A DNA stretch of 64,000 nt. Source: Planctomycetota bacterium (lineage in GTDB: Bacteria > Planctomycetota > UBA8108 > UBA1146). A program made the position numbers and the translations under genes. The notes below the pieces were generated by a model, which saw only the letters and a list, made by a program, of their open reading frames with translations, searched no databases and was not told where the DNA came from. How positions within the stretch are numbered: the first letter of the stretch is position 1; each line of letters opens with the position of its first letter. Shown here one piece after another: positions 1 to 64,000 of the stretch. Location of the stretch: assembly GCA_013911165.1 (NCBI GenBank), contig JACETR010000003.1, positions 170 to 64,169 of the forward strand. Reading direction: 5' to 3'.

Positions 1-19
1 ATCTGTTCTCAAAAGTGCC

Positions 20-634
20 GTGGTGATCGTCGCCTTGTCCTCTTTTCTGGCATTGACGACCAACGCCCTGAGGTCTTCCGGTTCTATCGATCTTTCCAGA
101 AACTACTTCCGTACCTTGCAGGCACCGGTAAATCCGGTGCAGGAACAGGATTCGAACGGGAGTAACTCTGAGGTCAACCCTGCAGGAAATACCGGCGAAA
201 GCATTTCTGATCAGGACACCACTTCCGGCCAGGAGGAAGCCCAGCCCGATGATGGTATCCAGAGGCTCACTTTCGAAGATGTGCATGATCACTTCATGAC
301 CGCTGAAGAGATGGTGGGCATGGGGGAATCCATCGTTGCTTTTGTGGATGCGAGGGTGCGTGATCAATATGAAGAGGGTCATATTCCGGGAGCTCTCTGG
401 CTCTATCATTACGAGTCGGGAGACTTGATTGATGCCTTGCGTCCCCAGTTGGAGATGGCTTTCTTCATCATCGTCTACTGCAACGGCGGGGACTGTGAAG
501 ACAGTTTGTATCTGGCAGCGGATCTGGGATCCCTCTACGGATTGCCACCGGAAAACATCTATGTCTATGAAGGTGGGTTCAACGAGTGGAAAGAGCGGGA
601 AATGCCCGTCGTCACTGGATCGGAGGCTCGCTGA
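20..634 (+). CDS. Rhodanese-domain (sulfurtransferase-like) protein with an N-terminal hydrophobic segment; may be 5'-truncated by the window edge
   Basis: ORF track 20..634 (GTG start); the frame stays open back to base 2. The C-terminal half (VDARVRDQYEEGHIPGALWL...IIVYCNGGDCEDS) fits the rhodanese fold with an active-site-loop Cys. Its TGA overlaps the next start codon (TGATG, 632-636). Confidence 0.75.
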   Translation: MVIVALSSFLALTTNALRSSGSIDLSRNYFRTLQAPVNPVQEQDSNGSNSEVNPAGNTGESISDQDTTSGQEEAQPDDGIQRLTFEDVHDHFMTAEEMVGMGESIVAFVDARVRDQYEEGHIPGALWLYHYESGDLIDALRPQLEMAFFIIVYCNGGDCEDSLYLAADLGSLYGLPPENIYVYEGGFNEWKEREMPVVTGSEAR

Positions 635-1128
635 TGGATGCCCTGAAGCGCCTGGATGCCACAGGATTCCCACTGTTGTTGGCCCGCATCGTGGTTGGGT
701 TTGTTTTTCTTTCCTACGGAATTGAAAAGGTCTCGGACCCTCTCGCCTTCCTCAAAAGTATCAAGAACTACGATTTGCTGCCTCTGGAGCCGACATGGTT
801 CATCAACAGCATTGCCGTCATTTTGCCATTCACTGAGATCGTTTGTGGCCTTGCATTATTGTCGGGGGTCGGCTTGAGAGCGGGCGGAGCCATCACTTCG
901 CTGATGTTGATGGCTTTTACTCCTGCAGTCTATTTGCTGGGCAGCAGTCTTGTTGGTACGACTGCCGAGTTTGATTCGCTTTGTAATGTGGTGGCCGATT
1001 GTGGCTGCGGATCCGGTGCGATTCCCATCTGCAACAAGCTTCTGGAAAATTGCGGGATGCTGATCCTGTCGCTTTGGGCAACCTTCAGCATGTCGAGCAA
1101 GTTTCGCGGCGGTTTGAGTACCGGATAA
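634..1128 (+). CDS. MauE/DoxX-family redox-associated integral membrane protein
   Basis: Taken from ORF 586..1128 using the internal ATG at 634, which overlaps the rhodanese stop. MDALKRLDATGFPLLLARIVVGFVFLSYGIEK... has several hydrophobic helices and a CGCGSG Cys cluster typical of MauE/DoxX proteins. Pairing with a rhodanese gene is common for this family. Confidence 0.75.
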   Translation: MDALKRLDATGFPLLLARIVVGFVFLSYGIEKVSDPLAFLKSIKNYDLLPLEPTWFINSIAVILPFTEIVCGLALLSGVGLRAGGAITSLMLMAFTPAVYLLGSSLVGTTAEFDSLCNVVADCGCGSGAIPICNKLLENCGMLILSLWATFSMSSKFRGGLSTG

Positions 1129-1152
1129 TCCGGTGGAAGGGTGGTTCGCCCT

Positions 1153-2256
1153 TCACTCTTTCTCAAGAAGTCGCTGGATCGTTGCCTCGAGCAATCCTTC
1201 GCCTCCGGCACCGACTCGCACCCATGCGATGTCGCCCTTTTTGTCGATCAGCACCACCATGGGAATGCCTCCGACCCGGTAGGAATCGAATCCCTGTTTA
1301 CCCGTGACCACGTAGGGGTACTCGACGCCGAAGCGGCGACGGAACTCGAGCAGGTGTTGCAGGAACGCTTCACGCGTCATCCCGCGCACGGTTTGGCCCC
1401 GCTGCTTGTTGTCTTTCTCTGGCAACCAGCCCTGGGCGTAAGGCTTGGTGACACCCAGTATCTGCAATCCCTTGTCGGCCCAGTGTTTCTGGATCTCGTC
1501 CAGTCCGGGCATCAACATGCGACAGGGCCCGCACCAAGTAGCCCAGAAATCGAGAAGGATCACCTTTCCCTTCATCGATTGAAGGCTTTGTTTTTTACCA
1601 CCAAACCAGGTGGTACTGCCGAGGCTGGGCGCTTTCTTGCCGAGCAGTGCCAAACGCACCGCCGAGTTTCTGCGAGCTCGAGCCTCGTCTCCGTGATTGT
1701 TGAGATCGTCGGTGAGGCGACTCCAGGCGCGTTTGGCAGGAAGAACTTCCCCGAGGGCCGCTTTCAGATCTCCGTTGAGTAGCCACGCTTCGCGAATCTC
1801 GACACTGCCCGGGCTGAGATAGGGAATTCCTTTGTCGAGGACTGCGAGAGCATCTTCGATCTGGCCCATTTCGGAATAGGACTGGGACAGGGGAAGAATC
1901 GTCCGGGTGGCGATCTTTCTTTGCGGTTCTTCTCCTGCGAGATTTTCATCGAGGATGGTTTTGAGAACCTCAACCGCTTTGGAAAATCTCTGGTTCAACT
2001 GGTGATCTTGACCGACCACTCTCTGGCAACCGAGGCGCAGGAGAGCATGCTCTTCACCGGGGATCAGAGTTAAGATGTCTTGATCACCGATTTCCTTGAG
2101 CAAGTTTCGGCGGTGCCGCATCACTCCCGAGAGATCACCCTTGTCTTCAGCCTGAATCAGGGAGTTGTAATGTCTGGTGATTTCTTCAACAGGGCCGATA
2201 GAAGAAGGCTGAGGCGACAGAGTCAAAATCATCAATGTGACGAGTAGTGTATTCAC
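1153..2256 (-). CDS. TlpA/ResA-like thioredoxin-fold thiol:disulfide oxidoreductase with an N-terminal helical (TPR-like) region
   Basis: ORF 1153..2325 (-). It carries a WATWCGPC (CxxC) thioredoxin motif followed by a TlpA-like C-terminal domain. I prefer the GTG at 2256 ([13 protein letters not shown] signal/anchor), which is preceded by GGAGGA (complement of 2260-2265). The 2325 GTG is the alternative start. Confidence 0.8.
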
Positions 2257-2392
2257 AGGTCCTCCGCTGACAGTGATTCTTGTGTCCCTATCATAGAATT
2301 TTTGAGAGTCATTTGTCGATATCACTGTGAAAACCCTGAATACTTCGGGGAGCGGTCCGCTTCCAGAGGCCAGAGCAAATAAAGGAGGAGTG

Positions 2393-3472
2393 ATGGTGAA
2401 AACGGTTCTGTTGGTCGGATGGTTGGCGTTGCTGGGTTCTTTCCCTCAGCAATCTTTGCCAAATACCGACGATCCGGCAAAAAAACCGCAGGTTTCCAAA
2501 GAACACGAACGCCTGGCTCAGGAGCAGGGGCTCTTCCGCTGGAAAGGGAAACTTGATTACACGTTTGGTCGGGTTGACCCACTGACCGGAGAGAAAGGGC
2601 CCAAGTACATTTCTCTGCAGGGAGAATCAACTTCACAGATGATCTTGGGTGAGCAGTTCCTGCTGACTCGGACCCTGACTCAGGGGAAGAAAACTCCTGA
2701 ATACCAGATCCGGGGTTACCGGAGCGATCTGAAACAGTACTTCGTCATCGTGATGGAGGAGTTACGGACACCTTTTTCCTACCGGTCCGGGAAAGAAGAG
2801 AAGGGGGAAAGAATTCTGAAGGATCCCTCAGGGTATGTGACCGAGGTCACTCGGTTTGATGCGGATGACCAAAGCAGTGAGAGCGAGATCTTTCTGGGAG
2901 AGGCGAAAACGCCCTTCCTTACCCTGAGTTCCGAACCGAAAAAAGGCAGGACTACCGACCTTTGGGCAAGCCTGATGGCTGCGAAACCGATTCCGAGGGT
3001 GGTCAATACATCCGACGAGCGCGATGATCCCGCAGAGAACTATTCCCCTGAGCATCAGCTTTTTCACAAGTTTGCAGGAGACATGACTACAGAGTCGGAA
3101 GAAGTTCTGCCACGGGCGGGGAGAATCATCTGTGACGGTCGTTTTCTGGCTCTTCTCAACGTTTCAGATATCAAGAATAAAAGCGTGTCCAGTCTCACCC
3201 TGATCGGATTCGACAGCACCAGGGGGGCTTTCCAAATGTTCGTGCTTCACGATAAAAGTCCAAACCCGGAATATTACGAGGGCGATTTCGATGGTGTGAC
3301 TCTGACCTTTCGCAATCCTTTCGCCGGGGAGGGTAAGGCAGATCAACCGGTACTGATTTACAACTTTGTGGCCAGAGGGCCCGGTTTCACGGAGACCGAT
3401 TTGCGCACCGAAGCGGGAAAGAAGGCGGAGCCGGTACTCTTTAAACCGAGTCGCAATTTTCGCAGAAAGTAA
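2393..3472 (+). CDS. Secreted hypothetical protein, possibly two tandem DUF1579-like beta-barrel halves
   Basis: ORF 2327..3472. The internal ATG at 2393 follows AAGGAGG (2382-2388) and gives a signal-like N-terminus, [18 protein letters not shown] recognise no catalytic motif. The domain guess rests only on a weak internal duplication pattern. Confidence 0.6.
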
Positions 3473-3485
3473 TCCGCAGCAGTTC

Positions 3486-3531
3486 AAAAAAACAGGCCCG
3501 CACTCCCGAAGGGTGTGCGGGCCTGTTCCGT
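3486..3531. terminator. Bidirectional intrinsic terminator between the convergent hypothetical gene and katG
   Basis: An A7 tract (3486-3492) precedes the stem caggcccgcac (3493-3503), which pairs with gtgcgggcctg (3515-3525). Read on the minus strand, the hairpin is followed by U7, so it terminates katG. On the plus strand the downstream T-run is weaker. Confidence 0.65.
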
Positions 3532-3550
3532 TTGATGATCAGTAGCGATC

Positions 3551-5746
3551 TCAGGAGAGATCGAAGCGATCTGCGTTCATGACCTTGTTCCAGGCGCTGA
3601 CGAAGTCGGCGACAAACTGATCTGACCCATCGTCGGAGGCGTAGACCTCGGAGATGGCGCGCAACTGGGAATTGGATCCGAAGACCAGGTCCACTGCGGA
3701 GGCGCGCCACTTCGGCTCGCCACTGTTGCTATCACTGCCCTCGTAGAGATGCTCGCAGCGCTCGGAGACCTGCCACTTCGTTCCCACGTCGAGCAGGTTG
3801 ACGAAGAAGTCGTTGCTCAGAACACCGGGGCGATCGGTGAAGACACCGAACTCGGTGTGGCCTGTGTTGGCATTGAGAGCTCTCAGTCCACCGACGAGAA
3901 CCGTCATTTCCGGCACACTCAGACCCAGCATTTGCGCACGGTCCACCAGCAACTCTTCCGAGGAACGGGTGCATGCTGCGGAGTAGTAGTTACGGAAACC
4001 ATCCGCCTGCGGTTCCAGCACAGCGAAGGAATCCACATCAGTGTGCTCGGCAGTGGCGTCGGTACGGCCAGGAGTGAAGGGCACGTTGACGGTGTGTCCA
4101 CCGGCAGCCGCGGCCGCTTCGACTGCGGCACAGCCTGCGAGGACGATCATGTCCGCCGTGGAGATCTGCTTGCCACCGGAGTGGGCATTGTTGAACTCAC
4201 TGCGAATGCCTTCGAGGGACTCGAGGACCTCGGCCAGCTGTGACGGGTTGTTCGCTTCCCAGTACTTCTGCGGGGCCAACTGGATACGGGCGCCGTTGGC
4301 ACCTCCGCGGTTATCGGTTCCACGGAAGGTGGAGGCGGAAGCCCATGCGGTGGCGACCAGCTTTTCACCGGCGATACCGGAGGCGTTGACCTTGGCCTTG
4401 AGTGAGGCCACGTCATCATCGTTGATCAGCTCGTGATCGACAGCGGGGACCGGGTCCTGCCAGATCAGGGCTTCGGCTGGAACCTGGGTACCGTAGCAAC
4501 GGCTGATGGGGCCCATGTCGCGGTGGGTCAACTTGTACCAGGCGCGGGCAAAGGCATCGGCGAACTGGTCCGGGTTCTCGAGGAAGTTCTTCGAGATGGG
4601 GCCGTAAGCCTGATCCTCACGCAGGGCAAGGTCGGTGGTAAACATCACCGGAGCATGACGCTTGCTGGAATCATGGGCATCCGGCACGGTGCCATCGGCG
4701 GCAGCATCTGTGGGGATCCACTGGGTCGCGCCGGCAGGGCTCTTCGTCTGCTTCCACTCGTAACCGAAGAGGTTCTCGAAGTAGTTGTTGTCCCACTGAA
4801 CCGGGTTGGTGGTCCAGGCACCTTCGAGGCCACTGGTGATGGCGTCGCCACCTTTTCCACTGCCGTAGCTGCTCATCCAGCCCATGCCCATATTCTCGGT
4901 CGGTGCGCCTTCCGGCTCAGGACCGACATGGGAATCGGGTGCGGCACCGTGGGCCTTGCCGAAGGTGTGTCCACCGGCGATCAGGGCGACGGTTTCCTCG
5001 TCATTCATCGCCATGCGACCGAAGGTCTCACGAATATCCTTGGCAGCGGCGATGGGATTCGGATTGCCATTAGGGCCTTCCGGGTTGACATAGATCAGAC
5101 CCATCTGCACGGCACCGAGGTGACCTTCCAGCTCGCGGTCGCCACTGTAGCGTTCGTCGGCAAGCCACTCCGTCTCGGATCCCCAATAGATGTCGTCTTC
5201 CGGCTCGAAGACATCCTGACGGCCTCCTGAGAAACCGAAGGTCTTGAAACCCATCGACTCGAGGGCGCAGTTGCCGGTGTAGACCATCAGGTCTGCCCAG
5301 GACAGGCTGCGGCCGTACTTCTTCTTCACGGGCCAAAGCAACATGCGTGCCTTGTCGAGGTTGGCATTGTCGGGCCAGCTGTTGAGGGGAGCGAAACGCA
5401 GGGTTCCGGCTCCCGCACCACCACGACCATCACCGATGCGGTAGGTACCCGCACTGTGCCAGGCCATGCGGATGAAGAGAGGTCCGTAGTGACCGTAGTC
5501 TGCGGGCCACCACTCCTGTGAAGTGGTCATCACTTCCTCGATGTCCTTGCTCAGTTCTTCCAGATCGACATTTTTGAACTCTTCAACGTAGTTGAAGGTG
5601 TCGTTCATGGGGCTCACTTGCGGTGCGTTCTGGTTGAGCACCTTGAGGTTGAGTTGATTCGGCCACCAACGCTGGTTTGCGCTGGTGCTGGCAGCGATGT
5701 GCTGCTGCGGGCCACCCATTGCGGGGCACTTGCTGATATCGCTCAT
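3551..5746 (-). CDS. katG: Catalase-peroxidase
   Basis: ORF 3551..5773 (-). Full-length KatG pattern: [31 protein letters not shown], and a duplicated peroxidase C-domain. Start taken at MSDISKCP (ATG ending at 5746), preceded by AGGAGA. Confidence 0.95.
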
Positions 5747-5994
5747 CCGTTCTCCTGTCTGTCCCCTCGACATTTGAGAGGGGAATTGAATGTTGGTTTG
5801 GGAGCCTCCGAGTTACGGCAGGCACCGCTGCGCACGATCCATCGATATCCCCAAGGATCTTTGACACAGGCCCTTTATGCTACCTTCCGCCATTCACGCG
5901 GAACAACCGAAAACCGACCGACTTTCCGGTCTACGGAGCCTTCTTTCGGGAACTTGGGATCGGGAGAGCCGCATTTTCCAGAATCAGCCAAGGC

Positions 5995-6014
5995 TCATGA
6001 CCTCCGGGTCATGA
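5995..6014. promoter_or_regulatory. Perfect 8-bp inverted repeat (TCATGACC-N4-GGTCATGA) in the katG / EEP-gene divergent intergenic region
   Basis: Read directly from the sequence: tcatgacc (5995-6002), tccg, ggtcatga (6007-6014). It lies ~250 nt upstream of katG and ~155 nt upstream of the 6170 start. An operator role is only a guess. Confidence 0.25.
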
Positions 6015-6169
6015 TCTTTTCTCACCTTTGCAGGCAGGGCCCCTGATTAAGGGATCGAAATGCCTGAGGCATCACTTAAAATAGGAATCACTATTTTGAA
6101 TGATCGATCAGCAGGCTGTGGGTGATCACCCGCAGTTTTCAGGGGACGTCGGAAGCAGAGGCAGTTTCA

Positions 6170-8614
6170 ATGTGGGCACGAAGATTCCCGGTGGTTCTGG
6201 CCAGTTTCCTGGGAGCCATGTTGTGGGCCGCAATTCCCTCATTTGCCCAGTCAGGCAATGAGGCCTGTTCCTCTCCCGGAATCACTTTTGGTGGAGAGAC
6301 GGGGACTCCCGTTTCGATTTCCGATTCGATCCAGATCAACGACAGCCTGATCATCGAAGACTTGCACGTTCGGGTGGACATTAGCCACGGCTTTGTTGCC
6401 GATCTGCTCGTCGATCTGAATTCGCCAACGGGCACCACTCTCCGGCTTCATGACGGCCTGGGAGGAGACCTCGATGATCTGCGGGTCATCTTCAGCGATG
6501 ACGGGGTGGCCAACGGGGCGGTGACCTATGACTTCGGCTGTTACATGCAGCCATCGAACGGACTCCTGAGTGTCTTCAGCGGTCAGAATACCCAGGGGGT
6601 GTGGACCCTGAATGTGGAGGATGATTTTCCTGCCAACAGTGATGGAGTCCTCAACAGCTGGTGCCTGCGATTCTTCAACTCGCCCGTCTCGGTTTTGCCG
6701 GCTGTGCAAAACTTTGCCTGCACTCCCACTCAGGACGGGGCCGTGCTCTCCTGGGATAACCCCCAGCCCTTCGGTTCCATCGAACTGACGGTCAACGGAA
6801 CAGTCCTGTCATTACCGGGAAGTACGACGACCCACACCCTCAATGGAGTTGCACCGGGAACCCTGTTGGAAATCTCTGTTGTGGGTGCAGTGGCACCTCC
6901 CGGTCAATCGGTTTCCTGTGCGGAAGTCTGTGCGGTGACCACCCTGAATGGCCCCCCGACCCAGGTGGCGGTGACCATCGACGAACAGTACGACGACTGG
7001 AGTGGTGTCATACCTCTACAGGACCCGATCGGGGATGCGGTTCCCGGCGGCCACGATCTGCTGTCCCTTTCCGTGGCCGATGATGACGAGTCCCTGTTTC
7101 TTCGTTTCGATTTTGCCGGGCCGGAAGTGCAGCTTGATGAAGGGGACACACTGATTCTCTACATCGATACCGATGCCAATCCCAACACGGGGCTGGCCAT
7201 CTCCGGGATCGGTGCCGAAGTGGAATGGGATTTTGGGGCCAGGCAGGGAACCGTGAGATCCGGGGGAGCGACCTTTCCGATCAGCCATGCGGATGTGGGC
7301 CTCGTCGCCGCACCCACCGTCTCGGGAACCCAGTTTGAAATCAGTCTTCGCAGAAACTCGCCACTGATCTCACTGGGATCGGAAGTTCGGGTGCTGTTGT
7401 GTGACGACCGACCCGGGGGAGATTGTCTTCCCGATTCAGGTGGGCTCTTTCACCCGCTGGCTCTGGGCCAATTACCTCCGGATGCCGAGATTCCCCTGAC
7501 CCGGGAGCAGGCATCCGATCTGCGGGTCGTGAGTTACAACGTTCTCACCGATAACCCGTGGCAGGGGCAGGGGAATCGGATCGGCCGACAGTTGGCGGCG
7601 GTGGCAGCGGATATCTACTGTTTTCAGGAGATCTACAATCACACACCGGCTGAAACCGCCTCTTATGTGAGTTCATGGGTGAGCCCCAGCGGCGGTGGGA
7701 ACTGGTTCAGTGCCGGTCAGTCCGACTGCATCTTTGTCAGCCGCTTCCCGATTCTGCAGACCTGGGCCCTGTCGGGGAACAGTGCGGCATGGATCGATAC
7801 CTCCAGTGAGTGGGGGGTACCGACGATGGTGATCAACGCCCACCTTCCCTGCTGTGCCAATGAATCGGGCCGGCAGAACGAATGTGATCAGATTGCCGCG
7901 TTTATTCGTGATCAGCGCCTGGCAGGGCTGCTTTCGACCCACCCGGAGGCGGCGGTGCTGATTGTGGGGGATATGAACTTTGTCGGCGAATCCCGTCAGC
8001 GGACGACCCTGTTGACCGGGGACATTCTCGACGAGACCCAATGGGGCTGGGACTACCCCATGGATGCAGATGGATCCGATCTCATCGATACCAAATCGCG
8101 CCATGTCGCCCGACGTCAAATCTACACCTGGCGCAACGACAACGGCAGTTACTCCCCCGGTTATCTGGATTACATCATCTATTCCGATTCGGTTCTGGAG
8201 CTGGGGCGCCATTATGTGCTTCTGACCGATGAGATGTCGAACAGCTCACTCGTGCAGAATGGACTGCAGTTTGATGATTCGAACGGGTCAGATCATCTGC
8301 TGGTGGTGGCGGATTTCCGCCCTCTGGCAGCTGATACGCTGTTTCGTCGGGGAGACTGCAACGCTGACGGGTCTCTCAATATTTCCGATGCGGTCGCTTC
8401 TCTGCTCACCCTCTTTGGCGGCGGAGCTCCTCCCAGTTGTCAGGATTCCTGCGATGCGAATGACGATGGCACCCTGGATGTGTCGGATCCGGTGACGCTG
8501 CTGGGAATGCTCTTCTCAGGTTTTGGCGATCTGCCCGCACCGGGACCGCAGAACTGTGGGGCCGATCCCACCAGTGATGCACTGGACTGCTCCACCTTCA
8601 GCGGTTGTCCCTGA
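6170..8614 (+). CDS. Secreted multidomain protein: proprotein-convertase P-domain, Ig/Fn3-like region, endonuclease/exonuclease/phosphatase (EEP) domain and C-terminal dockerin-like module
   Basis: ORF 6122..8614, with the start moved to ATG 6170 (MWARRFPVVLASFLGAMLWAAIPSFAQ signal peptide). P-domain pattern: IEDLHVRVDISHGFVADLLVDLNSPTGTTLRLHD...GVWTLNVEDDFPANSDGVLNSWCLRF. EEP motifs: LRVVSYNVL, CFQEI, GDMNF, SDHLLVVADF. The dockerin-like tail starts at FRRGDCNADGSLNISD. Confidence 0.85.
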   Translation: MWARRFPVVLASFLGAMLWAAIPSFAQSGNEACSSPGITFGGETGTPVSISDSIQINDSLIIEDLHVRVDISHGFVADLLVDLNSPTGTTLRLHDGLGGDLDDLRVIFSDDGVANGAVTYDFGCYMQPSNGLLSVFSGQNTQGVWTLNVEDDFPANSDGVLNSWCLRFFNSPVSVLPAVQNFACTPTQDGAVLSWDNPQPFGSIELTVNGTVLSLPGSTTTHTLNGVAPGTLLEISVVGAVAPPGQSVSCAEVCAVTTLNGPPTQVAVTIDEQYDDWSGVIPLQDPIGDAVPGGHDLLSLSVADDDESLFLRFDFAGPEVQLDEGDTLILYIDTDANPNTGLAISGIGAEVEWDFGARQGTVRSGGATFPISHADVGLVAAPTVSGTQFEISLRRNSPLISLGSEVRVLLCDDRPGGDCLPDSGGLFHPLALGQLPPDAEIPLTREQASDLRVVSYNVLTDNPWQGQGNRIGRQLAAVAADIYCFQEIYNHTPAETASYVSSWVSPSGGGNWFSAGQSDCIFVSRFPILQTWALSGNSAAWIDTSSEWGVPTMVINAHLPCCANESGRQNECDQIAAFIRDQRLAGLLSTHPEAAVLIVGDMNFVGESRQRTTLLTGDILDETQWGWDYPMDADGSDLIDTKSRHVARRQIYTWRNDNGSYSPGYLDYIIYSDSVLELGRHYVLLTDEMSNSSLVQNGLQFDDSNGSDHLLVVADFRPLAADTLFRRGDCNADGSLNISDAVASLLTLFGGGAPPSCQDSCDANDDGTLDVSDPVTLLGMLFSGFGDLPAPGPQNCGADPTSDALDCSTFSGCP
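8342..8611 (+). other. Dockerin-like module with Cys-rich tail (on the EEP protein)
   Basis: FRRGDCNADGSLNISDAVASLLTLF...SCQDSCDANDDGTLDVSDPVTLLGMLF...NCGADPTSDALDCSTFSGCP-stop. This is two EF-hand-like DxNxDG loops, each followed by a helix, then a conserved Cys tail. Confidence 0.7.
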
Positions 8615-8620
8615 TCGAGA

Positions 8621-9364
8621 TCATCGTTCTGCAATGCGTGGGATCTGCAATTCCGCACTGTGCAGCTGAATCGCGTCGACATGGCCCGATCGGGACCCTG
8701 AAACCACATGAAGGTGGCTGTTGTGCAGGTGGTGGGTCAGTTTTCCGGCGGATTTCTCAACATAGATTCCGACCAGTTCCAGAGGTTCCTCGATAATGGA
8801 ACCGCGCCAGGGAGGGATTCCCTGAGGGTCGGCAATGGGGCAGGAACCGGCAATCACGTGAAAATCGACGCGTCCTGCGACTCCACGGACCTTGACAGGA
8901 GTCGGCTTCAGAAGATCGAATCCGCGTTCCTTCAAGACTGCTGAAACTTTCTTTTCCATTTCAGAGTAGGTGGCACAGGGCCCCAGCTTTACCGATTCCC
9001 AGTGGGGAACCTCGGCGATGACAAGAAGTGTCGCCTGATCAGACTTCAGGAGATTTCGGGAGTGGGAGACTTGTTGATCGGATGAAGGATCAGTCGACCC
9101 TGAGGCGATGAAAGCGATTCCATCGATGAGGGTGATTTCTCCTTCGAGATTTGCCAGAGCCCCCACACCGATAGAGTTCGGGGTCACCACTTCAGCCAGA
9201 GGGACCCTGCCGGAAATTTTTCCCTCTTTCATAACCGCTCTCATACTGCCCCAGGTTTTGACCTCATAGTTGACGCCAGAAACCACCTTGTCCGGGCTCG
9301 AGGTACAGCTGGGCAGGAGAAGTGAGAGCAAAACAAGCAGGCAGAGAAGGCGGTGAATCACCAA
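8621..9364 (-). CDS. Alpha-acetolactate decarboxylase-family lipoprotein
   Basis: ORF 8621..9364 (-), TTG start. The lipobox-like LLLPSC is followed by GVGALANLEGEITLIDGIAFI and HLHVVSGSRSGHVDAIQLHSAELQI. These resemble the ALDC motifs G(L/I)GT...DGE(M/L)I..DG and HLHF...GGHVLD. Assignment is by motif memory only. Confidence 0.6.
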   Translation of the reverse strand: MVIHRLLCLLVLLSLLLPSCTSSPDKVVSGVNYEVKTWGSMRAVMKEGKISGRVPLAEVVTPNSIGVGALANLEGEITLIDGIAFIASGSTDPSSDQQVSHSRNLLKSDQATLLVIAEVPHWESVKLGPCATYSEMEKKVSAVLKERGFDLLKPTPVKVRGVAGRVDFHVIAGSCPIADPQGIPPWRGSIIEEPLELVGIYVEKSAGKLTHHLHNSHLHVVSGSRSGHVDAIQLHSAELQIPRIAER

Positions 9365-9399
9365 GTTCTGAAGCTTCCTGTGAAGAGGAGCGAAAAATG

Positions 9400-9473
9400 C
9401 GTCCCCGGCAGGATTCGAACCTGCGACCTTCGGATTAGGAATCCGATGCTCTATCCAGCTGAGCTACGGGGAC
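9400..9473 (-). tRNA. tRNA-Arg (anticodon CCT)
   Basis: The reverse complement reads GTCCCCGTAGCTCAGCTGGATAGAGCATCGGATTCCTAATCCGAAGGTCGCAGGTTCGAATCCTGCCGGGGACG. The 7-bp acceptor stem is GTCCCCG/CGGGGAC. The anticodon stem is TCGGA/TCCGA with loop TTCCTAA. A GGTTCGAATCC T-loop is present. CCA is not encoded. Confidence 0.9.
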
Positions 9474-9602
9474 AGCCTGAATCATGACTAACCATCACAA
9501 CCTGACCCGGGAGCGTATCGCCTTTGTCGAGATGGGTCGAGACGAACGGTAATTCATCTGCCAAATGCGACCGTTGTCGCAAAGGGTTCGATCCACGCCA
9601 TA

Positions 9603-9652
9603 TTGACAACGGCTCTTCTCTCATTGTCAAAAACTAACTAAATCAATACATT
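9603..9652 (+). promoter_or_regulatory. Inverted repeat TTGACAA-N14-TTGTCAA overlapping a possible sigma70-like promoter (TTGTCA-N17-TACATT) upstream of giant gene 1
   Basis: ttgacaa (9603-9609) and ttgtcaa (9624-9630) are exact reverse complements. TTGTCA (9624-9629), a 17-nt spacer and TACATT (9647-9652) lie in an AT-rich stretch ~55 nt upstream of the ATG at 9705. Promoter rules for this lineage are uncertain. Confidence 0.25.
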
Positions 9653-9704
9653 TAGTGGATCGGGAGAACTATAAAACTCTTCAATTTAATGGGGGAGAGA
9701 CCCA

Positions 9705-12700
9705 ATGAAGATCTTTTCTGTAACGACATCCTGTGTCGTATCTAGCCACGCCGCTTTCAAACGGCTCGGCCTTGTATTCATGTTTGTATTTGTTTCCCTG
9801 GGAATGTCAGGCACTCCACTGACGGCGCAGAACTGCGAAACAGGTTCTGAGACGTTGGCTGCCTCGGCAACCCATGTCGACAACTCCGGTTCATGGCTGG
9901 TTCGTGGTCAGGGCAGTGAGGTCGAGCTGTTACTCGAAGATCAGGGGAGTTGGACAAGCTTCCAGACTCTTGATCTGGGATTGCAGACTCTTCACTCGCT
10001 GGATCTGGATGGAACCTTGCTTGCCATCGGCCTGGGCAATGAGGTCCGCATCCTCAGTTATGACGGTTCCAGCTGGGTCGAGGAGTTTACTTTCGGACCT
10101 GCTGATCCCGCCTCGAGTTTCGGTCACAGCGTTGCCTTGTCCGGAAACCGACTGGCTGTGGGAGATCCAAACAACAATACGATCACTTTCTACACGCGAC
10201 TCTTTACCAGTGGGCAGGCTGCTTCCTGGTTCACGAGTTCCACAAATATAGGATCTCCCGGGGGAACTCTGGGAGATGAGCTGGAAATGGTGGACGGTTA
10301 CCTTGCCGCTGCGGACAGATCACTGGGTTCCATCGAGGTCTTTGTTCCGGTGGGAAGCCCATCTTTGGAATGGGAGGCTGATTCCAGTCTGACTCTGTCG
10401 AATGTTTCCGGATTCAGCCTCCATTCTTCAGGAGCTCATCTGGATCTTTTGGTTCCTTCTGCTTCCGGTGCACAAATTTATCGTCGTGCTGGAGCAGGTT
10501 GGGACCTGCAGAGTGATTTGTCTTTCACTGCAGGAGCCCGGCAGTACAGCGTTCTCTCCGCTGACAAGGCCGTCGTGACTACGGACTGTGGTCTGAGACT
10601 CTACTCGCAGGAAGCGGGCGTATGGGATTCAGGTGTTGAACTTCGCACACTCGATGCTGCTGTGGCTTGTATGGATTTGCATGGAGCACTGGACGATTCT
10701 CCGTTGGCCTTCGGTGACGCGGGAATTTACCTGAGCACCGCCTCCGACTTGCGTCTGATTTCCGGGTTGACCTACGCCGATTGTAATGGAAACGGATTGC
10801 CCGATTCCTGTGATCTGGCTGCCGGAACTCCGGACTGTAATGGCAATGGAATACCAGATAGTTGCGACTTCGCCAATGGTGACCAGGATTGCAACTCGAA
10901 TGGTGTGATCGACGTTTGTGAGATCAATAACGGATTTGCTGAAGACTGTAACGGAAACCAGATTCCGGATACCTGCGACGCAATCAATGGCGTTCAGTTT
11001 GATACGCTTCCTCCGGTGATCGCCGGTGTCCCGGAAAATCAGGAGATCCTCCTGAACCCGGGTGTTTGTGCAGCGATTGCTGATTGGGTGGAGCCGACCG
11101 CGTCCGATATTTGCAGCAACGCCACCATCTCTTCAGATGTGGCATTGGGTTCCGAGTTGTTCCCGGGTGTCAATACGATCACCTTCACAGCCGAGGATGA
11201 TCACGGCAACCAGTCCACCGCCAGTTTCACTGTGACGGTGAGTGAAAACATCCCGCCTGTTCTTGCCCAACTTCCGTCCATACCGGATTTTGATGCGGAT
11301 CCCCAGACCTGCACTGCTATTGTCACCTGGGATGAGCCTACAGCCTCCGATATCTGTTCTGACGTGACAGTGACTTCGAGTCATCCGAATGGCTCGGAAT
11401 TCCCACTCGGAGAGACACTTGTGGTCTTCACCGCAACAGATGTCAGCGGAAATACCGATATTGACGGATTCATCGTTCGTGTTGTCGACAACTCTGCTCC
11501 CTCGATCGAGCAGTTGCCCAACATTGAAGTTTCGGCTCCCGCAACAGCTTGTAATGCCACTGTCGACTGGATCGACCCAGTGGTTTCCGATTGCACCGGT
11601 GGGGTGACCCTTACACAGAACTTTGTGCAGCCTCTTGTCGGGTTGCCAGGCGTCAGGAATGTGACCTACACGGCAACCGATGCCAATGGACTGTCATCCA
11701 CGATGACTTTCACTGTCAACATTCTTGATGACACTCCGCCGACTCTGGTGGGTCTGCCTGCGGATATGATTCTTAACACTGACCCGGGTGCCTGTGGTGC
11801 TACGGTTATTTGGGATCCGCCGACCGTGGTCGATAACTGCGATCTTGAACTGGAGCCTGTCAGTAACTTCGATCCTCCCTCCACCTTCGGTGTGGGTGTG
11901 ACGACCGTGGTTTACACGGCCATCGACCCTTCCGGTAACGAGAGGGTGGGTTCATTCACGGTGACCGTGAATGACCTGGATATCCCTGTCTTCGTCAGTA
12001 CCCCTGGACCGGTCTCTGCAGCGACCAGCACAACAGATTGCTCCGAGCCAGTGACCTGGAATCCGCCGTTAGCCGTCGACTGCTCCGCCAACCTCACCTA
12101 CACCGCTTCTCATGATCCGGGAACCCCATTCCCGTTGGGAACCACGGATGTCACTTACGAGGTTTCTGATCTTTCTGGCTTCTCGTCGACGATTACTTTC
12201 CCTGTGACAGTGACCGATGGTTTCGGTCCGGAATTCCAGGGAGTGCCTGCAGACATCACTCAAGCGGTGACTCCGGGCGAGTGCAGTTCTCTGGTGACGT
12301 GGATCGAGCCGACAGCCACTGATTCCTGTGGAACTTCAACGATCAGTGGTTCCCATGCACCGGATACCGTCTTCCCTGTTGGTGTGACTCCGGTGACATA
12401 CACGGCGATCGATGACAGTGGCAATGTCAGCACCGCGACCTTCAATGTGACCGTGACCGATGGAAATGCACCAGCATTCAGTTCGGTGGTGACCGATCAA
12501 AGTGCCGCTGCTGCCATTGGAATCTGCCAGGCCCAGATTTTCTGGGATGAGCCTACAGCCACTGACGACTGTGCAGATGTTGTCATCACATCGTCCCATG
12601 CTTCCGGATCATTCTTTGACAAGGGAGTCACGACGGTGACGTACACCGCTTCCGATGGTGGTGGTGAAGTGGACCAGTTCTCATTCAACGTGACCGTGAC

Positions 12701-15700
12701 CGACGTGGAGGCTCCGAGTCTGCTCAATATGCCTGCAGATATCACTGTGGGTAATGTTCCGGGTGCTTGTGCCAACACTGTCTTCTGGTTGACTCCGACT
12801 GCATTCGATCATTGCGAGCCGGTCGGATTTGCCGCAAGTCATGTCCCGGGAACCAGCTTCCCGGTCGGTCAGACCGAGGTGACTTACACCTCTACAGATT
12901 CTTCCGGAAACACAGCAAGCGCCAGCTTCATGATTCTCGTGGAGGATCGGGATGCCCCGACCTTTGTCGATACACTGCCGAGTTTGACGACGGTGATCGA
13001 TCCGGGAACATGCGGAGCAGTGGTAACCTGGGCCGAGCCTTTGGCGTTGGATGCTTGTGATGCAGAATTGACCATCACTTCCAATCACCAGTCAGGTGAC
13101 ATCTTCCCGGTGGGAAGCACTCTGGTGACCTACACTGCTACCGACGATTTCAATAACTCTACAAGCCTCTTCTTCAATGTGGTCGTGGAGGACAACGAAG
13201 GTCCCACGATTGTCGGGATTCCGCAGAGTTTCACTGCTGGAGTCGATGAAGGTGTTTGTGGTGCAACGGTGACATGGCAGGAGCCAGCACCTCTGGATTG
13301 CCAGTCGATGACAGTCCAAAAGAGCCATGATAATCCAGCCTTCCTTCCTCTGGGTGACACAACGGTGACTTACATCGTCACCGACGCCAGTGGAAATGCG
13401 ACCACGGATTCATTTGTGATCACGGTTGTGGACGATCGTGCTCCGACATTCACGGCATTCCCTGAAAATATCTCGGTCTCGAATGATCAGGGAACCTGTG
13501 AGGCAACCGTGACCTGGGAGCCACTGCAGACGAGTGACCCCTGTTCAACTTCCTCATTCACCTTGAGTCATGAATCAGGATCCGTCTTCCCCCAAGGGGT
13601 GACGACAGTTACAGCGACCGCAACAGACCTTTCCGGTAACAGCCGTCAACAGAGCTTTACCGTCAGCGTTCTTGATACCGAGGCTCCAGTTCTTCTGGAA
13701 GCCCCTTCTGACCCGGTTTTCGTGGGTAACAGCACTCAAGAGTGTGATGCTGTCGCAAACTGGACCGTTCCTTCCTTCATCGACAACTGTGGTGGAGCAG
13801 TCACGGTCACTTCCAATCACCAGCCCGGTGATATCTTCCCGGTGGGAGAAACTCTTGTGAGTTACTCCGCTCTGGATGCGGACCTGAATGAGACGAACCA
13901 CAGTTTCACGGTGATCGTTCTCGACACCACTGATCCGACGGTGGAACAGCTGCCTGAACCGGTACATGTTTCAACGCCGATCGATTCTTGCACTGCCATC
14001 GTCACTTGGCCTGAGCCCGTTGCGACCGATTGTGGTCAGGTTACGGCTACCAGTGACTTTGCCAACGGTGCAGAGTTGGGGATCGGATCCCATATCATTA
14101 CGTACACCTTCTCGGATGATTCCGGAAACAGCACGATGGGTTCTTTCCTCGTCGTTGTTTCTGATGGCGAGAATCCGACGATCTCGAATATGCCTCAGGA
14201 TGTGACGGTGACAAATACCACCTCCATGTGTGGGGTGAACGTGATTTGGAGTGAACCCTCGACCAGTGACTGCTCCTTCAGCAGCATGACTGCCAGTCAC
14301 TCTCCGGGAGACTTGTTCTCCACGGGTGTGACGGAGGTTCAGTACACCTCAATCGATACCGAGGGTAACCAGTCGACAGCCAGCTTCCTGGTCACAGTCC
14401 TGGATGGTGAAAGTCCGCAGATCACTAATATGCCCACCGATATCACGGTGACCGCAGATCTGGGATCTTGTCAGGCAGCAGCCACTTGGGGCGACCCGCA
14501 GGCCATCGACTGTGTGTCTGCTGAATTGGCCTCCTCGCATCTTTCCGGAAGCCTTTTCGATATCGGTACGACTGAAGTGATCTACACAGCCACCGATACT
14601 GCAGGAAACTCCTCGCAAGCCTCATTCCACGTGACAGTGATCGATCAGGAAGCACCGCAAATCGCAAACATGCCGGATACGGTGATCGTCCAAAACAGCC
14701 CGGGCCTGTGCACCGGTGTGGCCACCTGGTCTGCACCGAGTGGAACCGACTGTTCCGGAATCGCCTCCATCACGCCCTCGATTTCTTCGGGGTCCGAGTT
14801 CCCGGTGGGAACCACCACTGTGTTCTACAGCGTGATTGACAACAGTGGTCTTGAGTCCGTAGCCAGTTTCCTCGTTGAGGTTCAGGACACAGAAGCGCCG
14901 ACAATCCTCAATCTGCCTGGAACGGTAACGGTTTCCAACATCGCTGGTAACTGCTCTGGCCCGGCAACCTGGGAGACTCCTTCCACCGAAGATTGCTCGG
15001 GTTCTTTCATCACTTCTGACTACAACAGCGGGCAAATGTTTGCGCTGGGAAGCACCACCGTTACCTACACGGCAATGGATGAATGGGGCAATAGCAGTCA
15101 GTCCAGCTTTGAGGTGATTGTTGAGGATACGGAATCACCCTTCTTCACCAATCTTCCGGCGACGATGACCTTCTCAAGTACTTTGGGTACCTGTGAGGGA
15201 TTGGCAACATGGCCGATGCCCACGGCGGCGGATCTCTGTAGCGCAGCTGCAGACGTCACCGTTACTTCCAGCCACGATTCTGGATCTGTGTTTGCTATCG
15301 GAGATCACACAGTGGTCTTCACCGCAACGGATGCCAGCGGCAATGAACATGCACAGTTGGTGACGATCAGCATTGTCGATATCGAGCCGCCGACGATCAG
15401 CGACATGCCTGCAGACCTTGTGGGAACAGCGTTGATCGGCGAGTGCGGAGTACCGATGTCCTGGAATCCGCCTGTGACCTCAGACTGTTCGGATGTCACT
15501 CTCACCAGCACATTCAGTTCCGGTGACCTGATTCCGATCGGCTTGAATACCATTACCTATACAGCGACCGACAGCGCTGGAAACTCTTCCAGTGCCTCGT
15601 TCTTCATTAACGTTGCTGATGCCGAAGCGCCGACCATCAGCAACTTGCCCGAAAATGTGATTTTGACCAATGACTTCGATTCCTGTGGAGCAATCCATTC

Positions 15701-16634
15701 ATGGGTTGAGCCGACCATCGAGGACTGCAGTGATCTGATGCCCATCAGTATTTCTCACAGCAGTGGTTCTTTCTTTGAGCCGGGTATCACTGAAGTCTCT
15801 TACTCTGCGACCGATTTCTATGGAAACAGCACAACACAGAGTTTCACGGTCAATGTTGTTGACAAGGATGGTCCCCAGTTCCTGAACGTGGTTTCCTACG
15901 TTGAGTTGAACAACTATCCCGGTCTTTGCGGTGCAAATGCGTTCTGGCCAGAGCCGACGGTGGTCGACAACTGTGAAGTATCCAGTCTGCAGTCCACCGT
16001 TGAGCAGGGCGATTTCCTGCCGTTGGGTGAAACAGTGGTCAACTACGTGGCCATCGACAGTGAAGGCAACGCCAACACGACCTCGATCACGATCAATGTC
16101 ATTGATAATGAAGCTCCGCAGGTGATCAACCTTCCGGCTCACATCTTCGCCGAGCCGGATCCGTCAACCTGCACTGCGATCGTGACCTGGCAGACTCCGG
16201 AAATCTCTGACAACTGTGACGGTGGTACGATTACCAGCTCGCATGAATCGGGAACAGAGTTCGAGGTGGGAACGCACACCGTGACCGTCATCGCTACTGA
16301 CGCAGTTGGATTTGTGACGGAGGTCAGCTTCCAGATCACGGTCAATGAGTGCGGAGTGTCCTTCATTCGCGGTGACACCAACAATGACGGTGCCTTCGAC
16401 ATCTCTGACGCGATTGGAATCCTCCAGTACATCTTTGGCGGGGCCATGACCGATCCGACCTGTCTCGATTCACTGGATGAGAATGACGATGGCATGATCT
16501 CGATTGCGGATGCGATTTACCACTTCTCCCACCTCTTCTCGGGTGGTCCTGCTCCGGCAGCACCTTTCGACAGTTGTGGAGTCGACATGACGGCTGATGA
16601 TCTGGGTTGCGAGAGCTACGGCGTCTGCCCCTGA
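9705..16634 (+). CDS. Giant secreted adhesin-like protein 1 (2,309 aa): FG-GAP-like region, 4 Cys-bracketed Ca-loop repeats, 22 HYR modules and a dockerin-like C-terminus
   Basis: Single uninterrupted ORF. GGGGGAGAG lies 5 nt upstream of the ATG. The N-terminus is hydrophobic and signal-like. FG-GAP-like strings occur (FGHSVALSGNRLAVGDPNNN). I counted 22 copies of the HYR core C-x-A-x-V-x-W-x-x-P-x-x-x-D-x-C ... G-x-x-F-P-x-G-x-T-x-V-x-Y-x-x-x-D-x-x-G-N. The tail begins FIRGDTNNDG. Confidence 0.95.
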   Translation: MKIFSVTTSCVVSSHAAFKRLGLVFMFVFVSLGMSGTPLTAQNCETGSETLAASATHVDNSGSWLVRGQGSEVELLLEDQGSWTSFQTLDLGLQTLHSLDLDGTLLAIGLGNEVRILSYDGSSWVEEFTFGPADPASSFGHSVALSGNRLAVGDPNNNTITFYTRLFTSGQAASWFTSSTNIGSPGGTLGDELEMVDGYLAAADRSLGSIEVFVPVGSPSLEWEADSSLTLSNVSGFSLHSSGAHLDLLVPSASGAQIYRRAGAGWDLQSDLSFTAGARQYSVLSADKAVVTTDCGLRLYSQEAGVWDSGVELRTLDAAVACMDLHGALDDSPLAFGDAGIYLSTASDLRLISGLTYADCNGNGLPDSCDLAAGTPDCNGNGIPDSCDFANGDQDCNSNGVIDVCEINNGFAEDCNGNQIPDTCDAINGVQFDTLPPVIAGVPENQEILLNPGVCAAIADWVEPTASDICSNATISSDVALGSELFPGVNTITFTAEDDHGNQSTASFTVTVSENIPPVLAQLPSIPDFDADPQTCTAIVTWDEPTASDICSDVTVTSSHPNGSEFPLGETLVVFTATDVSGNTDIDGFIVRVVDNSAPSIEQLPNIEVSAPATACNATVDWIDPVVSDCTGGVTLTQNFVQPLVGLPGVRNVTYTATDANGLSSTMTFTVNILDDTPPTLVGLPADMILNTDPGACGATVIWDPPTVVDNCDLELEPVSNFDPPSTFGVGVTTVVYTAIDPSGNERVGSFTVTVNDLDIPVFVSTPGPVSAATSTTDCSEPVTWNPPLAVDCSANLTYTASHDPGTPFPLGTTDVTYEVSDLSGFSSTITFPVTVTDGFGPEFQGVPADITQAVTPGECSSLVTWIEPTATDSCGTSTISGSHAPDTVFPVGVTPVTYTAIDDSGNVSTATFNVTVTDGNAPAFSSVVTDQSAAAAIGICQAQIFWDEPTATDDCADVVITSSHASGSFFDKGVTTVTYTASDGGGEVDQFSFNVTVTDVEAPSLLNMPADITVGNVPGACANTVFWLTPTAFDHCEPVGFAASHVPGTSFPVGQTEVTYTSTDSSGNTASASFMILVEDRDAPTFVDTLPSLTTVIDPGTCGAVVTWAEPLALDACDAELTITSNHQSGDIFPVGSTLVTYTATDDFNNSTSLFFNVVVEDNEGPTIVGIPQSFTAGVDEGVCGATVTWQEPAPLDCQSMTVQKSHDNPAFLPLGDTTVTYIVTDASGNATTDSFVITVVDDRAPTFTAFPENISVSNDQGTCEATVTWEPLQTSDPCSTSSFTLSHESGSVFPQGVTTVTATATDLSGNSRQQSFTVSVLDTEAPVLLEAPSDPVFVGNSTQECDAVANWTVPSFIDNCGGAVTVTSNHQPGDIFPVGETLVSYSALDADLNETNHSFTVIVLDTTDPTVEQLPEPVHVSTPIDSCTAIVTWPEPVATDCGQVTATSDFANGAELGIGSHIITYTFSDDSGNSTMGSFLVVVSDGENPTISNMPQDVTVTNTTSMCGVNVIWSEPSTSDCSFSSMTASHSPGDLFSTGVTEVQYTSIDTEGNQSTASFLVTVLDGESPQITNMPTDITVTADLGSCQAAATWGDPQAIDCVSAELASSHLSGSLFDIGTTEVIYTATDTAGNSSQASFHVTVIDQEAPQIANMPDTVIVQNSPGLCTGVATWSAPSGTDCSGIASITPSISSGSEFPVGTTTVFYSVIDNSGLESVASFLVEVQDTEAPTILNLPGTVTVSNIAGNCSGPATWETPSTEDCSGSFITSDYNSGQMFALGSTTVTYTAMDEWGNSSQSSFEVIVEDTESPFFTNLPATMTFSSTLGTCEGLATWPMPTAADLCSAAADVTVTSSHDSGSVFAIGDHTVVFTATDASGNEHAQLVTISIVDIEPPTISDMPADLVGTALIGECGVPMSWNPPVTSDCSDVTLTSTFSSGDLIPIGLNTITYTATDSAGNSSSASFFINVADAEAPTISNLPENVILTNDFDSCGAIHSWVEPTIEDCSDLMPISISHSSGSFFEPGITEVSYSATDFYGNSTTQSFTVNVVDKDGPQFLNVVSYVELNNYPGLCGANAFWPEPTVVDNCEVSSLQSTVEQGDFLPLGETVVNYVAIDSEGNANTTSITINVIDNEAPQVINLPAHIFAEPDPSTCTAIVTWQTPEISDNCDGGTITSSHESGTEFEVGTHTVTVIATDAVGFVTEVSFQITVNECGVSFIRGDTNNDGAFDISDAIGILQYIFGGAMTDPTCLDSLDENDDGMISIADAIYHFSHLFSGGPAPAAPFDSCGVDMTADDLGCESYGVCP
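10779..11000 (+). repeat. 4 tandem 18-19-aa Cys-bracketed EF-hand-like loops (DCNGNGxPDxCD)
   Basis: DCNGNGLPDSCDLAAGTP / DCNGNGIPDSCDFANGDQ / DCNSNGVIDVCEINNGFAE / DCNGNQIPDTCDAINGVQF, read in frame. Confidence 0.85.
11001..16350 (+). repeat. Array of 22 HYR (hyalin-repeat) modules, ~81 aa / 243 nt each
   Basis: Hand count of the C..W..P...D.C cores, from CAAIADWVEPTASDICSN to CTAIVTWQTPEISDNCDG. The array length divided by 243 nt gives about 22. Confidence 0.85.
16362..16631 (+). other. Dockerin-like module with Cys-rich tail (giant 1)
   Basis: FIRGDTNNDGAFDISDAIGILQYIF...PTCLDSLDENDDGMISIADAIYHFSHLF...SCGVDMTADDLGCESYGVCP-stop. Confidence 0.75.
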
Positions 16635-16655
16635 TCAATGCTGAAATCTGGATTT

Positions 16656-16694
16656 GCGGCTCCGATGGGATTCCCATCGGAGCCGCATTTTTTT
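16656..16694 (+). terminator. Rho-independent terminator after giant gene 1
   Basis: The stem gcggctccgatggg (16656-16669) pairs with cccatcggagccgc (16673-16686) across a 3-nt loop. It is followed by ATTTTTTT (16687-16694). Confidence 0.85.
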
Positions 16695-16754
16695 GATCGA
16701 AGTCTCCATCTCCTCGTTTAATCTGCATGCTCCTTAATCTGCTGATCCGGAGGA

Positions 16755-19700
16755 ATGATGGTCGCTAATTGGGTTCTCATATTGTCCTTGCTGGCATTCA
16801 GTCAGGATGGTTCCACCGAGGCTGCTGCAGATTCTTCTCTTCAGCCCTGGCCCCAGGGAGCACTGGAGGCTCTTGAGAGAATTCGAACCCCGGAAGGGGT
16901 CTCCAAACGCATCATTGCAGCGGGTCCCCTCGTCAGGGATCCGGTGGCCTTTGCTGTTGACCATCGGGGAAGGGCATATGTTTGCGAATCGGAACGTCAG
17001 GAATACGGCGTTGAAGACAATCGCTCCAGTCCGTTCTGGTTGCAGGATGATCTGGCTCTGCAGACGGTGGATGACCGCCTCGCCATGTATGAAAAACACA
17101 AGGATCGTCGCCTGGACGGAATGGGATATTACAGCGCACGCGAGGATCGGCTGACCTGCCTGAGCGATGAAGATGGGGATGGCATCATGGATACGGTGAA
17201 ACCCTTCACCGATCCATTTGCTGAACCACTGGATGGCACACTTGCTGGCGTTCTCGTCGATGAGGGAACTGCCTGGATTACCAATATTCCCCATTTGTGG
17301 ATTGCTACCGATGAGAATCAGGATGGTCAGGCCGAATCACGAAGGTCTGCCCAAAGGGGTTTTGGCGTTCGCATCGCCTTGCGTGGGCACGATATGCACG
17401 GGCTGGTCCGCGGCCCGGATGGGCGTATTTACTTCTCCATCGGTGACCGGGGTTTTTATCTGCAAACCGCTGATGGAAGACTTTTGCACGATGCCGGCTC
17501 AGGTGCAGTTTTCCGGTGTGAGCCGGATGGCTCTGCACTCGAAGTGGTGCATGTGGGGCTGCGCAATCCCCAGGAGCTCGCTTTCAATGACTTCGGAGAC
17601 CTTTTCACCGGTGACAACAATTCCGACGCGGGAGACCGGGCGCGTATCGTTCAGATCTTGCCTGGTGGGGAGACCGGTTGGCGCATGGAGTACCAGACTC
17701 TGGAAGGTGGCAATCAACGGGGGCCGTGGAATCAGGAAGGAATCTGGCAGGTGGAGCACCCGCTCAGACCTCGATGGGCATCGCCTCCGATTACCTCTCT
17801 GGGGAGTGGTCCTTCGGGATTGGTTTACCATCCCGGGACAGGATTTCGCTCCGATTTGGCGGGCAGTTTCTTCATGTGTGATTTCCGTGGTGACCCGGCG
17901 GCCTCTCTTCTGTGGAGGTTTCGCCTCGAGCCGGATGGAGCGGGGTATCGACTCTCGGAAAAGGAAAAGTTTATCGAGGGCGTCCTGTGTACAGATGTCG
18001 ATTTCACACCGAATGGGGCCTTGTGGATTTCTGCATGGGGGGGCGGTTGGGTTTCGACTGATCGCGGGCGGCTTTTTGAGTTCACCGATTCCGAAGGATT
18101 GCGCCCGCCCGTTGAAATGGGAGTCCAGGATCTGCTGACACGCAATGATCTGGATTCATTTGCTGCGGATCGGTTGGCGGGGGCGGTCACTCTCGAAAAT
18201 TGGCTGGGTTCCGCAGATCGCCGGGTTCGTCAGCGTATCCAGAACCACCTCGCCTCAGGAGGAGAAAAAGAAGCCGATCTTCTGGTCTCCATCGCACGGG
18301 GTGGAAAATCGGCTACCGAAAATCTGTTGGGCAGAATCCATGCACTTTGGGGATTGGAACAATGGACGCGTCGAAACCCCGGAGATCAGGGACAACGATT
18401 GTTGTCATTGGCCTCTCTGGAGGGTGACCCCCACGAAGAGGTCCGTCGTCAATTGGCACGGGTAATCGGGGATGGAGCAGGGACCCGTGGAAAGTCTGTG
18501 TTGATTCGGTTGTTGGAGGATCCCTCTCCCCGGGTTCGATCTTCAGCAGCATTGGCACTCGCAAAATTCGGTGTCCCCGAAGCTCGCGAGGATTTTTTCA
18601 GAATCGGTCTGGAGGCCGCCGCCGACGACCCGGTTCTTCATCATTCCGCAGTGATGGCTCTGGCGGGATCCTGTACAGAGGCTGAGCTTCTGCTGGAAGG
18701 CTTGTCGAGAGACTCTTCAAAGGAACGAAGAATGTTGGCTCTGCTGGCACTTCGCAAAAAACATCACCCCTGGTGGCTCTTTTCAGGAAAGCAGGGCAAT
18801 GTTGATGTCGCTGCGACTGAGCGAACTGAGCCCTTTGACCCGGCGGATCTTCTGCAATCGGGATTGCGATACAAGTTGAATGAAACGGGTTCCACTCTTG
18901 CCAGACCGGTTGCCCCTTCTCTGGCCCATTTTCTCAATGATGCAGATCCGGAGATCGTGGCAGAGGCAGCCCGGGCTATCCACGATCTGGATTGCACGGA
19001 GGCGATGAGTCCTCTGGCGGATCTGCTGATTCAGTGGTCGAAGATGCCTGCGGAAGAAGTGGCGGCCATGGGCGATTGGATCTGGCCGACGGGAAGAAGG
19101 GTGATCGATGCTGCCCAGCGTCATGGTGGGGCCCGACATCTCATAGCATTGGTCGAATTCGCCGGACGGACGGACGCCCCTGATGGGTTGCGTCGATTGG
19201 CATTGCAGGCTGCCGCCGAATGGAATTCTCCTCCCTCGAGAGAGGGAGTGAGAGGGCTGGTCAGGCCGGTGGAGCCTGAACAGCGGCCACAGGATTTCGT
19301 TCCCCGGGAAGTGATCGAAGACCCTCTTGGTCCATTGCTGAAGACCGGTTCCCTGAAAGGAGTGGCACTGAAAGTCGCTCTGGTTCATGGGATTGAGCTG
19401 GACCCATCCATCAACAGAACAGTTCTCGAGTCAGCGGAGCAGACTGCCGAATTCAGGATTCAGGCTCTCGAACAGTTACAGACCGTAATCTCAGCGGAGG
19501 AGCTGGCTGTCATTCTGAAACCTCTCGTTGGAAAAGGTGAAGCCAGTCTGCAACTGAGAATGGGTGAAGCATTGCAGGCGGAATCAGACCGACCGACTTA
19601 TCTGATGAACACCTACGAGCAGGGCGGAGAGTTGTCGCTACGTCAGTTGGCGATTCGGCGTCTGGCACAGCAGTATTCTGGCAAGGCCGGAGTGGTCGAC

Positions 19701-20156
19701 TGGTTGATACGACAGCTGGACCGTCTCGATCAGGGAGAAGTGAAACCGGAACTGACTCTCGATGTATTGAGAGCCTGTGAAGAGTCCGGCTCCGATTCTT
19801 TGCTGGAGCGTGCGCTCTCCAAAAGAATGGGGACCGATGAGGATCGGGTTGACGACCATTTCTGGGCACTCGCAGGGGGCAATGCAGTCAGGGGACAGAA
19901 GGTTTTTACAGAGCACCCGGCGGCCCAGTGTCTTCGGTGTCACCAGAGAGATGGAAATGGAGGGGTTTCCGGACCTGGTCTGGACGGACTCAGGGATCGC
20001 CGGGACCGGCGTCATATTCTGCAAAGCATCGTCGATCCATCCGCCGAAATCACCGAGGGGTACAGTGCCGAAAATGGCCTGTCTGCCATGCCGGAAGTGC
20101 ACTGGATTCTGGAACCGGAGGAGATCCGCGACCTGCTGGAATATCTCGGGAGTTAA
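16755..20156 (+). CDS. PVC-type membrane-bound dehydrogenase-domain / HEAT-repeat / C-terminal heme-binding (CxxCH) protein
   Basis: 1,133-aa ORF with a signal peptide. The N-terminal region is beta-propeller-like, resembling the soluble glucose/sorbosone dehydrogenase type (GLRNPQELAFNDFGDLFTGDNNSD). The central part has HEAT-like repeats (DPSPRVRSSAALALAKFG). The C-terminal cytochrome c motif is AAQCLRCHQRDGNG...ILQSIVDPSAEI, typical of the Pirellula/Verrucomicrobium-type heme-binding domain. Confidence 0.85.
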   Translation: MMVANWVLILSLLAFSQDGSTEAAADSSLQPWPQGALEALERIRTPEGVSKRIIAAGPLVRDPVAFAVDHRGRAYVCESERQEYGVEDNRSSPFWLQDDLALQTVDDRLAMYEKHKDRRLDGMGYYSAREDRLTCLSDEDGDGIMDTVKPFTDPFAEPLDGTLAGVLVDEGTAWITNIPHLWIATDENQDGQAESRRSAQRGFGVRIALRGHDMHGLVRGPDGRIYFSIGDRGFYLQTADGRLLHDAGSGAVFRCEPDGSALEVVHVGLRNPQELAFNDFGDLFTGDNNSDAGDRARIVQILPGGETGWRMEYQTLEGGNQRGPWNQEGIWQVEHPLRPRWASPPITSLGSGPSGLVYHPGTGFRSDLAGSFFMCDFRGDPAASLLWRFRLEPDGAGYRLSEKEKFIEGVLCTDVDFTPNGALWISAWGGGWVSTDRGRLFEFTDSEGLRPPVEMGVQDLLTRNDLDSFAADRLAGAVTLENWLGSADRRVRQRIQNHLASGGEKEADLLVSIARGGKSATENLLGRIHALWGLEQWTRRNPGDQGQRLLSLASLEGDPHEEVRRQLARVIGDGAGTRGKSVLIRLLEDPSPRVRSSAALALAKFGVPEAREDFFRIGLEAAADDPVLHHSAVMALAGSCTEAELLLEGLSRDSSKERRMLALLALRKKHHPWWLFSGKQGNVDVAATERTEPFDPADLLQSGLRYKLNETGSTLARPVAPSLAHFLNDADPEIVAEAARAIHDLDCTEAMSPLADLLIQWSKMPAEEVAAMGDWIWPTGRRVIDAAQRHGGARHLIALVEFAGRTDAPDGLRRLALQAAAEWNSPPSREGVRGLVRPVEPEQRPQDFVPREVIEDPLGPLLKTGSLKGVALKVALVHGIELDPSINRTVLESAEQTAEFRIQALEQLQTVISAEELAVILKPLVGKGEASLQLRMGEALQAESDRPTYLMNTYEQGGELSLRQLAIRRLAQQYSGKAGVVDWLIRQLDRLDQGEVKPELTLDVLRACEESGSDSLLERALSKRMGTDEDRVDDHFWALAGGNAVRGQKVFTEHPAAQCLRCHQRDGNGGVSGPGLDGLRDRRDRRHILQSIVDPSAEITEGYSAENGLSAMPEVHWILEPEEIRDLLEYLGS

Positions 20157-20795
20157 TGGGTTGACTTCGTTAACAAACTGGTTTACAAACATTGGTGTCC
20201 CAAAGACCCAATTTTCCCGAGTTGGGCCTTTCATTGCTTTGGACACTCTTGGGAACAGTCGTGGCCATCTATTGAATCTCTTCCGGGTCCCTCACTCCTC
20301 ACTCCACTTAACCCGGGAGTGGTGTTCTTTGTCATGACTGTTCCCAAGGGTAATAATCCCGCCAGTTAAGCCTTGTCTGTCGGGAAAGGCAGGTCTGGCA
20401 ACTTTCTCGTCGGGTGGTTGGCAAGGACCGATAAGTCGATACAATCAGAGTTGCTCGGGCTCGAGAATTTGATCAAAAGGAGGACACTTTGCGGGTTTCC
20501 GTTATGGGAACTTTCCCGTGTCATTCTAAGGTCGATTGGGGCTTTCCCAGACGGTCGAGAGCCTCGAGGAGGTGGGAAGGTGTGCGTCGTGGAGACTTCC
20601 GGTCCCCCGGCGTGCACTTCATTTTCTTCCCGCCAGGTGTGGACAGGTATAGATGCTGAAAACATGAACCCTGTGAGCGATTTATCCGACGAGGTGTGTC
20701 GGTGCGGTTTATCAGGGTCTGGAAAAACAAGACAACTTTAATGGGGTGTGTCGGGGCGACAAGCCCTGGAGTGAGACCGAAAGGAACACACGATT

Positions 20796-22043
20796 ATGCT
20801 TCGATCGATGATGATCATGCTGACCATTGCAATGGCAGTTTCTTTTGTGCCTGCAGTTGCTATTGCGGGCGGTAGTGCATTTCAGTTCAGCCTGACTGGC
20901 GGTGCCGGTGCAGCAGGTGACAGCTTCACCTCTTCTGCGCTTTTGGACAATGCCGGTGGTGGAGACGTTCAGGGTTGGTCCTTCGGTGTCTGCAGTGACC
21001 CTGCAGCCCTGACCGTAGACGGAGCCGCCAGCGGTGCCGACACGGAGACCGCCAAGAACGGATCTGCTCCTGACTTCAACCAGATCAGTACTTTTGCTGA
21101 CGGTGCCACCCAGGGTGTGGTTCTCTGCTTCACCGGCTGTGCCGTGATCGGAGACACCTCCGGTTTCGAGATGCTGACGATCGATTACACGATCGCCGGT
21201 TCCTCTGACACCACCATCGACTACTGCGGAACTCTGGGAGCTCCCCCGGTGAACACCGTGGTCGTGGTTGGCGGAGCCAGCCTTGCTCCCGCCACCAGTG
21301 GTGGATTGATCGACGTGATCAACCCGAACCAGTTGAGCGCCTCCAGTGGAACCGCCGTCCTCGGTGACGCCGCTTCCACCACCGTGAGCTTCAACAACGT
21401 CAACTACCCGGCCATCGACGCCGTCCAGATTAACCTCGGATACGACAACACCGTCGTTTCTGCGGCTTCTGTCGACGCCGATTTCGCCTTCGAGACCTTC
21501 CTGGTTCAGGACTTCACCGGCAATGGTGGTGAGATTGTGGTTGGCGGCCTTGCCGACATCACTCCTCCTCTGGACGGACTGATTCCGGCCGGTGCCTCCA
21601 CCGACCTCTTCACCGTGACCTGGAACACCGACGCCGAGGGTACCTCCGCCATGACCTTCCCGGCCACCGCCGGTAGCCCGGCTCAGGATCTTCTCTTCGT
21701 TGCTGGTCAGTCCAGCCTGGAGACCCCGACCCTGATCGACGGTTCCCTGACCGTGGTGAACTTCAACCAGTTCCTGCGTTCCGACTGCAACAGTGACGGA
21801 ACCGTCAACATTGCGGACGGTGTTTACGGTATCAACTACCTCTTCCAGGGTGGTGCTGATCCGGTCTGTGACGACGCCTGTGACTCCAATGACGACGGTG
21901 CCATCGACGCCGCCGACATGATCTACATCTTCAACTACCGCTTCCTTGAGGGCCCGGCTCCGCTGGCACCCTTCCCGAGTGCGGACCTCGACCCGACCCC
22001 GGGCGACGGACTGGGATGTGACGGCGACGCCGACGATCTGTAG
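20796..22043 (+). CDS. Secreted protein with two cohesin-like beta-sandwich modules (tentative) and a C-terminal dockerin-like module
   Basis: 415-aa ORF with signal peptide MLRSMMIMLTIAMAVSFVPAVAIAGG. Cohesin-like core strings are DVQGWSFGVCSDPAALTV...VVLCF...FEMLTIDYTI and IDAVQINLGYDNTVVSAASV...LFTVTWNT. The tail is FLRSDCNSDGTVNIADGVYGINYLF...VCDDACDSNDDGAIDAADMIYIFNYRF. The CDS call is solid; the cohesin assignment needs HMM or structure confirmation. Confidence 0.6.
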   Translation: MLRSMMIMLTIAMAVSFVPAVAIAGGSAFQFSLTGGAGAAGDSFTSSALLDNAGGGDVQGWSFGVCSDPAALTVDGAASGADTETAKNGSAPDFNQISTFADGATQGVVLCFTGCAVIGDTSGFEMLTIDYTIAGSSDTTIDYCGTLGAPPVNTVVVVGGASLAPATSGGLIDVINPNQLSASSGTAVLGDAASTTVSFNNVNYPAIDAVQINLGYDNTVVSAASVDADFAFETFLVQDFTGNGGEIVVGGLADITPPLDGLIPAGASTDLFTVTWNTDAEGTSAMTFPATAGSPAQDLLFVAGQSSLETPTLIDGSLTVVNFNQFLRSDCNSDGTVNIADGVYGINYLFQGGADPVCDDACDSNDDGAIDAADMIYIFNYRFLEGPAPLAPFPSADLDPTPGDGLGCDGDADDL

Positions 22044-22067
22044 AAATCACTGATTTCGAAACAAGAA

Positions 22068-22100
22068 GGCCGCTCGATCGATGATCGAGCGGCCTTTTTT
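22068..22100 (+). terminator. Rho-independent terminator after the cohesin-like gene (may also serve convergent hemL)
   Basis: ggccgctcgatc (22068-22079), loop gat, gatcgagcggcc (22083-22094), then TTTTTT (22095-22100). Confidence 0.85.
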
Positions 22101-22132
22101 CTTGTGTATTTTTGAAGTGATACCGAAGTGTT

Positions 22133-23449
22133 TTAAAGTTTCAGTTTGCCGATGGCCTCAGCAGTGAATTCGATATCTTCGGCAGTGTGTGCGAGTGAGA
22201 CAAAGCCCGCTTCATACGAAGAGGGGGCGATGGCCACACCTTCGGCGAGCAAGCCGTGGAAGAACTTCTTGAACAGCTCCACATCTCCCTGAGAGGCGTC
22301 ATGAAAGTTGTTCACCGTTTTCGCAGTGAAGAAGAGGCCGAACATCGATCCGACCCGATGCCATGAGTGGGGGATGCCATGCTGGTCCAGAGCCTCTTTC
22401 CACAGCTGGTGCAGTTGGGCTGAACGCTGATCCAGAGTGTTGTAGATCTCGTCTGAATCACTGCGCAGCCGCTTGAGCAGGGCGATTCCAGCGGCCACCG
22501 ACAGTGGGTTGCCACTGAGGGTTCCTGCCTGATAGACCGCACCGGTCGGAGAGAAATGCTCCATGTATTTCTGGGGTCCGCAGACGACCCCCATGGGCAT
22601 GCCACCACCGACAATTTTGCCCAGAGTGGTCAGGTCAGGAGTGACCCCGAGCAGACCTTGTGCGCATTGGGGGCTGACCCGGAAACCGGTCATGACCTCG
22701 TCAAAGACGAGCAGGGATCCATGTTTGTCACAAAGGTCTCTCAGCCCCTCCAGGAATCCCTCAACCGGTGGGACGCAGCCCATGTTGCCTGCGATCGGCT
22801 CGACGAAGATGGCTGCCACATCCGATCCGTGTTCCTGCATCAGGGATTCCACTGCAGCCAGGTCATTGAAGGGGGCAACCAGGGTCAGGTTGGCAGTGGC
22901 CTCGGGAACACCCGGGCTCGACGGATGGCCATGGGTTGCGGCACCGGATCCTGCGGCCACGAGGAAAGAATCGCCGTGTCCGTGGTAGCAGCCTTCAAAC
23001 TTGATGAAGAGTGATCGGCCGGTGATGCCCCGTGCCAATCGCAATGCGGACATCGTCGCCTCGGTTCCACTGGAGGTCAGGCGAGCCATTTCTGCGGACG
23101 GAACCATATCGACGATCAGCTCCGCGATTTCTACCTCTGCGGCAGTGGGCGCGCCAAAGGAGGTGCCATGGACAGCGGTCCTGGCGATCGCCTCCAGAAT
23201 CTCCGGATGGGCATGGCCCAGAATCATGGGGCCCCAGGAGCCGACGAAGTCGATGTACTCCCGGTTGTCTTCATCGAGGATTCGGCAGCCTTTGGCGGAG
23301 CGGATGAAGCGGGGAGTCCCCCCCACAGATCCAAAGGCGCGGACGGGGCTGTTGACCCCCCCGGGAATCAGCTTTTTTGCGCGGTCGAAGAGGGACTGGT
23401 TACCGTGACCGGCGGCATCGTTGAGTGATTCACTGTCATTGACGTTCAT
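22133..23449 (-). CDS. hemL: Glutamate-1-semialdehyde 2,1-aminomutase
   Basis: ORF 22133..23512 (-), with the start moved to MNVNDSES (ATG ending at 23449, preceded by GGGAGAG). Class-III aminotransferase/GSA-AM pattern: LIPGGVNSPVRAF, YIDFVGSWGPMILGH, LVFDEVMTGFR, GKIVGGGMP. Confidence 0.93.
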   Translation of the reverse strand: MNVNDSESLNDAAGHGNQSLFDRAKKLIPGGVNSPVRAFGSVGGTPRFIRSAKGCRILDEDNREYIDFVGSWGPMILGHAHPEILEAIARTAVHGTSFGAPTAAEVEIAELIVDMVPSAEMARLTSSGTEATMSALRLARGITGRSLFIKFEGCYHGHGDSFLVAAGSGAATHGHPSSPGVPEATANLTLVAPFNDLAAVESLMQEHGSDVAAIFVEPIAGNMGCVPPVEGFLEGLRDLCDKHGSLLVFDEVMTGFRVSPQCAQGLLGVTPDLTTLGKIVGGGMPMGVVCGPQKYMEHFSPTGAVYQAGTLSGNPLSVAAGIALLKRLRSDSDEIYNTLDQRSAQLHQLWKEALDQHGIPHSWHRVGSMFGLFFTAKTVNNFHDASQGDVELFKKFFHGLLAEGVAIAPSSYEAGFVSLAHTAEDIEFTAEAIGKLKL

Positions 23450-23640
23450 CGTGCTCTCCCTGCTGTCAATTTCCGGAAGTATATCCGCCACCGCTTCGAG
23501 GGGTACCCACACTACGGAGGCAGAGAGTAAAGAAGCAAGAGCACAGCGGTCCTCCCGCTCCTGAAATCTGTACGTTAAAGAGTGGCAACTACCTCTGGTT
23601 CGGGGGGGTGGATACGATGTGCGGGCGAAACGGAGTTGAA

Positions 23641-25350
23641 ATGAAACTGATACTTTTGGTGATGGTCCTTCTGCTGGTCAGTGCCCGGGTCTGTGGCGGG
23701 GGTGATCGGGTTTTCGGTCTGCCTCTGGCGACCCGTTCTCCTGCTCTGGCCAAAAATGGCATGGCCGCGACGAGTCAGCCGTTGGCCACGGATGCGGCCC
23801 TCGACATTCTCAAGGCCGGGGGCAATGCCATCGATGCTGCCATCGCTGCCAATGCCTGCCTTGGATTGATGGAACCGACCGGCTGCGGCATCGGCGGCGA
23901 CCTCTTTGCCATCGTCTGGGATGCGGAGGAGAGCAAACTTCATGGTTACAACGGTTCCGGAAGATCTCCTGGCGGTTTGACTCTGGAAAAGCTGAAGGAA
24001 GAACTCTCCGATCGCGGTCTCGATGAGATTCCGGCTCATGGAACCCTGCCCATCTCTGTTCCGGGTTGTGTGGACGGCTGGATCAGTCTTCATGAAAAGT
24101 TTGGAAAATTGCCCCTTGAGAAAGTGCTGGAGCCGGCGATTCGGCATGCCCGCGAGGGGTTCCCTGTCTCGCAGGTGATCGCTTACTACTGGCAGGCCAG
24201 TGTTCGCAAACTCGAGCCACAGCCAGGGTTCATGGAGACATTCACCCGCGACGGCCGTGCTCCTGTGGAAGGAGAGCTGTGGAAGAATCCCGACCTTGCA
24301 CAGAGTTACGAGCGGATTGCCAAAGAGGGTCGCGCCGGCTTCTACAAAGGTGAAGTGGCCGAGAGGATGGCCCGATTTGTTCAAGAGCATGGTGGCTATC
24401 TCACGGTGGAGGATCTCGCTTCCCACCGGGGAGAGTGGGTCGAGCCGGTGAGTACCAACTATCGCGGTGTGGACGTATGGCAGCTGCCCCCCAATGGGCA
24501 GGGGCTCGCTGTCTTGCAGATCCTGAACATCATGGAGGGGTATCCGGTAAGGGATTGGGGCTTCGGCAGTACTGAGCTGTTGCATCACTTCATCGAAGCG
24601 AAAAAACAGGTTTTCGAGGATCGTGCCCGGGATTACGTCGATCCGGATTTTCACAAGGTACCGATCAGGGATCTGATCTCCAGGGAGAGAGCCGCTCTGC
24701 AGAGAAGTGCGATCTCTTCAGAGAAGGCCGCCCGGTCCATCGATACCGGCAGGGCACAAACCCGTGATGGAGACACGGTCTACCTGTCCGTAGCGGACTC
24801 GGATGGAAACATGATCTCGCTGATCCAAAGCAACTATCGCGGAATTGGCAGCGGCGTTTGCCCACCGGGTCTCGGGTTTGGTTTGCAGGACCGGGGTGAA
24901 CTTTTTTCGCTGGATAAAGAGCACGCCAACGTCTACGAGCCTGGAAAGCGTCCTTTTCATACCATCATTCCCGGCTTTGCCTTCCGGGACGGAAAGCCCT
25001 GGCTTTCATTTGGAGTGATGGGAGGGGCAACCCAGCCTCAGGCACAGGCATGGGTCTTGCTGAACATGATCGATTTCGACATGAATCTGCAAGAGGCGGG
25101 AGACGCTCCCAGAGTCGTTCATGTCGGTTCTTCACAGCCCACCGGTTTTGTCATGAAAGATGGTGGAGAGGTGGCCATCGAAAGCGGCGTCTCTGCAGAC
25201 GTTATCGCCGAGTTGGAAAAACGGGGGCACGTCATTTCCAAAAAGCGGGGGCTCTTTGGTGGTTACCAGGCAGTGATGCGCGATCTCAAACACGGGACGT
25301 GGGTTGGAGCCAGTGAGTCGAGAAAGGATGGCCATGCGGCAGGGTATTAA
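23641..25350 (+). CDS. ggt: Gamma-glutamyltranspeptidase
   Basis: ORF 23608..25350, with the start at ATG 23641 (MKLILLVMVLLLVSA signal). GGT motifs: ATSQPLATDAALDILKAGGNAIDAA, CGIGGDLFA, DTVYLSVADSDGNMIS (the autoprocessing Thr region), PFHTIIP, FGVMGG. Confidence 0.92.
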   Translation: MKLILLVMVLLLVSARVCGGGDRVFGLPLATRSPALAKNGMAATSQPLATDAALDILKAGGNAIDAAIAANACLGLMEPTGCGIGGDLFAIVWDAEESKLHGYNGSGRSPGGLTLEKLKEELSDRGLDEIPAHGTLPISVPGCVDGWISLHEKFGKLPLEKVLEPAIRHAREGFPVSQVIAYYWQASVRKLEPQPGFMETFTRDGRAPVEGELWKNPDLAQSYERIAKEGRAGFYKGEVAERMARFVQEHGGYLTVEDLASHRGEWVEPVSTNYRGVDVWQLPPNGQGLAVLQILNIMEGYPVRDWGFGSTELLHHFIEAKKQVFEDRARDYVDPDFHKVPIRDLISRERAALQRSAISSEKAARSIDTGRAQTRDGDTVYLSVADSDGNMISLIQSNYRGIGSGVCPPGLGFGLQDRGELFSLDKEHANVYEPGKRPFHTIIPGFAFRDGKPWLSFGVMGGATQPQAQAWVLLNMIDFDMNLQEAGDAPRVVHVGSSQPTGFVMKDGGEVAIESGVSADVIAELEKRGHVISKKRGLFGGYQAVMRDLKHGTWVGASESRKDGHAAGY

Positions 25351-26596
25351 TCTTCTGATTTCTTCGCTTTGGATACCGATCTTCGTTGTGATCATCGTAT
25401 GGAGTTTCGGGGCCGATCAGAATGAAGCCCGATCCATAAAGATACAGCAGGTTGAGGTCCCCTGTCTCCCCGGTGGAGCCTTGCCATCCCTGACCCTGAA
25501 TCAATCAGGAATCCCGCTGATTTCCTGGGTCGACCGGGAAGCGGACGGAGCCGCTGTTCTGAAGTTTGCCAAGTGGCAAGGCAACGAATGGTCGCCGCCG
25601 CGGGAAATCGTTCGTGGAAAAACATGGTTCGTCAACTGGGCTGACTACCCAACGATGGCAGTTTTGGATGATGGGACTCTGGCGGTCCATTGGCTCGACA
25701 AAATTTCCTCTGATACCTATGCCTATGGAATCAAGATCTCCCTCTCCAGAGATGGCGGTGAAACCTGGAGTGATCCGGTGATTCCGCATTCTGACCGTTC
25801 ACCTTCGGAGCATGGTTTTCTCTCTCTGAAATCAGTGGGCGAGCGTTTTCATCTGGCTTGGCTTGATGGTCGTGAAACGCTGAAGGGCAAACCGATGACC
25901 CTGCGCTCACGATATTTGTCTGCCGATGGAACGATGTCAGATGAGATTCTTCTCGACGAATCGGTCTGTGATTGTTGCCCCGTGGATGCGGTGGTCGGCA
26001 AAGATGGTGTGGTGACTTTTTATCGCGACAGAGACCACATGGAAGTCAGGGACATCGCCTGGATAGAACAGGGGGTCTCCGACGGGAAGCCTGTCAGCTC
26101 GTCGCTGGTTCATGATGACCAATGGATCCAGCCGGGTTGTCCCGTGAATGGCCCTGCGGTTGCAGGCGACAGCGGACAGTGGGTCGCCGTCTGGTACACC
26201 GAATCCGGAAGCATGACAGCGAAAGACCGGGGCGCCGTCTTTCTGCGGAGCCTGGACACTGCCGAGGAGCGGTATGGAAAAGTGCACAGAATCGATGCCG
26301 GCAACCCTCTGGGGAGAGTGGATGTCTGCCAGGGTACAGACGATCGCTTCCTGATCTGCTGGATGGAAGAAGTGGATGGCAAGGCGGAGGTTTCAGTCAG
26401 ACCCTGGAAGTTGGGATCCCTGACCGAAAACCGGTGGGTGGTGGCGGAGACATCCGCTGGCAGGAAAAGCGGGTTTCCGCAGATCGTGCAGATTCCCGGC
26501 ACTCAGCAGGCACTGGTTGCCTACACCGTCTTTGACGAAGGAAATCTCAGCAGGGTGGAAACGGCATGGCTCAATTGGGGTCAAAATCAGCCCTGA
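25334..26596 (+). CDS. BNR/Asp-box repeat (sialidase-like beta-propeller) membrane-anchored protein, function unknown
   Basis: ORF 25304..26596. ATG 25334 follows AAGGA and gives MRQGINLLISSLWIPIFVVIIVW (a transmembrane anchor). There is one clear Asp-box, SLSRDGGETWSD. It overlaps the ggt stop by ~17 nt. Confidence 0.6.
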   Translation: MRQGINLLISSLWIPIFVVIIVWSFGADQNEARSIKIQQVEVPCLPGGALPSLTLNQSGIPLISWVDREADGAAVLKFAKWQGNEWSPPREIVRGKTWFVNWADYPTMAVLDDGTLAVHWLDKISSDTYAYGIKISLSRDGGETWSDPVIPHSDRSPSEHGFLSLKSVGERFHLAWLDGRETLKGKPMTLRSRYLSADGTMSDEILLDESVCDCCPVDAVVGKDGVVTFYRDRDHMEVRDIAWIEQGVSDGKPVSSSLVHDDQWIQPGCPVNGPAVAGDSGQWVAVWYTESGSMTAKDRGAVFLRSLDTAEERYGKVHRIDAGNPLGRVDVCQGTDDRFLICWMEEVDGKAEVSVRPWKLGSLTENRWVVAETSAGRKSGFPQIVQIPGTQQALVAYTVFDEGNLSRVETAWLNWGQNQP

Positions 26597-26689
26597 GGTG
26601 TTCAGGGAACTGTCCGTCATTGCCTTTCGTCCTTGTCACTGCGGAAGGCAGGGATAGGCTGGAAGGCTCAACAAAGCAGAGGGGTACCC

Positions 26690-27682
26690 ATGGATCACCT
26701 GAATAAGCCGGAAGAGGAAATCTCCGAATCCAATTATCTGAACCGACGGGATATTCTTCGTGGTCTCGGATACGGAGCCGCCGGATTGACCGCTCTCTCG
26801 GTTCCCGGTTTCCTTCGCGGCATGAACGGTTCACTACTGCTCGACGACGAAGCGGTCAAGGAAGCATTCAAGCCGGCAATAGGAGACCTGCACTCAGACC
26901 TGTTCCCTGCCAAAAAGTCGAAAGCCTACTCGATTGCACCGAGGACCCTGACAGAAGAGAAAGTGGCTTCCACCTACAACAACTTCTATGAGTTTACGAC
27001 GGTCAAGAATCGTGTCTGGCAAATGGCCAGGGGATTCAAGGCGACGCCCTGGAAGATTGACGTCGGAGGCGCAGTCGAGAAAGAGTTCACTCTCGATCTG
27101 GAAGATCTTCTCAAGTTGGCTCCCCTCGAAGAACGCACATATCGTTTTCGATGTGTCGAAACGTGGGCGATGCAGGTTCCGTGGACCGGTTACCCCTTGA
27201 GCAAGTTGATCGATCGTTGCAAGCCACTGGGCAAGGCCAAGTACATCAAGTTTGTTTCGATCCTCGATAAAGACCGGCTTCCAGGGCAATCAGACCCGCA
27301 GTGGCCATGGCCTTACTTCGAAGCTCTCCGTCTCGATGAGGCACGTCATGATCTGGCGATGGTCTGCGTGGGAATCTTTGGCCACGCTCTGCCGATGCAG
27401 TTCGGAGCTCCCTGGCGTGTGATCGTTCCGTGGAAGTACGGTTACAAGTCACCGAAATCCATCGTGCGGATCGAGTTCACTGAAGAGAAACCGAGTACCT
27501 TCTGGAACTCTGCGATTCCGAATGAGTACGGGTTCTATTCGAATGTCGACCCTTCAAAGCCGCACCCACGCTGGAGTCAGGCGATGGAGAGAGATATCGG
27601 AACCGGCAAGCGTCGACCGACCCTGCTCTACAATGGATACGCCGAGCAGGTGGCCAGCCTCTACAAGGGGGACGAACACTGA
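26690..27682 (+). CDS. msrP: Protein-methionine-sulfoxide reductase catalytic (molybdopterin) subunit
   Basis: ORF 26633..27682, with the start at ATG 26690. Tat-like signal RRDILRGLGYGAAGL. YedY/MsrP pattern: YNNFYEFTT, PWKIDVGG, RTYRFRCVETWAMQVPWTGYPL, PWKYGYKSPKSIV. Confidence 0.88.
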   Translation: MDHLNKPEEEISESNYLNRRDILRGLGYGAAGLTALSVPGFLRGMNGSLLLDDEAVKEAFKPAIGDLHSDLFPAKKSKAYSIAPRTLTEEKVASTYNNFYEFTTVKNRVWQMARGFKATPWKIDVGGAVEKEFTLDLEDLLKLAPLEERTYRFRCVETWAMQVPWTGYPLSKLIDRCKPLGKAKYIKFVSILDKDRLPGQSDPQWPWPYFEALRLDEARHDLAMVCVGIFGHALPMQFGAPWRVIVPWKYGYKSPKSIVRIEFTEEKPSTFWNSAIPNEYGFYSNVDPSKPHPRWSQAMERDIGTGKRRPTLLYNGYAEQVASLYKGDEH

Positions 27683-27695
27683 GCCTGTTTTCAGG

Positions 27696-28541
27696 TCAGG
27701 AAAAAGAATCTGCAGGCCAAAGTTCGTCGACCAGGTCGCCGATGGTCCCGGTTTCATTGCTGCCGATGATCCTGTCTGCCACATTTTTCAGTTCGTCCAT
27801 GGCATTGCCCATCGCCACTCCGAGCCCTGCTTCCGTCACCATAGGCAGATCATTGGTGGCATCTCCGATGGCCACCACCTCTTCCGGAGAAATCCCTTCC
27901 TCTTCTTGAAGATAGATCAGCGCTTCTTTCTTACCTTCGCAGGGAGGTTGGATATCGACGACCTTGAGGGGACTGTCCCGGAGTTCTGGCAAAAGGCTCA
28001 GGGGAAACCATGTCATGTAGGCATCGGCGTCATGAATCGCTCTGATTTCTTCTGCAAACTCTGCGGCATTTTCGTGGCGCTCAGAGAAAACGGAGAGACG
28101 GATCGGTTTTTCGAGGCGCAACTCTTCTTCGCTGACGAGGTCGATGTGGGTCATGTCATGCAGTGGGAATTCAAGGACCTGGGGTCTTGCTGTGAATGCC
28201 CGCTTTGTCTGTGCACACATCACGATGGGCATGAGATCTTCCCGGTGGGCGAAATCCAGAATGACGTCGAGTTGTTCCGCATCGATCAGACGTTCGCGGA
28301 TCAACCTGCGATCCTTGGGGCACCAGAGTGCGGCTCCGTTGTAGATGATGGTGGGCAGGTGAATGCCGAGATCGTCGATGGTCGGTGCCGCAGATTTTTC
28401 GGATCTGCCAGTGGCGACCATGACCCGGATCCCCTGGTCGTGAATTCTGTGCAAAGCTGCACGGGTGTGGGGGTGGATGACCCCATCATCGGAAACCAGT
28501 GTGCCGTCCAGATCGAGGATTATGGCCCTGTGACGTTGCAT
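27696..28541 (-). CDS. Cof-type HAD-IIB family hydrolase (sugar-phosphatase-like)
   Basis: ORF 27696..28595 (-), with the start at MQRHRAIILDLDGTLV (ATG ending at 28541, preceded by AGGAGAG). HAD motifs: DLDGTL, VATGR, GDATNDLPM. Confidence 0.85.
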   Translation of the reverse strand: MQRHRAIILDLDGTLVSDDGVIHPHTRAALHRIHDQGIRVMVATGRSEKSAAPTIDDLGIHLPTIIYNGAALWCPKDRRLIRERLIDAEQLDVILDFAHREDLMPIVMCAQTKRAFTARPQVLEFPLHDMTHIDLVSEEELRLEKPIRLSVFSERHENAAEFAEEIRAIHDADAYMTWFPLSLLPELRDSPLKVVDIQPPCEGKKEALIYLQEEEGISPEEVVAIGDATNDLPMVTEAGLGVAMGNAMDELKNVADRIIGSNETGTIGDLVDELWPADSFS

Positions 28542-28722
28542 GTTTCTCTCCTGCTCCACGATCGGGATGTTGCGGTCTGAGTCCCCTTTGGGCAAGGCTT
28601 CGGAATGACTTCAATGGCGGGGCTGACCTGTTTAGGATGGGATCAGAAGTGCTGGAGAACGACTGTGAGGATTGGAATCCCACAGGCGGAGCCACGGAAT
28701 CGGCAACGGGAGGAGCCCCACG

Positions 28723-28962
28723 ATGACCAGTCACGCAGAAAACGGTTTGAAAGTGATCGCCGTCTCTCTCGGCAAGGGAAAAGTCGCCTGGAAGGTTGAC
28801 TTTCCACCGGTAGGCCTCAAGGATTCGCGCCTGAAGGGCCATTGGGAATCTCTCGAGGAAGCTTTGACGGTCCTGAAAAATTCCTGCAATAAATCGGAAG
28901 TAGACCCGGAAACGGCTTCAATGGCCGATGAACACTGTCCAGATACTCCCTGGGCGAGCTGA
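28723..28962 (+). CDS. Small hypothetical protein (79 aa)
   Basis: The internal ATG of ORF 28672..28962 is preceded by GGGAGGAG (28708-28715) with a 7-nt spacer. It sits in an otherwise empty 647-bp divergent region between the HAD gene and pckA. I recognise no similarity. Confidence 0.35.
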   Translation: MTSHAENGLKVIAVSLGKGKVAWKVDFPPVGLKDSRLKGHWESLEEALTVLKNSCNKSEVDPETASMADEHCPDTPWAS

Positions 28963-29188
28963 CCAAAACTGGGCGGATTTACTCGCAAGAGTGGTCATCC
29001 TTGGGGAAAATACTGGAATATCGGAGAGCCGCTCTTGCCGGAATTGCCCCGCTCAAACGGGGAAACAGGTATTCTGCGGTTGAGTTGAAATCGTCCCCGC
29101 CCGGGCCTGTTGAGTCTGGAACGGGATCATTGCCAGAGGATCCCTTCAAAGAGGTCGATCCCTGCCAAGAGGAAGGTAAAGGAGAGGC

Positions 29189-30748
29189 ATGTCCACCTTG
29201 AACGAATTCAAAATCGAACCCAAGGTCACGATCTTCAGACCAACTGCAGAAGAGTTGCGGGCGATGACGGCAGAAATGCCGAATGCCTTTCATACTTCCT
29301 TCGACAACTACAACGTTCACGCAAAGGTCGACTCGCGCTCGAAAAAGTCGACTTATGTGATCGACGATGATCCGACTCGCCACAGTGACCAGTGCGTCAC
29401 CCGCGAGGAGGCGGATCGCCTGGCTGCCATGCAGGATGAGTTCATTCGTGGCGCAGAGATGATTTGTGTGGATGGATACATCGGTAACCACCCCCAGTAC
29501 CGTACCTCCGCCCGTCTTTGGATTGAAAAAGCCCACGCCAACATTGCAGGTATGCAGAACCTCCTTTATTACCCCCTGGACGGTGACGAGGGAGAAGACT
29601 GGAATCCGACACTGACCGTGGTTTACACCCCCAGCGTCAAGGCAGAGGGTTACCCGGATGATCGTGTCATCACCGTTGACCTCGAGGCCGGTGTGACCCG
29701 CGTCATGAACTCCGATTACTTCGGTGAGTCGAAAAAAGGTGGCCTGCGCATGTGGAATGCCATGGTCTACAACCAGGGCGGCTTGCCCCTTCATGCCGGC
29801 TGCAAGGTGATCCCCGTGGAAGACACGGCAAAGTGCGCCCTGATCGTCGGACTCAGCGGCACAGGAAAGACCACCACGACCTTCACCCGCCAGAACGGTT
29901 CGGGGCCGGTTCAGGATGACTTTGTGGCATGGATGCCGGATGGAGTGATCCAGTCCACCGAGAATGGTTGTTTCGCAAAGACTTTCGCACTCTCAGTAGA
30001 AGATGAGCCGACGATTCACGCCGCTGTTTGTCGTCACGAGTCTTACCTTGAGAACGTGGCACAAAAAGATGATGGAAGTGTCGATTTCTTCGACGAGTCC
30101 TACACACAGAATGGCCGTGCGGTGATCCGCATGCAGGATGTGGACGGTGCCATCGATGCACGGGAAGTTCCCAAGGCGGATTTCCTGCTCATCCTCAACT
30201 GCAACGAAAACATCATCCCGGGAGTTTGCAAACTCGACAACAAGCAGGCAGCAGCCTACTTCATGCTCGGTGAAACCCAGGGAACCAGTGCTGGCGGAAA
30301 AGATGAAGCAGGCAAGTTCCTGCGAGTCCCGGGAACGAATCCTTTCTTCCCGCTGCTCCATGCCCAGCAGGGAAATCGCTTCCTCGAGTTGCTCAAGAAG
30401 CAGCCGTTGGAAGTTTACCTGATGAACACCGGGCGAGTGGGTGGACCCGCCACCGACGATCGCTCGAAAAAGGTTCGCATTCCTCACTCCAGTGCCATCG
30501 TCAAAGGCATTGCTGAGAACACCATTACCTGGGAAGCCGACCCTGATTTCGGATACCAGGTAGCCAGTGCAGTTCCGGGAATTCCTGCTGAGGACATTGG
30601 AATCCTTCAGCCCAGGGTTCTCTACGCTGAGCAAGGCAGGGGTGACGAATACGGCGACCATGTCAGCAGGATCCAGAAGGAGCGTGTCGAGTACATGAAC
30701 TCCTTCCTTGGACTCGACGAGGAGATCATTTCCGCTCTCACCAGTTGA
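29189..30748 (+). CDS. pckA: Phosphoenolpyruvate carboxykinase (ATP)
   Basis: 519-aa ORF with the ATP-PEPCK kinase-1a P-loop GLSGTGKTT, plus DDFVAW, FNCGCFAK-like NGCFAKT, and GVCKLD...AAYFMLGE. Confidence 0.93.
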   Translation: MSTLNEFKIEPKVTIFRPTAEELRAMTAEMPNAFHTSFDNYNVHAKVDSRSKKSTYVIDDDPTRHSDQCVTREEADRLAAMQDEFIRGAEMICVDGYIGNHPQYRTSARLWIEKAHANIAGMQNLLYYPLDGDEGEDWNPTLTVVYTPSVKAEGYPDDRVITVDLEAGVTRVMNSDYFGESKKGGLRMWNAMVYNQGGLPLHAGCKVIPVEDTAKCALIVGLSGTGKTTTTFTRQNGSGPVQDDFVAWMPDGVIQSTENGCFAKTFALSVEDEPTIHAAVCRHESYLENVAQKDDGSVDFFDESYTQNGRAVIRMQDVDGAIDAREVPKADFLLILNCNENIIPGVCKLDNKQAAAYFMLGETQGTSAGGKDEAGKFLRVPGTNPFFPLLHAQQGNRFLELLKKQPLEVYLMNTGRVGGPATDDRSKKVRIPHSSAIVKGIAENTITWEADPDFGYQVASAVPGIPAEDIGILQPRVLYAEQGRGDEYGDHVSRIQKERVEYMNSFLGLDEEIISALTS

Positions 30749-30777
30749 AATGGTGTCCCGTCCGATAGGAACGACGG

Positions 30778-31611
30778 TTGACTCCTGATTCATTCGGTGC
30801 TTTGACCAATATCATCGTGATTCTGCTGACCGTGTTTTACGGTTCGCTGATCACGAGTGAGTTGTTGCATGCCAGAAAAGCTGTATCCACAGCTGATCAG
30901 ACGAAACCTCGCCTTCTCTGGCTCAACCTCGTCTTGTTGCTTCATTTTTCTGTGGTGCTTGCCCGTGGATTTGAAGTGGGATCCTGCCCGGTTGGATCAC
31001 GCTGGGAAGCTCTCTCTTTATTGGCTTTTCTCATCGCGTTTTTGCAGTGGTTTCTGGTGGTGATCAGTAAGGATCGGTCGACACTCCTTTACGGATTGTC
31101 TCTCGCATTTTTACTGCAGTTGGGCTCGACTACTTTCAGTCTGACTTTTGAGGGCCAATCGGTGCCTGTACTCGATTCCATCCGTTCATTGCATGCCTTC
31201 TCTGCTCTTTTCGGAGTTGCGGGTGTGGCGATCGCCGGGATCCATGGAATTCTTTGGGAACTCCTCAGACGTTCGATAAAAAAAGGGCAGTTCGGTGCTC
31301 TGTTCAATCAGCTGTCGAGTCTCGAGTCGCTTTCAAGACTGGTCAAACTCGCAACGGTTATTTCAGCGGTCACTTTGACGATCACTGTCGCGAGCGCGTT
31401 CTTGCTTGTGGATGAATCCAATCGTGATCGTTCATTGGGGTATGAAAGCCTGGCGACACTTCTGACCTGGTTGATCTTTTCCATACTGGCAATCTTTCCC
31501 AGAGCGACCCATAGCGTCACTGTTTGGCGGACATGGTTCTCCATAGCAGGTTTTGCGGTTGTCATCTTTGTGATCGTTTATGGATCCCTGAATGGATTCC
31601 ACGCGGCATGA
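30778..31611 (+). CDS. HemX-like polytopic membrane protein (cytochrome-c-assembly/CcsA-like fold, no obvious WWD motif)
   Basis: 277-aa ORF (TTG start; start uncertain) with ~7 hydrophobic helices. It lies immediately upstream of hemA and overlaps its start by ATGA (31608-31611), as in hemAX-type operons. Function is inferred from context only. Confidence 0.6.
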   Translation: MTPDSFGALTNIIVILLTVFYGSLITSELLHARKAVSTADQTKPRLLWLNLVLLLHFSVVLARGFEVGSCPVGSRWEALSLLAFLIAFLQWFLVVISKDRSTLLYGLSLAFLLQLGSTTFSLTFEGQSVPVLDSIRSLHAFSALFGVAGVAIAGIHGILWELLRRSIKKGQFGALFNQLSSLESLSRLVKLATVISAVTLTITVASAFLLVDESNRDRSLGYESLATLLTWLIFSILAIFPRATHSVTVWRTWFSIAGFAVVIFVIVYGSLNGFHAA

Positions 31612-32888
31612 AGGTCTACAGTCTCACAGTCTGCCACAAGGTTTTCCCGATTGAGTTACGGGAGAAAATCGCTTTCACCGACGAAGAAGCCACGAAGTTT
31701 CTGAAAGATTTGAAAGCCAAGCATTCCATCGAAGAAGCGCTGCTTGTTTCCACCTGTAATCGAACCGAATTATTCATCGGTACAGCGGATGTTCACAGGG
31801 GGCTGACTTCTCTGGAAGAGGTATTGCAGATCTGGGAGAGGGAAAGAAATTTCACGCTGCCACTTTGCCCTCCGCCCAACATCGTCGACCACCACCATTC
31901 GGTGGAGAGACTGCTGAGGGTGACCGCAGGTCTGGAAAGCCAGATCGTCGGTGAGTCAGAAATTCAGGGTCAGGTTCGTAATGCCATGAATCTCTCCGCA
32001 GATGCAGGAGTCAATGGACCCGTGATTCTGAAGTTGTGGGAGAAGGCGTTGCGTTGCGGAAAACGTGTACGCGCTGAAACCCCGCTGGGAGATGGTGCAC
32101 TCTCTGTGGCATACGGAGCGCTGGAAGTCGCAAGAAAGATTTTCGGTGAGTTGTCCAAATTGAATGTGACGATTATTGGTGCAGGAGAGGTCGCTGAGCT
32201 GGTTTTGAAAAACCTTCAGGGGCAACAGACGAAGAGTCTCAAGATTCTCAATCGCAGCCGTGAACGGGCGGAGCATCTTGCCCGGGAATATGACGCCCAG
32301 TTGGGTGGCCTCGATGAGTTGCCACAGGTATTGGCAGGGTCTGATCTGGTAGTGGTCTCTACCGGAGCCAGCGAACCGATCATTACGAATGAATTGGTTC
32401 GGCAGGCACAATCAGAAAGAAAAGGGGGGGCTCTGCTCCTCGTTGATCTGGGGCTTCCTCGGGATGTGGAACAGGAAGCCGGTTCACTGGCAGACGTCTT
32501 TCTTTTCAACCTCGATGATTTGGCCCGCCTCGTGGAAGGCAATCTGCAGAAGCGCAGGGAGGCGATTCCCGAAGCAGAGCAGATCGTTCAGCATGAGTCG
32601 CGGCAGTTTGCAAACTGGCTGGAATCCAGAAGATTGGATCCGGCAATCCGCTCATTGAGGAATGCTCTCGAGTCCGCAGGTCTCAAAGAACTGCAACAGA
32701 TGAAGGAAGAGCTGAATCCAGAAGAGTTTGAGCGTATGGAAAAAGTGGTTCGCAAGGTGATCAATCGCCTCCTTCACAAATCCACTCAGGAACTGAAAGA
32801 GTCTTCTGGACAGTTGGAAAAAGGGTTCCTCTCCCAATTGGAGTCCTTCTTTCAGATTGATCCGAGGAATGAGGAAGAGGCTCCATGA
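31608..32888 (+). CDS. hemA: Glutamyl-tRNA reductase
   Basis: ORF 31524..32888, with the start at ATG 31608 (MKVYSLTVCHK). It has the catalytic-Cys motif VSTCNRTE and the NADPH site IIGAGEVAELV. Confidence 0.92.
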   Translation: MKVYSLTVCHKVFPIELREKIAFTDEEATKFLKDLKAKHSIEEALLVSTCNRTELFIGTADVHRGLTSLEEVLQIWERERNFTLPLCPPPNIVDHHHSVERLLRVTAGLESQIVGESEIQGQVRNAMNLSADAGVNGPVILKLWEKALRCGKRVRAETPLGDGALSVAYGALEVARKIFGELSKLNVTIIGAGEVAELVLKNLQGQQTKSLKILNRSRERAEHLAREYDAQLGGLDELPQVLAGSDLVVVSTGASEPIITNELVRQAQSERKGGALLLVDLGLPRDVEQEAGSLADVFLFNLDDLARLVEGNLQKRREAIPEAEQIVQHESRQFANWLESRRLDPAIRSLRNALESAGLKELQQMKEELNPEEFERMEKVVRKVINRLLHKSTQELKESSGQLEKGFLSQLESFFQIDPRNEEEAP

Positions 32889-33814
32889 AAATTCGATTGG
32901 GAACCCGCGCCAGTTTGCTCGCCAGAACCCAGTCAGGTTGGGTCGCTGATCAATTGCGAGCTCTCGAACCGGGACTTGAGATCGAGGAAGTTCTGATCGA
33001 AACCGGGGGGGACCAGGATCAGGAAACTCCCCTCCATGAAGCGGGAGCACCGGGAGTGTTTACTGCGGAGGTGGAGAGAGCGTTGCTCGATGGTCGCGTG
33101 GACCTTGCAGTTCACTCACTCAAGGATCTGCCGATTCAGCAACCGGAAGGCCTGATTCTTGCGGCGATTCCGGAGAGGGAAGACCCCAGGGATGCGTGGA
33201 TTTCAGCGGACCATGCCTCTCTTGTGGATTTGCCAGAGGGCTCGGTGGTTGCGACGGGATCACTTCGCAGACGGAGCCAGATTCTGCATCGCCATCCACA
33301 TTTAAAGGTGGAGGGGATTCGGGGAAATATCGACACTCGCCTGGCGAAGTATCGTGAACAAGGTGCTGCAGGGTTGATTCTGGCTGCCTCAGGAATGAAC
33401 CGGGTTTCAAGGCAGGGCGATTATCGTGCCCTGATTTCAGTGACGGAGATGACCCCTGCTCCTGGTCAGGGAGCCTTGGCAGTGGAAGTTCGTCAAGCGG
33501 ATGAAGATCTGGTCCGCATCGTTTCAAAGTTGGATCACCTGGAAACCCGCGAGTGTGTGACTGCGGAGCGTGCTCTGTTGTCTGGCCTCGGAGGAGGCTG
33601 TCACCTGCCAGTCGGAGCGATCGCCGGAGTTTCCGGAGACCATCTCAGTCTGTGTGGAGTTCTTGGATCTCTCGACGGTGAGAATCTCGTAAGGTTGTCG
33701 GCAGAGGGACCCAGGACCGACTCCATCGGGATTGGTACCGAGCTTTCAGCGTTGATCCGAAAAACCGGAGGTGAGGAAATTCTCGCCAAACTGGATGCAG
33801 GATTGAATACGTGA
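32885..33814 (+). CDS. hemC: Hydroxymethylbilane synthase (porphobilinogen deaminase)
   Basis: MKIRLGTRASLLARTQ, HSLKDLP, RGNIDTRL, and the Cys-bearing GGGCHLPVGA cofactor loop. The ATGA overlaps the hemA stop. Confidence 0.92.
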   Translation: MKIRLGTRASLLARTQSGWVADQLRALEPGLEIEEVLIETGGDQDQETPLHEAGAPGVFTAEVERALLDGRVDLAVHSLKDLPIQQPEGLILAAIPEREDPRDAWISADHASLVDLPEGSVVATGSLRRRSQILHRHPHLKVEGIRGNIDTRLAKYREQGAAGLILAASGMNRVSRQGDYRALISVTEMTPAPGQGALAVEVRQADEDLVRIVSKLDHLETRECVTAERALLSGLGGGCHLPVGAIAGVSGDHLSLCGVLGSLDGENLVRLSAEGPRTDSIGIGTELSALIRKTGGEEILAKLDAGLNT

Positions 33815-34602
33815 TGGATTCTTCAGAACTTCAGGGGAGTTCCTGGATTCTCACCCGGCCGGCGGAGCGATCCGCACCTTGGGCAAAGTTTCTGGAGAAT
33901 CATGGAGCGCAGGTCCATTGTGATCCGGTTCTCCAATTGAGCCCGTTCAAGGGAGAGATCGACTGGGAGCCGGTCGGCTCCGCTTCCATGTGGGTCTTTT
34001 CCAGTGCGACCACCGTTCGTCACTTCTTTTCGCTGTTGCCCGATTCTTTGTCCTCCTCCTTGAACACAGAAGAGAAACCGTTGTTTGCCGCTGTTGGCCA
34101 AGCCACCGCTGAAGCGATCAGGGTTGCAGGCCAGTCGGTCACCTGTCAGGGGCCCGGGACAGGGGCAGATGATCTGGTTCGGGTCATTCTCTCGGGACCG
34201 AAGGTGGACTCAGCGGTCCACGTGACCAGCGATGCCGGCTTGCCGGTGATTCAACAGGGCCTGACTGACGGCGGCATCCCGTGTGAGCGGGTGGAGGTCA
34301 GTGAATCGACTCGGGTTCCTGATCTGGACATTTCCCGCTGGAAAAACCTCCGCGAAAATTGGAGTGGGATTGTCTACAGCAGTCCTGCCACCGTGGAGGG
34401 GGTTTTGGCCCAATCCGGGCCTTTGGCCGACTGGGTTCGGGCGATTCCCGGGATTGCGGTCGGGGTGAGAACGGCTGAGGCAATGCAGTCTGCCGGGATC
34501 CTCCAGAGACATGTCGCCGCCTCGGCGGACCTCGAAGGGATCTATGAGGCGTGCGTTTCAGTGATTTCTGCTGGTAACATGGGGCCCAACCTGAAAGATT
34601 GA
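33811..34602 (+). CDS. hemD: Uroporphyrinogen-III synthase
   Basis: 263-aa ORF lying between hemC and hemE, with overlapping stop/start codons on both sides. The family is weakly conserved, so the call rests mainly on operon position and size. Confidence 0.7.
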   Translation: MMDSSELQGSSWILTRPAERSAPWAKFLENHGAQVHCDPVLQLSPFKGEIDWEPVGSASMWVFSSATTVRHFFSLLPDSLSSSLNTEEKPLFAAVGQATAEAIRVAGQSVTCQGPGTGADDLVRVILSGPKVDSAVHVTSDAGLPVIQQGLTDGGIPCERVEVSESTRVPDLDISRWKNLRENWSGIVYSSPATVEGVLAQSGPLADWVRAIPGIAVGVRTAEAMQSAGILQRHVAASADLEGIYEACVSVISAGNMGPNLKD

Positions 34603-35684
34603 TGGGGCAGACCTCCCGCAGGGGGTCTGGGGAAAGGGAAAGACTCTTGGATCTCGAAAACTCACTTCTGATTCGCAAACTTCGCCGACAGCCCACCGAG
34701 AGAACTCCGGTCTGGTTCATGCGTCAGGCAGGAAGATACTTGCCGGGCTACCAGCGGATTCGCAAGGGGATGAATTTCCTCGACCTGTGCAAGGATCCTG
34801 ATCTTGCCGCGGAAGTCACCGTCGAACCTCTGGAAGTTCTGAATGTGGATGCCGTGATCATCTTCAGCGACATTCTCGTGCCCCTTGAGGCAATGGGACT
34901 GGGCGTGGAGTTTGGTGATCGTGGACCCTGCATGTCGGATCCCCTGAGTAGCCGTGCAGACATCGATGCTCTGCGAGTCCCGGATCCGGTAGCAGAAACC
35001 GGATTTGTGATGGACGTCATCCGAACCGTTCACCGCCATGTCAATGGGCGGGTCCCTGTCCTCGGCTTTGCGGGGGCTCCCTGGACCCTGACCTGTTATG
35101 CCCTTGAAGGGTCCCCCAGCAGAACTTTCGCCGCTGCCCAAAGGATGCTCTATGAATCTCCGGCGGATGTGCATGTCCTGATGGAAAAGATTGCCGATAC
35201 GGTCACCGAATACCTCAAGGCTCAGATCGCCGCGGGGGCCAACGCCGTGCAGCTTTTCGATTCCTGGGGAGGAATGCTCTCCCACCAGGCGTTCGATGAG
35301 TTCTCTCTCCATTATTGCCGCAGAATCCTCGAAGGACTCGACGGTTGTGGTGTTCCGCGAATTCTATTTATTCGCGGTGCTGGCAGCCACCTTGAAAAGA
35401 TCGCCCGCATGGTCGATGAGGTCGGAGTCGAGGCGGTTGGACTGGATGAAATGATTCCGCCGGAGCAGGCGATCCGGGTCTTTGGAGATCGTTGTGCCCT
35501 GCAGGGCAATCTCCCCCCGCAGGCCCTGTTTGCTCCCCAGGAGGATCTGCTCCAGAGAGTCCGCAACCTGCAAGAGGCGTTCAAGGATCATCCGGGGCAC
35601 GTCTTCAATCTGGGGCATGGCATCCTGCCTCCGACACCTGTGCCAAACGTGCAGGCGGTGGTTCGGGAGATCCGTGGGGAGTGA
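34602..35684 (+). CDS. hemE: Uroporphyrinogen decarboxylase
   Basis: RTPVWFMRQAGRYLPGY, IIFSDILVP and FDSWGG motifs. ATG 34602 overlaps the hemD stop (TGATG). A later TTG start is possible. Confidence 0.93.
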   Translation: MGQTSRRGSGERERLLDLENSLLIRKLRRQPTERTPVWFMRQAGRYLPGYQRIRKGMNFLDLCKDPDLAAEVTVEPLEVLNVDAVIIFSDILVPLEAMGLGVEFGDRGPCMSDPLSSRADIDALRVPDPVAETGFVMDVIRTVHRHVNGRVPVLGFAGAPWTLTCYALEGSPSRTFAAAQRMLYESPADVHVLMEKIADTVTEYLKAQIAAGANAVQLFDSWGGMLSHQAFDEFSLHYCRRILEGLDGCGVPRILFIRGAGSHLEKIARMVDEVGVEAVGLDEMIPPEQAIRVFGDRCALQGNLPPQALFAPQEDLLQRVRNLQEAFKDHPGHVFNLGHGILPPTPVPNVQAVVREIRGE

Positions 35685-37041
35685 TCCCCGCCGACGGATT
35701 GCTGTCATCGGTGGGGGGATCGCAGGTCTCTCTGCTGCCTGGCGACTTCGGCAAGCCGGTGTTGAAGTGGTGCTCTTTGAGTCCTCTTCCAGGCCGGGGG
35801 GTTGGATTCGCACCACTGAGCGGGAGGGTTTTTTACTGGAATGGGGCCCCCATTCGGTGCTCCCTTCCAGTCCCAGGCTGATCCAACTCGCTGAGGAAGC
35901 GGGAATCTCCGATTCATGGACGAGCGCCGCAGGAGCAGCCCGAAGAAGATATGTCTATCGGGCCGGGAAAGCCCGGGCCCTTCCCGGTTCGCCTTTCGGG
36001 ATTCCTTTTTCGACGGCTCTCAGTCCCTTCGGCTGGTTGAGGGTTCTCAGCGAACCTTTCCGCGCCAATGGGGGATCGGAAGAAGAATCGGTGAAGGACT
36101 TTTTCCAAAGGAGGCTGGGGGCGGAAGCTGCGCGGATTCTCGCTGATGCCATGGTCGCGGGTATCAGTGGTGGAGTGCCGGAGGATCTGGAGATGGCCTC
36201 TTTCGCTCCGGCAGTTGCAGAGATGGAGCGCAAACACGGGAGCCTGTTCAAGGGTTTGATTTCGAGATCGCGGCCGAAAGTGGTTCCCTTTCGGGGCACC
36301 GGAACCCTGAAAAGTGGAATGCAGTCTCTTCCCGAAGCACTCGCCCGAGGGCTCGGGGATGCCTATCAGGGAAGCAATACCGTCACCGAAATGTACCGGG
36401 AAAATCACCAATGGAATTTGTTGGTGGAGGGGGCGTACAGCAGGGATACGGATGGCTTTGATGGCGTAATTCTGGCGACCCCCTCAGCGGTCTCTGCAAA
36501 GTTGGCCCGTCCGCATAATTTACGCCTCAGCGGCCTGCTGGAATCAATTTCATACGCCTCCATGGTGCTCGTACAAATCGCATACGATGCCTCAAAGTGC
36601 CGTTTCAAGCCGGATGGCTTCGGTTTCCTCGTTCCCCGCCAGCAATCCCTGCAGATACTCGGAGCGATCTGGTCTTCTTCCATTTTCCCCTGGAGGGCTC
36701 CCTCCGGAAGAGATCTGGCGACCGTCTTCATGGGTGGAACCCGGGATCCCCTCCTGGGAGAAAGGTCCGATGAAGAGATCCTCGAAAGAGCGATTCCTGA
36801 CATGCAACGGGTCCACGGAAGCGGGTTCAATGCGGATTGGTGTGAGGTCGGACGGGCCCCCGTGGCGATTCCACAAGCTCGCAGAGGCCATGGTCGAAAA
36901 GTTTACGCCCTCCGCAATGAGTGCTCCCTCCTGGATGGCCTCGAGCTCGCGGGAGGCTATCTCGATGGCATCTCGCTGGAGAACTGTGCTCGATCGGGCC
37001 AGTGGGCAGCAGAGAGATTGCTTCAGGAAACCGGTTCCTGA
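35674..37041 (+). CDS. hemY: HemY-family FAD-dependent protoporphyrinogen / coproporphyrinogen III oxidase
   Basis: ORF 35482..37041. The upstream part overlaps hemE out of frame, so I take GTG 35674, giving (M)GSDPRRRIAVIGGGIAGLSAAWRL (a Rossmann GxGxxG). The size is ~455 aa and the C-terminal GGYLDGISLENC fits the HemY type. The exact start is uncertain. Confidence 0.85.
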   Translation: MGSDPRRRIAVIGGGIAGLSAAWRLRQAGVEVVLFESSSRPGGWIRTTEREGFLLEWGPHSVLPSSPRLIQLAEEAGISDSWTSAAGAARRRYVYRAGKARALPGSPFGIPFSTALSPFGWLRVLSEPFRANGGSEEESVKDFFQRRLGAEAARILADAMVAGISGGVPEDLEMASFAPAVAEMERKHGSLFKGLISRSRPKVVPFRGTGTLKSGMQSLPEALARGLGDAYQGSNTVTEMYRENHQWNLLVEGAYSRDTDGFDGVILATPSAVSAKLARPHNLRLSGLLESISYASMVLVQIAYDASKCRFKPDGFGFLVPRQQSLQILGAIWSSSIFPWRAPSGRDLATVFMGGTRDPLLGERSDEEILERAIPDMQRVHGSGFNADWCEVGRAPVAIPQARRGHGRKVYALRNECSLLDGLELAGGYLDGISLENCARSGQWAAERLLQETGS

Positions 37042-37536
37042 GGATCACCGGAGGCCTTGATTCCCCTTTCCGCCACAAAAGAAGTGAAAAGAACCGCCGG
37101 AATCACCGGGGGTTGAAATCCCTGGTTTGAGTGGGGGCATGCAAGTTCTTTATGACAGGTGATGTTCGTCACTCGGTGAAAATCCGGGAACGATTTCCGA
37201 ATCTTGCCCCACCCAAACAGCGTGCCCAAAAAAACTTTCAATAAACAGCCTTCAATGGATAACCACCCTAGGCAGATTACCGCTCAGGGATAAATTAGAG
37301 CCACTCTTCCAAAAACAATTCGGCCGGGAATCCCATCCCACAGGGCATGCAACCCATCCCTGGCTGTGGCACCTGCAACAGCCCCCTGTCACTTCGGTGA
37401 CTTTGCATCCCCTGCTTTCTTGGAGCTTCGGCCGTCCTAGACAAGTCAAACCCTGTTGTTTACCGGATTGGGAATTCCCCGGTCCTGAATACACCCTTTG
37501 CGACCTGCATTGTGCAGGTTTATTGGAGGTCAACCC

Positions 37537-40500
37537 ATGAAGACGTCTCCCCTCGCCTTCCTGGTGTTTGTGATTCACCTTGTTGCGGTCACCACTTTTG
37601 TGGGTGCCCAGTGCGACCCTGTTGTCGACTGCAACGGGAATGGAGTCTTGGACAGTTGCGATATCGCTGATCACAACAGCGACGATTGCGACGGTGATGG
37701 CATTCCTGATGAGTGCCAGATCAGCTCTGACCCGAGCCTGGACTGTAACCAGGATCTGATCCTCGATGCCTGCGAGAGCAGCCTCGAGCAGATCCTGAAT
37801 GGTTCTGGATCGGATTATGGCAAGGGCCTGGACATGACGTCCAACTGGCTCGCCATAGGAGCACCGGATCATTCGACCGGAGGGAACTCCGTCGGCGCTG
37901 TCCATCTTTACCGCAATATCGGTAGTAGCTGGGTTTCTGCAGGAATGCTGCAGGCGCCATCTCTCTCTGCTGGAGCAGAGTTCGGCTACAGCGTTGCGAT
38001 CACGGATGACCTTCTCGTGATTGGTGCACCGGGGACCGACAGCAGCGGTAACTCTGACGAGGGTGCCGCCTACATCTACCGCAGAAGTGGCCTGAACTGG
38101 ATTCTTGAACAGGTTCTTGAGCCTGCAGGAAGCAACAGTGACGCCGAGTTTGGTATCTCCGTTGCTGTCGACGGCGAGCGTGTGGCTGTCGGTGCATGGT
38201 ACGCATTGACCACCAGTGATTCCGGCAGTGTCTACCTCTACAGCAATGACGGAAACGGTTGGAACCTCGACCAGTTGATCGAATCCCCCGATTCCAGTGG
38301 AGACAAGCACTTCGGATCCTCCATTGAGCTTTCTGGCGATTTTGTTGCCGTTTCCGATCCGCGTGCGGATGCCGGGCCGGTCGATGACGCTGGTGCTGTC
38401 TACATCTACAGAGCATTTAATGCGAGCCTCTGGGCGTTTTCACAGAAGATCACCTCTTCTTCGCCTGTCGATGGCGGCAAGTTTGGTTACTCCATCGATT
38501 TGCAGGATGGCCAGCTTTTTGTGGGTGCTCCCAACAGTGGATCTGATGCCCGGGGAGAGGCGCATCTGTTCACTCTTGGCGGCAGCATCTTCAGTTTCGA
38601 GATTGTTTTCACCGGTCTTTCCTCCAACTCAAACCTTGGACAGGACGTGGCAGTTGCCGACGGTGGCCTTGCTGCCGGTGCCTGGAAAGCCAATGGAAAT
38701 CTGGGGCAAGTCCTCGTTTTCCAGAAAGACGCCAACGGAACTTACCAGTTTGAGTCCTTTGATCCCCAGGGAGCACAGAGCGGAGACCGCTTTGGTGAGC
38801 GTGTTGCCGCGGGTGGACGTTGGATTGCCGGAGCCAGTTTGGTCGATTCATACGTGGCTCTCGATCGACTGATCGATCTGCCCGACTGTGATGAAAACGG
38901 TGTCGACGATCCCTGTGACATTTTCCTCGGTAATTCCCAGGACTGTAATCAGGACGGTAAGCCTGATTCCTGCCAGATTGCTGATGGAGAAGTCTCCGAC
39001 TGCAATCTGGACGGGATTCCCGATTCCTGCCAGTTGGATGACGGCTCTGAGCCGGACTGCAACCTCAACGGTGTGATCGACTCCTGCGATATCGACTTTG
39101 GAACCTCTGACGACTGTAACCACAACCAGATTCCCGACGATTGTGAATCTGACTGTAACCAGAACGACATCGAGGACAGTTGCGAAATCGCAGCAGGAAC
39201 CGCTGCGGACTGTAACTCCAACGGACTTCTCGACGCGTGTGATTTGATTGCTGGAACCGATACGGACTGCAACAACAACTCGATTCTTGACGGTTGTGAA
39301 ATTGCCGACGGCAACGCCACGGACTGTGATGAAAATGGAATTCTGGACGTTTGCGATATCCTGCTGGATTTCAACAACGACTGTAACTCCAACCAGATCC
39401 TCGACTCCTGCGAGATCGCCAACGGCACGGCCTTTGACTGTAACAACAACAGCAAGCCGGATATCTGCGACGTTGCATTCGGTATTTCACCGGATTGTGA
39501 CAATGACCTGATTCCCGACGAGTGCGAGTTGCAGGATGGCAGTGAGCCGGACTGTAACGGCAACAACATTCCCGACTCCTGCGATATTCTTGCGGGAATC
39601 GAGCAGGACTGTGAAGGAAACGGTATCCCGGACACCTGTGATGTTGCCAATGGTGCTCTGGACTGTAATGAAAACAATGTCCCCGACGTTTGCGAAGTGG
39701 ATGTTGATACCCAGCTGCCGACCTTCGAAGGCCTGAGTGGTGACCTTTCCATCAGTGCTCTCGAGGGAAGCTGCGAAGCACCGGCAACTTGGTCTGAGCC
39801 GACTGTCACGGATGATTGTGGCGTCGATTCTGTCATCAGCAGTCACACCTCCGGAGATTCCTTCCCGGTGGGCGACACTCTGGTGACCTACACGGCCACC
39901 GATGTGAGCGGCAACGTGAACACGGCCTCCTTTACGGTGACCATCACCGATGATCAGTTGCCTTCCATTGCCAACGGCCCCACGGACATCTCTGTCTCTA
40001 ACGATGCCGGCACGTGTCAGGCTGTGGTGAGCTGGGATGAGCCGAGCGCCGCAGACAACTGTGGAATCGCTGATCTTTCCAGCAACCATTCCGCCACCGA
40101 TTCTTTCCCTGTGGGAACGACCACGGTGACCTACACCGCAACCGATGTGAATGGCAACCAGACGACCCATTCCTTCAACGTCACTGTTTCTGACGACGAT
40201 CTTCCGGCGATCCACGGACTGCCCGGACCCGTCTTTGTGAACAGTAACCCCGGGTTCTGTACCGCAGCAGTCAGCTGGCCGGCACCGACCTTCTCCGACA
40301 ACTGTGACGATGTCACCGTCGAGGTGAATTATCAGTCCGGTTCCGCATTCACGGTGGGTGTCACCCTGGTGACCTACACCGTCACCGACGCAGCCGGAAA
40401 CATTGCGGAGGCCTCCTTCGAGTTGACCGTTCTGGATAACGAACTGCCGACCATCACCAATGTTCCGGCAGATGTGGTCCTCAACAATGATGAGGATCTC

Positions 40501-43500
40501 TGTGGTGCTGCCTACGTTTGGGAAGAGCCTGCTCTTTCCGACAACTGCGGTGCACCGGCGCTGACCTCCAGCCTCCAGTCGGGACACGTCTTCCCCGTTG
40601 GAACGACCTTCGTCAGCCTGACCGTGGATGACGGAAACTCCAACCTTGTAGAGACCGGATTCACCGTCACCGTTGTCGACAACACCTCTCCCCTGATCTC
40701 CAGAATGCCCACTGATATCGTCATCGAGGCTGATCAGGGTGGCTGTGACACTCTCGTCGAGTGGGAAGAGCCAGAGGCTGCCGACAACTGCGGAGTTTCG
40801 ACCCTCGTCGCCAACAATGTCCCGGGAATTTACGCCGTCGGAACCACGGAAGTGGTCTACACGGCTCAGGATATTCACGGCAACATCACCCTTGAGTCCT
40901 TCACTGTGACCGTGGTCGACAGTCAGTCTCCGGAGCTTTCCGGTCTGCCCGTTGATCTTTCCACCGACAACCTGTTGGGTCTTTGTGGCGCAAACCTCGC
41001 CTGGCCTGAGCCGAGTGCCGCAGACAACTGTGGAGTGGAAAGCATCGAATCCACCCATTCCCCGGGTGACGAGTTCCCTGTGGGAATCACGACCGTCATT
41101 TACACGGTGACCGATATCAACGGTAACGTAACCAATGAGTCGTTCCAGGTGACCATTCACGACGTGGACGCCCCTGAGATCGACAACATGCCCGCCGACA
41201 TCACCACGACCAATGACGAAGGTGACTGTGGCGCACTGGTCAGCTGGACTGAGCCGGTGGCATGGGATAACTGTGAAGTGATCGAACTTGTCTCGAGCCA
41301 TGAGAATGGCGGATTCTTCCCGGTGGGCACCACTGAGGTGACCTACACCGCGAAAGATGACTCCGATCTGGAGTACAGCGAGTCCTTCCTGATCACCGTT
41401 TCCGACGACGAAGCCCCGGTCCTGATTGGACTGGCCGAGCAAGTGACCTACAGCAACGTTGAAGGTCTTTGCAGTGGTTTGGCCACCTGGGACCTCCCCA
41501 GTGCCAGTGACAACTGTGAAGTCAGTGAGATCACTTCAACCCACGAGCCGGGTTGGTCCTTCAATGTTGGAAGCACCCTGGTGACCTACACTGTGACCGA
41601 TATCCACGGCAACTCTTCTCAGGAAGTTCTGATCGTGGTCATCGAAGACACCGAAGCACCGACTTTCGTCAGTGTGCCGGATGACATTCAGGCCACCACT
41701 GAGCCTGGAATCTGCACGACGATCGTCAACTGGGATATCCCGGTTGTTGACGACAACTGTGAGATCTTCAGCCTTTCGACCAGCAACCTTCGCGGAACCG
41801 AGTTTGGTGTCGGTGTGACCACCGTCACTTACACGGCCACCGACATTCACGGAAACTCCACCGATCACAGCTTCGTGATTACCGTTTCCGACGACGAAAT
41901 GCCGGTGATCGACCCTGTTCCGGAGATTATCGAGGTCAACACCGATCCTGGACAGTGCAACGCCATCGTTCACTGGGAAGATGCGTTCGCCACCGACAAC
42001 TGTGGAATCCTCAGTTACGAGGCGAGCCACGAGTCCGGTGACCTCTTCGAGCTGGGAACGACGACCGTGACCCTGACCACCATGGACATCCACTTCAACG
42101 TCACCACTGAGACCTTCGACGTTGTTGTGACCGATGCCGAGGCGGCCGAGTTCACTTCCTTCCCCGATGACATTCAGCTGATCGCCGAGCCGGGACTGTG
42201 CTCTGCCATGGCCGATTGGGATGCTGCCACTGCTTCCGACAACTGTGGTGTGGCGAGTATCGTCTCTGATCGTCAGCCCGGAGAGCACTTCGATGTGGGT
42301 ACCACTGAAGTGACCTTCACCCTGACCGACGTCAACGGCAATGTGACCGAGGATTCGATTCTGATCACCGTGGAAGACCTCGAGCTTCCTGTGATCACCA
42401 ATCTTCCCGATCGCATCACCGTGGGAACCGAACCTGGAATCTGTCTTGGAACCACTTCCTGGACGACTCCGGATGTTTCTGACAACTGTGCTGTCGACAC
42501 TCTCGTTGCCAGTGTGGAGAGCGGAACGATGTTGCCGATCGGTGAAACCGCCGTGACCTACACCGTGACCGATATCCACGGAAACTCCAGCAGCCAGAGC
42601 TTCATCGTGACTGTTCAAGACCAGGAGCTTCCGCAGATCATCAACATTCCTGCCGACATCACCCAGACCAACGATACCGGTGCCTGTGGCGCGGTCATCA
42701 TGTGGGATGCTGCTGACGCCCTCGACAACTGTGAGGTTGCCGACCTTCAGAGCAGCCACAACAGCGGAGATTTCTTCCCCGTTGGAACCACGACGGTGAC
42801 TCTGACAGCGACCGACACCACCGGAAACAGTCACTCTGAGACCTTCGAGGTCACCGTCACCGACGATGAGAATCCGATTCTCTCCGGTGTTTCCGGCGAC
42901 CTTGTCAGCGACAGCGACGCCGGTGAGTGCGGAGCGATCGTGTCCTGGGCCGATCCGACCGCCACCGACAACTGCGGTGATTTGACCCTGACCTCCAACC
43001 ACAACCCGGGAGATTTCTTCCCGGTGGGTACCACAGTCGTGACCTACGTGGCAGTGGACCAGTACGGCAACGCCACGACCCAGCATTACTCGGTGACGGT
43101 GAACGACGTCGAGGATCCGCAAATCAGTGGCATGCCTGCGGACATCCAGCAGAACACTGATCCGGGCATCTGTGGTGCCGTGATTGAGTGGACTCTTCCG
43201 CAGTCCTCCGACAACTGTGACGTGCTTTCCCTGACTTCGGATTACCAGTCAGGTGAGACTTTCCCCGAGGGAACCACCACGGTGACCTACACGGTGGAAG
43301 ATATTCACGGCAACAGCAGTAGTGCCAGTTTCCAGATCACCATCAGCGATGCCGAGGCTCCGGAGTTCACCTCCGTGCCCGCACCGATCTCCGTCAACAA
43401 TGACCTTGGAGATTGTGGAGCGATCGTCGAGTGGAGTGCACCGCAGGCACAGGACAACTGTGACGTTGCGGGAATCACCCTGAGCCATCAGTCCGGAGAC

Positions 43501-46500
43501 CAGTTCCCGGTCGGTGAAACGACGGTGAGCCTGACCGTGACCGATATTCACGGCAACAGCACTGACGACAGCTTCACTGTGACCGTCACCGACAACGAGA
43601 ACCCTGTGATCACCGACAGCCCGGACAGCATCACCCTGACCAATGATCTTGGTGAGTGCGGTGCGGTGGTGACCTGGGCCGAGCCGAATGCCGCTGACAA
43701 CTGTGAAGTCAGCACCTTCGAGCCGAGCCTGCCCAGCGGCAGCTTCTTCGAAGTCGGTGTGAATGTGGTGACCTACACGGCCATCGACATTTACGGTAAC
43801 TTCAGCACCGAGAAGTTCTTTGTGACCGTGACTGACAATGAGAACCCTGCGTTCGAGAACATGTCAGCGGATATCACCCTGAACTCCGAGCCGGGGCTTT
43901 GCTCCGCAGTCGTCACCTGGGTGGATCCCCAGCCTGTCGACAACTGTGAAATCTTCGACAGCTCCTCTTCGCACCTTCCGGGAGACACTTTCCTGGTAGG
44001 CACGACCGAGGTCAGCTACTCGACTACCGATATCCACGGCAACTCCTTCAGCACCAGCTTCAATGTGACGGTGCTGGACGAAGAAGCCCCAATGATCATG
44101 GACATGCCTGCCAGCCGTCAGCTGCAGACTGATCCGGGTCAGTGCGGTGCTGTGGCCCTGTGGACCGAGCCCTCCTCGACTGACAACTGCCAGGTGGACA
44201 CTTTCGTCTCCAGTCACAACTCCGGAGATTTCTTCCCGGTGGGTGACACGACGGTGACCTACACTTCCACCGACATTCACGGCAATGAGTCGAGCGAGAC
44301 TTTCGTGATCACCGTCGACGACAACGAGAACCCGCAGATCAGTGGTCTTTCCCTCGATCTGACCCTCGACAACGACGCCGGTGAGTGTGCGGCTGTGGCC
44401 ACATGGACTGAGCCTTCTGCCTCAGACAACTGTGACATCCAGTCCTTCACCAGCTCCCACGCCAGCGGTGACTCGTTCCCTGTGGGATCCACGACCGTTT
44501 CCTACACGGCTCTGGATATCCATGGCAACGAAACCACCGAGTCCTTCAGCGTGACGGTCCTCGACACCGAGAACCCGGTGATTCTGGGACTCAGCGGTGA
44601 TCTGGCCTCGACCAACGATCCTGGTGCCTGTGGTGCCCTGATCACCTGGACGGAGCCGACTGCCGAGGACAACTGTTCCATTCAGTCCTTGACCAGCACC
44701 CACAACAGTGGCGACTTCTTCGAGGTCGGAACCACGACGGTGACCTACACCGCTCTGGATATCCACGGCAATGAGTTGAGTGGCTCCTTCAACGTCACCA
44801 TCAGTGACGACGAGAACCCGGAGATCCTCGGACTCAGTGGTGACATTGCTTCAACCAATGACGCCGGTGCCTGTGGTGCCGTGATCGGCTGGACCGAGCC
44901 GACTGCCATCGACAACTGTGACGTTCAGTCTCTGACCAGTAGTCACAACAGTGGCGACTTCTTCGAAGTCGGAACCACGACCGTGACCTACACCGCCATG
45001 GATATCCACGGCAACATGATCAGCGGCTCCTTCAATGTTTCGGTGAGCGACGACGAGAACCCGGAGATTCTGGGTCTCAGCCTCGATATCACCGTCTCGA
45101 ATGATCTGGGAGAGTGTGGTGCCAATGTCAGCTGGACCGAGCCGACCGCTCAGGACAACTGCGAAATCCAGTCCTTCACCCAGACGCATGTCAGCGGAAC
45201 CTACTTCGAAGTGGGAACCGAAACCGTGACCTTCACGGCCGTCGATATCCACGGCAACACGACCAGTGGATCCTTCGACGTGACCGTCAATGACGAGGAA
45301 AGCCCGATCATCAGCGGCTTGACCGGTGATCTCACCGTCAACAATGACGCCGGTGATTGCGCTGCAATCGTGACCTGGAACGAGCCGACGATCACCGACA
45401 ACTGTGATTTCGTCAATGTCACCCGCAGTCACGACAGCGGTTCTTCCTTCCCCGTGGGTACCACTGAGGTTCTCTACGAAGCGGAAGACATTTACGGTAA
45501 CCAGGTGACCGAGACCTTCTCGGTGACCGTGATCGACGCAGAGAACCCGGAGATCCTGGGCCTCAGCGGTGACATTGCCTCGACCAACGATGCCGGTGCC
45601 TGTGGTGCCGTGATCGGCTGGACGGAGCCGACCGCCGAGGACAACTGCGGAATCCAATCCTTGACCAGCAGTCACAACAGTGGTGACCTCTTCGAGGTTG
45701 GAACCACGACCGTGACCTACACGGCTCTCGATATCCACGGCAATGAGCTCAGCGGCTCCTTCAACGTCACCATCAGTGACGACGAAAACCCGGTCATTCT
45801 GGGTCTCAGCGGCAACATCGCTGCGTCGAACGACGCCGGTGACTGTGGTGCCGTGATCACCTGGACCGAGCCGAGTGCTATCGACAACTGTGACGTTCAG
45901 TCTCTGACCAGCAGTCACAACAGTGGCGACTTCTTCGAGGTCGGAACCACAACCGTGACCTACACTGCACAGGATATCCACGGCAACGAGATCAGCGGTT
46001 CCTTCGACGTCACGGTCAGTGACGACGAGAACCCCGTCATTCTGGGTCTCAGCGGCAACATCGCTGCGTCGAACGACGCCGGTGACTGTGGTGCCGTGAT
46101 CACCTGGACCGAGCCGAGTGCCATCGACAACTGTGACGTTCAGTCTCTGACCAGCAGTCACAACAGTGGCGACTTCTTCGAGGTCGGAACCACAACGGTG
46201 ACCTACACCTCCATGGACATTCACGGCAACATGATCAGCGGCTCCTTCGACGTCAGCATCAGCGACGACGAAGCACCGGTCTTGGCCAACGTTCCCATGG
46301 ATATGGTCCTGACCAATGATCCGGGTGATTGTGGTGCGATTGCAACTTGGGCGAACCCCTCCTCCAGTGACAACTGCGGAGTCTCCCTGAGTCAGCAGTC
46401 TCACGACTCCGGAGATTTCTTCCCGGTGGGAACCACGATCGTCTCCTTCGATATCGAGGATGAGGCCGGCAACTCAGCGAGTGCCAGCTTCCAGATCACC

Positions 46501-47964
46501 GTCCTCGACGAAGAGAACCCGTCGATCTCTGGCCTCTCCGGAGACCTTACGGTCAACAATACTCCGGGCGAATGCTCCGCGGTGGTGACCTGGTCGATGC
46601 CTTCTGCCAATGACAACTGTGGCATTGCCTCCTTCGAGTTGAGCCACGACAGCGGCAGCACCTTCCCGGTTGGTACCACTCTGGTGACGGCTACCGCCAC
46701 CGACGACGCCGGTAACGAGACAGAGGAATCCTTCGAGATCACCGTTCTTGATAACGAGAACCCGGCGATCCTCAACCTCTCCGGTGACATCAACCTTTCG
46801 AACGAGATTCGCGAGTGTGGTGCGACTGCCACCTGGGCCGATCACATTGCGGTCGACAACTGTGGATTTGTCGCTGTGACCACCAGCCATGATTCCGGTG
46901 ACTTCTTCCCGGTGGGATCCACGGTTGTCACCGTGACCGCCACGGACGACGCCGGTAACGAGACCACGGGCACCTTCACCGTGACCGTGATCGACGACGA
47001 AGATCCGAGAATCCTTGGCACGCCGACCGACATCTCCCTGGAGAACGATCCAGGTGAGTGCGGCGCAGTGGCCACCTGGAGTGCGTTCGGTGTGGTCGAC
47101 AACTGCCCGGGAGCTTCTCTCGAGATCTCCCATGATTCCGGCACCCAGTTCCCTGTGGGCCAGACCGAGGTGGTTCTGACGCTGACCGATACCGCTGGAA
47201 ACCAGGTCCTGTTGTCCTTCTTCGTCACTGTGGCCGATACCGAAGCCCCGACGATTGAAGCCCCGGCTTCCATCGCTGTCGACGCCACCCCTGAGTCCTG
47301 TGACGCCACCATCGTGGTCGCCGGTCCTCAGGTTTCCGATAACTGTGACGTGGCCACTGTGACCAACAGCTACACCGGTGCCTCCGACGCCAATGGAACC
47401 TACCCGCTGGGTGACACTGTGATCACTTGGACGGTGACCGATATCCATGGCAACGAGAGCAGTGCCGATCAGTTGATCACCGTCAATGTTGATCAGACGG
47501 ACTGTAATGCCAACGGTACACCGGACGTCTGTGAGATTGCCAGTGGCGCAGCCAGCGACTGCAACTCGAACGGAATCCCGGACGAGTGTGAAGCAGACTG
47601 TAACGGCAACGGAACTCCGGATGATTGCGACATCGCTTCGGGCACCAGCCTCGACACCAATGGAAACGGCACACCGGATGAGTGTGAGACCCAGTTCCAA
47701 CGTGGAGATGCCAACGCCAGTGGCAACGTCAATGTCACCGACCCGATCTACATTCTTCAGTATGTAATCGGAACCGGACCGACTCCGACCTGCCTTGACA
47801 GTGCAGACGTCAACGACGACGAGCAGCTGGATCTGACTGACACCATCAGTCTTTTGCAGTACCTGTTCATGGCTTCAACTCCGCCGGGTGCACCTTTCGG
47901 TAACTGCGGAATTGATCCGGACGGCGAAAGCATCGGCTGTGAGAGCTTCTCGACCTGCCCCTGA
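37537..47964 (+). CDS. Giant secreted adhesin-like protein 2 (~3,475 aa): 3 + 15 + 4 Cys-bracketed Ca-loops, FG-GAP region, 32 HYR modules and a dockerin-like C-terminus
   Basis: ORF 37498..47964, with the start at ATG 37537 (GGAGG 8 nt upstream; MKTSPLAFLVFVIHLVAVTTFVGAQ signal). There are several FG-GAP-like units (FGYSVAITDDLLVIGAPGTDSSGNSDEGAAYIY). HYR cores were hand-counted from CEAPATWSEPTVTDDCGV to CDATIVVAGPQVSDNCDV. Confidence 0.95.
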   Translation: MKTSPLAFLVFVIHLVAVTTFVGAQCDPVVDCNGNGVLDSCDIADHNSDDCDGDGIPDECQISSDPSLDCNQDLILDACESSLEQILNGSGSDYGKGLDMTSNWLAIGAPDHSTGGNSVGAVHLYRNIGSSWVSAGMLQAPSLSAGAEFGYSVAITDDLLVIGAPGTDSSGNSDEGAAYIYRRSGLNWILEQVLEPAGSNSDAEFGISVAVDGERVAVGAWYALTTSDSGSVYLYSNDGNGWNLDQLIESPDSSGDKHFGSSIELSGDFVAVSDPRADAGPVDDAGAVYIYRAFNASLWAFSQKITSSSPVDGGKFGYSIDLQDGQLFVGAPNSGSDARGEAHLFTLGGSIFSFEIVFTGLSSNSNLGQDVAVADGGLAAGAWKANGNLGQVLVFQKDANGTYQFESFDPQGAQSGDRFGERVAAGGRWIAGASLVDSYVALDRLIDLPDCDENGVDDPCDIFLGNSQDCNQDGKPDSCQIADGEVSDCNLDGIPDSCQLDDGSEPDCNLNGVIDSCDIDFGTSDDCNHNQIPDDCESDCNQNDIEDSCEIAAGTAADCNSNGLLDACDLIAGTDTDCNNNSILDGCEIADGNATDCDENGILDVCDILLDFNNDCNSNQILDSCEIANGTAFDCNNNSKPDICDVAFGISPDCDNDLIPDECELQDGSEPDCNGNNIPDSCDILAGIEQDCEGNGIPDTCDVANGALDCNENNVPDVCEVDVDTQLPTFEGLSGDLSISALEGSCEAPATWSEPTVTDDCGVDSVISSHTSGDSFPVGDTLVTYTATDVSGNVNTASFTVTITDDQLPSIANGPTDISVSNDAGTCQAVVSWDEPSAADNCGIADLSSNHSATDSFPVGTTTVTYTATDVNGNQTTHSFNVTVSDDDLPAIHGLPGPVFVNSNPGFCTAAVSWPAPTFSDNCDDVTVEVNYQSGSAFTVGVTLVTYTVTDAAGNIAEASFELTVLDNELPTITNVPADVVLNNDEDLCGAAYVWEEPALSDNCGAPALTSSLQSGHVFPVGTTFVSLTVDDGNSNLVETGFTVTVVDNTSPLISRMPTDIVIEADQGGCDTLVEWEEPEAADNCGVSTLVANNVPGIYAVGTTEVVYTAQDIHGNITLESFTVTVVDSQSPELSGLPVDLSTDNLLGLCGANLAWPEPSAADNCGVESIESTHSPGDEFPVGITTVIYTVTDINGNVTNESFQVTIHDVDAPEIDNMPADITTTNDEGDCGALVSWTEPVAWDNCEVIELVSSHENGGFFPVGTTEVTYTAKDDSDLEYSESFLITVSDDEAPVLIGLAEQVTYSNVEGLCSGLATWDLPSASDNCEVSEITSTHEPGWSFNVGSTLVTYTVTDIHGNSSQEVLIVVIEDTEAPTFVSVPDDIQATTEPGICTTIVNWDIPVVDDNCEIFSLSTSNLRGTEFGVGVTTVTYTATDIHGNSTDHSFVITVSDDEMPVIDPVPEIIEVNTDPGQCNAIVHWEDAFATDNCGILSYEASHESGDLFELGTTTVTLTTMDIHFNVTTETFDVVVTDAEAAEFTSFPDDIQLIAEPGLCSAMADWDAATASDNCGVASIVSDRQPGEHFDVGTTEVTFTLTDVNGNVTEDSILITVEDLELPVITNLPDRITVGTEPGICLGTTSWTTPDVSDNCAVDTLVASVESGTMLPIGETAVTYTVTDIHGNSSSQSFIVTVQDQELPQIINIPADITQTNDTGACGAVIMWDAADALDNCEVADLQSSHNSGDFFPVGTTTVTLTATDTTGNSHSETFEVTVTDDENPILSGVSGDLVSDSDAGECGAIVSWADPTATDNCGDLTLTSNHNPGDFFPVGTTVVTYVAVDQYGNATTQHYSVTVNDVEDPQISGMPADIQQNTDPGICGAVIEWTLPQSSDNCDVLSLTSDYQSGETFPEGTTTVTYTVEDIHGNSSSASFQITISDAEAPEFTSVPAPISVNNDLGDCGAIVEWSAPQAQDNCDVAGITLSHQSGDQFPVGETTVSLTVTDIHGNSTDDSFTVTVTDNENPVITDSPDSITLTNDLGECGAVVTWAEPNAADNCEVSTFEPSLPSGSFFEVGVNVVTYTAIDIYGNFSTEKFFVTVTDNENPAFENMSADITLNSEPGLCSAVVTWVDPQPVDNCEIFDSSSSHLPGDTFLVGTTEVSYSTTDIHGNSFSTSFNVTVLDEEAPMIMDMPASRQLQTDPGQCGAVALWTEPSSTDNCQVDTFVSSHNSGDFFPVGDTTVTYTSTDIHGNESSETFVITVDDNENPQISGLSLDLTLDNDAGECAAVATWTEPSASDNCDIQSFTSSHASGDSFPVGSTTVSYTALDIHGNETTESFSVTVLDTENPVILGLSGDLASTNDPGACGALITWTEPTAEDNCSIQSLTSTHNSGDFFEVGTTTVTYTALDIHGNELSGSFNVTISDDENPEILGLSGDIASTNDAGACGAVIGWTEPTAIDNCDVQSLTSSHNSGDFFEVGTTTVTYTAMDIHGNMISGSFNVSVSDDENPEILGLSLDITVSNDLGECGANVSWTEPTAQDNCEIQSFTQTHVSGTYFEVGTETVTFTAVDIHGNTTSGSFDVTVNDEESPIISGLTGDLTVNNDAGDCAAIVTWNEPTITDNCDFVNVTRSHDSGSSFPVGTTEVLYEAEDIYGNQVTETFSVTVIDAENPEILGLSGDIASTNDAGACGAVIGWTEPTAEDNCGIQSLTSSHNSGDLFEVGTTTVTYTALDIHGNELSGSFNVTISDDENPVILGLSGNIAASNDAGDCGAVITWTEPSAIDNCDVQSLTSSHNSGDFFEVGTTTVTYTAQDIHGNEISGSFDVTVSDDENPVILGLSGNIAASNDAGDCGAVITWTEPSAIDNCDVQSLTSSHNSGDFFEVGTTTVTYTSMDIHGNMISGSFDVSISDDEAPVLANVPMDMVLTNDPGDCGAIATWANPSSSDNCGVSLSQQSHDSGDFFPVGTTIVSFDIEDEAGNSASASFQITVLDEENPSISGLSGDLTVNNTPGECSAVVTWSMPSANDNCGIASFELSHDSGSTFPVGTTLVTATATDDAGNETEESFEITVLDNENPAILNLSGDINLSNEIRECGATATWADHIAVDNCGFVAVTTSHDSGDFFPVGSTVVTVTATDDAGNETTGTFTVTVIDDEDPRILGTPTDISLENDPGECGAVATWSAFGVVDNCPGASLEISHDSGTQFPVGQTEVVLTLTDTAGNQVLLSFFVTVADTEAPTIEAPASIAVDATPESCDATIVVAGPQVSDNCDVATVTNSYTGASDANGTYPLGDTVITWTVTDIHGNESSADQLITVNVDQTDCNANGTPDVCEIASGAASDCNSNGIPDECEADCNGNGTPDDCDIASGTSLDTNGNGTPDECETQFQRGDANASGNVNVTDPIYILQYVIGTGPTPTCLDSADVNDDEQLDLTDTISLLQYLFMASTPPGAPFGNCGIDPDGESIGCESFSTCP
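38884..39699 (+). repeat. 15 tandem ~19-aa Cys-bracketed EF-hand-like loops
   Basis: DCDENGVDDPCDIFLGNSQ / DCNQDGKPDSCQIADGEVS / ... / DCNENNVPDVCEV, counted by hand in frame. Confidence 0.85.
39700..47490 (+). repeat. Array of 32 HYR modules (31 canonical plus 1 divergent terminal module)
   Basis: Regular 81-aa period with the C.A..W..P...DNC core and ...FPVG.T.VTYTA.D..GN... Confidence 0.85.
44563..46263 (+). repeat. Seven exactly 243-nt HYR units, five of them near-identical at the DNA level
   Basis: Units start at 44563, 44806, 45049, 45292, 45535, 45778 and 46021. By manual alignment, 45778-46020 and 46021-46263 differ at ~18 of 243 nt. Only 4 of those differences fall in the first ~190 nt. 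Confidence 0.85.
47695..47961 (+). other. Dockerin-like module with Cys-rich tail (giant 2)
   Basis: FQRGDANASGNVNVTDPIYILQYVI...PTCLDSADVNDDEQLDLTDTISLLQYLF...NCGIDPDGESIGCESFSTCP-stop. Confidence 0.75.
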
Positions 47965-47985
47965 TAACGATTGAATGAAAATGAA

Positions 47986-48011
47986 CCGGGCAACCCGAAA
48001 GGGTTGCCCGG
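47986..48011 (+). other. Stable 11-bp GAAA-tetraloop hairpin between giant genes 2 and 3, with no U-tract
   Basis: ccgggcaaccc (47986-47996), gaaa, gggttgcccgg (48001-48011). It is followed by acgaatcccc, so it is not a canonical intrinsic terminator. Confidence 0.5.
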
Positions 48012-48110
48012 ACGAATCCCCTACTCTTTCACGGCGAGTTGTGCCGTGAACAACACAACCTGGTTGACGCAAGGATCCCCCGTCTCTGCGTCATACCTAA
48101 TGGAGGTACG

Positions 48111-51100
48111 ATGTTCCCCCGTATCGCCCTTTACACAGGTGCACTCTTCTGTGTGCTGATCTTTGCTCAGGCTTCTGCCTCGGCTCAATGTCAGCCCACT
48201 GTGGACTGCAATCAAAACGGTGTCGCAGACCAATGTGATATTGATCTGGGTACAAGTGATGATTGCAATGGCAACCTGATCCCCGATGAGTGTGATCTCG
48301 AGCTCGCAACGAGTGAGGATTGCAATCTGGATGGAATCCCTGACGAGTGCAGCCCAGGCACCGCCGATCTGGTGGGCATCGGACTCGCATTTGGAGGAGG
48401 TTTCGGATCTGCCGTCGATTCCACCGCTGATTTTGCAGTGGTCGGTGCTCCCGATGATGATTTGTTGGGCACCAACACCGGATCTGCAAACATCTTCAAG
48501 CGTACCGGAACCCGCTGGGCCGAAGAGATGAAGATCTTCGGTGTGGCGGCCACATTGGAAGATCGTTTTGGAGCTGCTGTCGCCATCGAAGGTGACCTTG
48601 CAGCCATCGGCGCCCCCGGAAAACTCCAGGGTCGCGGAGCGGTCTTTCTTTATCGCAGGGTTGGCAATGGCTGGTGGAACTACGAGGGAACACTCACCGC
48701 CTTTGATGCCCCCCTTGGCGCCGCATTCGGCAGCGCCATCGCCATCGAAAATGAAACCATCTTTGTCGGAGCTCCAGGCACACTCAATGGCCTCGGTTCC
48801 GGCTCTGTTTACGTCTTTACCCATGAAAGTGGCATGTGGTTACAGGATCAGAAGTTGGAATCTGATCAGTTGACCGATGGGGACATGCTGGGTTGCTCGA
48901 TTGCTGTTCACGGAGGAACCGTGGCCATCGGTGCACCGGGTCACGAATCCGGTGGTGTAACCAACTCAGGAAGCGTTCTGATCTTTGAGGAATCCGCAGG
49001 TATCTACACTGAGAGTTTGATGCTGAGTGCAGAGACTCCCAGCCCGTTTGCGACCTTTGGATACTCTTTGGATGTCAATCATGACCATCTCTTGGTGGGA
49101 GCACCCGGTGAGAATGTTGACAGTGGTGCAGCCTATCTGCACAACCGCCTCGCCAGCATGTGGATTAACCAGCAAAAAATTGAACCCGAAGATATTGATG
49201 AGAGTGGTCTCTTTGGAGCCGACGTGGGGCTGGATGTCAAAACAGCCGTGATCAGCGCTCCTGCCGCAGGATCTGATCAGGGTCAGGTGGTGATCTACAG
49301 AAAGTCGGGTCTCGACTGGATCAAGGAAGCCCCCCTGAGTCCTGTCTCCGATCGAATCGCGGGAGATTTCTACGGAAGTTCGCTCAGTTGCCAACTTCCT
49401 TTCCTGATCGTCGGAAGTTCAGGAGACAGCAGCGGTAAGAGTATTTGGATCTCGGTATACAACGACTGCAATGAGAACCTTGAGGATGACATCTGTGATG
49501 TGACTCAGGGAATTGAAGCAGACTGCAACATGAACCTGATTCCTGACGCCTGTGAGATTGCCGACGGCACCAAACAGGATTGTGATGGAAATGGTGTCCC
49601 TGACGAATGCCAAATCTCTTCGGGTGAGTTGCTCGATTGCAACATGAACGGTGTTCCCGACGGTTGTGATGTCACCAGCGGATTCTCCCTGGATTGTAAT
49701 CAGGACCAGATTCCTGACGAATGCCAGGTGGATGCAGATCCCCTGTTGCCGACGATTTCCAACATGCCGAACCCTTTCAACGTCAGCACCGATCTGAATG
49801 AATGCGGAGCGGTTGTGACTTGGGACGAGCCGATTGCCACAGACAACTGCGGCATCGCTTCCCTTGAGACGACCCATCCTTCCGGGAGCTTCTTTTCCAC
49901 CGGCTTGACCATCGTGACCTACACCGCCACCGATGTCAGTGGAAACACTCGTGCAGCGATGTTCACTGTGGTGGTCACCGATGACGAGCTTCCGACCCTT
50001 ACAGGATTCCAGAATGTCGTTTCTGTGGATTCTTCAGAAGGAATCTGTGAGTTGGCCGTGAACTGGCCCGCTCCAAGCCCCGTGGACAACTGTGGAATCT
50101 TCTCAATGACTTCCACGCATCAGCCCGGTGATATCTTCCCCGTCGGTACCACGACGGTGACCTACACCCTGACTGATACCAATGGCAACGTTTCTGCCAT
50201 CAATCTGGATGTTGTCGTTGTCGATACGGTAGCTCCGGAAATCAGCGGAATGCCCGCTGACATCGATCTTCTGACCGAACCAGGAATCTGCACTCGTTTG
50301 GTGGAATGGGTCGAACCGGAAGCCAGCGATGATTGCAATGTCGCGTCTTTCACTTCAAACATTGCCAGCGGCACTGTCTTTGAATTGGGGACGACCACTG
50401 TTACCTACACCGTCATCGACGGTTGGGGGAACGTGGTTTCTTCCAGCTTCAATGTCACCATCAGGGATGAAGAACTTCCTGTTTTTGCGGCAGCACCTGC
50501 CGACATCGTTTCAGGAAATGACCCCGGTGAGTGCCACGCCCAAATTTCATGGGCTCCTGCCACCGTGCAGGACAACTGCGGAGTCAATTCTGTCGTCAGC
50601 AGCCATCAGCCTGGAGATATCTTCCCGCTGGGTGATACAGAAGTGACGATTACCGCAACGGATGACAACGGTAATGTGAACCTTCATCAGTTCACAGTTT
50701 CCATCCTTGATACAGAAGCGCCGTTGATCAGCAATATTCCGGAAGACTTTGTTCTCAACAATGACCCGGCCCAGTGCTCTGCTGTGGTCAACTGGCAGCT
50801 CCCGGGAATCTCCGACAACTGTGGAATCAGTGTCTTCTCCGGTACTGCCAACTCCGGAGATGCCTTCCCCATCGGAACGACAGTGGTGGAGTACACCCTG
50901 GTCGACAACTCCGGAAATCAGACCAACGCCAACTTCAGCATCACGGTGACCGATACAGAAATGCCGATCCTGCTCGGATTGCCGCAGGATATTTCGGTCT
51001 TCAACGACCCCGGACAGTGTGGTGCCAACGTGACATGGGAAGTTCCGACTCCATGGGACAACTGTGAATTGGTCGACTTTGACGGCTCTCACGAGCCGGG

Positions 51101-54100
51101 CGCTTTCTTCCCGAAAGGCACCACAGAGGTGACCTATCTGGTCATGGATGGAATGGGTCAGGTTACAACCGGGTCTTTCGATGTCTCCGTCGATGATGAC
51201 GAAGCTCCCCAGATCAGTGGTATGCCTGCAGACAGAACCATCTCTGCAGACGCAGGCCTTTGCTCTGCCATTCACAGCTGGACGGTTCCGGTACCTTCTG
51301 ACAACTGCGAAGTGGTTTCCTTTATCGCAACCCATGAGCCGGGAGAAGCTTTCCCGGTTGGAGTGACACAGGTTTCCTACACGGTGATCGACAGTATGGG
51401 AATGACCACGACTGACCAGTTCAGCATCACGGTGGTAGACAACGAAAATCCTCAGATCATCCGCATTCCTTCTGACATGACAGTCGTTGTCGAAGAGGGG
51501 GATTGCACCATTCCGGTCAGTTGGATCGCCCCCGATTCACAGGATAACTGCGCCATCGACACTTTCAGTCTCTCGCATGCATCCGGCAGTGAGTTCCCGG
51601 TCGGATTGACCACGGTGGAGATCAACACCGCTGATATTCATGGCAACACTTCTGCAGCCAGTTTCACTGTCACCGTTCTGGATCAGGAAACTCCTGTCAT
51701 CCTCAATCTTCCCGCAGACATTTCCCTCACTTCGGATGGAGATGCATGTGGAACGACGGTGACCTGGATTGAACCCCAGGGAGCTGACAACTGTTCTGTC
51801 AGTGACCTTTCTTCAGACCAGGTGAATGGCGAGTTCTACCCGGTGGGAATCACCGTGGTGACCTACAGCATTCTGGATGCTTCCGGGAACTCGGATGAGG
51901 CCAGTTTCGCCATCGAGATTACTGACACGACTGCTCCGGCATTTGTTGAGATTCCGCAGGGAATCCAGATGTCTACAGATCCGGGTCAGTGTGGAGCCAT
52001 CGTTTCCTGGAATCCGGTGACCGCAGATGACAACTGTGAAGTAGATACGATTTCCGGATCCCATTCTTCAGGCATGTTCTTCAATACTGGCATCACCACG
52101 GTCGATTACCTGGTGACGGATATTCATGGAAACCAGACCTCCCACAGCTTTGACGTGGAGATTCTGGATCAGGAGCAGCCGCAGATTATTGGAATCGACG
52201 AGAATATCGTGATGACCAATGATGGCGGACAGTGTGGAGCAAATGTCAGCTGGGTCCAGCCTGAAGCAACCGACAACTGCCTCGTCGACAGTTTGACCCA
52301 CAGCATTCCTTCCGGAGCCTTCTTCTCCGTGGGAACGACACAGGTCTCCTACCTTGCTGTCGACAACAGTGGCAATGAAACCGTCAAATCATTCAGTGTT
52401 ACCGTTGAAGATAACGAGAAGCCCGCCTTCGTGGCGATTCCCGAGCTGGTCAGCGGAACCACCACGGAAGGAACCTGCGACGGCATCGTGAACTGGGACG
52501 AAGTGACCGGAAGTGACAATTGCCTTGTCGATTCCATCACCCTGACCCACGCCTCCGGGGATGTCTTCCCCCTTGGTGATACGACGGTGACGGCAACGAT
52601 CACCGACATTCATGGAAACATGCACACCTCTGACTTCACCGTCAGGATCGAAGATGACGAGCTTCCCCAGTTGCTGGGTACGCCCACAGACCAGTTCAAG
52701 ATCAATGATCCCGGAGAGTGTGGCGCCATCGTGGATTGGATTATCCCGGGTACGTCTGACAACTGTCAGGTTCAGATCCTCGAGGGTACTCACGTTCCAG
52801 GCAGCTTCTTTGAGCGGGGAACCACGGTTGTCAGTTACACGGTGACCGATGCTTCCGGAAATTCCTACATGGAGAGCTTCGAGGTCAACATTGTCGATCT
52901 TGAGACCCCTGAGATTCTGGGAACCCCGGCAGATATCGTGGCCGTTGCGGACACCGGTTCCTGCGGAACGAACATCTCCTGGATTGAGCCGACCTCTACC
53001 GACAACTGCTCGGTTCAGGCGTTGATCTCCAGTCACAACCCCGGTGATTTCTTCATCACTGGAACGACAGTGGTTTCCTACACTTCACAGGATCCCACTG
53101 GAAACATCACCACCACACAATTCAATGTCACCATTCTGGATGAAGAGTTCCCGACCTTTGGAACTTTCCCTGAATCGGTCACTGTCAGCAACGACGCAGA
53201 TCAGTGTGGTGCGAGTGTCAGCTGGATCGAGCCCCAGATGCTCGACAACTGCAGCATTGGCAGCAGTGGATCTGATCATCAGTCCGGAGATTTCTTCCCG
53301 ATCGGCACGACAGTGGTGACCTACGAAATCGCTGACCCCTCGGGGAATACCATCAGCGACAGCTTCAGTATCACCGTAGAGGACACACAGGCACCGGACT
53401 TCCTGACCTTTGTCAGTAGCACGGTACTTGAGAATGATCCCGGAGAATGTGGAGCGGTTCACACCTGGGGTGTGCCGGAAGTGTTTGAAAACTGTCCGGA
53501 ACTTGAAGTGGTTTCTTCGCACAACCCCGGAGACTTCTTCAACACGGGTCTGACGGTGGTCAGTTACACCGCCACGGACGGTGCCGGTCTTGTGAGCCAG
53601 TTGATGTTTACGGTGATTGTTCTGGATACCGAGAACCCCCAGATCGCGGGCATGCCGGCTGATATCACCCAGGCCACGGATCTGGATTCCTGTGGCGCCA
53701 TCGTCGATTGGGCTGCTCCCCAGGCTTCTGACAACTGTGATGTTCTGAGTTTCACTTCTGACCATGCTCCGGGAGACTTCTTCCCCAAGGGCACGACGAC
53801 CGTGACCTACAGCGTTCTTGATACGGCTGGTTTGCTCGTGACGGAGAGCTTCAATGTCACCATCCTTGATCAGCAGCTGCCCTCCATTACTGCCATGCCG
53901 CAGAGCGTGACCATCAACAGTCAAAACGGACTGTGCGGATCCATGCATGCATGGGATCTTCCTCAGTCTTCTGACAACTGTCCGGATCATGTCTTCTCTG
54001 GTTCTCACCAGCCTGGAGACTTCTTTGAGGTCGGATCGACCACTGTTGCCTACACGGCCATCGACAGTAGCGGAAATGTATCTTCTGCAGACTTTGTCGT

Positions 54101-57100
54101 GACGGTTGTGGACAATGAAAACCCTGAGATTGTTGGTGCGCCGCAGGACATGGTGATCATTGCAGACGAAGGTGTCTGCAGCATGCTTGTCATGTGGGAT
54201 GCCCCGACATTCGAAGACAACTGTGGAATTGACACCTTTGCCATTTCCCGTGAATCCGGCAGTGAGTTCCTTCTCGGAGACACACTGGTAGAAATTACCA
54301 CGACTGATATCCACGGAAACTCTTCGGCGGCCAGCTTCACTGTGACGATTCTCGACCAGGAGCTTCCGCAAGTCGTCGATCTTCCGGCGGACATGAGTGT
54401 CGAAAATGATCTCGACAGCTGTGGGGCCGTCGTTTCATGGATTGAACCGACCTCCAGCGACAACTGTGAAGTGACCTCTTTGACTGGAAATCAGATCAAT
54501 GGCGGGACCTACCCGATTGGAATCACTGTGGTGGAGTACACCGTGGTGGATTCTTCCGGAAATACGAATCTTGCCAGTTTCCAGATTGAAGTGTTGGACA
54601 CCCAGCTGCCGGAACTCTTTGCCATGCCGGACTCTGTTCTGCAGGTCAATGACGCCGGTGCATGTGGAGCAGTGATCGGCTGGGATCTTCCCCAGACTTC
54701 AGATAACTGCCCTGATCAGATTCTGACGAGCACCCATAACCCCGGAGACTTCTTCAGTGTTGGTGAGACTACGGTTTCCTACACAGTGACGGACGCTTCC
54801 GGAAACACCCGCAGCCTGAGTTTCGATATCCAGATTGTCGATCTTGAGATTCCGGTGGTGGTGGATGGTCCTCAGGACATTCTGGTTGAGGCCGAACAGG
54901 GACTGTGCGGTAGCACCATTTCCTGGATCGAGCCGACTGCGATCGACAACTGTGAAGTTTTCGATCTCAAGCCGAGTAACTACCCGGGTGAGTTCTTCGC
55001 TGTGGGTACAACGCTTGTTTCCTACACCGCCATCGATACCACCGGCAACATCGCCGTGCATGTGTTCAATGTCACGGTTGAGGATACTCAGGCTCCGATT
55101 ATCGACGGTTTGACCGGAGACATTTCCGTCAATACCGATTTCAATCAGTGTGACGCCATCGTCACATGGACTGAGCCCACCATTAGCGACAACTGCACGG
55201 TGGTCTCTGCCAATGTCGATATCTCCTCTGGAACCGCATTCCCGATTGGTACGACGACGGTCACATACACTGTGATTGATTCCGCCGGTCTCGAGACAGT
55301 CCAGAGCTTCGACGTCACGGTTTCTGACAACCAGATTCCGACATTCGAAAACATTCCCGGAAATGTGGTTCTGTCCGTGGAGCCCGGCACCTGCCAGAGC
55401 CTCCATCACTGGATTGAGCCGACGATTACAGATAACTGTCCCGGATTGACCGTGACTGCGAGCCATCAGCCAGGAGATTCGTTCCCCGTAGGCCTGACCA
55501 TCGTCAGCTACCAGGCAGCGGATGCCCATGGCCAGAGCAGGCAGATCATGTTCACCGTGGTCGTTCAGGATGACGAAAACCCAGTCCTTGCCGGTATTCC
55601 GGAAGATGTCATTCTCGAGAATGACCTGGATCAGTGTGGTGCCGTTCACCAATGGGTAGAACCGACCGCTTCGGACAACTGCGCCACGGTCGGATTCAAC
55701 ACGACTCACCCGAGCGGTTCCTTCTTTGATCTGGGAACGACGGAAGTCGTCTACTCCGTCTCTGATCCGAGTGGAAACATGGTTTCTGCCAGTTTCAATG
55801 TGACGGTGGTGGACCTTCAGCTTCCTGAGTTCGTGACGGTTCCGGAGACCGTTTCCCTGAATACCGATCCGGGTGTTTGTGGTGCGGCCCATTACTGGGA
55901 TCTGCCCAACGTCTATGACAACTGTGAAGAGATCAATCTCGCCTCCAGCCATCAGCCGGGGCACGTATTCCCGATCGGAACCACAGTGGTGACCTACACG
56001 GCGCAGGACCCGACCGGCAATGTTGTGAGTACTGATTTCTCAGTGACTGTCAGCGACTTTGAGGATCCCGACTTCGAGGGAATCCCGGGTACGATCACAG
56101 TGAACACCGAGCCGGGTCTCTGTGATGCAGCGGTCGATTGGGTTGCCCCTATTGCTGTGGATAACTGTGAAGTGCAGTCCCATTCCAGCAGCCATCAGCC
56201 GGGTGACCGCTTCGAGTTGGGTCAAACTTCTGTGATCCTTTCGGCCACAGACATCTACGGTAACGACTTTACGACCTCCTTCCTGGTGATCGTGGAAGAC
56301 CATGAACTTCCGGTGATCAGTGGAATGCCCGAATCGGTGACGATTCCCAGCATTCAGGGTTTCTGTGGTGCGTCTCACCTCTGGGATTCCCCAACCGCTT
56401 CTGATAACTGCGACACTTTGGCACCGACTGCTGATTACCTCAGTGGACACTTCTTCCCTGTTGGATCGACGACTGTGACCTACTCAGTGACCGATGAAAG
56501 CGGCAACTACACCGAGGATTCGTTCATCGTCACAGTTGAAGATGTTGAAGCACCGGTGTTTACCGCCATTAGCACAGATTACACCGTCTCTGCTGACGCT
56601 GATCAGTGTGGAACGGCAGTCATCTGGCCCGACGCAGAGGCTTCCGACAACTGCGGTGTCGACAGCATTACCTACGACAGAACAAACGGTCTGTTCCTTG
56701 AACTGGGCGACCACCCGGTCAATGTCACAGTGACAGATATTCACGGACTTCAGACCACACAACAGTTCGTCATTACCGTTGTCGATGACACGGCACCGGT
56801 GATCCACGATCTCCCCGCTGACATTCAGCTGACAGCCACCGAGGGTCAGTGTGGAGCAGTGGCTACATGGATTGAGCCGACCTCCACCGACAACTGCCCG
56901 GGCAGATTGCTGGCCAACAACATTCCGTCAGGAAGCTTCTTCCTTGTCGGTCAAACGACTGTCTCCTACGTGTCTACCGATGCCTCAGGAAATACGACGA
57001 CAGAGTCCTTCACGGTGACGGTCGAAGATGATCAGTTGCCGACCCTTGCGGGTATTCCCGACGATATCGTTGTCAGCAATGATCAGGGTATCTGTGGAGC

Positions 57101-60100
57101 CCAGGTTTCATGGACCCCGCCCGCTGCTCTGGATAACTGCGGGATTGAAACCCACGTGTCGAGTTACAACCCGGGTGACCTGTTCAATCTGGGAACGACG
57201 ACCGTGGAAATCGTCGCCACTGATTACAGTGGAAACTCCGTGACGGGCACCTTCCTGGTTACCGTCGAAGATACGGAGGCACCGGGGATTGCCAATCTTC
57301 CGGAGAACATGACCGTTGAGTCTGAGGTCGGCATGTGTGGTGCCAATGTCAGCTGGGTGGAGCCCTTCACCGTTGACAACTGTGCCACCGGAACACTGGT
57401 TTCAGACATCGCCAATGGAGCGTACCTCAATGTGGGTCTCCACCAGGTGACTTACACAGCGACCGATCTTCATGGCAACGTCACGACAGATTCGTTCTCG
57501 ATTGAAGTGGTCGACGCTGAAACCCCAATCATCCTGAGCGCACCTTCCTCTGTTGAAATCCAGGTGCAGGATGGGCTGTGCGGTTCGATTTACAGTTGGT
57601 TTGAGATTCAGGCAACCGACAACTGTGCCATCGACAGCATCACCAATAGTCATGAGAGTGGGTCTTTCTTCCCGAAAGGAACCACGCTTGTTCAGCAGAC
57701 CGTCAGTGACGCTGCAGGTAACAGTGTTTCTCATGAGTTTGAAGTGACCGTGGTCGACCACGAGGCTCCGCAGTTCAGCTCTTCGATTTCAGGGCTCAGC
57801 CTTCAGAGCGTCAGTGGTGCATGTGGAACCAGTGCTTCATGGACTGAGCCGGAGATTTCCGATAACTGTGAAATCGCCAGTTTGACCAAATCCCATGAGC
57901 CTGGAGACTTCTTCGAAGTGGGTGAAACTCTGGTGACCTACACTCTCGTCGATGGAAGTGGCAATGAGACCAGCATCGATTTCCTCGTGTCGGTTGAAGA
58001 CGTTGAGGCTCCGGTGATCTCTGGCCTTCAAAGTTCAGTTTCCGTATCCACGGATCCGGGATTCTGCGGAGCAACCGTTTACTGGGATGCTCCTGTGATC
58101 ACCGACAACTGCCTTGTTGACAACATTCTGTCTACCCATCAGCCGGGCGACTTCTTCCCGGTTGGCAACACGGTTGTGACCTACAGCGTTTCTGACAACT
58201 CTGAGTTGGTTACCACCGTTGAGTTCCTGATCACTGTTACCGACAATGAGACGCCTCAGATCAACAACATTCCTTCGATCGACCTGATCGAAACGGAGCC
58301 GGGTCTTTGCGGTGCAGTTGTTGCATGGAGTTCTCCGAGTGTGACCGACAATTGCCAAGTGACGAGCTTGACCTCAGACATCCAGAATGGAACCTTCCTG
58401 GAAATCGGTCAGCACACCATCGTCTTCACCGCCCTCGACATTCACGGTAATGAATCGACGGCCGGATTTACTGTGACGATCATTGACGGAGAGGCACCGA
58501 CGATCACCGATCTTCCCACTGTGGTCGAGGGTGTGAGGACCAGTGACAGCTGCATGGGCAGCGTTAACTGGGCAGAGCCCCTGATCAGTGATAACTGCGG
58601 AGAGTTCGCATTGGAAACGAGTCACCAGAGTGGAGATTCCTTCAACCTTGGAATCACCACGGTGACTTACACTGCCACCGATCTGCAGGGCAATACCCAA
58701 TCAGCCAGCTTCGAAGTACACATCGCGGATGTCCATGGCCCCGAGATCAGTGGCTTGCCGCTGGAAATCAGCAGCGATACGGATCCGGATTCCTGCCTGG
58801 CCATCGTGGACTGGGCTGAGGCGTCTGTAATGGATCATTGTGGCGATTTCAATCTTGAGAAAACCCACGAGCCGGGTACTGCTTTCCCCGTGGGAACCAC
58901 GGAAGTGGTTTACACCGCGACCGATCTGGCTGGAAACGTCACACAGGTCAGCTTCCCTGTGACCGTAACGGACGTTCAGGCTCCCCTGATCACGCTGATT
59001 CCCGAGGATCAGACGATTCTGGCCAATGAGGATGAGTGCACCATGATCGCCAACTGGCCAGCACCGACTGCTACCGACAACTGTGGAGTGGCGTCCATCG
59101 TCACCAGCCACAACTCTGGTGACCTTTACCCGGTCGGTGTAAATACTGTTGAGATTCTGGTGACGGACGTTCATGGAAACACCACGACCGCCTCTTTCCA
59201 GATTAACGTGATCGACAGTATTGATCCGATTCTGACCGGAGTTCCCGCAGATATCACGACGGTATCTGATCCGACAATCTGTGGTGCGGAAATCACTTGG
59301 GTCGAGCCCAACGTGATTGAGAACTGTGCTCTGCTGAAGTTGGAATCGGACTATGCACCTGGAACGATTTTCCCTGTGGGTCTGACGGTCGTGAATTACG
59401 TGGCTGTTGACCTCAGCGGCAACAGCACCTCCGCTTCTTTCACTGTCACGGTGATTGATGATGAGGCTCCGACTATCGAGATTCCTGTCCCGGTGATCGT
59501 GGATGCTCCTGAGGGCTCTTGCGAAGTCTTCGTCGAGGTTCCGCTGTTGGAGGTCTATGACCGCTGTGGTGTTTCCCAAATCACCAACAGCTTCAACGGT
59601 ACAGCTGATGCTTCGGGGATTTACCCCCGTGGTGAAACCCTGATCCTCTGGTCGGTCAGTGACGAGAGTGGAAACATTTCGACGATCACTGGAGTGGTCA
59701 GTGTTCAGGTCAGTGGACCGGACTGTAATGCCAATGGTGTCCCCGACGTGTGCGATATCGCAGAAGACATTTCCACAGACTGTAACCAGGATGGCATTCC
59801 TGACGAGTGCCAGGCTGACTGCGACGACGATGGCATTCTCGACGTCTGTGAAATCACTCAGGGACTCGTCCTCGACTGTGATTTGGATGGAGTGCCCGAC
59901 GATTGTCAGATCGCTTCTGGAATCGCAGCGGACTGTGACGGTGACGGACTGATCGACTCTTGCGAGATTCTGACCGGATCTGGTCTCGACTGTGACAACA
60001 GCGGGGTTCTGGATTCGTGTGAGATTGCGCAGGGTACTGTTGCGGATTGCAACAACAACGGTCAGCCGGACCTTTGCGACATTGCTCTGGGAGTCGAAAG

Positions 60101-61667
60101 TGACTGCAACAACGATGGAATTGCTGACGCATGTCAGATCGCCAGCGGATCTGAAGTTGACTGTAACGCTGACGGCGTGATTGACACTTGTGAGTTGGCC
60201 AACGGTTCTGCTTCCGACTGTAATGGCAACGGAACGCTGGACGTTTGTGACCTCGCCACCGGAAATGCAGATGATTGCAACCAGAACTCGATTCCGGATT
60301 CCTGTGACATCGCTTCCGGTATCGCATTCGACTGCAATGCCAATGGTCAGTTGGATATCTGTGATATCGAGCAGGGCCTGGCAGACGACTGTGACACCAA
60401 CAACGTTCCTGATGCCTGCGACGTGGCTTCCGGTGCAACACCGGACTGTAACAGCAATGGCATTCCGGATTCCTGTGACCTTTCGAGCGGTGCCTCTGAA
60501 GACTGCAATGGAACGGGAATCCCGGACAGTTGTGAAGTCGCCAGTGGTGCGACACCGGACTGTAATGGCAATGGTGTTCCGGACAGCTGTGATTTGGCCA
60601 ACGGAACAGCAGATTGTGACAACAACAATGTGCCCGACAGTTGCCAGATCGCTTCTGGAGAATCACCGGATTGTAATGGCAATGGTGTACCGGACGCCTG
60701 TGATATCAGCTCCGGTGCGGCGCTTGATTGCAACACCAATGGAGTTCCTGATTCCTGTGAGGTGGCTAACGGACAGGCTGCAGACTGCAACAGCAATGGA
60801 ATCCCCGACAGCTGTGATATCGCCAGCGGCGTTGAATCTGACTGCAACTCTTCTGGTGTGCCCGACAGTTGTGAGGTGACCAGCGGTACTGCGCTGGATT
60901 GCAACGACAACGGTATTCCGGACAGCTGCGATATTGCCTCAGGCAACTGGCAGGACTGTGATGCCGACGGCAACCTGGACAGTTGCGAAATTCTGGTGGG
61001 TACTGAGCAAGACTGCAACGGTACCGGAATCCCTGACGCATGTGAGATTCTCTCCGGTGCTGCCGACGATTGTGACGGCAACCAGATTCCGGACAGTTGT
61101 GATCTCGTGACAGGCGTTCTTTCTGATTGCGATCAGAATGGCACCCCGGATACCTGCGATATCCTCGCTGGGGGTGTTGAGGATTGCGACGGAAACCAGG
61201 TTCCCGACAGCTGCGATTTGCTCACTGGTACTCTGGAAGACTGCAACCAGAATGCGGTTCCGGACTCTTGCGAAATCGCTGCCGGTGATACAGAGGACTG
61301 TGATGGCAACGGAATCCCCGACTCCTGCGACATTGCTGCAGGCCTTCTGTTGGACGCCAACCTCGACGGAATCCCGGACCAGTGTCAGCTGAACTTCCTC
61401 AGGGGAGACGGCAATGACGACGGGATCGTCAACATCGCTGACGGTATCTTCCTGCTTCAAAGCCTCTTTGCTGACGGAGCGGATTCCACCTGTAATGATG
61501 CGGCGGATGCCAATGACGACAGTTCAATCGACGTATCCGACGTGATCAGCATTCTTGGATACCAATTCAATGGAACCAATCCTCCTCCTGCTCCTTACCC
61601 GAACTGCGGAGTTGATCCTGCAGGCGGAGTGAGCCTCGGGTGTGAGGCCTACACCAGTTGTCCCTGA
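48111..61667 (+). CDS. Giant secreted adhesin-like protein 3 (~4,518 aa): 3 + 5 + 30 Cys-bracketed Ca-loops, FG-GAP region, 41 HYR modules and a dockerin-like C-terminus
   Basis: ORF 48039..61667, with the start at ATG 48111 (GGAGG 48103-48107; MFPRIALYTGALFCVLIFAQASASAQ signal). FG-GAP-like units are present (FGSAVDSTADFAVVGAPDDD, FGAAVAIEGDLAAIGAPG). HYR cores were hand-counted from CGAVVTWDEPIATDNCGI to CEVFVEVPLLEVYDRCGV. Confidence 0.95.
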   Translation: MFPRIALYTGALFCVLIFAQASASAQCQPTVDCNQNGVADQCDIDLGTSDDCNGNLIPDECDLELATSEDCNLDGIPDECSPGTADLVGIGLAFGGGFGSAVDSTADFAVVGAPDDDLLGTNTGSANIFKRTGTRWAEEMKIFGVAATLEDRFGAAVAIEGDLAAIGAPGKLQGRGAVFLYRRVGNGWWNYEGTLTAFDAPLGAAFGSAIAIENETIFVGAPGTLNGLGSGSVYVFTHESGMWLQDQKLESDQLTDGDMLGCSIAVHGGTVAIGAPGHESGGVTNSGSVLIFEESAGIYTESLMLSAETPSPFATFGYSLDVNHDHLLVGAPGENVDSGAAYLHNRLASMWINQQKIEPEDIDESGLFGADVGLDVKTAVISAPAAGSDQGQVVIYRKSGLDWIKEAPLSPVSDRIAGDFYGSSLSCQLPFLIVGSSGDSSGKSIWISVYNDCNENLEDDICDVTQGIEADCNMNLIPDACEIADGTKQDCDGNGVPDECQISSGELLDCNMNGVPDGCDVTSGFSLDCNQDQIPDECQVDADPLLPTISNMPNPFNVSTDLNECGAVVTWDEPIATDNCGIASLETTHPSGSFFSTGLTIVTYTATDVSGNTRAAMFTVVVTDDELPTLTGFQNVVSVDSSEGICELAVNWPAPSPVDNCGIFSMTSTHQPGDIFPVGTTTVTYTLTDTNGNVSAINLDVVVVDTVAPEISGMPADIDLLTEPGICTRLVEWVEPEASDDCNVASFTSNIASGTVFELGTTTVTYTVIDGWGNVVSSSFNVTIRDEELPVFAAAPADIVSGNDPGECHAQISWAPATVQDNCGVNSVVSSHQPGDIFPLGDTEVTITATDDNGNVNLHQFTVSILDTEAPLISNIPEDFVLNNDPAQCSAVVNWQLPGISDNCGISVFSGTANSGDAFPIGTTVVEYTLVDNSGNQTNANFSITVTDTEMPILLGLPQDISVFNDPGQCGANVTWEVPTPWDNCELVDFDGSHEPGAFFPKGTTEVTYLVMDGMGQVTTGSFDVSVDDDEAPQISGMPADRTISADAGLCSAIHSWTVPVPSDNCEVVSFIATHEPGEAFPVGVTQVSYTVIDSMGMTTTDQFSITVVDNENPQIIRIPSDMTVVVEEGDCTIPVSWIAPDSQDNCAIDTFSLSHASGSEFPVGLTTVEINTADIHGNTSAASFTVTVLDQETPVILNLPADISLTSDGDACGTTVTWIEPQGADNCSVSDLSSDQVNGEFYPVGITVVTYSILDASGNSDEASFAIEITDTTAPAFVEIPQGIQMSTDPGQCGAIVSWNPVTADDNCEVDTISGSHSSGMFFNTGITTVDYLVTDIHGNQTSHSFDVEILDQEQPQIIGIDENIVMTNDGGQCGANVSWVQPEATDNCLVDSLTHSIPSGAFFSVGTTQVSYLAVDNSGNETVKSFSVTVEDNEKPAFVAIPELVSGTTTEGTCDGIVNWDEVTGSDNCLVDSITLTHASGDVFPLGDTTVTATITDIHGNMHTSDFTVRIEDDELPQLLGTPTDQFKINDPGECGAIVDWIIPGTSDNCQVQILEGTHVPGSFFERGTTVVSYTVTDASGNSYMESFEVNIVDLETPEILGTPADIVAVADTGSCGTNISWIEPTSTDNCSVQALISSHNPGDFFITGTTVVSYTSQDPTGNITTTQFNVTILDEEFPTFGTFPESVTVSNDADQCGASVSWIEPQMLDNCSIGSSGSDHQSGDFFPIGTTVVTYEIADPSGNTISDSFSITVEDTQAPDFLTFVSSTVLENDPGECGAVHTWGVPEVFENCPELEVVSSHNPGDFFNTGLTVVSYTATDGAGLVSQLMFTVIVLDTENPQIAGMPADITQATDLDSCGAIVDWAAPQASDNCDVLSFTSDHAPGDFFPKGTTTVTYSVLDTAGLLVTESFNVTILDQQLPSITAMPQSVTINSQNGLCGSMHAWDLPQSSDNCPDHVFSGSHQPGDFFEVGSTTVAYTAIDSSGNVSSADFVVTVVDNENPEIVGAPQDMVIIADEGVCSMLVMWDAPTFEDNCGIDTFAISRESGSEFLLGDTLVEITTTDIHGNSSAASFTVTILDQELPQVVDLPADMSVENDLDSCGAVVSWIEPTSSDNCEVTSLTGNQINGGTYPIGITVVEYTVVDSSGNTNLASFQIEVLDTQLPELFAMPDSVLQVNDAGACGAVIGWDLPQTSDNCPDQILTSTHNPGDFFSVGETTVSYTVTDASGNTRSLSFDIQIVDLEIPVVVDGPQDILVEAEQGLCGSTISWIEPTAIDNCEVFDLKPSNYPGEFFAVGTTLVSYTAIDTTGNIAVHVFNVTVEDTQAPIIDGLTGDISVNTDFNQCDAIVTWTEPTISDNCTVVSANVDISSGTAFPIGTTTVTYTVIDSAGLETVQSFDVTVSDNQIPTFENIPGNVVLSVEPGTCQSLHHWIEPTITDNCPGLTVTASHQPGDSFPVGLTIVSYQAADAHGQSRQIMFTVVVQDDENPVLAGIPEDVILENDLDQCGAVHQWVEPTASDNCATVGFNTTHPSGSFFDLGTTEVVYSVSDPSGNMVSASFNVTVVDLQLPEFVTVPETVSLNTDPGVCGAAHYWDLPNVYDNCEEINLASSHQPGHVFPIGTTVVTYTAQDPTGNVVSTDFSVTVSDFEDPDFEGIPGTITVNTEPGLCDAAVDWVAPIAVDNCEVQSHSSSHQPGDRFELGQTSVILSATDIYGNDFTTSFLVIVEDHELPVISGMPESVTIPSIQGFCGASHLWDSPTASDNCDTLAPTADYLSGHFFPVGSTTVTYSVTDESGNYTEDSFIVTVEDVEAPVFTAISTDYTVSADADQCGTAVIWPDAEASDNCGVDSITYDRTNGLFLELGDHPVNVTVTDIHGLQTTQQFVITVVDDTAPVIHDLPADIQLTATEGQCGAVATWIEPTSTDNCPGRLLANNIPSGSFFLVGQTTVSYVSTDASGNTTTESFTVTVEDDQLPTLAGIPDDIVVSNDQGICGAQVSWTPPAALDNCGIETHVSSYNPGDLFNLGTTTVEIVATDYSGNSVTGTFLVTVEDTEAPGIANLPENMTVESEVGMCGANVSWVEPFTVDNCATGTLVSDIANGAYLNVGLHQVTYTATDLHGNVTTDSFSIEVVDAETPIILSAPSSVEIQVQDGLCGSIYSWFEIQATDNCAIDSITNSHESGSFFPKGTTLVQQTVSDAAGNSVSHEFEVTVVDHEAPQFSSSISGLSLQSVSGACGTSASWTEPEISDNCEIASLTKSHEPGDFFEVGETLVTYTLVDGSGNETSIDFLVSVEDVEAPVISGLQSSVSVSTDPGFCGATVYWDAPVITDNCLVDNILSTHQPGDFFPVGNTVVTYSVSDNSELVTTVEFLITVTDNETPQINNIPSIDLIETEPGLCGAVVAWSSPSVTDNCQVTSLTSDIQNGTFLEIGQHTIVFTALDIHGNESTAGFTVTIIDGEAPTITDLPTVVEGVRTSDSCMGSVNWAEPLISDNCGEFALETSHQSGDSFNLGITTVTYTATDLQGNTQSASFEVHIADVHGPEISGLPLEISSDTDPDSCLAIVDWAEASVMDHCGDFNLEKTHEPGTAFPVGTTEVVYTATDLAGNVTQVSFPVTVTDVQAPLITLIPEDQTILANEDECTMIANWPAPTATDNCGVASIVTSHNSGDLYPVGVNTVEILVTDVHGNTTTASFQINVIDSIDPILTGVPADITTVSDPTICGAEITWVEPNVIENCALLKLESDYAPGTIFPVGLTVVNYVAVDLSGNSTSASFTVTVIDDEAPTIEIPVPVIVDAPEGSCEVFVEVPLLEVYDRCGVSQITNSFNGTADASGIYPRGETLILWSVSDESGNISTITGVVSVQVSGPDCNANGVPDVCDIAEDISTDCNQDGIPDECQADCDDDGILDVCEITQGLVLDCDLDGVPDDCQIASGIAADCDGDGLIDSCEILTGSGLDCDNSGVLDSCEIAQGTVADCNNNGQPDLCDIALGVESDCNNDGIADACQIASGSEVDCNADGVIDTCELANGSASDCNGNGTLDVCDLATGNADDCNQNSIPDSCDIASGIAFDCNANGQLDICDIEQGLADDCDTNNVPDACDVASGATPDCNSNGIPDSCDLSSGASEDCNGTGIPDSCEVASGATPDCNGNGVPDSCDLANGTADCDNNNVPDSCQIASGESPDCNGNGVPDACDISSGAALDCNTNGVPDSCEVANGQAADCNSNGIPDSCDIASGVESDCNSSGVPDSCEVTSGTALDCNDNGIPDSCDIASGNWQDCDADGNLDSCEILVGTEQDCNGTGIPDACEILSGAADDCDGNQIPDSCDLVTGVLSDCDQNGTPDTCDILAGGVEDCDGNQVPDSCDLLTGTLEDCNQNAVPDSCEIAAGDTEDCDGNGIPDSCDIAAGLLLDANLDGIPDQCQLNFLRGDGNDDGIVNIADGIFLLQSLFADGADSTCNDAADANDDSSIDVSDVISILGYQFNGTNPPPAPYPNCGVDPAGGVSLGCEAYTSCP
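49731..59714 (+). repeat. Array of 41 HYR modules (40 canonical plus 1 divergent terminal module)
   Basis: Hand count of the C..W..P...DNC cores. The array length divided by 243 nt gives about 41. Confidence 0.85.
59721..61388 (+). repeat. 30 tandem copies of the 19-aa (57-nt) Cys-bracketed EF-hand-like loop
   Basis: 556 aa running from DCNANGVPDVCDIAEDIST to DANLDGIPDQCQ. Twenty-seven units are exactly 19 aa. There are two Cys per unit, and I could find no Lys or Arg in the whole stretch. Confidence 0.9.
61395..61664 (+). other. Dockerin-like module with Cys-rich tail (giant 3)
   Basis: FLRGDGNDDGIVNIADGIFLLQSLF...STCNDAADANDDSSIDVSDVISILGYQF...NCGVDPAGGVSLGCEAYTSCP-stop. Confidence 0.75.
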
Positions 61668-61704
61668 CCCAACATGTGGGTTGAGATAGATTTGAGTGGG
61701 GATC

Positions 61705-61751
61705 GGCGTCGGTGACGTGTCATTCATGACCGCACCGGCGCCATTTTTTTT
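61705..61751 (+). terminator. Strong rho-independent terminator after giant gene 3
   Basis: The stem ggcgtcggtg (61705-61714) pairs with caccggcgcc (61733-61742): 10 bp including one G-U pair. It is followed by ATTTTTTTT (61743-61751). Confidence 0.85.
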
Positions 61752-62146
61752 GGTCCTGGGGCTATCCGTGTGTAAACCCGGGGGCAGTTTATTTACTTTA
61801 GAAACGTAGTTAACATTTCAGTTTCGATATATCCATAAGTGTAGTTTTTACATTGTGATAGATAGTTCTGATCTCGTTTCTATTTGGGGAAAAAGTGGTT
61901 CTGAAGCATTAACAAAGTCGGTATAAAATGCTGGTAGAAGCCTCCAGATAGGCCGGGGAATCCGGTCTCTCATTCGCGGTTATTCGCGGTATTGAGGGAT
62001 GGGAATCAGTTATTCAGCCCCGAAGGTCTGGAAGGCTAACTTTGGAAACGGCGGTTTCCTGGCACCCTGGGGTAGATGGGGGTGGGTTCGCCGTATTTAG
62101 GGGTTGTGTACTCGACATTTCTATTCAGAGAGTGGGAGGGTTTCCC

Positions 62147-64000
62147 ATGCGTATTTTTGTAAGTGCGTTCACTGCACTTTTGCTGCTCGTAGCGACAGTT
62201 GACAGTTCTGCGCAGGTCTGTCCGCCAACTGTAGACTGCAATGCCAATGGCCAGGCTGATTCCTGTGATATCTCGCAAGGACTCAGCGACGATTGCAACT
62301 TCAACGGGATTCCCGATGAGTGTGATCTCAATGCAGCTCTCAATGCAGATTGCAACATGAACGGGATTCTCGACATCTGCGAGCCTGTTCCTCCGGTGCA
62401 ATTGATCGGTGGAGCGGCAACTTCCAATTCCGCGATGAATGGGAATTGGATGTTGGTCGCGGATCCTGCTGAGCCGCCTCCTGCTGATGAGCCTCCTCCT
62501 CTGCCCGGAGAAATTCACCCTCCTGTGGTGAGGATCGTTGAGGTCTTCAAGCGTGTCGGTACCCGTTGGCTTCTCGATGGATATCTCGTTCCGAATGACC
62601 CCACTGATCAGGACAATCTGGATGGTTTTGCATTCAGCATGGCCATTTCTGGAGATACCGCAGTGATTGGTGCTCCGATGGGTAATGGCCATACGGGTAA
62701 AGCCTATGTGTTCCAAAGAACTGAAAACGGTTGGATTGAAGCACAGGTCTTGCAGGCCGAGTTGCCCACCTTTGGAGCGCTCTATGGATTCTCGGTAGAC
62801 ATCATGGGCTCTGATATCGTCATTGGTGCCCCTCAGGCACCCCTCGGCGACGATGGAGACGATGATGCCGATCCGATCGGGCCGACCCCTGGCGGATACG
62901 CTGAAATCTGGTCCCAAACCGGGACCGGTTGGGAGAGGGCAACACGCCTTGCACCCACCAACCCTGTCACCGGTGGTGGTGAAGAGATTGGAACCTCCGT
63001 TGCGTTTGCCAGTGATGGTTGGGTATTCCTCGGAGCTCCTGCTGCCGGAGGAACCTCTTCAGGCCATGTATTCGGATTCCGTAATTTCGGTGGAGGTTGG
63101 GTATTGATGGAAACGCTTCAGGCGTTCGACAGTACTCAAGGACACCGTTTTGGTGCCCAGATTGCGGTCAGCGGCGACACCATGGTGGTCGGAGCTGAGC
63201 GCGCGCCAGCCGGATTAAACGCCGGCCCGGTGGGCGCGGTCTATACCTTTGACCGGTCTGCTGGTGGTGGCGATTGGATTGCTGGAGGAAGAACGGTCAG
63301 CAGTACTCCGGATACCAATGGATATGCTGATTCTCTGGCAATGACTGGAGACCTGATGGTCGTCGGCGAGCCGAGAGCGGATGCTACCCGTGGTTTTGCT
63401 CATGTCTACAACAGAGCAGATGATGGTTCCTGGACACTCATGGATTCAATCAGGCCTGTCGGTACCGTCTCTGGAAATGCCATCGGAAGTAATGTTGCGA
63501 CAGATGGAGAATGGATTTTCTACAGTGCTCCTGAAGTGATCGCATTTACCGAGTTCCGTGAAATCACTCCCGATTGCAATGCCAACGGCTTTGATGATCG
63601 TTGTGAGATCAATAGTGGCCTGGAGTCTGATTGCAACGGCAACATGTTGATCGATTCCTGTGAAACCCTTTCTGGTGCAGAAGAAGACTGCGATGCAAAC
63701 GGGATTCCGGACTCCTGTGAATTGGCCAGCGGTGCATTTGACTGTAACAACAACGGGATCCTTGATTCCTGTGATATCAGTGGTGCCTTGAGCCTCGATT
63801 GCAATGCCAACGGCATTCCCGACGATTGTGAAGACGATTGCAACGGCAATGGAATCCCCGACAGTTGTGATCTTCTTTCCGGGGCACAGGACTGCAATGC
63901 CAACGGAATTATCGACAGTTGCGATATCGCCAGTCAGATTGATGCAGACTGCGATGGCAACGGCACTCCCGATTCCTGTGACCTGGCGTCCGGAGCAGGG
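62147..64000 (+). CDS. Giant adhesin-like paralog 4, 5' fragment (at least 618 aa, runs off the window): signal peptide, 3 Cys-loops, FG-GAP region, at least 8 Cys-loops
   Basis: Not in the supplied ORF track, because it has no stop codon in the window. I translated it by hand from ATG 62147 (GGGAGGG 62134-62140). It reads MRIFVSAFTALLLLVATVDSSAQVCPPTVDCNANGQADSCDISQG... FAFSMAISGDTAVIGAPMGNGHTGKAYVF ... PDCNANGFDDRCEINSG ... DCDGNGTPDSCDLASGAG and stays open to base 64000 (618 codons exactly). Confidence 0.9.
   Translation, partial: MRIFVSAFTALLLLVATVDSSAQVCPPTVDCNANGQADSCDISQGLSDDCNFNGIPDECDLNAALNADCNMNGILDICEPVPPVQLIGGAATSNSAMNGNWMLVADPAEPPPADEPPPLPGEIHPPVVRIVEVFKRVGTRWLLDGYLVPNDPTDQDNLDGFAFSMAISGDTAVIGAPMGNGHTGKAYVFQRTENGWIEAQVLQAELPTFGALYGFSVDIMGSDIVIGAPQAPLGDDGDDDADPIGPTPGGYAEIWSQTGTGWERATRLAPTNPVTGGGEEIGTSVAFASDGWVFLGAPAAGGTSSGHVFGFRNFGGGWVLMETLQAFDSTQGHRFGAQIAVSGDTMVVGAERAPAGLNAGPVGAVYTFDRSAGGGDWIAGGRTVSSTPDTNGYADSLAMTGDLMVVGEPRADATRGFAHVYNRADDGSWTLMDSIRPVGTVSGNAIGSNVATDGEWIFYSAPEVIAFTEFREITPDCNANGFDDRCEINSGLESDCNGNMLIDSCETLSGAEEDCDANGIPDSCELASGAFDCNNNGILDSCDISGALSLDCNANGIPDDCEDDCNGNGIPDSCDLLSGAQDCNANGIIDSCDIASQIDADCDGNGTPDSCDLASGAG

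Follow-up and report, generated by a model that had tools for sequence, protein, structure and literature searches.

Adaptor scaffoldins of cellulosomes, such as ScaC of Ruminococcus flavefaciens (5lxv) and the cohesin dyad protein of Acetivibrio cellulolyticus (3l8q), are secreted, noncatalytic proteins that combine one or more cohesins with a single dockerin. A 415-aa protein encoded in a stretch of marine planctomycete DNA (64,000 nucleotides, referred to as a whole as the window) is built likewise, and these scaffoldins were its best profile and fold matches. Module number varies among its relatives as among theirs, and, as in adaptor scaffoldins, its type-I-like dockerin shows an internal two-fold symmetry. 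Unlike them, it comes without cellulolytic cargo, a CBM, or a partner anchored by SLH or sortase; it belongs to a member of the Gram-negative-type Planctomycetota; the cohesins of most paralogs are too diverged for Pfam; Cys pairs and a Pro-rich extension are conserved in the dockerin; and nearly every complete cohesin protein has a dockerin, the binding here being predicted.

In the archaeon Archaeoglobus fulgidus, one protein has both a cohesin and a dockerin. This system is noncellulolytic too, and its cohesin (2xdh) matches by fold; unlike the present system, it comprises one or two genes, without arrays or giant cargo. Archaeal noncellulosomal cohesin-dockerin pairs bind specifically by experiment, according to the studies cited in PMC9012536 (refs 167-168). 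Many extracellular dockerin/cohesin proteins with noncellulolytic passengers have been described in ANME archaea and Cloacimonadota, where their proposed role is to fasten functional proteins to the outside of the cell (PMC9012536, PMC8542988). Those organisms belong to other phyla, and the passengers are substrate-binding proteins, S-layer domains, and peptidases/GH. In Cloacimonadota, a T9SS CTD serves to anchor a classical multi-cohesin scaffoldin of 3,755 aa, whereas here we found many small cohesin-dockerin units and no anchor.

Within Planctomycetes, Andrei et al. proposed in 2019 an in silico cohesin/dockerin system, the "planctosome," for freshwater Nemodlikiaceae (PMC6461901). A previous reading of the window made from sequence alone (the sequence-only reading) had known of no described cohesin-dockerin system coupled to giant HYR proteins. 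That statement does not hold: the general idea of planctomycete cohesin/dockerin proteins combined with HYR repeats and P-domains is already published (PMC6461901), and Dockerin_1 in giant proteins has also been reported (PMC11573180). The planctosome and the present system are both noncellulolytic and in silico only, and they share HYR repeats, a proprotein-convertase P-domain, Ca-binding Cys/Asp repeats, and dockerin-tagged enzymes. As described, the planctosome has a 2,210-aa lamin-tail-domain (LTD) anchor that bears one cohesin, together with a Doc-HYR-Coh adaptor and a cargo of M12B/M14 peptidases; no LTD, peptidase, or HYR-cohesin fusion was found in the window or in the loci scanned. 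In contrast to the planctosome, the cohesins here lie on small proteins of two modules plus a dockerin encoded in multigene arrays, the HYR repeats lie on tail-only giants of 2,300-4,500 aa, the enzyme is of the EEP type, and the lineage is marine.

Enrichment of Dockerin_1 in huge proteins of Planctomycetota was reported in 2024, with no cohesin partner named (PMC11573180). The window's three complete giants belong to the same class of protein, but just one of them is longer than 4,500 aa, and the cohesin-like family described below is a candidate partner for these dockerin-bearing huge proteins. We interpret the 415-aa protein as an adaptor-scaffoldin-like part of a noncellulolytic cohesin-dockerin system of uncultured marine Planctomycetota, in which binding is predicted, and we give this interpretation a probability of roughly 0.6.

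The gene for the 415-aa protein and its surroundings

The features of the window are as follows.

6170..8614, + strand: secreted P-domain and EEP nuclease/phosphatase enzyme; tail at 8330-8611 with all three Cys pairs
9705..16634, + strand: 2,309-aa HYR giant with 22 HYR stretches (Pfam); dockerin tail at 16350-16631
20329..20445, + strand: two sigma-70-like promoter matches in the 640-bp upstream spacer (consensus scan, weak evidence)
20796..22043, + strand: gene for a secreted, adaptor-scaffoldin-like protein with two cohesins and one dockerin (ATG start, 415 aa; Pfam, AF2, Foldseek)
20796..20867, + strand: Sec-type signal peptide, aa 1-24, cleavage AIA/GG, without a lipobox Cys (read from the sequence)
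20880..21323, + strand: cohesin-like module 1, aa 29-176 (PDB profile match, homology to module 2)
21324..21761, + strand: cohesin-like module 2, aa 177-322 (Pfam Cohesin, PDB profile, Foldseek)
21762..22040, + strand: type-I-like dockerin tail, aa 323-415, with a Pro-rich extension (Pfam Dockerin_1, PDB profile, Ca loops)
22063..22099, no strand (bidirectional): intrinsic terminator, 17-bp stem with 9 GC pairs, between the gene for the 415-aa protein and the convergent hemL
37537..47964, + strand: 3,475-aa FG-GAP and HYR giant with 32 HYR stretches (Pfam); dockerin tail at 47683-47961
48111..61667, + strand: 4,518-aa FG-GAP and HYR giant with 40 HYR stretches (Pfam); dockerin tail at 61383-61664
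62147..64000, + strand: fourth giant paralog, N-terminal 618 aa, C terminus beyond the window end (similarity to the 37537 giant)

In the secreted 415-aa product, a signal peptide is followed by two modules of the cohesin fold and, at the C terminus, a dockerin. Pfam, AF2, and Foldseek agree on this architecture, which the sequence-only reading had described as a signal peptide, two beta-rich modules, and a dockerin-like end; the cohesin-core strings that it quoted are all present in the translation of 20796..22043, and it had correctly seen no anchor module beside these parts. The AF2 model reached a pLDDT of 88.9, with both modules all-beta (pLDDT, >90) and an N-terminal helix (aa 2-16) of low pLDDT; its pTM of 0.62 is uninformative on docking of the tail onto the protein's own cohesins. 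A scan against NCBIfam gave nothing meaningful (only MinC, E = 0.036).

The gene is monocistronic and is not cotranscribed with any tail-bearing partner. Upstream, the consensus scan found 2 sigma-70-like matches versus 0.6 expected, and housekeeping genes for haem synthesis, GGT, PEPCK, and katG lie between this gene and the tail-bearing genes. The Rfam scan detected tRNA only. The gene order (giant, DUF7133/HEAT/cytochrome c, 415-aa protein, hemL, GGT, and onward to PEPCK) was kept in about 20 genomes. This synteny was considered as a sign of coupling between the giant and the 415-aa protein and was rejected, because the whole block, housekeeping genes included, is conserved clade-wide; the gene thus adjoins a giant through a collinearity that takes in housekeeping genes too. 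The earlier suggestion that the protein is the scaffold for its neighbors within the 64 kb therefore lacks genetic support, given the monocistronic gene, the intervening housekeeping genes, the clade-wide synteny, and the presence of at least 10 paralogs per genome.

Dockerin tails and their bearers

Pfam Dockerin_1 (PF00404; curated cutoff, 22.9 bits) matched the whole 415-aa protein at 26 bits (E = 1.1e-5) and its isolated tail at 29.3 bits. The profile of the protein family likewise retrieved dockerins from the PDB (e.g., 2y3n_B at E = 1.3e-4). Taking D or N at positions 1, 3, 5, 9, and 12 of a 12-residue loop, followed by a helix, as the dockerin loop motif, we found two canonical 12-residue Ca loops in the tail, DCNSDGTVNIAD (aa 330-341) and DSNDDGAIDAAD (aa 363-374), each with its helix. 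Among 292 tails, conservation (in percent) was D84/N91/D92/[ND]99/D100 in loop 1 and D97/N90/D90/[DN]84/D100 in loop 2. The two halves of the tail were identical at 10 of 21 positions, as in symmetric type I dockerins. Cysteine pairs occur at 331/362 and 358/408; across the family, tails have as many as three disulfide staples, and their Pro-rich extension at the C terminus is conserved.

The tail of the 37537 giant was modeled with AF2 (pLDDT, 87.3; pTM, 0.80), and the 32 top Foldseek matches of this model in the PDB were exclusively dockerins (32/32; TM[target], 0.75-0.86; rmsd, 1.3-2.3 A), in agreement with the three-helix dockerin fold. Identity to the matched dockerins was 22-32%, type II X-Doc entries scored poorly, and a helix followed each Ca loop in this model as in that of the 415-aa protein.

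An HMM trained only on tails of homologs of the 415-aa protein matched the four other tails that the sequence-only reading had noticed (E of ~1e-19 to 1e-27 over ~85 residues), which establishes their homology to the tail of that protein. The individual scores were E = 8.5e-19 for the 6170..8614 enzyme (Dockerin_1, 17.7 bits), E = 1.4e-22 for the 9705 giant (21.0 bits), and E = 6.2e-27 for the 48111 giant (16.2 bits), all three below the Dockerin_1 cutoff; the tail of the 37537 giant alone exceeded it (27.2 bits). The starts given for three of these genes (6170, 37537, and 48111) are ATG codons, and the fifth paralog that had been seen cut off by the window end is a true paralog, starting at 62147 and sharing 32% identity with the 37537 giant over ~600 aa (E = 3e-82). 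The enzyme was identified by Pfam P_proprotein (48.5 bits) and Exo_endo_phos (43.5 bits). The HMM search counted exactly five tails and one cohesin-bearing protein in the window. Sequence profiles thus showed that one tail family of ~90 aa ends the 415-aa protein, three HYR giants, and the EEP enzyme, and, as judged by HMM, Ca-loop motif, and modeled fold, these tails are dockerins.

Beyond the window, the related loci were collected with a 14-sequence subset of the 65-sequence family alignment. The host is a planktonic marine planctomycete, and the genomes are Tara Oceans and TMED-type MAGs. Each genome had at least 10-15 paralogs of the 415-aa protein, mostly in tandem arrays of 5-10 genes, which directly follow the ribosomal-protein operon in two genomes; arrays of 5-10 paralogs together with tail-only proteins were conserved across genomes. 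The cohesin-like family amounted to 691 representative clusters and was mostly missed by Pfam, most paralogs having no Pfam Cohesin match at all. Cohesin modules number 1 to 5 among its members, as in scaffoldins, and a heuristic found a hydrophobic N terminus equivalent to a signal peptide in 198 of 224 complete members. The tail was present in 233 of 240 cohesin-like ORFs from 80 loci and in 136 of 150 cohesin-like database representatives, the exceptions being fragments or frameshifts. No complete tail-less cohesin-like protein and no anchored cohesin protein (SLH, sortase, lipobox, or TM) was detected in the 80 loci or the 150 representatives, in which part of each genome was visible.

Passengers of the tail included HYR, FG-GAP, PKD, EEP, Big_5/TIG, NHL, and choice-of-anchor I domains, the last of which takes its name from the varied C-terminal anchors that accompany it. 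A lamin-tail-domain motif suspected in one bearer, P0288, was not confirmed by Pfam; choice-of-anchor I was found instead. A database search with the tail profile found the tail to be widespread, with some bearers named "dockerin type I" by NCBI; nearly all matches were short C-terminal fragments, and the cargo seen was PKD, HYR, and FG-GAP.

These distributions bear on a different explanation, in which the tail is a general Ca2+-stabilized, disulfide-stapled tag for surface anchoring or export that is recognized by another envelope component (a glycan, peptidoglycan, or a noncohesin receptor), while the cohesin-fold modules are mere passengers with another ligand or a structural role and do not pair with it. 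In ~95% of cases no more than 10 residues separated the tail from the stop codon, its passengers are very diverse (the choice-of-anchor I protein among them), cohesin-like proteins bear it like all others, and no anchored, tail-less scaffoldin was found, all as a tag would have it. The same explanation gains from F5, R7, Cys37-Cys86, and the GPxPxAPFP extension, which have no counterpart in classical dockerins, and from the strongly acidic character of both supposed partners (in the 415-aa protein, net charge of -14 to -16 for each module and -17 for the tail), which counts against pairing. However, the tail is not obligately terminal: it is internal in P0293 and is followed by a further domain in P0054/P0068 and L045, so that it acts as a domain rather than as a terminal signal. 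Neither a TM helix nor a motif of the sortase type is present in it, it shares its fold and Ca loops with type I dockerins that genuinely bind cohesins, and a large cohesin-fold family has co-expanded in the same genomes, as expected of a dockerin partner. We consider the tag explanation rather unlikely.

The cohesin modules

The interpretation of the 415-aa protein as an adaptor scaffoldin also depends on its two beta modules. Pfam Cohesin (PF00963; curated cutoff, 24.1 bits) matched the whole protein in two stretches at 30.2 bits (E = 5.8e-7), so that both Pfam searches suggested by the sequence-only reading gave scores above the cutoffs. The best stretch, aa 188-233, lies within module 2. 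A profile built from 65 homologs and compared with the PDB matched only cellulosomal cohesins and dockerins (20/20), the region of module 1 aligning with the ScaC cohesin 5lxv_A (E = 5.8e-4) and aa 180-298 of module 2 with the ScaB cohesin dyad 3l8q_A (E = 2e-4). With the AF2 model, Foldseek returned the same dyad, 3l8q (E = 1.5e-11; 355-363 columns aligned), and single cohesins at a TM(target) of 0.75-0.81 and an rmsd of 2.3-3.0 A; the proposed comparison with cohesin structures therefore came out in favor of the cohesin fold, a jelly-roll beta-sandwich of about 140-150 aa. The noncellulosomal Archaeoglobus cohesin 2xdh was matched at rank 50 (TM, 0.77).

The two modules were shown by profile comparison to be ancient duplicates of each other (HHalign probability of 99.6%, E = 2e-24; HMM E = 1.5e-16); pairwise BLAST between them gave no significance, and the duplication is visible only by profile methods. 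Because the query range of the single-domain Foldseek matches is absent, the cohesin assignment of both modules also leans on this mutual homology. In the family alignment, Cys66 and Cys144 of module 1 are invariant. Module 1 has a short helix between strands 4 and 5, away from the type II helix site, which is too little to place the cohesins in type I, II, or III.

A generic beta-sandwich joined to EF-hand-like acidic loops could in principle mimic a cohesin and a dockerin, and this spurious likeness would account for the scores of the isolated modules, which were below the Pfam cutoff (14.3 bits for module 1; 19.9 bits, E = 9e-4, for module 2), for the nonsignificant BLAST comparison, and for the presence of multi-Ig proteins (integrins and AgI/II adhesins) in the Foldseek list. 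Those proteins, however, had a TM of only 0.13-0.33 versus 0.75-0.81 for single cohesins; the whole-protein Pfam score was above the curated cutoff, the family profile found nothing but cohesins and dockerins in the PDB, the dockerin fold matches were exclusive, and the Ca-loop positions were 84-100% conserved. Pfam, the PDB profile, Foldseek, and the dockerin fold matches together excluded this explanation in silico, and we regard it as very improbable.

A canonical cellulosome that degrades plant-cell-wall polysaccharides with enzymes encoded outside the window is scarcely credible: although cellulosomal cohesins and dockerins account for all of the best matches in sequence and fold, no GH, CE, PL, or CBM was found on tail- or cohesin-bearing proteins of the window, the 80 related loci, or the larger relatives (nor was a GH or CBM found in any scanned ORF of the window, in line with the noncellulolytic character already suspected from sequence), HYR/FG-GAP giants and an EEP enzyme make up the cargo, the host is planktonic and marine, and no SLH or sortase anchor was found.

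Proposed assembly and its meaning

In the noncellulolytic cohesin-dockerin system that we favor, the cohesin modules would, after export, bind dockerin tails in a Ca2+-dependent manner. Since each unit offers one to five sockets and one plug, units could link to one another and to tail-only cargo, namely, giant adhesin-like proteins and enzymes, and the linked units would form a protein network outside the cell or on its surface. Most paralogs have no Pfam Cohesin match, so the binding surface may have diverged, and the assembly lacks a root, since the loci and representatives searched yielded no anchored cohesin protein without a tail.

A more far-reaching version can be put forward tentatively. 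Nearly every socket protein also has a plug and no anchored root was found, which would point to head-to-tail self-assembly. The family of one to five cohesins plus a dockerin might then be the missing partner of the dockerin-tagged giants and assemble by itself into a branched, Ca2+-dependent lattice (a surface layer or matrix) encoded beside the ribosomal-protein operon, into which HYR giants and enzymes are plugged. We consider this version possible but on the whole doubtful.

To our knowledge, Planctomycetota have unusually many giant surface proteins that end in dockerins, and neither a cohesin partner nor the logic of their assembly has been shown. The locus offers a concrete, testable candidate partner family of small, soluble, disulfide-stabilized modules. 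If binding is refuted, the tail would be a candidate C-terminal tag, of a new kind, for anchoring proteins at the surface in Planctomycetota. If binding is true, the family would give synthetic biology a new orthogonal set of Coh-Doc tools that are highly acidic and adapted to seawater, and cohesin-dockerin chemistry would reach from enzyme scaffolding to adhesin networks and even to self-polymerizing layers. It would also reveal how the cell surface is constructed in abundant marine planctomycetes that have yet to be cultured.

Cohesin and dockerin modules of the 415-aa protein

The open reading frame claimed at 20796-22043 (+) was borne out exactly, encoding 415 aa, and all sequence strings quoted for it in the sequence-only reading were found in its translation. 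Features of this protein (here, the scaffold) and of its gene are as follows.

aa 1-24: Sec-type signal peptide, cleaved between AIA and GG, without a lipobox
aa 29-176: module 1, all-beta
aa 177-322: module 2, all-beta
aa 330-341: canonical 12-residue Ca2+ loop 1, DCNSDGTVNIAD, in the C-terminal segment, followed by a helix
aa 363-374: canonical 12-residue Ca2+ loop 2, DSNDDGAIDAAD, in the C-terminal segment, followed by a helix
Window 22063-22099: strong bidirectional terminator, 3' of the gene

The mature scaffold (window 20868-22040) is extremely acidic (D+E = 50 versus K+R = 3; net, -47). Identical copies of the protein occur on Tara Oceans contigs and in MAG GCA_045565955.1.

The whole scaffold scored 30.2 bits (E = 5.8e-7; two stretches) against Pfam Cohesin, for which the curated cutoff is 24.1 bits; taken singly, modules 1 and 2 were subthreshold (14.3 and 19.9 bits, respectively). 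When all PDB sequences were searched with a profile of 65 homologs, 20 matches were obtained, all of which were cellulosomal cohesins or dockerins, with module 1 matching the ScaC cohesin 5lxv and module 2 matching the cohesin dyad 3l8q. The same dyad was the top Foldseek PDB match (E = 1.5e-11; ~360 aligned columns) of the AlphaFold2 model generated from the 65-homolog alignment (mean pLDDT, 88.9; >90 in both modules). Dozens of single cohesins followed (TM(target), 0.75 to 0.81; rmsd, 2.3 to 3.0 A), including the noncellulosomal Archaeoglobus cohesin 2xdh; for the multi-Ig proteins also listed, TM values were just 0.13 to 0.33. Because the Pfam, profile, and AlphaFold2/Foldseek searches all produced matches, the outcome named beforehand as a refutation (no HMM or structural match) did not arise, and the cohesin identification of both modules was upheld. 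By profile comparison, the modules arose from an ancient duplication: the module-2 HMM detected module 1 (E = 1.5e-16), and HHalign paired them at 99.6% (E = 2e-24). Pairwise BLAST between the two detected no similarity.

Pfam, Ca-loop conservation, and fold matches agreed on the dockerin reading of the tails. Dockerin_1 exceeded its cutoff for the tails of the scaffold (29.3 bits) and of the giant HYR protein starting at 37537 (27.2 bits) and fell below it for the other three window tails (21.0, 17.7, and 16.2 bits). A tail HMM from scaffold homologs alone matched the four other window tails over ~85 residues (E = 1e-19 to 1e-27); it found exactly five copies in the window, which, judged by sequence, are one family. 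The Ca-coordinating positions of both loops were 84 to 100% conserved across 292 tails from related genomes. For an AlphaFold2 model of the 37537-giant tail (pLDDT, 87.3; pTM, 0.80), the best PDB fold matches were dockerins in 32 of 32 cases, mostly type I (TM, 0.75 to 0.86; rmsd, 1.3 to 2.3 A; identity, 22 to 32%), and type II X-dockerins scored poorly. Outside the dockerin core, the tail signature comprises near-invariant F5, R7, Cys37, a G-P-x-P-x-A-P-F-P extension, and Cys86. Tail cysteines co-occur pairwise (10-41, 37-86, and 75-92), implying up to three predicted disulfide staples per tail.

Tail-bearing neighbors and gene order

The other proposed tail-bearing proteins were real: the 6170-8614 product is an enzyme with P_proprotein and Exo_endo_phos domains, and the giants (2,309, 3,475, and 4,518 aa) contain 22, 32, and 40 HYR stretches, with FG-GAP repeats also in the two larger ones. 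The further paralog noted as cut off by the window end was also borne out; it starts at 62147 (E = 3e-82 to the 37537 giant), and its C terminus, with any tail, would lie beyond the window end. Lys and Arg are nearly missing from the scaffold and the giants, the latter having D+E/K+R counts of 294/25 (9705-16634), 575/31 (37537-47964), and 696/47 (48111-61667). Cys/Asp-rich repeats (C-[ND]-x-[ND]-G-x-x-D-x-C-[DE]; 3, 8, 18, and 10 copies in the four giants) flank the HYR arrays, at 37537-38000, 48111-48600, and 62147-64000 and near the C termini, immediately before the dockerin tails. Their pattern recalls thrombospondin-type-3 Ca-binding repeats, and they had no Pfam match at E < 0.01.

A local-operon framing could not be sustained. 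The scaffold gene looks monocistronic, with a 640-bp upstream spacer containing two promoter-like sites, and housekeeping genes intervene between the tail-bearing genes: katG, a haem-biosynthesis cluster, GGT, PEPCK, and a gene for a DUF7133/HEAT/cytochrome c protein. The order giant-DUF7133-scaffold-hemL-GGT-...-PEPCK is conserved in ~20 genomes; therefore, the adjacency of HYR giant and scaffold represents general collinearity of the clade and is no evidence of a dedicated partnership. What speaks for a system is that the proteins share a tail and that the cohesin-like family has expanded alongside it; the 64-kb neighborhood adds no such evidence.

The katG gene and the haem set (hemL, glutamyl-tRNA reductase, porphobilinogen deaminase, HemD, URO-D, and a protoporphyrinogen-oxidase-like flavoprotein) occupy 3551-5773 (-), 22133-23512 (-), and 31524-37041 (+), interspersed among the giants. 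The 1,133-aa DUF7133 protein (16755-20156, +; also GSDH-like, HEAT, and C-terminal cytochrome c) keeps its position between the 2,309-aa giant and the scaffold in ~20 genomes and has no evident link to the Coh/Doc proteins. An Rfam scan of the window found nothing besides a tRNA gene (9400-9473, -; 74.2 bits) directly upstream of the 2,309-aa giant.

A cohesin-like family in marine Planctomycetota

All scaffold homologs were annotated as hypothetical proteins from marine Planctomycetota MAGs, and only 14 of 102 had a precomputed Pfam Cohesin match; array paralogs had none. Scanning species-representative genomes revealed 295 related stretches. Among 80 loci, including the window and four contigs with the window protein itself, 240 cohesin-like ORFs (one to three modules each) were counted, with the tail in 233; the remainder were truncated or frameshifted. 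Each genome has at least 10 to 15 cohesin-like genes with 19 to 27 modules (at least 10 genes and 19 modules in the window's own species), mostly in same-strand tandem arrays of 5 to 10. When the two modules alone were searched exhaustively against 1.84 billion representatives, 691 clusters were recovered (317 at E <= 1e-10); the tail was present in 136 of the best 150, and the other 14 were fragments or frameshifts.

A conserved five-gene cluster is headed by a 736-aa tail-only protein. In loci L028-L043 (~5600-13800 per locus), this first protein has 730 to 750 aa, a tail end of GPDPTFLDxIxC, and no Pfam match; four cohesin-like plus tail genes follow (~665, 455, 480, and 300 aa), the third being the closest paralog of the window gene. 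A second, larger array type ends with a 1,700-aa Big_5/FG-GAP/TIG plus dockerin protein. In two genomes, a large array begins ~1 kb downstream of rplQ and shares the strand of the SecY-RpoA ribosomal operon, a placement that may hint at high expression. These arrays (L080, JAAZXB010000002.1, 8058-20792; L081, 8052-21284) follow L15-SecY-Adk-Map-S13-S11-S4-RpoA-L17, and none of their genes has a precomputed Pfam match.

Some larger relatives have four or five modules. In P0288 (1,676 aa), a choice-of-anchor I domain (312 bits) accompanies five cohesin-like modules and the tail; P0322 contains a Laminin_G_3 domain; and P0293 (847 aa) has one tail behind its first module and another at the C terminus. 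In a subfamily comprising P0054/P0068 (565 aa) and L045 7317-9017, a ~170-aa domain without a Pfam family lies C-terminal to the dockerin tail. It contains a C-x-x-C-H motif, a possible haem c site, and in TMED181 the extra-domain protein adjoins a plain 432-aa paralog (CBD41_08280 and CBD41_08285). Orthologs at 47 to 61% identity occur in bins labeled Proteobacteria (L025, JAFMMO01) and Bacillota (L042 and L060, QNYK01); L025 and L042 also have the Planctomycetota synteny block, and the phylum labels of these bins are probably wrong.

A possible socket-plug assembly and known systems

The observed architecture is that of secreted proteins with one to five cohesin-fold sockets and one dockerin plug, a plug that giant HYR/FG-GAP proteins and enzymes also carry. 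We propose, at a probability of roughly 60%, that the exported sockets would bind plugs in a Ca2+-dependent manner, joining units to one another as well as to tail-only cargo in an extracellular or surface network in which the window protein would be a bivalent adaptor. Counting against this network are the strong divergence of the cohesins, the high acidity of both putative partners, and a search of the 80 loci and 150 best representatives that found no anchored root.

The main alternative, judged less likely, is that the tail serves as a generic tag for anchoring at the surface and is recognized by something other than the cohesin-like modules. Such a role would fit a tail that lies near the terminus, is attached to very diverse passengers, and also occurs on a choice-of-anchor protein, but the tail is sometimes internal, its fold is that of a bona fide type I dockerin, and the cohesin family is co-expanded. 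A canonical cellulosome and a spurious cohesin/dockerin resemblance are both effectively excluded.

According to papers citing Peer et al. (2009), noncellulosomal cohesin/dockerin modules are widespread; binding has been demonstrated for archaeal pairs (references in PMC9012536), and the surface proteomes of ANME archaea and Cloacimonadota are rich in Coh/Doc proteins (PMC9012536, PMC8542988). The sequence-only reading regarded the coupling to HYR proteins as undescribed. As far as the idea goes, this was incorrect, because the "planctosome" of freshwater Planctomycetes, a purely in silico proposal (Andrei et al. 2019, PMC6461901), joins cohesin/dockerin to HYR, proprotein-convertase P-domains, TSP3 repeats, and peptidases, and Dockerin_1 was reported in 2024 to be enriched in planctomycete huge proteins (PMC11573180). 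In the literature searched, just six papers use the term "planctosome", and no experimental follow-up was found. In the literature searched, we found no description of the cohesin(1-5)-plus-dockerin family mostly missed by Pfam, its obligate socket-plus-plug architecture, its tandem arrays, or the disulfide-stapled dockerin subtype.

Overall, the original observation is confirmed and its domain-level interpretation supported. As the cohesin partner that the dockerin-tagged giants of planctomycetes have so far lacked, the cohesin-like family is a concrete candidate open to quick testing, and a self-assembling Coh-Doc lattice is also conceivable.

What the first reader, a model, noticed from the sequence alone, without database searches (positions are those of the whole stretch)
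37537..64000. Tandem locus of three giant paralogs (plus a fourth at 9705): 95 HYR modules and 51% of the window
Genes at 37537..47964, 48111..61667 and 62147..>64000 are same-strand neighbours. The complete ones (these two and 9705..16634) share one modular plan: signal peptide, Cys-loops, FG-GAP-like region, Cys-loops, HYR array, Cys-loops (absent in the 9705 gene) and a dockerin-like tail. The fragment at 62147 matches that plan as far as the window reaches.

HYR counts by hand are 22, 32 and 41. Summed coding length is 32,769 nt of 64,000.

Giants 2 and 3 also share a divergent last HYR-like module: ...DNCDVATVTNSYTGASDANGTYPLGDTVITW... versus ...DRCGVSQITNSFNGTADASGIYPRGETLILW.... That argues for duplication of the whole gene followed by independent expansion of the internal arrays.

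Such a concentration of multi-kb adhesin-like paralogs suggests a dedicated surface-fibre, attachment or aggregation apparatus rather than isolated 'giant genes'.
Basis: partly seen in the sequence, partly recalled or inferred. Interest (0 to 1): 0.75.

Follow-up and report, generated by a model that had tools for sequence, protein, structure and literature searches.

The report
Dockerin-tailed HYR fibre gene family
An uncultured marine planctomycete carries five related genes for long, repeat-built surface fibres that most likely plug into a separate set of docking proteins; each part is of a known kind, but the combination has not been described.

Summary
Together with the gene starting at 62147 they fill 32,769 of 64,000 nt.

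Corrections:
- The 9705 gene lacks the N-terminal Cys-loops, and its FG-GAP signal is below Pfam's threshold.
- The fourth gene is not a giant. Identical contigs show it is 1822 aa with 11 HYR modules.
- A fifth collinear paralog (1762 aa, 11 modules) follows it, and the locus then ends.

Each protein is built the same way: signal peptide, integrin-alpha-like 7-blade propeller, 19-aa disulfide-clamped Dx[DN]x[DN]G loops, HYR rod, and a C-terminal dockerin.

The same tail ends two more window proteins. One is a P-domain/phosphoesterase enzyme (6122-8614). The other is ORF 20796-22043, whose model is a double cohesin plus dockerin. The same species has ten more such adaptors in tandem elsewhere.

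Best reading: length-graded adhesive fibres held by a non-cellulosomal cohesin-dockerin network, close to the hypothesised "planctosome". Binding is inferred, not shown.

The arrays are not assembly artefacts, but module number is polymorphic: g2 has 31 or 32, g3 has 41 or 45. NCBI already labels these genes "HYR domain-containing protein".

The parts
9705..16634 (+). g1, 2309 aa (NCBI MBA4683527.1). Long signal peptide; degenerate FG-GAP-like head (aa ~45-355); 4 Cys-loops (aa 358-433; nt 10776-11003); 22 HYR modules (aa 436-2216; nt 11010-16352); dockerin tail (aa 2217-2309; nt 16353-16631). No loops before the head or after the HYR array.
37537..47964 (+). g2, 3475 aa (MBA4683543.1). Signal peptide; 3 Cys-loops (nt 37624-37794); FG-GAP propeller (nt ~37804-38871); 15 Cys-loops (nt 38881-39714); 32 HYR modules (nt 39715-47496); 3 Cys-loops (nt 47497-47670); dockerin tail (nt 47671-47961). 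Modules 20-27 and 29 are a young expansion.
47986..48011 (+). 11-bp, 9-GC hairpin between g2 and g3 (-25.3 kcal/mol, z -6.5). No U-run on the + strand.
48111..61667 (+). g3, 4518 aa (MBA4683544.1). Signal peptide; 3 Cys-loops (nt 48201-48374); FG-GAP propeller (nt ~48378-49454); 5 Cys-loops (nt 49461-49745); 41 HYR modules (nt 49746-59714); 29 Cys-loops (nt ~59718-61370); dockerin tail (nt 61371-61664).
53651..54622 (+). 972-nt (exactly 4-module) segment of g3. It is present as a perfect tandem duplicate in one other assembly (L004, g3 = 4842 aa), with an 8-nt microhomology at the junction.
61698..61750 (+). Hairpin followed by a U-run after g3 (-28 kcal/mol, z -4.4). Likely an intrinsic terminator.
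62147..64000 (+). g4, the first 617 of 1822 aa (MBA4683545.1). The gene would end near 67615 in extended coordinates. Inside the window: signal peptide; 3 Cys-loops (nt 62231-62404); 7-blade propeller (nt ~62414-63562); start of a 13-loop block. Outside the window: 11 HYR modules, 6 loops, dockerin tail. Paralog g5 (1762 aa) follows, at about 67849-73137 in extended coordinates.
20796..22043 (+). Candidate receptor/adaptor, 415 aa (MBA4683529.1): signal peptide, two cohesin-like beta-sandwiches (aa ~30-320), and the same dockerin tail (aa ~327-415).
6122..8614 (+). Dockerin-tailed enzyme, 830 aa (814 aa if it starts at the ATG at 6170): proprotein-convertase P-domain, endonuclease/exonuclease/phosphatase domain, and the same tail (last ~92 aa).

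Best explanation
The locus encodes a family of five paralogous exported fibre proteins of an uncultured marine Planctomycetota bacterium. g1 stands alone; g2-g5 lie in tandem.

Each protein has four functional parts:
- a Sec signal peptide;
- a distal N-terminal head, a 7-bladed FG-GAP propeller like the integrin alpha headpiece, which is the likely ligand-binding end;
- a stalk built from 19-aa disulfide-clamped, EF-hand-like calcium loops plus a rod of 11, 11, 22, 32 or 41 HYR (Ig-like) modules, each with a conserved Cys pair;
- a C-terminal type-I-like dockerin.

The dockerin most likely inserts, calcium-dependently, into cohesin modules of small adaptor proteins. One adaptor (ORF 20796) is in the window, and ten paralogs lie in tandem elsewhere in the same species' genome. 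Each adaptor also carries its own dockerin, so adaptors could chain together. The result would be a cell-surface or extracellular scaffold that displays fibres of graded length (very roughly 40 to 150 nm, if each module adds ~3.5-4 nm) with different heads, together with dockerin-tagged enzymes such as ORF 6122. The purpose would be attachment to particles, polymers or other cells.

Shown: domain composition, paralogy, the shared tail, the cohesin fold of the adaptor, and module-number polymorphism.

Inferred: export across the outer membrane, cohesin-dockerin pairing, orientation, ligand, and fibre dimensions.
For: - HYR arrays: 22/32/41 modules with invariant C20, G53 and D63 and near-invariant C35 and W26; two Cys in 94 of 95 modules.
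- Head: FG-GAP_2 is above threshold. The AF2 model of g4 aa 1-617 has pLDDT 86.9 and pTM 0.83. Its best PDB matches are integrin alpha headpieces, E 1.7e-15. The alignment consensus shows seven FG..GD..VVGA blades.
- Cys-loops: 73 units with consensus DCNxNGIPDxCDIxxG; 47 fit Dx[DN]x[DN]G. They are modelled as loop plus short helix at pLDDT above 90. Pfam gives only sub-threshold EF-hand matches.
- Tail: the g3 tail hits solved dockerins (2y3n_B E 6.9e-6; 1daq and 2mte ~8e-4). The tails of g1, g2, g3 and ORF 20796 share 21 invariant columns. The tail HMM independently finds ORF 6122 (E 8.6e-26), g4 and g5.
- Receptor: ORF 20796 scores Pfam Cohesin 30.2 bits against a cut-off of 24.1. Its AF2 model has pLDDT 86.7. 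Foldseek matches a cohesin dyad (3l8q, E 2e-11) and single type I cohesins at TM 0.78-0.84 and rmsd 2.4-3 A.
- Adaptor family: ten tandem paralogs, each with a signal peptide, 2-3 cohesin-like units and the same tail, lie in a genome 99.95% identical to the window.
- Precedent: cohesin/dockerin plus an HYR protein were proposed as a 'planctosome' in freshwater Planctomycetes (PMC6461901).
Against: - No binding evidence of any kind. No cohesin-dockerin complex model could be run.
- Pfam Dockerin_1 is below its gathering score on the three window giants' tails.
- The adaptor has no recognisable membrane or cell-wall anchor, so tethering to the cell is unexplained.
- No secretion system is encoded nearby, and how a 4518-aa protein would cross a planctomycetal envelope is unknown.
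- In a more distant relative the adaptor gene keeps its housekeeping neighbours but has no giant next to it. The giant-adaptor linkage is therefore not operonic.
- The tail module is very common: 42,612 representative proteins, often in multiple copies and not only C-terminal. It may therefore have roles other than cohesin binding.
Confidence: 0.55

Rival explanations
1. The proteins are released extracellular-matrix or aggregation proteins rather than cell-anchored fibres. They would be secreted and cross-link with each other and with the cohesin-dockerin adaptors into a calcium-dependent gel or mesh that glues cells to marine particles or to each other.
For: - Neither the giants nor the adaptors have a membrane anchor or sorting signal.
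- The adaptors carry both cohesins and a dockerin, which suits polymerisation.
- Calcium-binding motifs are abundant.
- Hyalin, the founding HYR protein, is an extracellular matrix protein (my own knowledge).
Against: Nothing distinguishes this from the anchored model with the present data. An anchoring scaffoldin could be encoded elsewhere in the genome.
Confidence: 0.2
2. The proteins are substrate-capture arms of a degradative complex, a 'planctosome' in the strict sense. The propeller heads and HYR arrays would bind polymeric substrate (protein, nucleic acid or glycan) and hold it next to dockerin-tagged hydrolases on the same scaffold.
For: - A dockerin-tailed P-domain/phosphoesterase enzyme lies in the same window.
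- The published planctosome model assigns substrate binding to an HYR domain (PMC6461901).
Against: - Only one dockerin-tagged enzyme was seen.
- Rods of 22-41 modules are far longer than a substrate-binding adaptor needs.
- No peptidases or glycoside hydrolases occur in the window.
Confidence: 0.15
3. The proteins are attachment organelles for a host- or prey-associated lifestyle, as proposed for dockerin-type giant proteins of Omnitrophota.
For: - Giant dockerin-rich proteins have been linked to attachment to host or prey in PVC relatives (bioRxiv 10.1101/2023.11.21.568195).
- The heads are integrin-like.
Against: - The neighbouring metabolism is that of an ordinary free-living heterotroph.
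- The organism is seen widely in open-ocean metagenomes, including a Tara Oceans assembly.
- No lytic domains are present on these proteins.
Confidence: 0.05
4. The arrays or the tandem layout are assembly artefacts, or the genes are decaying pseudogenes.
For: - One assembly has a perfect 972-nt duplication in g3.
- Four listed g2 variants lack one module at the 94%-identical pair 26/27: three of 3394 aa and one of 3398 aa.
- One MAG has a 1-nt frameshift in g1.
Against: - Exact repeats are at most 19 nt in g1 and g3 and 86 nt in g2.
- Lengths recur among listed cluster members: g3 4518 aa in 14, g2 3475 aa in 8, g4 1822 aa in 9, g1 2309 aa in 10.
- Independent contigs reproduce the order g2-g3-g4-g5.
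- The reading frames are intact over 32.8 kb.
Confidence: 0.02

Closest known systems
'Planctosome' hypothesis for freshwater Planctomycetes (Andrei et al. 2019, ISME J, PMC6461901)
   Same: Non-cellulosomal cohesin/dockerin modules in Planctomycetes. An HYR-domain protein carries a dockerin. Proprotein-convertase P-domain proteins take part. No cellulases are involved.
   Different: - There, a single HYR domain sits in one adaptor together with both a dockerin and a cohesin, and the anchor is an LTD/P-domain/TSP3/cohesin protein that holds peptidases.
- Here, the HYR proteins are rods of 11-41 modules with integrin-like heads and a dockerin only.
- Here, the cohesins sit on separate ~415-625-aa proteins, at least 11 per genome.
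- Here, the P-domain protein carries a dockerin, not a cohesin.
- Both models are untested.
Cellulosomal cohesin-dockerin systems (Clostridia; e.g. PDB 1ohz, 2ccl, 3l8q, 2y3n)
   Same: The tail has the duplicated calcium-loop/helix dockerin pattern and hits solved dockerins by sequence. The adaptor model superposes on type I cohesins and on a cohesin dyad.
   Different: - No glycoside hydrolases, CBMs, SLH or sortase anchors were found.
- The cargo is adhesin-like fibres.
- The tail has an extra ~30-aa Pro-rich, Cys-containing extension (PAPxPxCGxDP..LGCE..CP).
- The organism is a Gram-negative-type planctomycete.
Giant repetitive Gram-negative adhesins exported by type I secretion (SiiE, LapA, MpIBP)
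   Same: A long rod of tens of Ig-like modules stabilised by calcium holds a ligand-binding region away from the cell. Abstracts of PMC6272769 and PMC5466336.
   Different: - Those have a C-terminal RTX/T1SS signal, adjacent T1SS genes, an N-terminal retention module and C-terminal ligand-binding domains.
- Here there is an N-terminal Sec signal peptide, an N-terminal head and a C-terminal dockerin, with no RTX repeats and no T1SS genes.
Tandem giant surface-protein loci, e.g. Giant1-5 of Apilactobacillus kunkeei (PMC12863079)
   Same: Several consecutive same-strand genes encode very large extracellular proteins that take up a sizeable share of a genome segment and have evolved by duplication (abstract).
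   Different: Unrelated domains, a Gram-positive host and a different anchoring mode. This is an analogy of arrangement only.
Integrin alpha-subunit headpiece
   Same: A seven-bladed FG-GAP beta-propeller. Foldseek E 1.7e-15 over ~440 aligned columns.
   Different: Only 12-16% identity, with no beta-subunit partner, thigh/calf domains or transmembrane segment. Bacterial FG-GAP propellers are common.

Membership tests
HYR domain (Pfam PF02494) | Score above Pfam's gathering threshold; ~81-aa Ig-like module with a conserved Cys pair and Trp | tested here: met
   Whole-protein scores are 734, 1184 and 1355 bits against a 21.7 cut-off, with 22/32/40 stretches. My own HMM finds 22/32/41. C20 is invariant, C35 is in 96% and W26 in 98% of the 95 modules.
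FG-GAP / integrin-alpha-type beta-propeller | FG-GAP repeats above threshold, forming a 7-bladed propeller | tested here: met
   For g2, g3 and g4: PF14312 scores 106, 135 and 86 bits against a cut-off of 23. The AF2 model has pTM 0.83. Foldseek matches integrin alpha heads at E 1.7e-15. The alignment consensus has seven blades.
FG-GAP / integrin-alpha-type beta-propeller (g1 only) | FG-GAP repeats above threshold | tested here: inconclusive
   The g1 N-terminus scores 18.4 bits against a cut-off of 23. Pairwise to the g2 head it is 26% identical over 206 aa, E 2e-4. Single-blade matches only.
Dockerin type I (Pfam PF00404) | Score above Pfam's gathering threshold (22.9 bits) | tested here: not met
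   Giants: g2 19.3, g1 20.9, g3 16.0 bits. ORF 20796 scores 26.0 bits and passes.
Dockerin type I (fold and motif) | Two tandem calcium-binding loop-helix (F-hand) segments homologous to solved dockerins | tested here: met
   The g3 tail against PDB gives 2y3n_B E 6.9e-6, 1daq 7.7e-4, 2mte 8.4e-4 and 6kg9 1.2e-3, aligned across both D-x-N-x-D-G loops. The tails of g1, g2, g3 and ORF 20796 share 21 invariant columns. The ORF 20796 tail is modelled as helices.
Cohesin (Pfam PF00963), for ORF 20796 | Cohesin beta-sandwich, by sequence threshold and by fold | tested here: met
   30.2 bits against a cut-off of 24.1, although no single stretch passes on its own. AF2 pLDDT is 86.7. Foldseek matches the 3l8q cohesin dyad at E 2e-11 and type I cohesins at TM 0.78-0.84 and rmsd 2.4-3.2 A.
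Functional cohesin-dockerin system | Calcium-dependent binding of the dockerin to a cognate cohesin | not testable with these tools
   No complex prediction or experiment was available. Only the co-occurrence of five dockerin tails and one double cohesin in the window, and ten more adaptors in the same species' genome.
Cellulosome | Dockerin-borne glycoside hydrolases and a CBM-bearing scaffoldin | tested here: not met
   No GH or CBM family was found on any scanned window protein. The only dockerin-tagged enzyme is a P-domain/Exo_endo_phos protein.
'Planctosome' as drawn by Andrei et al. 2019 | LTD/P-domain/TSP3/cohesin anchor; adaptor with dockerin, HYR and cohesin in one chain; dockerin-tagged peptidases | tested here: not met
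   HYR and cohesin are on separate proteins, and the P-domain protein carries a dockerin, not a cohesin. No peptidase occurs in the window. The general idea, non-cellulosomal cohesin-dockerin plus HYR in Planctomycetes, does match.
RTX / type I secretion giant adhesins | C-terminal RTX nonapeptide repeats and secretion signal; adjacent ABC/MFP/TolC genes | tested here: not met
   No RTX or HlyD/ABC families were found. The proteins have N-terminal signal peptides.
Type IX secretion cargo | C-terminal Por_Secre_tail/CTD | tested here: not met
   No CTD family appears in Pfam or NCBIfam. The only T9SS-related hit is a 37-39-bit local match of HYR modules to part of PorU, against a cut-off of 420.

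The most novel reading that the evidence does not exclude
Abundant marine Planctomycetota may build a self-assembling, purely adhesive cohesin-dockerin scaffold. Eleven or more adaptors, each with 2-3 cohesins and its own dockerin, would chain into a branched network. That network would display length-graded HYR fibres with distinct integrin-like heads, plus a few enzymes. On this reading the cellulosome principle has been re-used for adhesion and particle capture, and the network could be the so far unidentified protein basis of planctomycetal surface fibres. The 19-aa disulfide-clamped Dx[DN]x[DN]G loop array, up to 29 in a row, would be a new calcium-dependent rod element with no curated family.
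Probability: 0.25. Interest if true: 0.7.

Novelty: new variant of a known kind. Interest (0 to 1): 0.45.

Why it matters
Giant repeat adhesins and cohesin-dockerin pairs are each well known. Their combination, with long HYR rods whose only recognisable attachment device is a dockerin and a genome-encoded family of small multi-cohesin adaptors, has been proposed only once, in a much simpler form, and has never been tested.

If the pairing is real, it gives a concrete molecular model for how a widespread, uncultured ocean planctomycete holds on to particles. It would also extend the cellulosome principle to adhesion.

The locus is in addition a clean natural example of how tandem Ig-like arrays evolve:
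- old modules sit at ~37% identity;
- block duplications of one and four modules are still segregating in the population;
- one gene pair remains collinear after whole-gene duplication.

Tried and rejected
- Degenerate-pattern scans of genome contigs and metagenome contigs with the g4 head gave only 3 and 2 distant loci.
- The search for homologous proteins returned no giants at all. The g4 head query listed only proteins up to 1079 aa, and the tail query only seven 79-167-aa fragments. Family-wide architecture could therefore not be surveyed that way.
- Direct look-up of g3 failed with either start codon, as did look-up of ORF 6122. The way round was cluster-member ids.
- NCBIfam gave only sub-threshold matches (OmpL47 equivalog, PorU, LapB repeat) or HYR-related ones (the OmpL47-type barrel domain). 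It found nothing for the Cys-loops, the g4 head or the adaptor.
- PDB sequence searches found no solved HYR relative; the LRR hits look spurious. They found nothing for the Cys-loop array beyond E 0.36 EF-hand proteins.
- Collinearity between the g2 and g3 arrays was looked for and not found. The best four-module diagonal is 0.49 against a background of 0.40.
- Relatives L001, L003 and L013 were inspected for tandem giants and were uninformative.
- Considered and rejected: T1SS/RTX adhesin, T9SS cargo, cellulosome proper, assembly artefact.

Full report
OBSERVATION

The ATG starts at 37537, 48111 and 62147 each follow a GGAGG-like site. Coding length sums to 32,769 nt, 51.2% of the window.

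Pfam reports HYR (PF02494) with 22, 32 and 40 stretches in the three complete proteins. Pfam misses only the divergent last module of g3.

Of the 95 modules, 94 have two cysteines and one has three. C20, G53 and D63 are invariant; C35 is in 96% and W26 in 98%.

FG-GAP_2 is above threshold in g2, g3 and the fragment at 62147.

Three details need correcting:
- g1 has no Cys-loops ahead of its head. Its FG-GAP signal is sub-threshold: 18.4 vs 23 bits, and E 2e-4 pairwise to g2.
- Pfam Dockerin_1 is sub-threshold on the giants' tails.
- The fourth gene is not a giant (see below).

WHAT LIES BEYOND BASE 64000

The window proteins are NCBI MBA4683525.1 (P-domain protein)...527.1 (g1)...529.1 (adaptor)...543.1 (g2)...544.1 (g3) and ...545.1 (g4). 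They come from a 'Planctomycetes bacterium' MAG, and the HYR proteins are already labelled 'HYR domain-containing protein'.

Cluster-member ids let me fetch contigs that are 99.6-99.9% identical to the window and run further. They show:
- g4 is 1822 aa, and its first 617 residues are identical to the window fragment. It continues with a 13-loop block, 11 HYR modules, 6 loops and the dockerin tail.
- A fifth paralog, g5 (1762 aa), follows on the same strand with the same plan and 11 modules.
- The locus then ends at minus-strand small genes.

ARCHITECTURE

Head. An AF2 model of g4 residues 1-617, built from a 54-sequence alignment, has pLDDT 86.9 and pTM 0.83. Its best PDB matches are integrin alpha headpieces (E 1.7e-15). 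The alignment consensus shows seven blades.

Cys-loops. These are a 19-aa unit with consensus D-C-N-x-N-G-I-P-D-x-C-D-I-x-x-G. The four window proteins have 73 copies: g1 4, g2 3+15+3, g3 3+5+29, and g4 3 plus at least 8. Of these, 47 fit the calcium-binding Dx[DN]x[DN]G motif. AF2 models each unit as a loop plus a short helix at pLDDT above 90. No curated family covers them: Pfam gives only sub-threshold EF-hand matches, NCBIfam nothing and PDB nothing.

Tail. The g3 tail hits solved dockerins by sequence: 2y3n_B at E 6.9e-6, and others near 1e-3. The tails of g1, g2, g3 and ORF 20796 align with 21 invariant columns. In the giants the tail ends in a Pro-rich, Cys-containing extension, CGxDP..LGCE..CP.

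THE UNEXPECTED PARTNERS

A tail HMM run over the six-frame translation of the window finds five bearers: g1, g2, g3, ORF 20796 and, independently of the training set, ORF 6122-8614 (E 8.6e-26).

ORF 6122-8614 is a proprotein-convertase P-domain plus endonuclease/exonuclease/phosphatase enzyme.

ORF 20796-22043 scores above Pfam's cut-offs for both Cohesin and Dockerin_1. Its AF2 model (51 sequences, pLDDT 86.7) is two beta-sandwiches plus a helical tail. The model matches a cohesin dyad (3l8q, E 2e-11) and single type I cohesins at TM 0.78-0.84.

This ~415-aa protein is a conserved family in marine Planctomycetota, with about 100 clusters.

In a genome 99.95% identical to the window (GCA_045565955.1), another contig carries ten tandem same-strand paralogs of 427-625 aa. 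Each has a signal peptide, two or three cohesin-like units and the same tail.

MECHANISM

The best-supported reading is fibres anchored by their C-terminal dockerin to cohesins of these adaptors. The integrin-like head would be held distally on a stalk stabilised by calcium and disulfides. Because each adaptor also has a dockerin, adaptors could chain into a scaffold.

This is close to the untested 'planctosome' idea for freshwater Planctomycetes (PMC6461901), but it differs in who carries what (see the membership tests). None of the binding steps is shown.

Three gaps remain:
- There is no recognisable cell anchor on the adaptors.
- There is no secretion system nearby.
- The adaptor-giant linkage is not operonic. 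At 65% identity the synteny g1-DUF7133-adaptor persists; at 58% the adaptor keeps its housekeeping neighbours but the giant is absent.

The tail module itself is very common, in 42,612 representative proteins.

EVOLUTION

Module identity averages 0.37-0.46 within genes and 0.36-0.40 between genes. In g1 and g3, adjacent modules are no more alike than distant ones.

Only g2 modules 20-27 and 29 are young. Their best match is 0.62-0.94, and the strongest offset is four modules.

The g2 and g3 heads are collinear at 34% identity, but their arrays are not collinear. Their divergent last modules are reciprocal best hits.

g4 and g5 are 51% identical and collinear module by module, with a diagonal of 0.49 against 0.38. 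This is direct evidence for whole-gene duplication.

The split between g4 and g2/g3 predates some lineage splits. P0003 and P0007 are 40-47% identical to the g4 head, against 27-30% for g2 and g3.

ARTEFACT TEST

Exact DNA repeats are at most 19 nt in g1 and g3 and 86 nt in g2. Module DNA identity is mostly 60-75%. Gene lengths recur among the listed cluster members, which come from different sources and contigs, and the order g2-g3-g4-g5 is reproduced.

Module number does vary:
- Three listed g2 variants are 3394 aa and one is 3398 aa. Each lacks exactly 81 aa at the 94%-identical pair 26/27.
- One assembly has g3 at 4842 aa, through a perfect in-frame 972-nt (four-module) tandem duplication with an 8-nt junction microhomology.
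- One MAG has a 1-nt frameshift in g1.

Whether these are real alleles or local assembly effects needs long reads.

CONTEXT

The flanks are housekeeping genes: a haem-biosynthesis gene run (GlutR, porphobilinogen deaminase, HEM4, URO-D and an amine-oxidase-family flavoprotein; my reading hemA-C-D-E-Y), PEPCK, GGT, an aminotransferase, a DUF7133-HEAT-cytochrome c protein and a catalase-peroxidase. Strong hairpins follow g2 and g3.

VERDICT

The kind of thing is known: giant Ig-like adhesins, and cohesin-dockerin display. The combination is a new variant worth a binding test.

Noticed in passing
window 20796-22043: A 415-aa secreted protein with two cohesin-fold domains and a dockerin tail. It is a conserved ~415-435-aa family in marine Planctomycetota, with about 100 clusters.
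   Followed up: yes
window 6122-8614: A proprotein-convertase P-domain plus endonuclease/exonuclease/phosphatase protein that ends in the same dockerin tail as the giants. The likely true start is the ATG at 6170, because most cluster members are 814 aa.
   Followed up: partly
L015 893-19743 (GCA_045565955.1 JBJLEH010000004.1, ~998-1020 kb); also L016: Ten tandem same-strand paralogs of the cohesin-dockerin adaptor (427-625 aa, 24-43% identical). The longer ones match the adaptor twice, so they probably have three cohesin units. A 1682-aa Big_5/FG-GAP_3/TIG protein follows.
   Followed up: partly
L019 13249-18537 (about 67849-73137 in extended window coordinates): A fifth paralog, g5 (1762 aa, 11 HYR modules), lies directly after g4. 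After it the strand switches to small genes, an Exo_endo_phos protein, a patatin and a glycosyltransferase.
   Followed up: yes
window 53651-54622 vs L004 26115-28058: A perfect 972-nt in-frame tandem duplication (four HYR modules) in one assembly gives g3 = 4842 aa. All 14 full-length listed members of the window g3 cluster are 4518 aa.
   Followed up: partly
window ~45776-46272 (g2 modules 26/27): Three listed cluster members have g2 at 3394 aa and one at 3398 aa. Each lacks exactly one 81-aa module at the 94%-identical pair that shares the only 86-nt exact repeat. This could be a real allele or a repeat collapse.
   Followed up: partly
window 14812 (g1), in L006: The NCBI MAG GCA_045565955.1 has a 1-nt C insertion that splits g1 into 1711 + 604 aa. 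The site is not a long homopolymer (ggaaCCaCCaC).
   Followed up: partly
window 14213-14274 vs L008: Eight SNPs within 62 nt lie at the very start of contig L008, inside g1. This is either a contig-end artefact or a short gene-conversion tract between modules.
   Followed up: no
tail profile A2: The ~98-aa dockerin-plus-extension module occurs in 42,612 representative proteins. Some carry several tandem copies, for example P0230 (874 aa, 7 stretches) and P0301 (1187 aa, 19 stretches).
   Followed up: no
window 31524-37041: A same-strand run of haem-biosynthesis genes directly upstream of g2: GlutR, porphobilinogen deaminase, HEM4, URO-D and an amine-oxidase-family flavoprotein (my reading hemA-hemC-hemD-hemE-hemY). 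A 495-nt non-coding gap (37042-37536) precedes g2.
   Followed up: no
window 16755-20156 and 2327-3472: Proteins typical of Planctomycetota: a DUF7133-HEAT-cytochrome c protein (1133 aa) and a protein with a DUF1579 match. A catalase-peroxidase (740 aa) lies at 3551-5773 on the minus strand.
   Followed up: no

What the first reader, a model, noticed from the sequence alone, without database searches (positions are those of the whole stretch)
59721..61388. 556-aa polyanionic stalk: 30 tandem 19-aa units, each an EF-hand-type loop bracketed by two cysteines, with no Lys or Arg
The unit consensus is D-C-N-x-N-G-[IV]-P-D-S-C-[DE]-[IL]-A-S-G-x-x-x. Numbering from the first Asp, the acidic/amide residues sit at positions 1, 3, 5, 9 and 12, with Gly at position 6. 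That is the ligand spacing of a canonical 12-residue EF-hand or dockerin Ca2+ loop. Cys is added at positions 2 and 11.

Twenty-seven of the 30 units are exactly 19 aa. I found no Lys or Arg in the entire 556 aa. There are about 60 Cys and well over 100 Asp/Glu.

Shorter arrays of the same unit flank the FG-GAP region in every paralog (4; 3+15+4; 3+5; 3 and at least 8). The unit resembles thrombospondin type-3 repeats in spirit but is not identical to them.

I infer a Ca2+-rigidified, disulfide-stapled spacer that sets the distance between the dockerin-like end and the HYR array. Its copy number (4 versus 30 at the C-terminal position) may tune reach.
Basis: partly seen in the sequence, partly recalled or inferred. 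Interest (0 to 1): 0.7.

Follow-up and report, generated by a model that had tools for sequence, protein, structure and literature searches.

The report
Disulfide-laddered calcium-loop repeat stalk
A giant surface protein of a marine planctomycete carries 30 tandem 19-residue calcium-loop-plus-helix units, apparently tied each to the next by a disulfide; the repeat belongs to a very large family that Pfam and NCBIfam do not name and that has no solved structure.

Summary
Window 59721-61388 (+) encodes residues 3895-4450 of a 4,542-codon ORF. It holds 30 in-register units, 27 of them exactly 19 aa, with consensus D-C-[ND]-x-[ND]-G-[IV]-P-D-x-C-[DE]-I-A-x-G-x-x-x. It has 59 Cys, 124 Asp/Glu and no Lys, Arg or His.

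The units are old (about 50% aa and 55% nt identity to each other) and under strong purifying selection (dN/dS 0.03). Orthologs keep the copy number: 30, 30 and 28.

The repeat is not rare. A profile finds 11,810 protein clusters, mostly Planctomycetota. No Pfam or NCBIfam model reaches threshold on the window array; EF-hand models fall just short.

AlphaFold2 with a 111-sequence alignment gives pLDDT 94.9: loop (positions 1-8), helix (9-15), linker. Foldseek finds no PDB match.

The main correction concerns the cysteines. Cys2 of unit i and Cys11 of unit i+1 are kept or lost together, while the two Cys within a unit are not. This implies an inter-unit disulfide ladder, as in thrombospondin type-3 repeats, not a staple within each loop.

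The C-terminal 92 aa contain a genuine dockerin-type module. A Ca2+-rigidified stalk next to the anchor is the best reading. Ca2+ binding is untested.

The parts
48111..61667 (+). Gene for the giant secreted protein. The ORF is listed from TTG 48039; the probable start is Met at 48111. Order of modules: signal peptide, cap Cys + 3 units, FG-GAP propeller, 5 units, about 41 HYR domains, 30 units, dockerin-type module.
   Evidence: ORF list. Translation. Pfam: FG-GAP_2 E 2e-46 and HYR E 2e-136. Cys counts per region.
48189..48377 (+). N-terminal cap cysteine (C-Q-P-T-V-D-C) followed by 3 repeat units, before the propeller.
   Evidence: The same C-x-P-x-V-DC cap occurs in the paralogs at 37498.. 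and at the window end.
48378..49463 (+). Integrin-alpha-like FG-GAP beta-propeller (7 FG-GAP_2 matches), inserted between two repeat arrays.
   Evidence: Pfam PF14312, 156 bits, 7 stretches.
49464..49763 (+). 5 repeat units after the propeller.
49764..59720 (+). About 41 HYR domains, with 82 Cys (two per domain).
   Evidence: Pfam HYR: 12 stretches in the first 1,000 aa scanned. Cys count.
59721..61388 (+). The finding: 30 tandem units (27 x 19 aa) of a Ca2+-loop + short helix repeat, with 59 Cys and no K, R or H.
   Evidence: AF2 on units 18-21: pLDDT 94.9.
59778..59816 (+). Short 13-aa unit (unit 2), a conserved junction variant in which the helix and linker are cut to one residue.
   Evidence: Same position in orthologs L005-L008 and in the paralog C-terminal arrays. 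13-aa junctions are common family-wide: 460 in 139 representatives.
61353..61388 (+). Terminal unit DANLDGIPDQCQ, which lacks Cys2 but keeps Cys11. This is the end rule expected if Cys2(i) pairs with Cys11(i+1).
   Evidence: 168 C-terminal end units in the family show the same pattern. 17 of 19 units directly preceding a dockerin show it.
61389..61664 (+). Dockerin-type double Ca2+-loop module (about 60 aa) plus a conserved Cys-rich tail that ends in C-P.
   Evidence: A profile of 5 paralog and ortholog tails hits solved type I dockerins, best 2y3n_B at E 4.3e-7. The single sequence scores 16.3 bits on Pfam Dockerin_1, below the threshold of 22.9.

Best explanation
The segment is a folded, rod-like module of 30 tandem loop-helix units in a secreted giant adhesin-like protein of a marine planctomycete.

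Proposed mechanism:
- Each unit is a Dx[DN]x[DN]G-type calcium loop (positions 1-12; oxygen ligands at 1, 3, 5, 9 and 12; Gly at 6). The loop runs into a short helix (positions 9-15) and a Gly-containing linker.
- Probably one Ca2+ is bound per unit.
- Neighbouring units are linked covalently by a disulfide between Cys2 of unit i and Cys11 of unit i+1. That gives 29 interleaved bonds, a ladder along the whole array.
- This is the thrombospondin type-3 principle: Ca2+-filled loops tied to the next loop at position 11. Here it is applied to a 19-residue unit with a helix.
- The array sits directly before a dockerin-type module. It most likely acts as a stiff, protease-resistant, strongly anionic stalk or connector between the cell-proximal anchor and the roughly 41-domain HYR array and distal FG-GAP propeller.

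Shown: the repeat, its conservation, its family size, the confident predicted loop-helix fold, the Cys co-occurrence rule, and the dockerin.

Inferred: Ca2+ binding, actual disulfide formation, rigidity, and the stalk role.
For: - Anatomy and invariant ligand positions.
- Purifying selection: dN/dS 0.032 against the 98%-identical ortholog.
- Positional orthology of units: 26 of 30 units best match the same index at 81% identity. The unit count is conserved at 30, 30 and 28, with identical irregular spacings.
- Fold: AF2 on 4 units with 111 sequences gives pLDDT 94.9 and pTM 0.78, with helices at unit positions 9-15.
- Calcium-loop resemblance: EF-hand models score just below threshold on the window. 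Family members reach or approach EF-hand, Dockerin_1 and TSP3_bac thresholds.
- Disulfide topology, Cys2(i) versus Cys11(i+1). At 19-aa spacing: 1,246 both, 5 neither, 4 discordant. At 13-aa junctions: 227 both, 111 neither, 5 discordant (Fisher p 3e-84).
- The topology result is replicated on 139 independent representatives. At 19-aa spacing: 1,533 both, 2 neither, 5 discordant. At 13-aa junctions: 323 both, 115 neither, 9 discordant.
- End rules: first units lack Cys11 (198 cases) and last units lack Cys2 (168 cases).
- TSP3 link: canonical TSP_3 repeats abut these units in homologs. The spacing from the DNC cysteine to Cys11 of the next loop is 20 residues, the same as the TSP1 disulfide C856-C876 (PMC6526912).
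- Array-to-dockerin junction: it recurs in 19 of 27 dockerin starts, and the tail is a true dockerin type.
- Modular use: the repeat is joined to many unrelated extracellular domains, as linkers are.
Against: - There is no experimental or structural evidence for Ca2+ binding.
- Positions 3 and 5 are mostly Asn, and position 8 is Pro rather than the hydrophobic residue of EF-hands.
- The unit profile is not detectably related to the adjacent dockerin loops (hhalign probability 0.09%) or to any solved structure.
- Two of the five AF2 models were poor (pLDDT 49.8 and 41.2). A 7-unit run with a 25-sequence alignment failed (pLDDT 39.5).
- Cys11 of unit 1 has no partner within the array (59 Cys is an odd number).
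- The stalk role is inferred from position only. Paralogs with 0 or 4 units at this position show that the long array is not required for this architecture.
Confidence: 0.6

Rival explanations
1. One reading: each EF-hand-type loop is closed by its own Cys2-Cys11 disulfide, an intra-unit staple, giving a string of independent stapled loops.
For: Cys2 and Cys11 flank the loop, and an 8-residue disulfide loop is sterically possible. Most units (77%) carry both Cys.
Against: - Cys2 and Cys11 of the same unit are discordant in 626 of 2,744 units.
- Cys2(i) and Cys11(i+1) are discordant in under 1% of pairs.
- Array-initial units lose Cys11 and array-final units lose Cys2. This includes the window's own last unit, DANLDG...QC. 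An intra-unit pair would be lost together.
Confidence: 0.07
2. The array is mainly a binding or sequestering surface rather than a spacer. It could be a high-capacity polyanionic cation binder (Ca2+, Mg2+, trace metals or lanthanides), or a Ca2+-bridged adhesive for anionic algal polysaccharides, mineral particles or the cell's own envelope.
For: - 22% Asp/Glu and no basic residue.
- Dx[DN]xDG loops in other proteins serve regulatory as well as structural roles (PMC3123361).
- The family is joined to lectins, sulfatase-modifying enzymes and propellers, suggesting a polysaccharide-facing lifestyle.
Against: - The variable positions (4, 10, 15, 17-19) show no conserved surface patch.
- The repeat is used promiscuously between unrelated domains and right before dockerins, like a connector.
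- The whole protein, not only the array, is K/R-poor.
Confidence: 0.2
3. The segment is an intrinsically disordered acidic linker. The periodicity would then be a relic of amplification without a defined fold, or the cysteines would ligate a metal instead of forming disulfides.
For: The first AF2 attempt gave pLDDT 39.5. The composition is low in complexity.
Against: - With a deeper alignment AF2 gives pLDDT 94.9.
- 11 of 19 positions are strongly conserved across thousands of units.
- dN/dS is 0.03.
- The units are not recently amplified: 55% nt identity and no TRF hit.
- The protein has a signal peptide, so the Cys residues face an oxidising compartment.
Confidence: 0.05

Closest known systems
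Thrombospondin type-3 repeats (Pfam TSP_3, PF02412; structures 1UX6, 1YO8, 3FBY)
   Same: - Tandem Asp/Asn-rich Dx[DN]xDG..D..D calcium loops, often with G-[IV]-P-D.
- A disulfide ties each loop, at loop position 11, to a cysteine of the preceding motif.
- Both are extracellular.
- In several homologs a canonical TSP_3 repeat is fused directly to these units, with the TSP1-like 20-residue Cys spacing.
   Different: - No TSP_3 hit on the window array at E <= 1.
- No thrombospondin among the PDB profile hits or the Foldseek hits.
- The partner cysteine sits at position 2 of the preceding loop (28 residues upstream), not in a DNC motif.
- The period is 19 aa, with a predicted helix. TSP3 wires are described as lacking secondary structure and as binding two Ca2+ per motif (my own knowledge of Kvansakul 2004; the paper could not be retrieved).
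- Positions 3 and 5 are mostly Asn, which suggests one Ca2+ per unit.
Bacterial TSP3 repeat (Pfam TSP3_bac, PF18884)
   Same: A short bacterial D-x-D-x-D-G-[IV]-P-D calcium-loop repeat. One Asp-rich homolog segment scores 29.2 bits, above the threshold of 25.
   Different: The window array and most family members do not reach the threshold: 2 of 111 segments hit at E <= 0.01. TSP3_bac has no Cys2/Cys11 pair.
EF-hand and dockerin 'F-hand' calcium loops (PF00036, PF13202, PF00404)
   Same: A 12-residue loop with ligands at 1, 3, 5, 9 and 12 and Gly at 6, followed by a helix that starts near position 9. Asp at position 12, as in dockerins. Scores are near threshold.
   Different: - Below the gathering scores on the window.
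- Pro at position 8, with the hydrophobic residue at position 7.
- No entering helix and no paired-hand domain.
- Cysteines at positions 2 and 11.
- hhalign against the protein's own dockerin gives probability 0.09%.
Ca2+-rigidified extender regions of giant bacterial adhesins (for example the Ig-like repeats of RTX adhesins such as MpIBP)
   Same: Functional analogy only: many tandem small units in a giant surface protein, stiffened by Ca2+ to project a distal ligand-binding region (my own knowledge).
   Different: The fold is unrelated (beta-sandwich there, loop-helix here). There are no disulfides, and the secretion and anchoring systems differ.

Membership tests
EF-hand (PF00036 / PF13202 / PF13405) | Profile score at or above the Pfam gathering threshold | tested here: not met
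   Whole array: EF-hand_5 17.1 bits against 25.9, EF-hand_1 15.8 against 25.4. Units 3-10: 23.0 and 22.4 bits. Only 6-8 of 111 family segments hit at E <= 0.01.
EF-hand (PF00036 / PF13202 / PF13405) | 12-residue loop with oxygen ligands at positions 1, 3, 5, 9 and 12 and Gly at 6 | tested here: met
   D1 30/30, [ND]3 30/30, [NDST]5 30/30, G6 24/30, D9 30/30, [DEQ]12 30/30.
EF-hand (PF00036 / PF13202 / PF13405) | Hydrophobic residue at loop position 8, Glu at position 12, helix-loop-helix, paired hands | tested here: not met
   Position 8 is Pro in 22/30 units. Position 12 is Asp 15, Glu 10, Gln 5. AF2 shows loop-helix units separated by only a 4-residue linker and no entering helix.
Thrombospondin type-3 repeat (PF02412) | Profile match to TSP_3, or sequence or fold match to solved thrombospondin T3 wires | tested here: not met
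   No TSP_3 hit at E <= 1 on the array. No thrombospondin in the PDB phmmer or profile search at E <= 10. Foldseek against PDB found 0 matches.
Thrombospondin type-3 repeat (PF02412) | Disulfide from the preceding motif to position 11 of the next calcium loop | tested here: inconclusive
   Co-occurrence of Cys2(i) with Cys11(i+1) supports an analogous inter-unit bond. However, the partner cysteine is at a different position, and no bond was observed directly.
Thrombospondin type-3 repeat (PF02412) | Two Ca2+ ions per DxDxDGxxDxxD motif | not testable with these tools
   No metal-aware prediction and no experiment were available.
Bacterial TSP3 repeat (PF18884) | Profile score at or above the gathering threshold (25 bits) | tested here: not met
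   No hit on the window array. One Asp-rich homolog segment reaches 29.2 bits, and 2 of 111 segments hit at E <= 0.01. The family is adjacent to this model, not contained in it.
Dockerin type I (PF00404), for the repeat unit | Homology of the unit to the duplicated dockerin F-hand segment | tested here: not met
   hhalign of the unit profile A4 against the dockerin-tail profile A3 gives probability 0.09% and E 0.58.
Dockerin type I (PF00404), for the C-terminal 92 aa | Two F-hand segments that match solved dockerins | tested here: met
   Profile A3 hits 2y3n_B (E 4.3e-7), 2mte_A, 1daq_A and about 20 further dockerins over positions 4-61. The single sequence is below the Pfam threshold, 16.3 bits against 22.9.
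Dx[DN]xDG calcium-binding motif class (Rigden & Galperin) | Linear motif D-x-[DN]-x-[DN]-G with a further acidic ligand downstream | tested here: met
   24 of 30 units carry G6. All 30 carry D1 and [ND]3. Position 5 is N or D in 26 units and S or T in 4. All carry D9 and [DEQ]12. The motif class is described in PMC3123361. Ca2+ binding itself is not tested.
DUF7151 (PF23657) | Profile score at or above the gathering threshold (27.2 bits) | tested here: not met
   15.6 bits on window units 3-10. The best family segment scores 26.1 bits. 10 of 111 segments hit at E <= 0.01.

The most novel reading that the evidence does not exclude
The repeat may be a fold family that is unnamed in Pfam and NCBIfam and has no match among solved structures, despite more than 11,000 protein clusters. 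Its disulfide ladder may run on across inserted domains. Whole globular modules would then be looped out of one continuous Ca2+/disulfide wire, with the flanking units covalently stapled to each other. Here that would apply to the FG-GAP propeller and, more speculatively, to the 41-domain HYR array.

In this protein the cysteine bookkeeping fits exactly. The mature protein has 164 Cys. The only Cys left unpaired by the ladder rule are Cys2 of the last unit before each insertion and Cys11 of the first unit after it.
Probability: 0.3. Interest if true: 0.7.

Novelty: new variant of a known kind. Interest (0 to 1): 0.55.

Why it matters
Giant surface proteins are a hallmark of Planctomycetota, and they are almost entirely uncharacterised. 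This 19-residue unit is one of their commonest building blocks: 11,810 clusters at 50% identity. No Pfam or NCBIfam model reaches threshold on it, it has no solved relative, and I found no literature mention of its sequence motif.

A confident predicted fold plus a sequence-derived disulfide map give a concrete, testable model: a calcium-filled, disulfide-laddered rod. The model links bacterial proteins to the thrombospondin type-3 'calcium wire' of animal extracellular matrix.

If the model is confirmed:
- it would justify a new family model for genome annotation;
- it would help explain how these bacteria build very long, seawater-stable appendages;
- it would offer a compact, modular, Ca2+-dependent rigid linker for protein engineering.

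Tried and rejected
1. AF2 on 7 units with a 25-sequence in-register alignment failed (pLDDT 39.5). An earlier alignment built from overlapping windows was useless, because MAFFT slid the copies onto each other.
2. Sequence and profile searches of the PDB gave only chance-level hits to EF-hand proteins and a dockerin-like protease fragment.
3. Foldseek of the good model against PDB and BFVD found nothing. This may partly reflect the small, loop-rich query.
4. NCBIfam gave nothing meaningful.
5. A literature search for the motif strings (NGIPDSCD, DCNGNG and others) returned 0 papers. The Kvansakul 2004 paper could not be retrieved.
The single-protein query worked.
7. hhalign of the unit against the adjacent dockerin showed no relationship. 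I therefore dropped the idea that the array is an amplified dockerin half-site.
8. I considered that the leftover Cys553 and Cys3905 close the HYR array into a loop. Paralog 9705..16634 keeps both end cysteines of its 4-unit array without any downstream array. The idea is therefore kept only as speculation.
9. I considered a recently expanded, hypervariable repeat. This is rejected by 55% nt identity between units, no TRF signal, and a conserved copy number in orthologs.
Full report
**What is there**

Window 59721-61388 on the + strand translates without a stop codon into 556 residues. They are residues 3895-4450 of a 4,542-codon ORF, 48039..61667. The probable start is the Met at 48111, followed by a signal-peptide-like sequence (MFPRIALYTGALFCVLIFAQASASA).

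Read in periodic register, the segment holds 30 units: 27 of 19 aa, one of 13, one of 18, and a final one of 12. The invariant or near-invariant positions are:
- D1 (30/30)
- C2 (29/30)
- [ND]3 (30/30)
- [NDST]5 (30/30)
- G6 (24/30)
- [VI]7 (24/30)
- P8 (22/30)
- D9 (30/30)
- C11 (30/30)
- [DEQ]12 (30/30)
- [ILV]13
- A14
- G16 (27/28)

The composition is 102 Asp, 22 Glu, 49 Asn and 59 Cys, with no Lys, Arg or His. Composition-preserving shuffles give 0.04 regex matches on average, against 30 observed.

One qualification applies. The rest of this protein contains only 1.19% Lys+Arg, so zero in 556 residues is unusual (expected 6.6, P about 0.001) but not extraordinary.

**Protein and organism**

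Pfam places seven FG-GAP_2 blades (E 2e-46) near the N-terminus and a long HYR array (E 2e-136 in the first 1,000 residues scanned) in the middle. The 82 Cys in 3,319 residues imply about 41 HYR domains.

The last 92 residues score below threshold on Dockerin_1 as a single sequence. A profile of five paralog and ortholog tails, however, hits solved type I dockerins: 2y3n_B at E 4.3e-7, and about 20 more. So the 'dockerin-like end' is real. It carries an extra Cys-rich tail that ends in C-P.

Neighbouring genes are planctomycete-typical (DUF1579; DUF7133-HEAT-cytochrome c). The closest genomes are marine MAGs:
- 98% identity to 'bacterium bin129'
- 81% to Planctomycetia bacterium TMED53
- 63% to two Planctomycetota MAGs

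**Age and constraint of the array**

- TRF detects no DNA tandem repeat here.
- The units are on average 50% (aa) and 55.5% (nt) identical to each other, with a maximum of 74% nt.
- Against the 98% ortholog, dN/dS is 0.032.
- The orthologs at 98% and 81% identity have exactly 30 units with the same irregular spacings: 19, 13, 19 x13, 18, 19 x13.
- The 63% orthologs have 28 units.
- At 81% identity, 26 of 30 units still best match the unit with the same index.

This is an old, individually conserved array. It is not a recently expanded or hypervariable one.

**How common it is, and whether it is named**

A word-indexed search saturated at 6,604 proteins. An exhaustive profile search of 1.84 billion cluster representatives found 11,810 proteins at E <= 1e-3, and 2,357 at E <= 1e-30.

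Source names and genome titles are mostly Planctomycetota and Phycisphaerae. There are also hits in Acidobacteria bacterium Mor1 and in MAGs labelled Deltaproteobacteria, Bdellovibrionota and Eiseniibacteriota.

The partner domains are diverse: FGE-sulfatase, C-type lectin, Laminin_G_3, TIG, PKD, beta-helix, FG-GAP, HYR and dockerin. Contiguous arrays reach 41, 38 and 34 units elsewhere, so 30 is large but not unique.

No model names the repeat:
- No Pfam-A or NCBIfam model reaches threshold on the window array.
- EF-hand_5 and EF-hand_1 fall just short, at 23.0 against 25.9 bits and 22.4 against 25.4 bits on units 3-10.
- Of 111 four-unit family segments, only 6-10 hit EF-hand models, Dockerin_1 or DUF7151 at E <= 0.01, and 2 hit TSP3_bac.
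- One Asp-rich segment passes TSP3_bac, at 29.2 bits against 25.
- No paper in the library contains the motif strings.

**Relation to thrombospondin type-3 repeats**

In several homologs a canonical TSP_3 repeat (for example DSDGDGVADLIDNCPTIANPMQ) is followed at once by a unit of this family (aDCNGNGIGDACELAAG...). In these hybrids the DNC cysteine lies 20 residues before Cys11 of the next loop. That is the spacing of the TSP1 disulfide C856-C876, which ties a DNC motif to position 11 of the following calcium loop (PMC6526912).

The family is thus a neighbour of TSP3. The window array itself matches neither the TSP_3 model nor any thrombospondin structure.

**Fold**

A first AF2 run, with 7 units and 25 sequences, failed (pLDDT 39.5). 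With 4 units (residues 4211-4286) and 111 diverse in-register segments, the best model has mean pLDDT 94.9 and pTM 0.78. The five models scored 94.9, 94.0, 83.2, 49.8 and 41.2.

Each unit forms a loop (positions 1-8), a helix (positions 9-15) and a short linker. This is the loop-plus-exiting-helix geometry of EF-hand and dockerin 'F-hands', without an entering helix.

Foldseek finds no match in the PDB or in BFVD. Coordinates were not exposed, so distances could not be measured.

**Cysteine connectivity: the main correction**

I defined units by the acidic and amide ligands and required at least one Cys per unit. I then tabulated which cysteines are kept or lost together.

In homologs, loci and the window:

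| Pair compared | Both present | Neither | Discordant |
|---|---|---|---|
| Cys2(i) vs Cys11(i+1), 19-aa spacing | 1,246 | 5 | 4 |
| Cys2(i) vs Cys11(i+1), 13-aa junctions | 227 | 111 | 5 |

Fisher's test for the 13-aa junctions gives p 3e-84.

By contrast, Cys2 and Cys11 of the same unit are discordant in 626 of 2,744 units. Cys11(i) and Cys2(i+1) are discordant in 348 of 1,255 pairs.

The result replicates on 139 independent representatives at under 50% identity:

| Pair compared | Both present | Neither | Discordant |
|---|---|---|---|
| Cys2(i) vs Cys11(i+1), 19-aa spacing | 1,533 | 2 | 5 |
| Cys2(i) vs Cys11(i+1), 13-aa junctions | 323 | 115 | 9 |

Array-initial units typically lack Cys11 (198 cases). 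Array-final units lack Cys2 (168 cases). The window's last unit, DANLDGIPDQCQ, follows this rule, as do 17 of 19 units that directly precede a dockerin.

The simplest reading is a ladder of disulfides Cys2(i)-Cys11(i+1). That gives 29 bonds in this array, and it is the same logic as in TSP3. It is not a staple closing each loop on itself.

**Across inserted domains**

- Last units keep Cys2 in 80% of cases when another array follows an inserted domain, and in 48% when none does.
- First units keep Cys11 in 84% of cases against 43% (p 1e-13 and 3e-25).

In this protein the bookkeeping is exact. The mature protein has 164 Cys. An N-terminal cap Cys can pair with Cys11 of unit 1. Cys95 before the propeller can pair with Cys486 after it. 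The only remaining unpaired residues are Cys553 (last unit before the HYR array) and Cys3905 (Cys11 of the first unit of the 30-unit array).

A staple across the propeller is plausible. A staple across 41 HYR domains is speculation. The paralog at 9705.. argues against a strict rule, because it keeps both end cysteines without a downstream array.

**Function**

The module most likely works as a Ca2+-loaded, disulfide-laddered, strongly anionic rod that connects the dockerin-type anchor to the HYR array and the distal propeller. The evidence is:
- its position;
- the recurrent array-to-dockerin junction;
- its promiscuous use between unrelated domains;
- the conserved length among orthologs.

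The 'tuning reach' idea is weak. Paralogs with 0 or 4 units at this position exist, and 30 small units add little to about 41 HYR domains.

A role as a cation-binding or Ca2+-bridged adhesive surface cannot be excluded. Ca2+ binding, disulfide formation and rigidity are all inferred.

**Verdict**

The calcium-loop type, the TSP3 likeness, the dockerin neighbour and the lack of a name in Pfam and NCBIfam all hold. It is wrong on the cysteine topology.

I rate this a new variant of a known kind: a Dx[DN]xDG / TSP3-like calcium repeat with its own period, helix and disulfide register. It is widespread, but neither library searched here names it.

Noticed in passing
window 20796-22043 (+): A 415-aa secreted protein has a Pfam Cohesin match (30.2 bits, threshold 24.1). 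Its C-terminal dockerin-type module (Dockerin_1, 26 bits) is of the same FxRxDxNxDG...CDDxxDxNDDG type as the tails of the giant proteins. It is a candidate docking partner or adaptor, compare the 'planctosome' proposal in PMC6461901.
   Followed up: partly
window 44364-46271 (+), inside ORF 37498..47964: TRF finds a 243-nt DNA tandem repeat (7.9 copies, 73% matches), which corresponds to HYR domains of the paralog. So HYR domains there were amplified more recently than the 19-aa units, which give no DNA-level repeat signal.
   Followed up: no
window 48189-48209; also 37498.. and about 62200 (N-termini of the paralogs): A conserved extra cysteine sits 6 residues before Cys2 of the first unit, right after the signal peptide (AQCQPTVDC, AQCDPVVDC, QVCPPTVDC). 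It is a likely cap partner for Cys11 of unit 1 under the ladder rule.
   Followed up: partly
window 61569-61664; also the C-termini of ORFs 9705..16634 and 37498..47964: After the dockerin-type module, all paralogs and orthologs share a Pro-rich, Cys-rich tail (PPxAPFxNCGVDxxxxxxLGCExYxxCP) that ends exactly in C-P. Its function is unknown; it might be a sorting or anchoring signal.
   Followed up: no
window 59778-59816; family-wide: 13-aa short units recur at fixed places, after the second unit of an array. At these junctions Cys2(i) and Cys11(i+1) are either both present or both absent (about one third of cases), as if the junction can be a break point of the disulfide ladder.
   Followed up: partly
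window 48111-61667: The whole 4,518-aa mature protein is extremely poor in basic residues (1.19% K+R outside the array) and has 14% D+E.
   Followed up: no
window 1153-2325 (-): A 390-aa protein has a C-terminal Redoxin / AhpC-TSA / thioredoxin-fold domain. It might be an envelope thiol-disulfide oxidoreductase. It lies about 46 kb from this cysteine-rich gene, and nothing links the two.
   Followed up: no
Homologs P0010, P0025, P0046, P0114, P0031: Canonical TSP_3 repeats (DxDxDGxxDxxDNCPxxxNPxQ) are fused directly to DC[DN]xDGxGDAC units at the start of arrays. This looks like an evolutionary bridge between TSP3 repeats and this family.
   Followed up: partly
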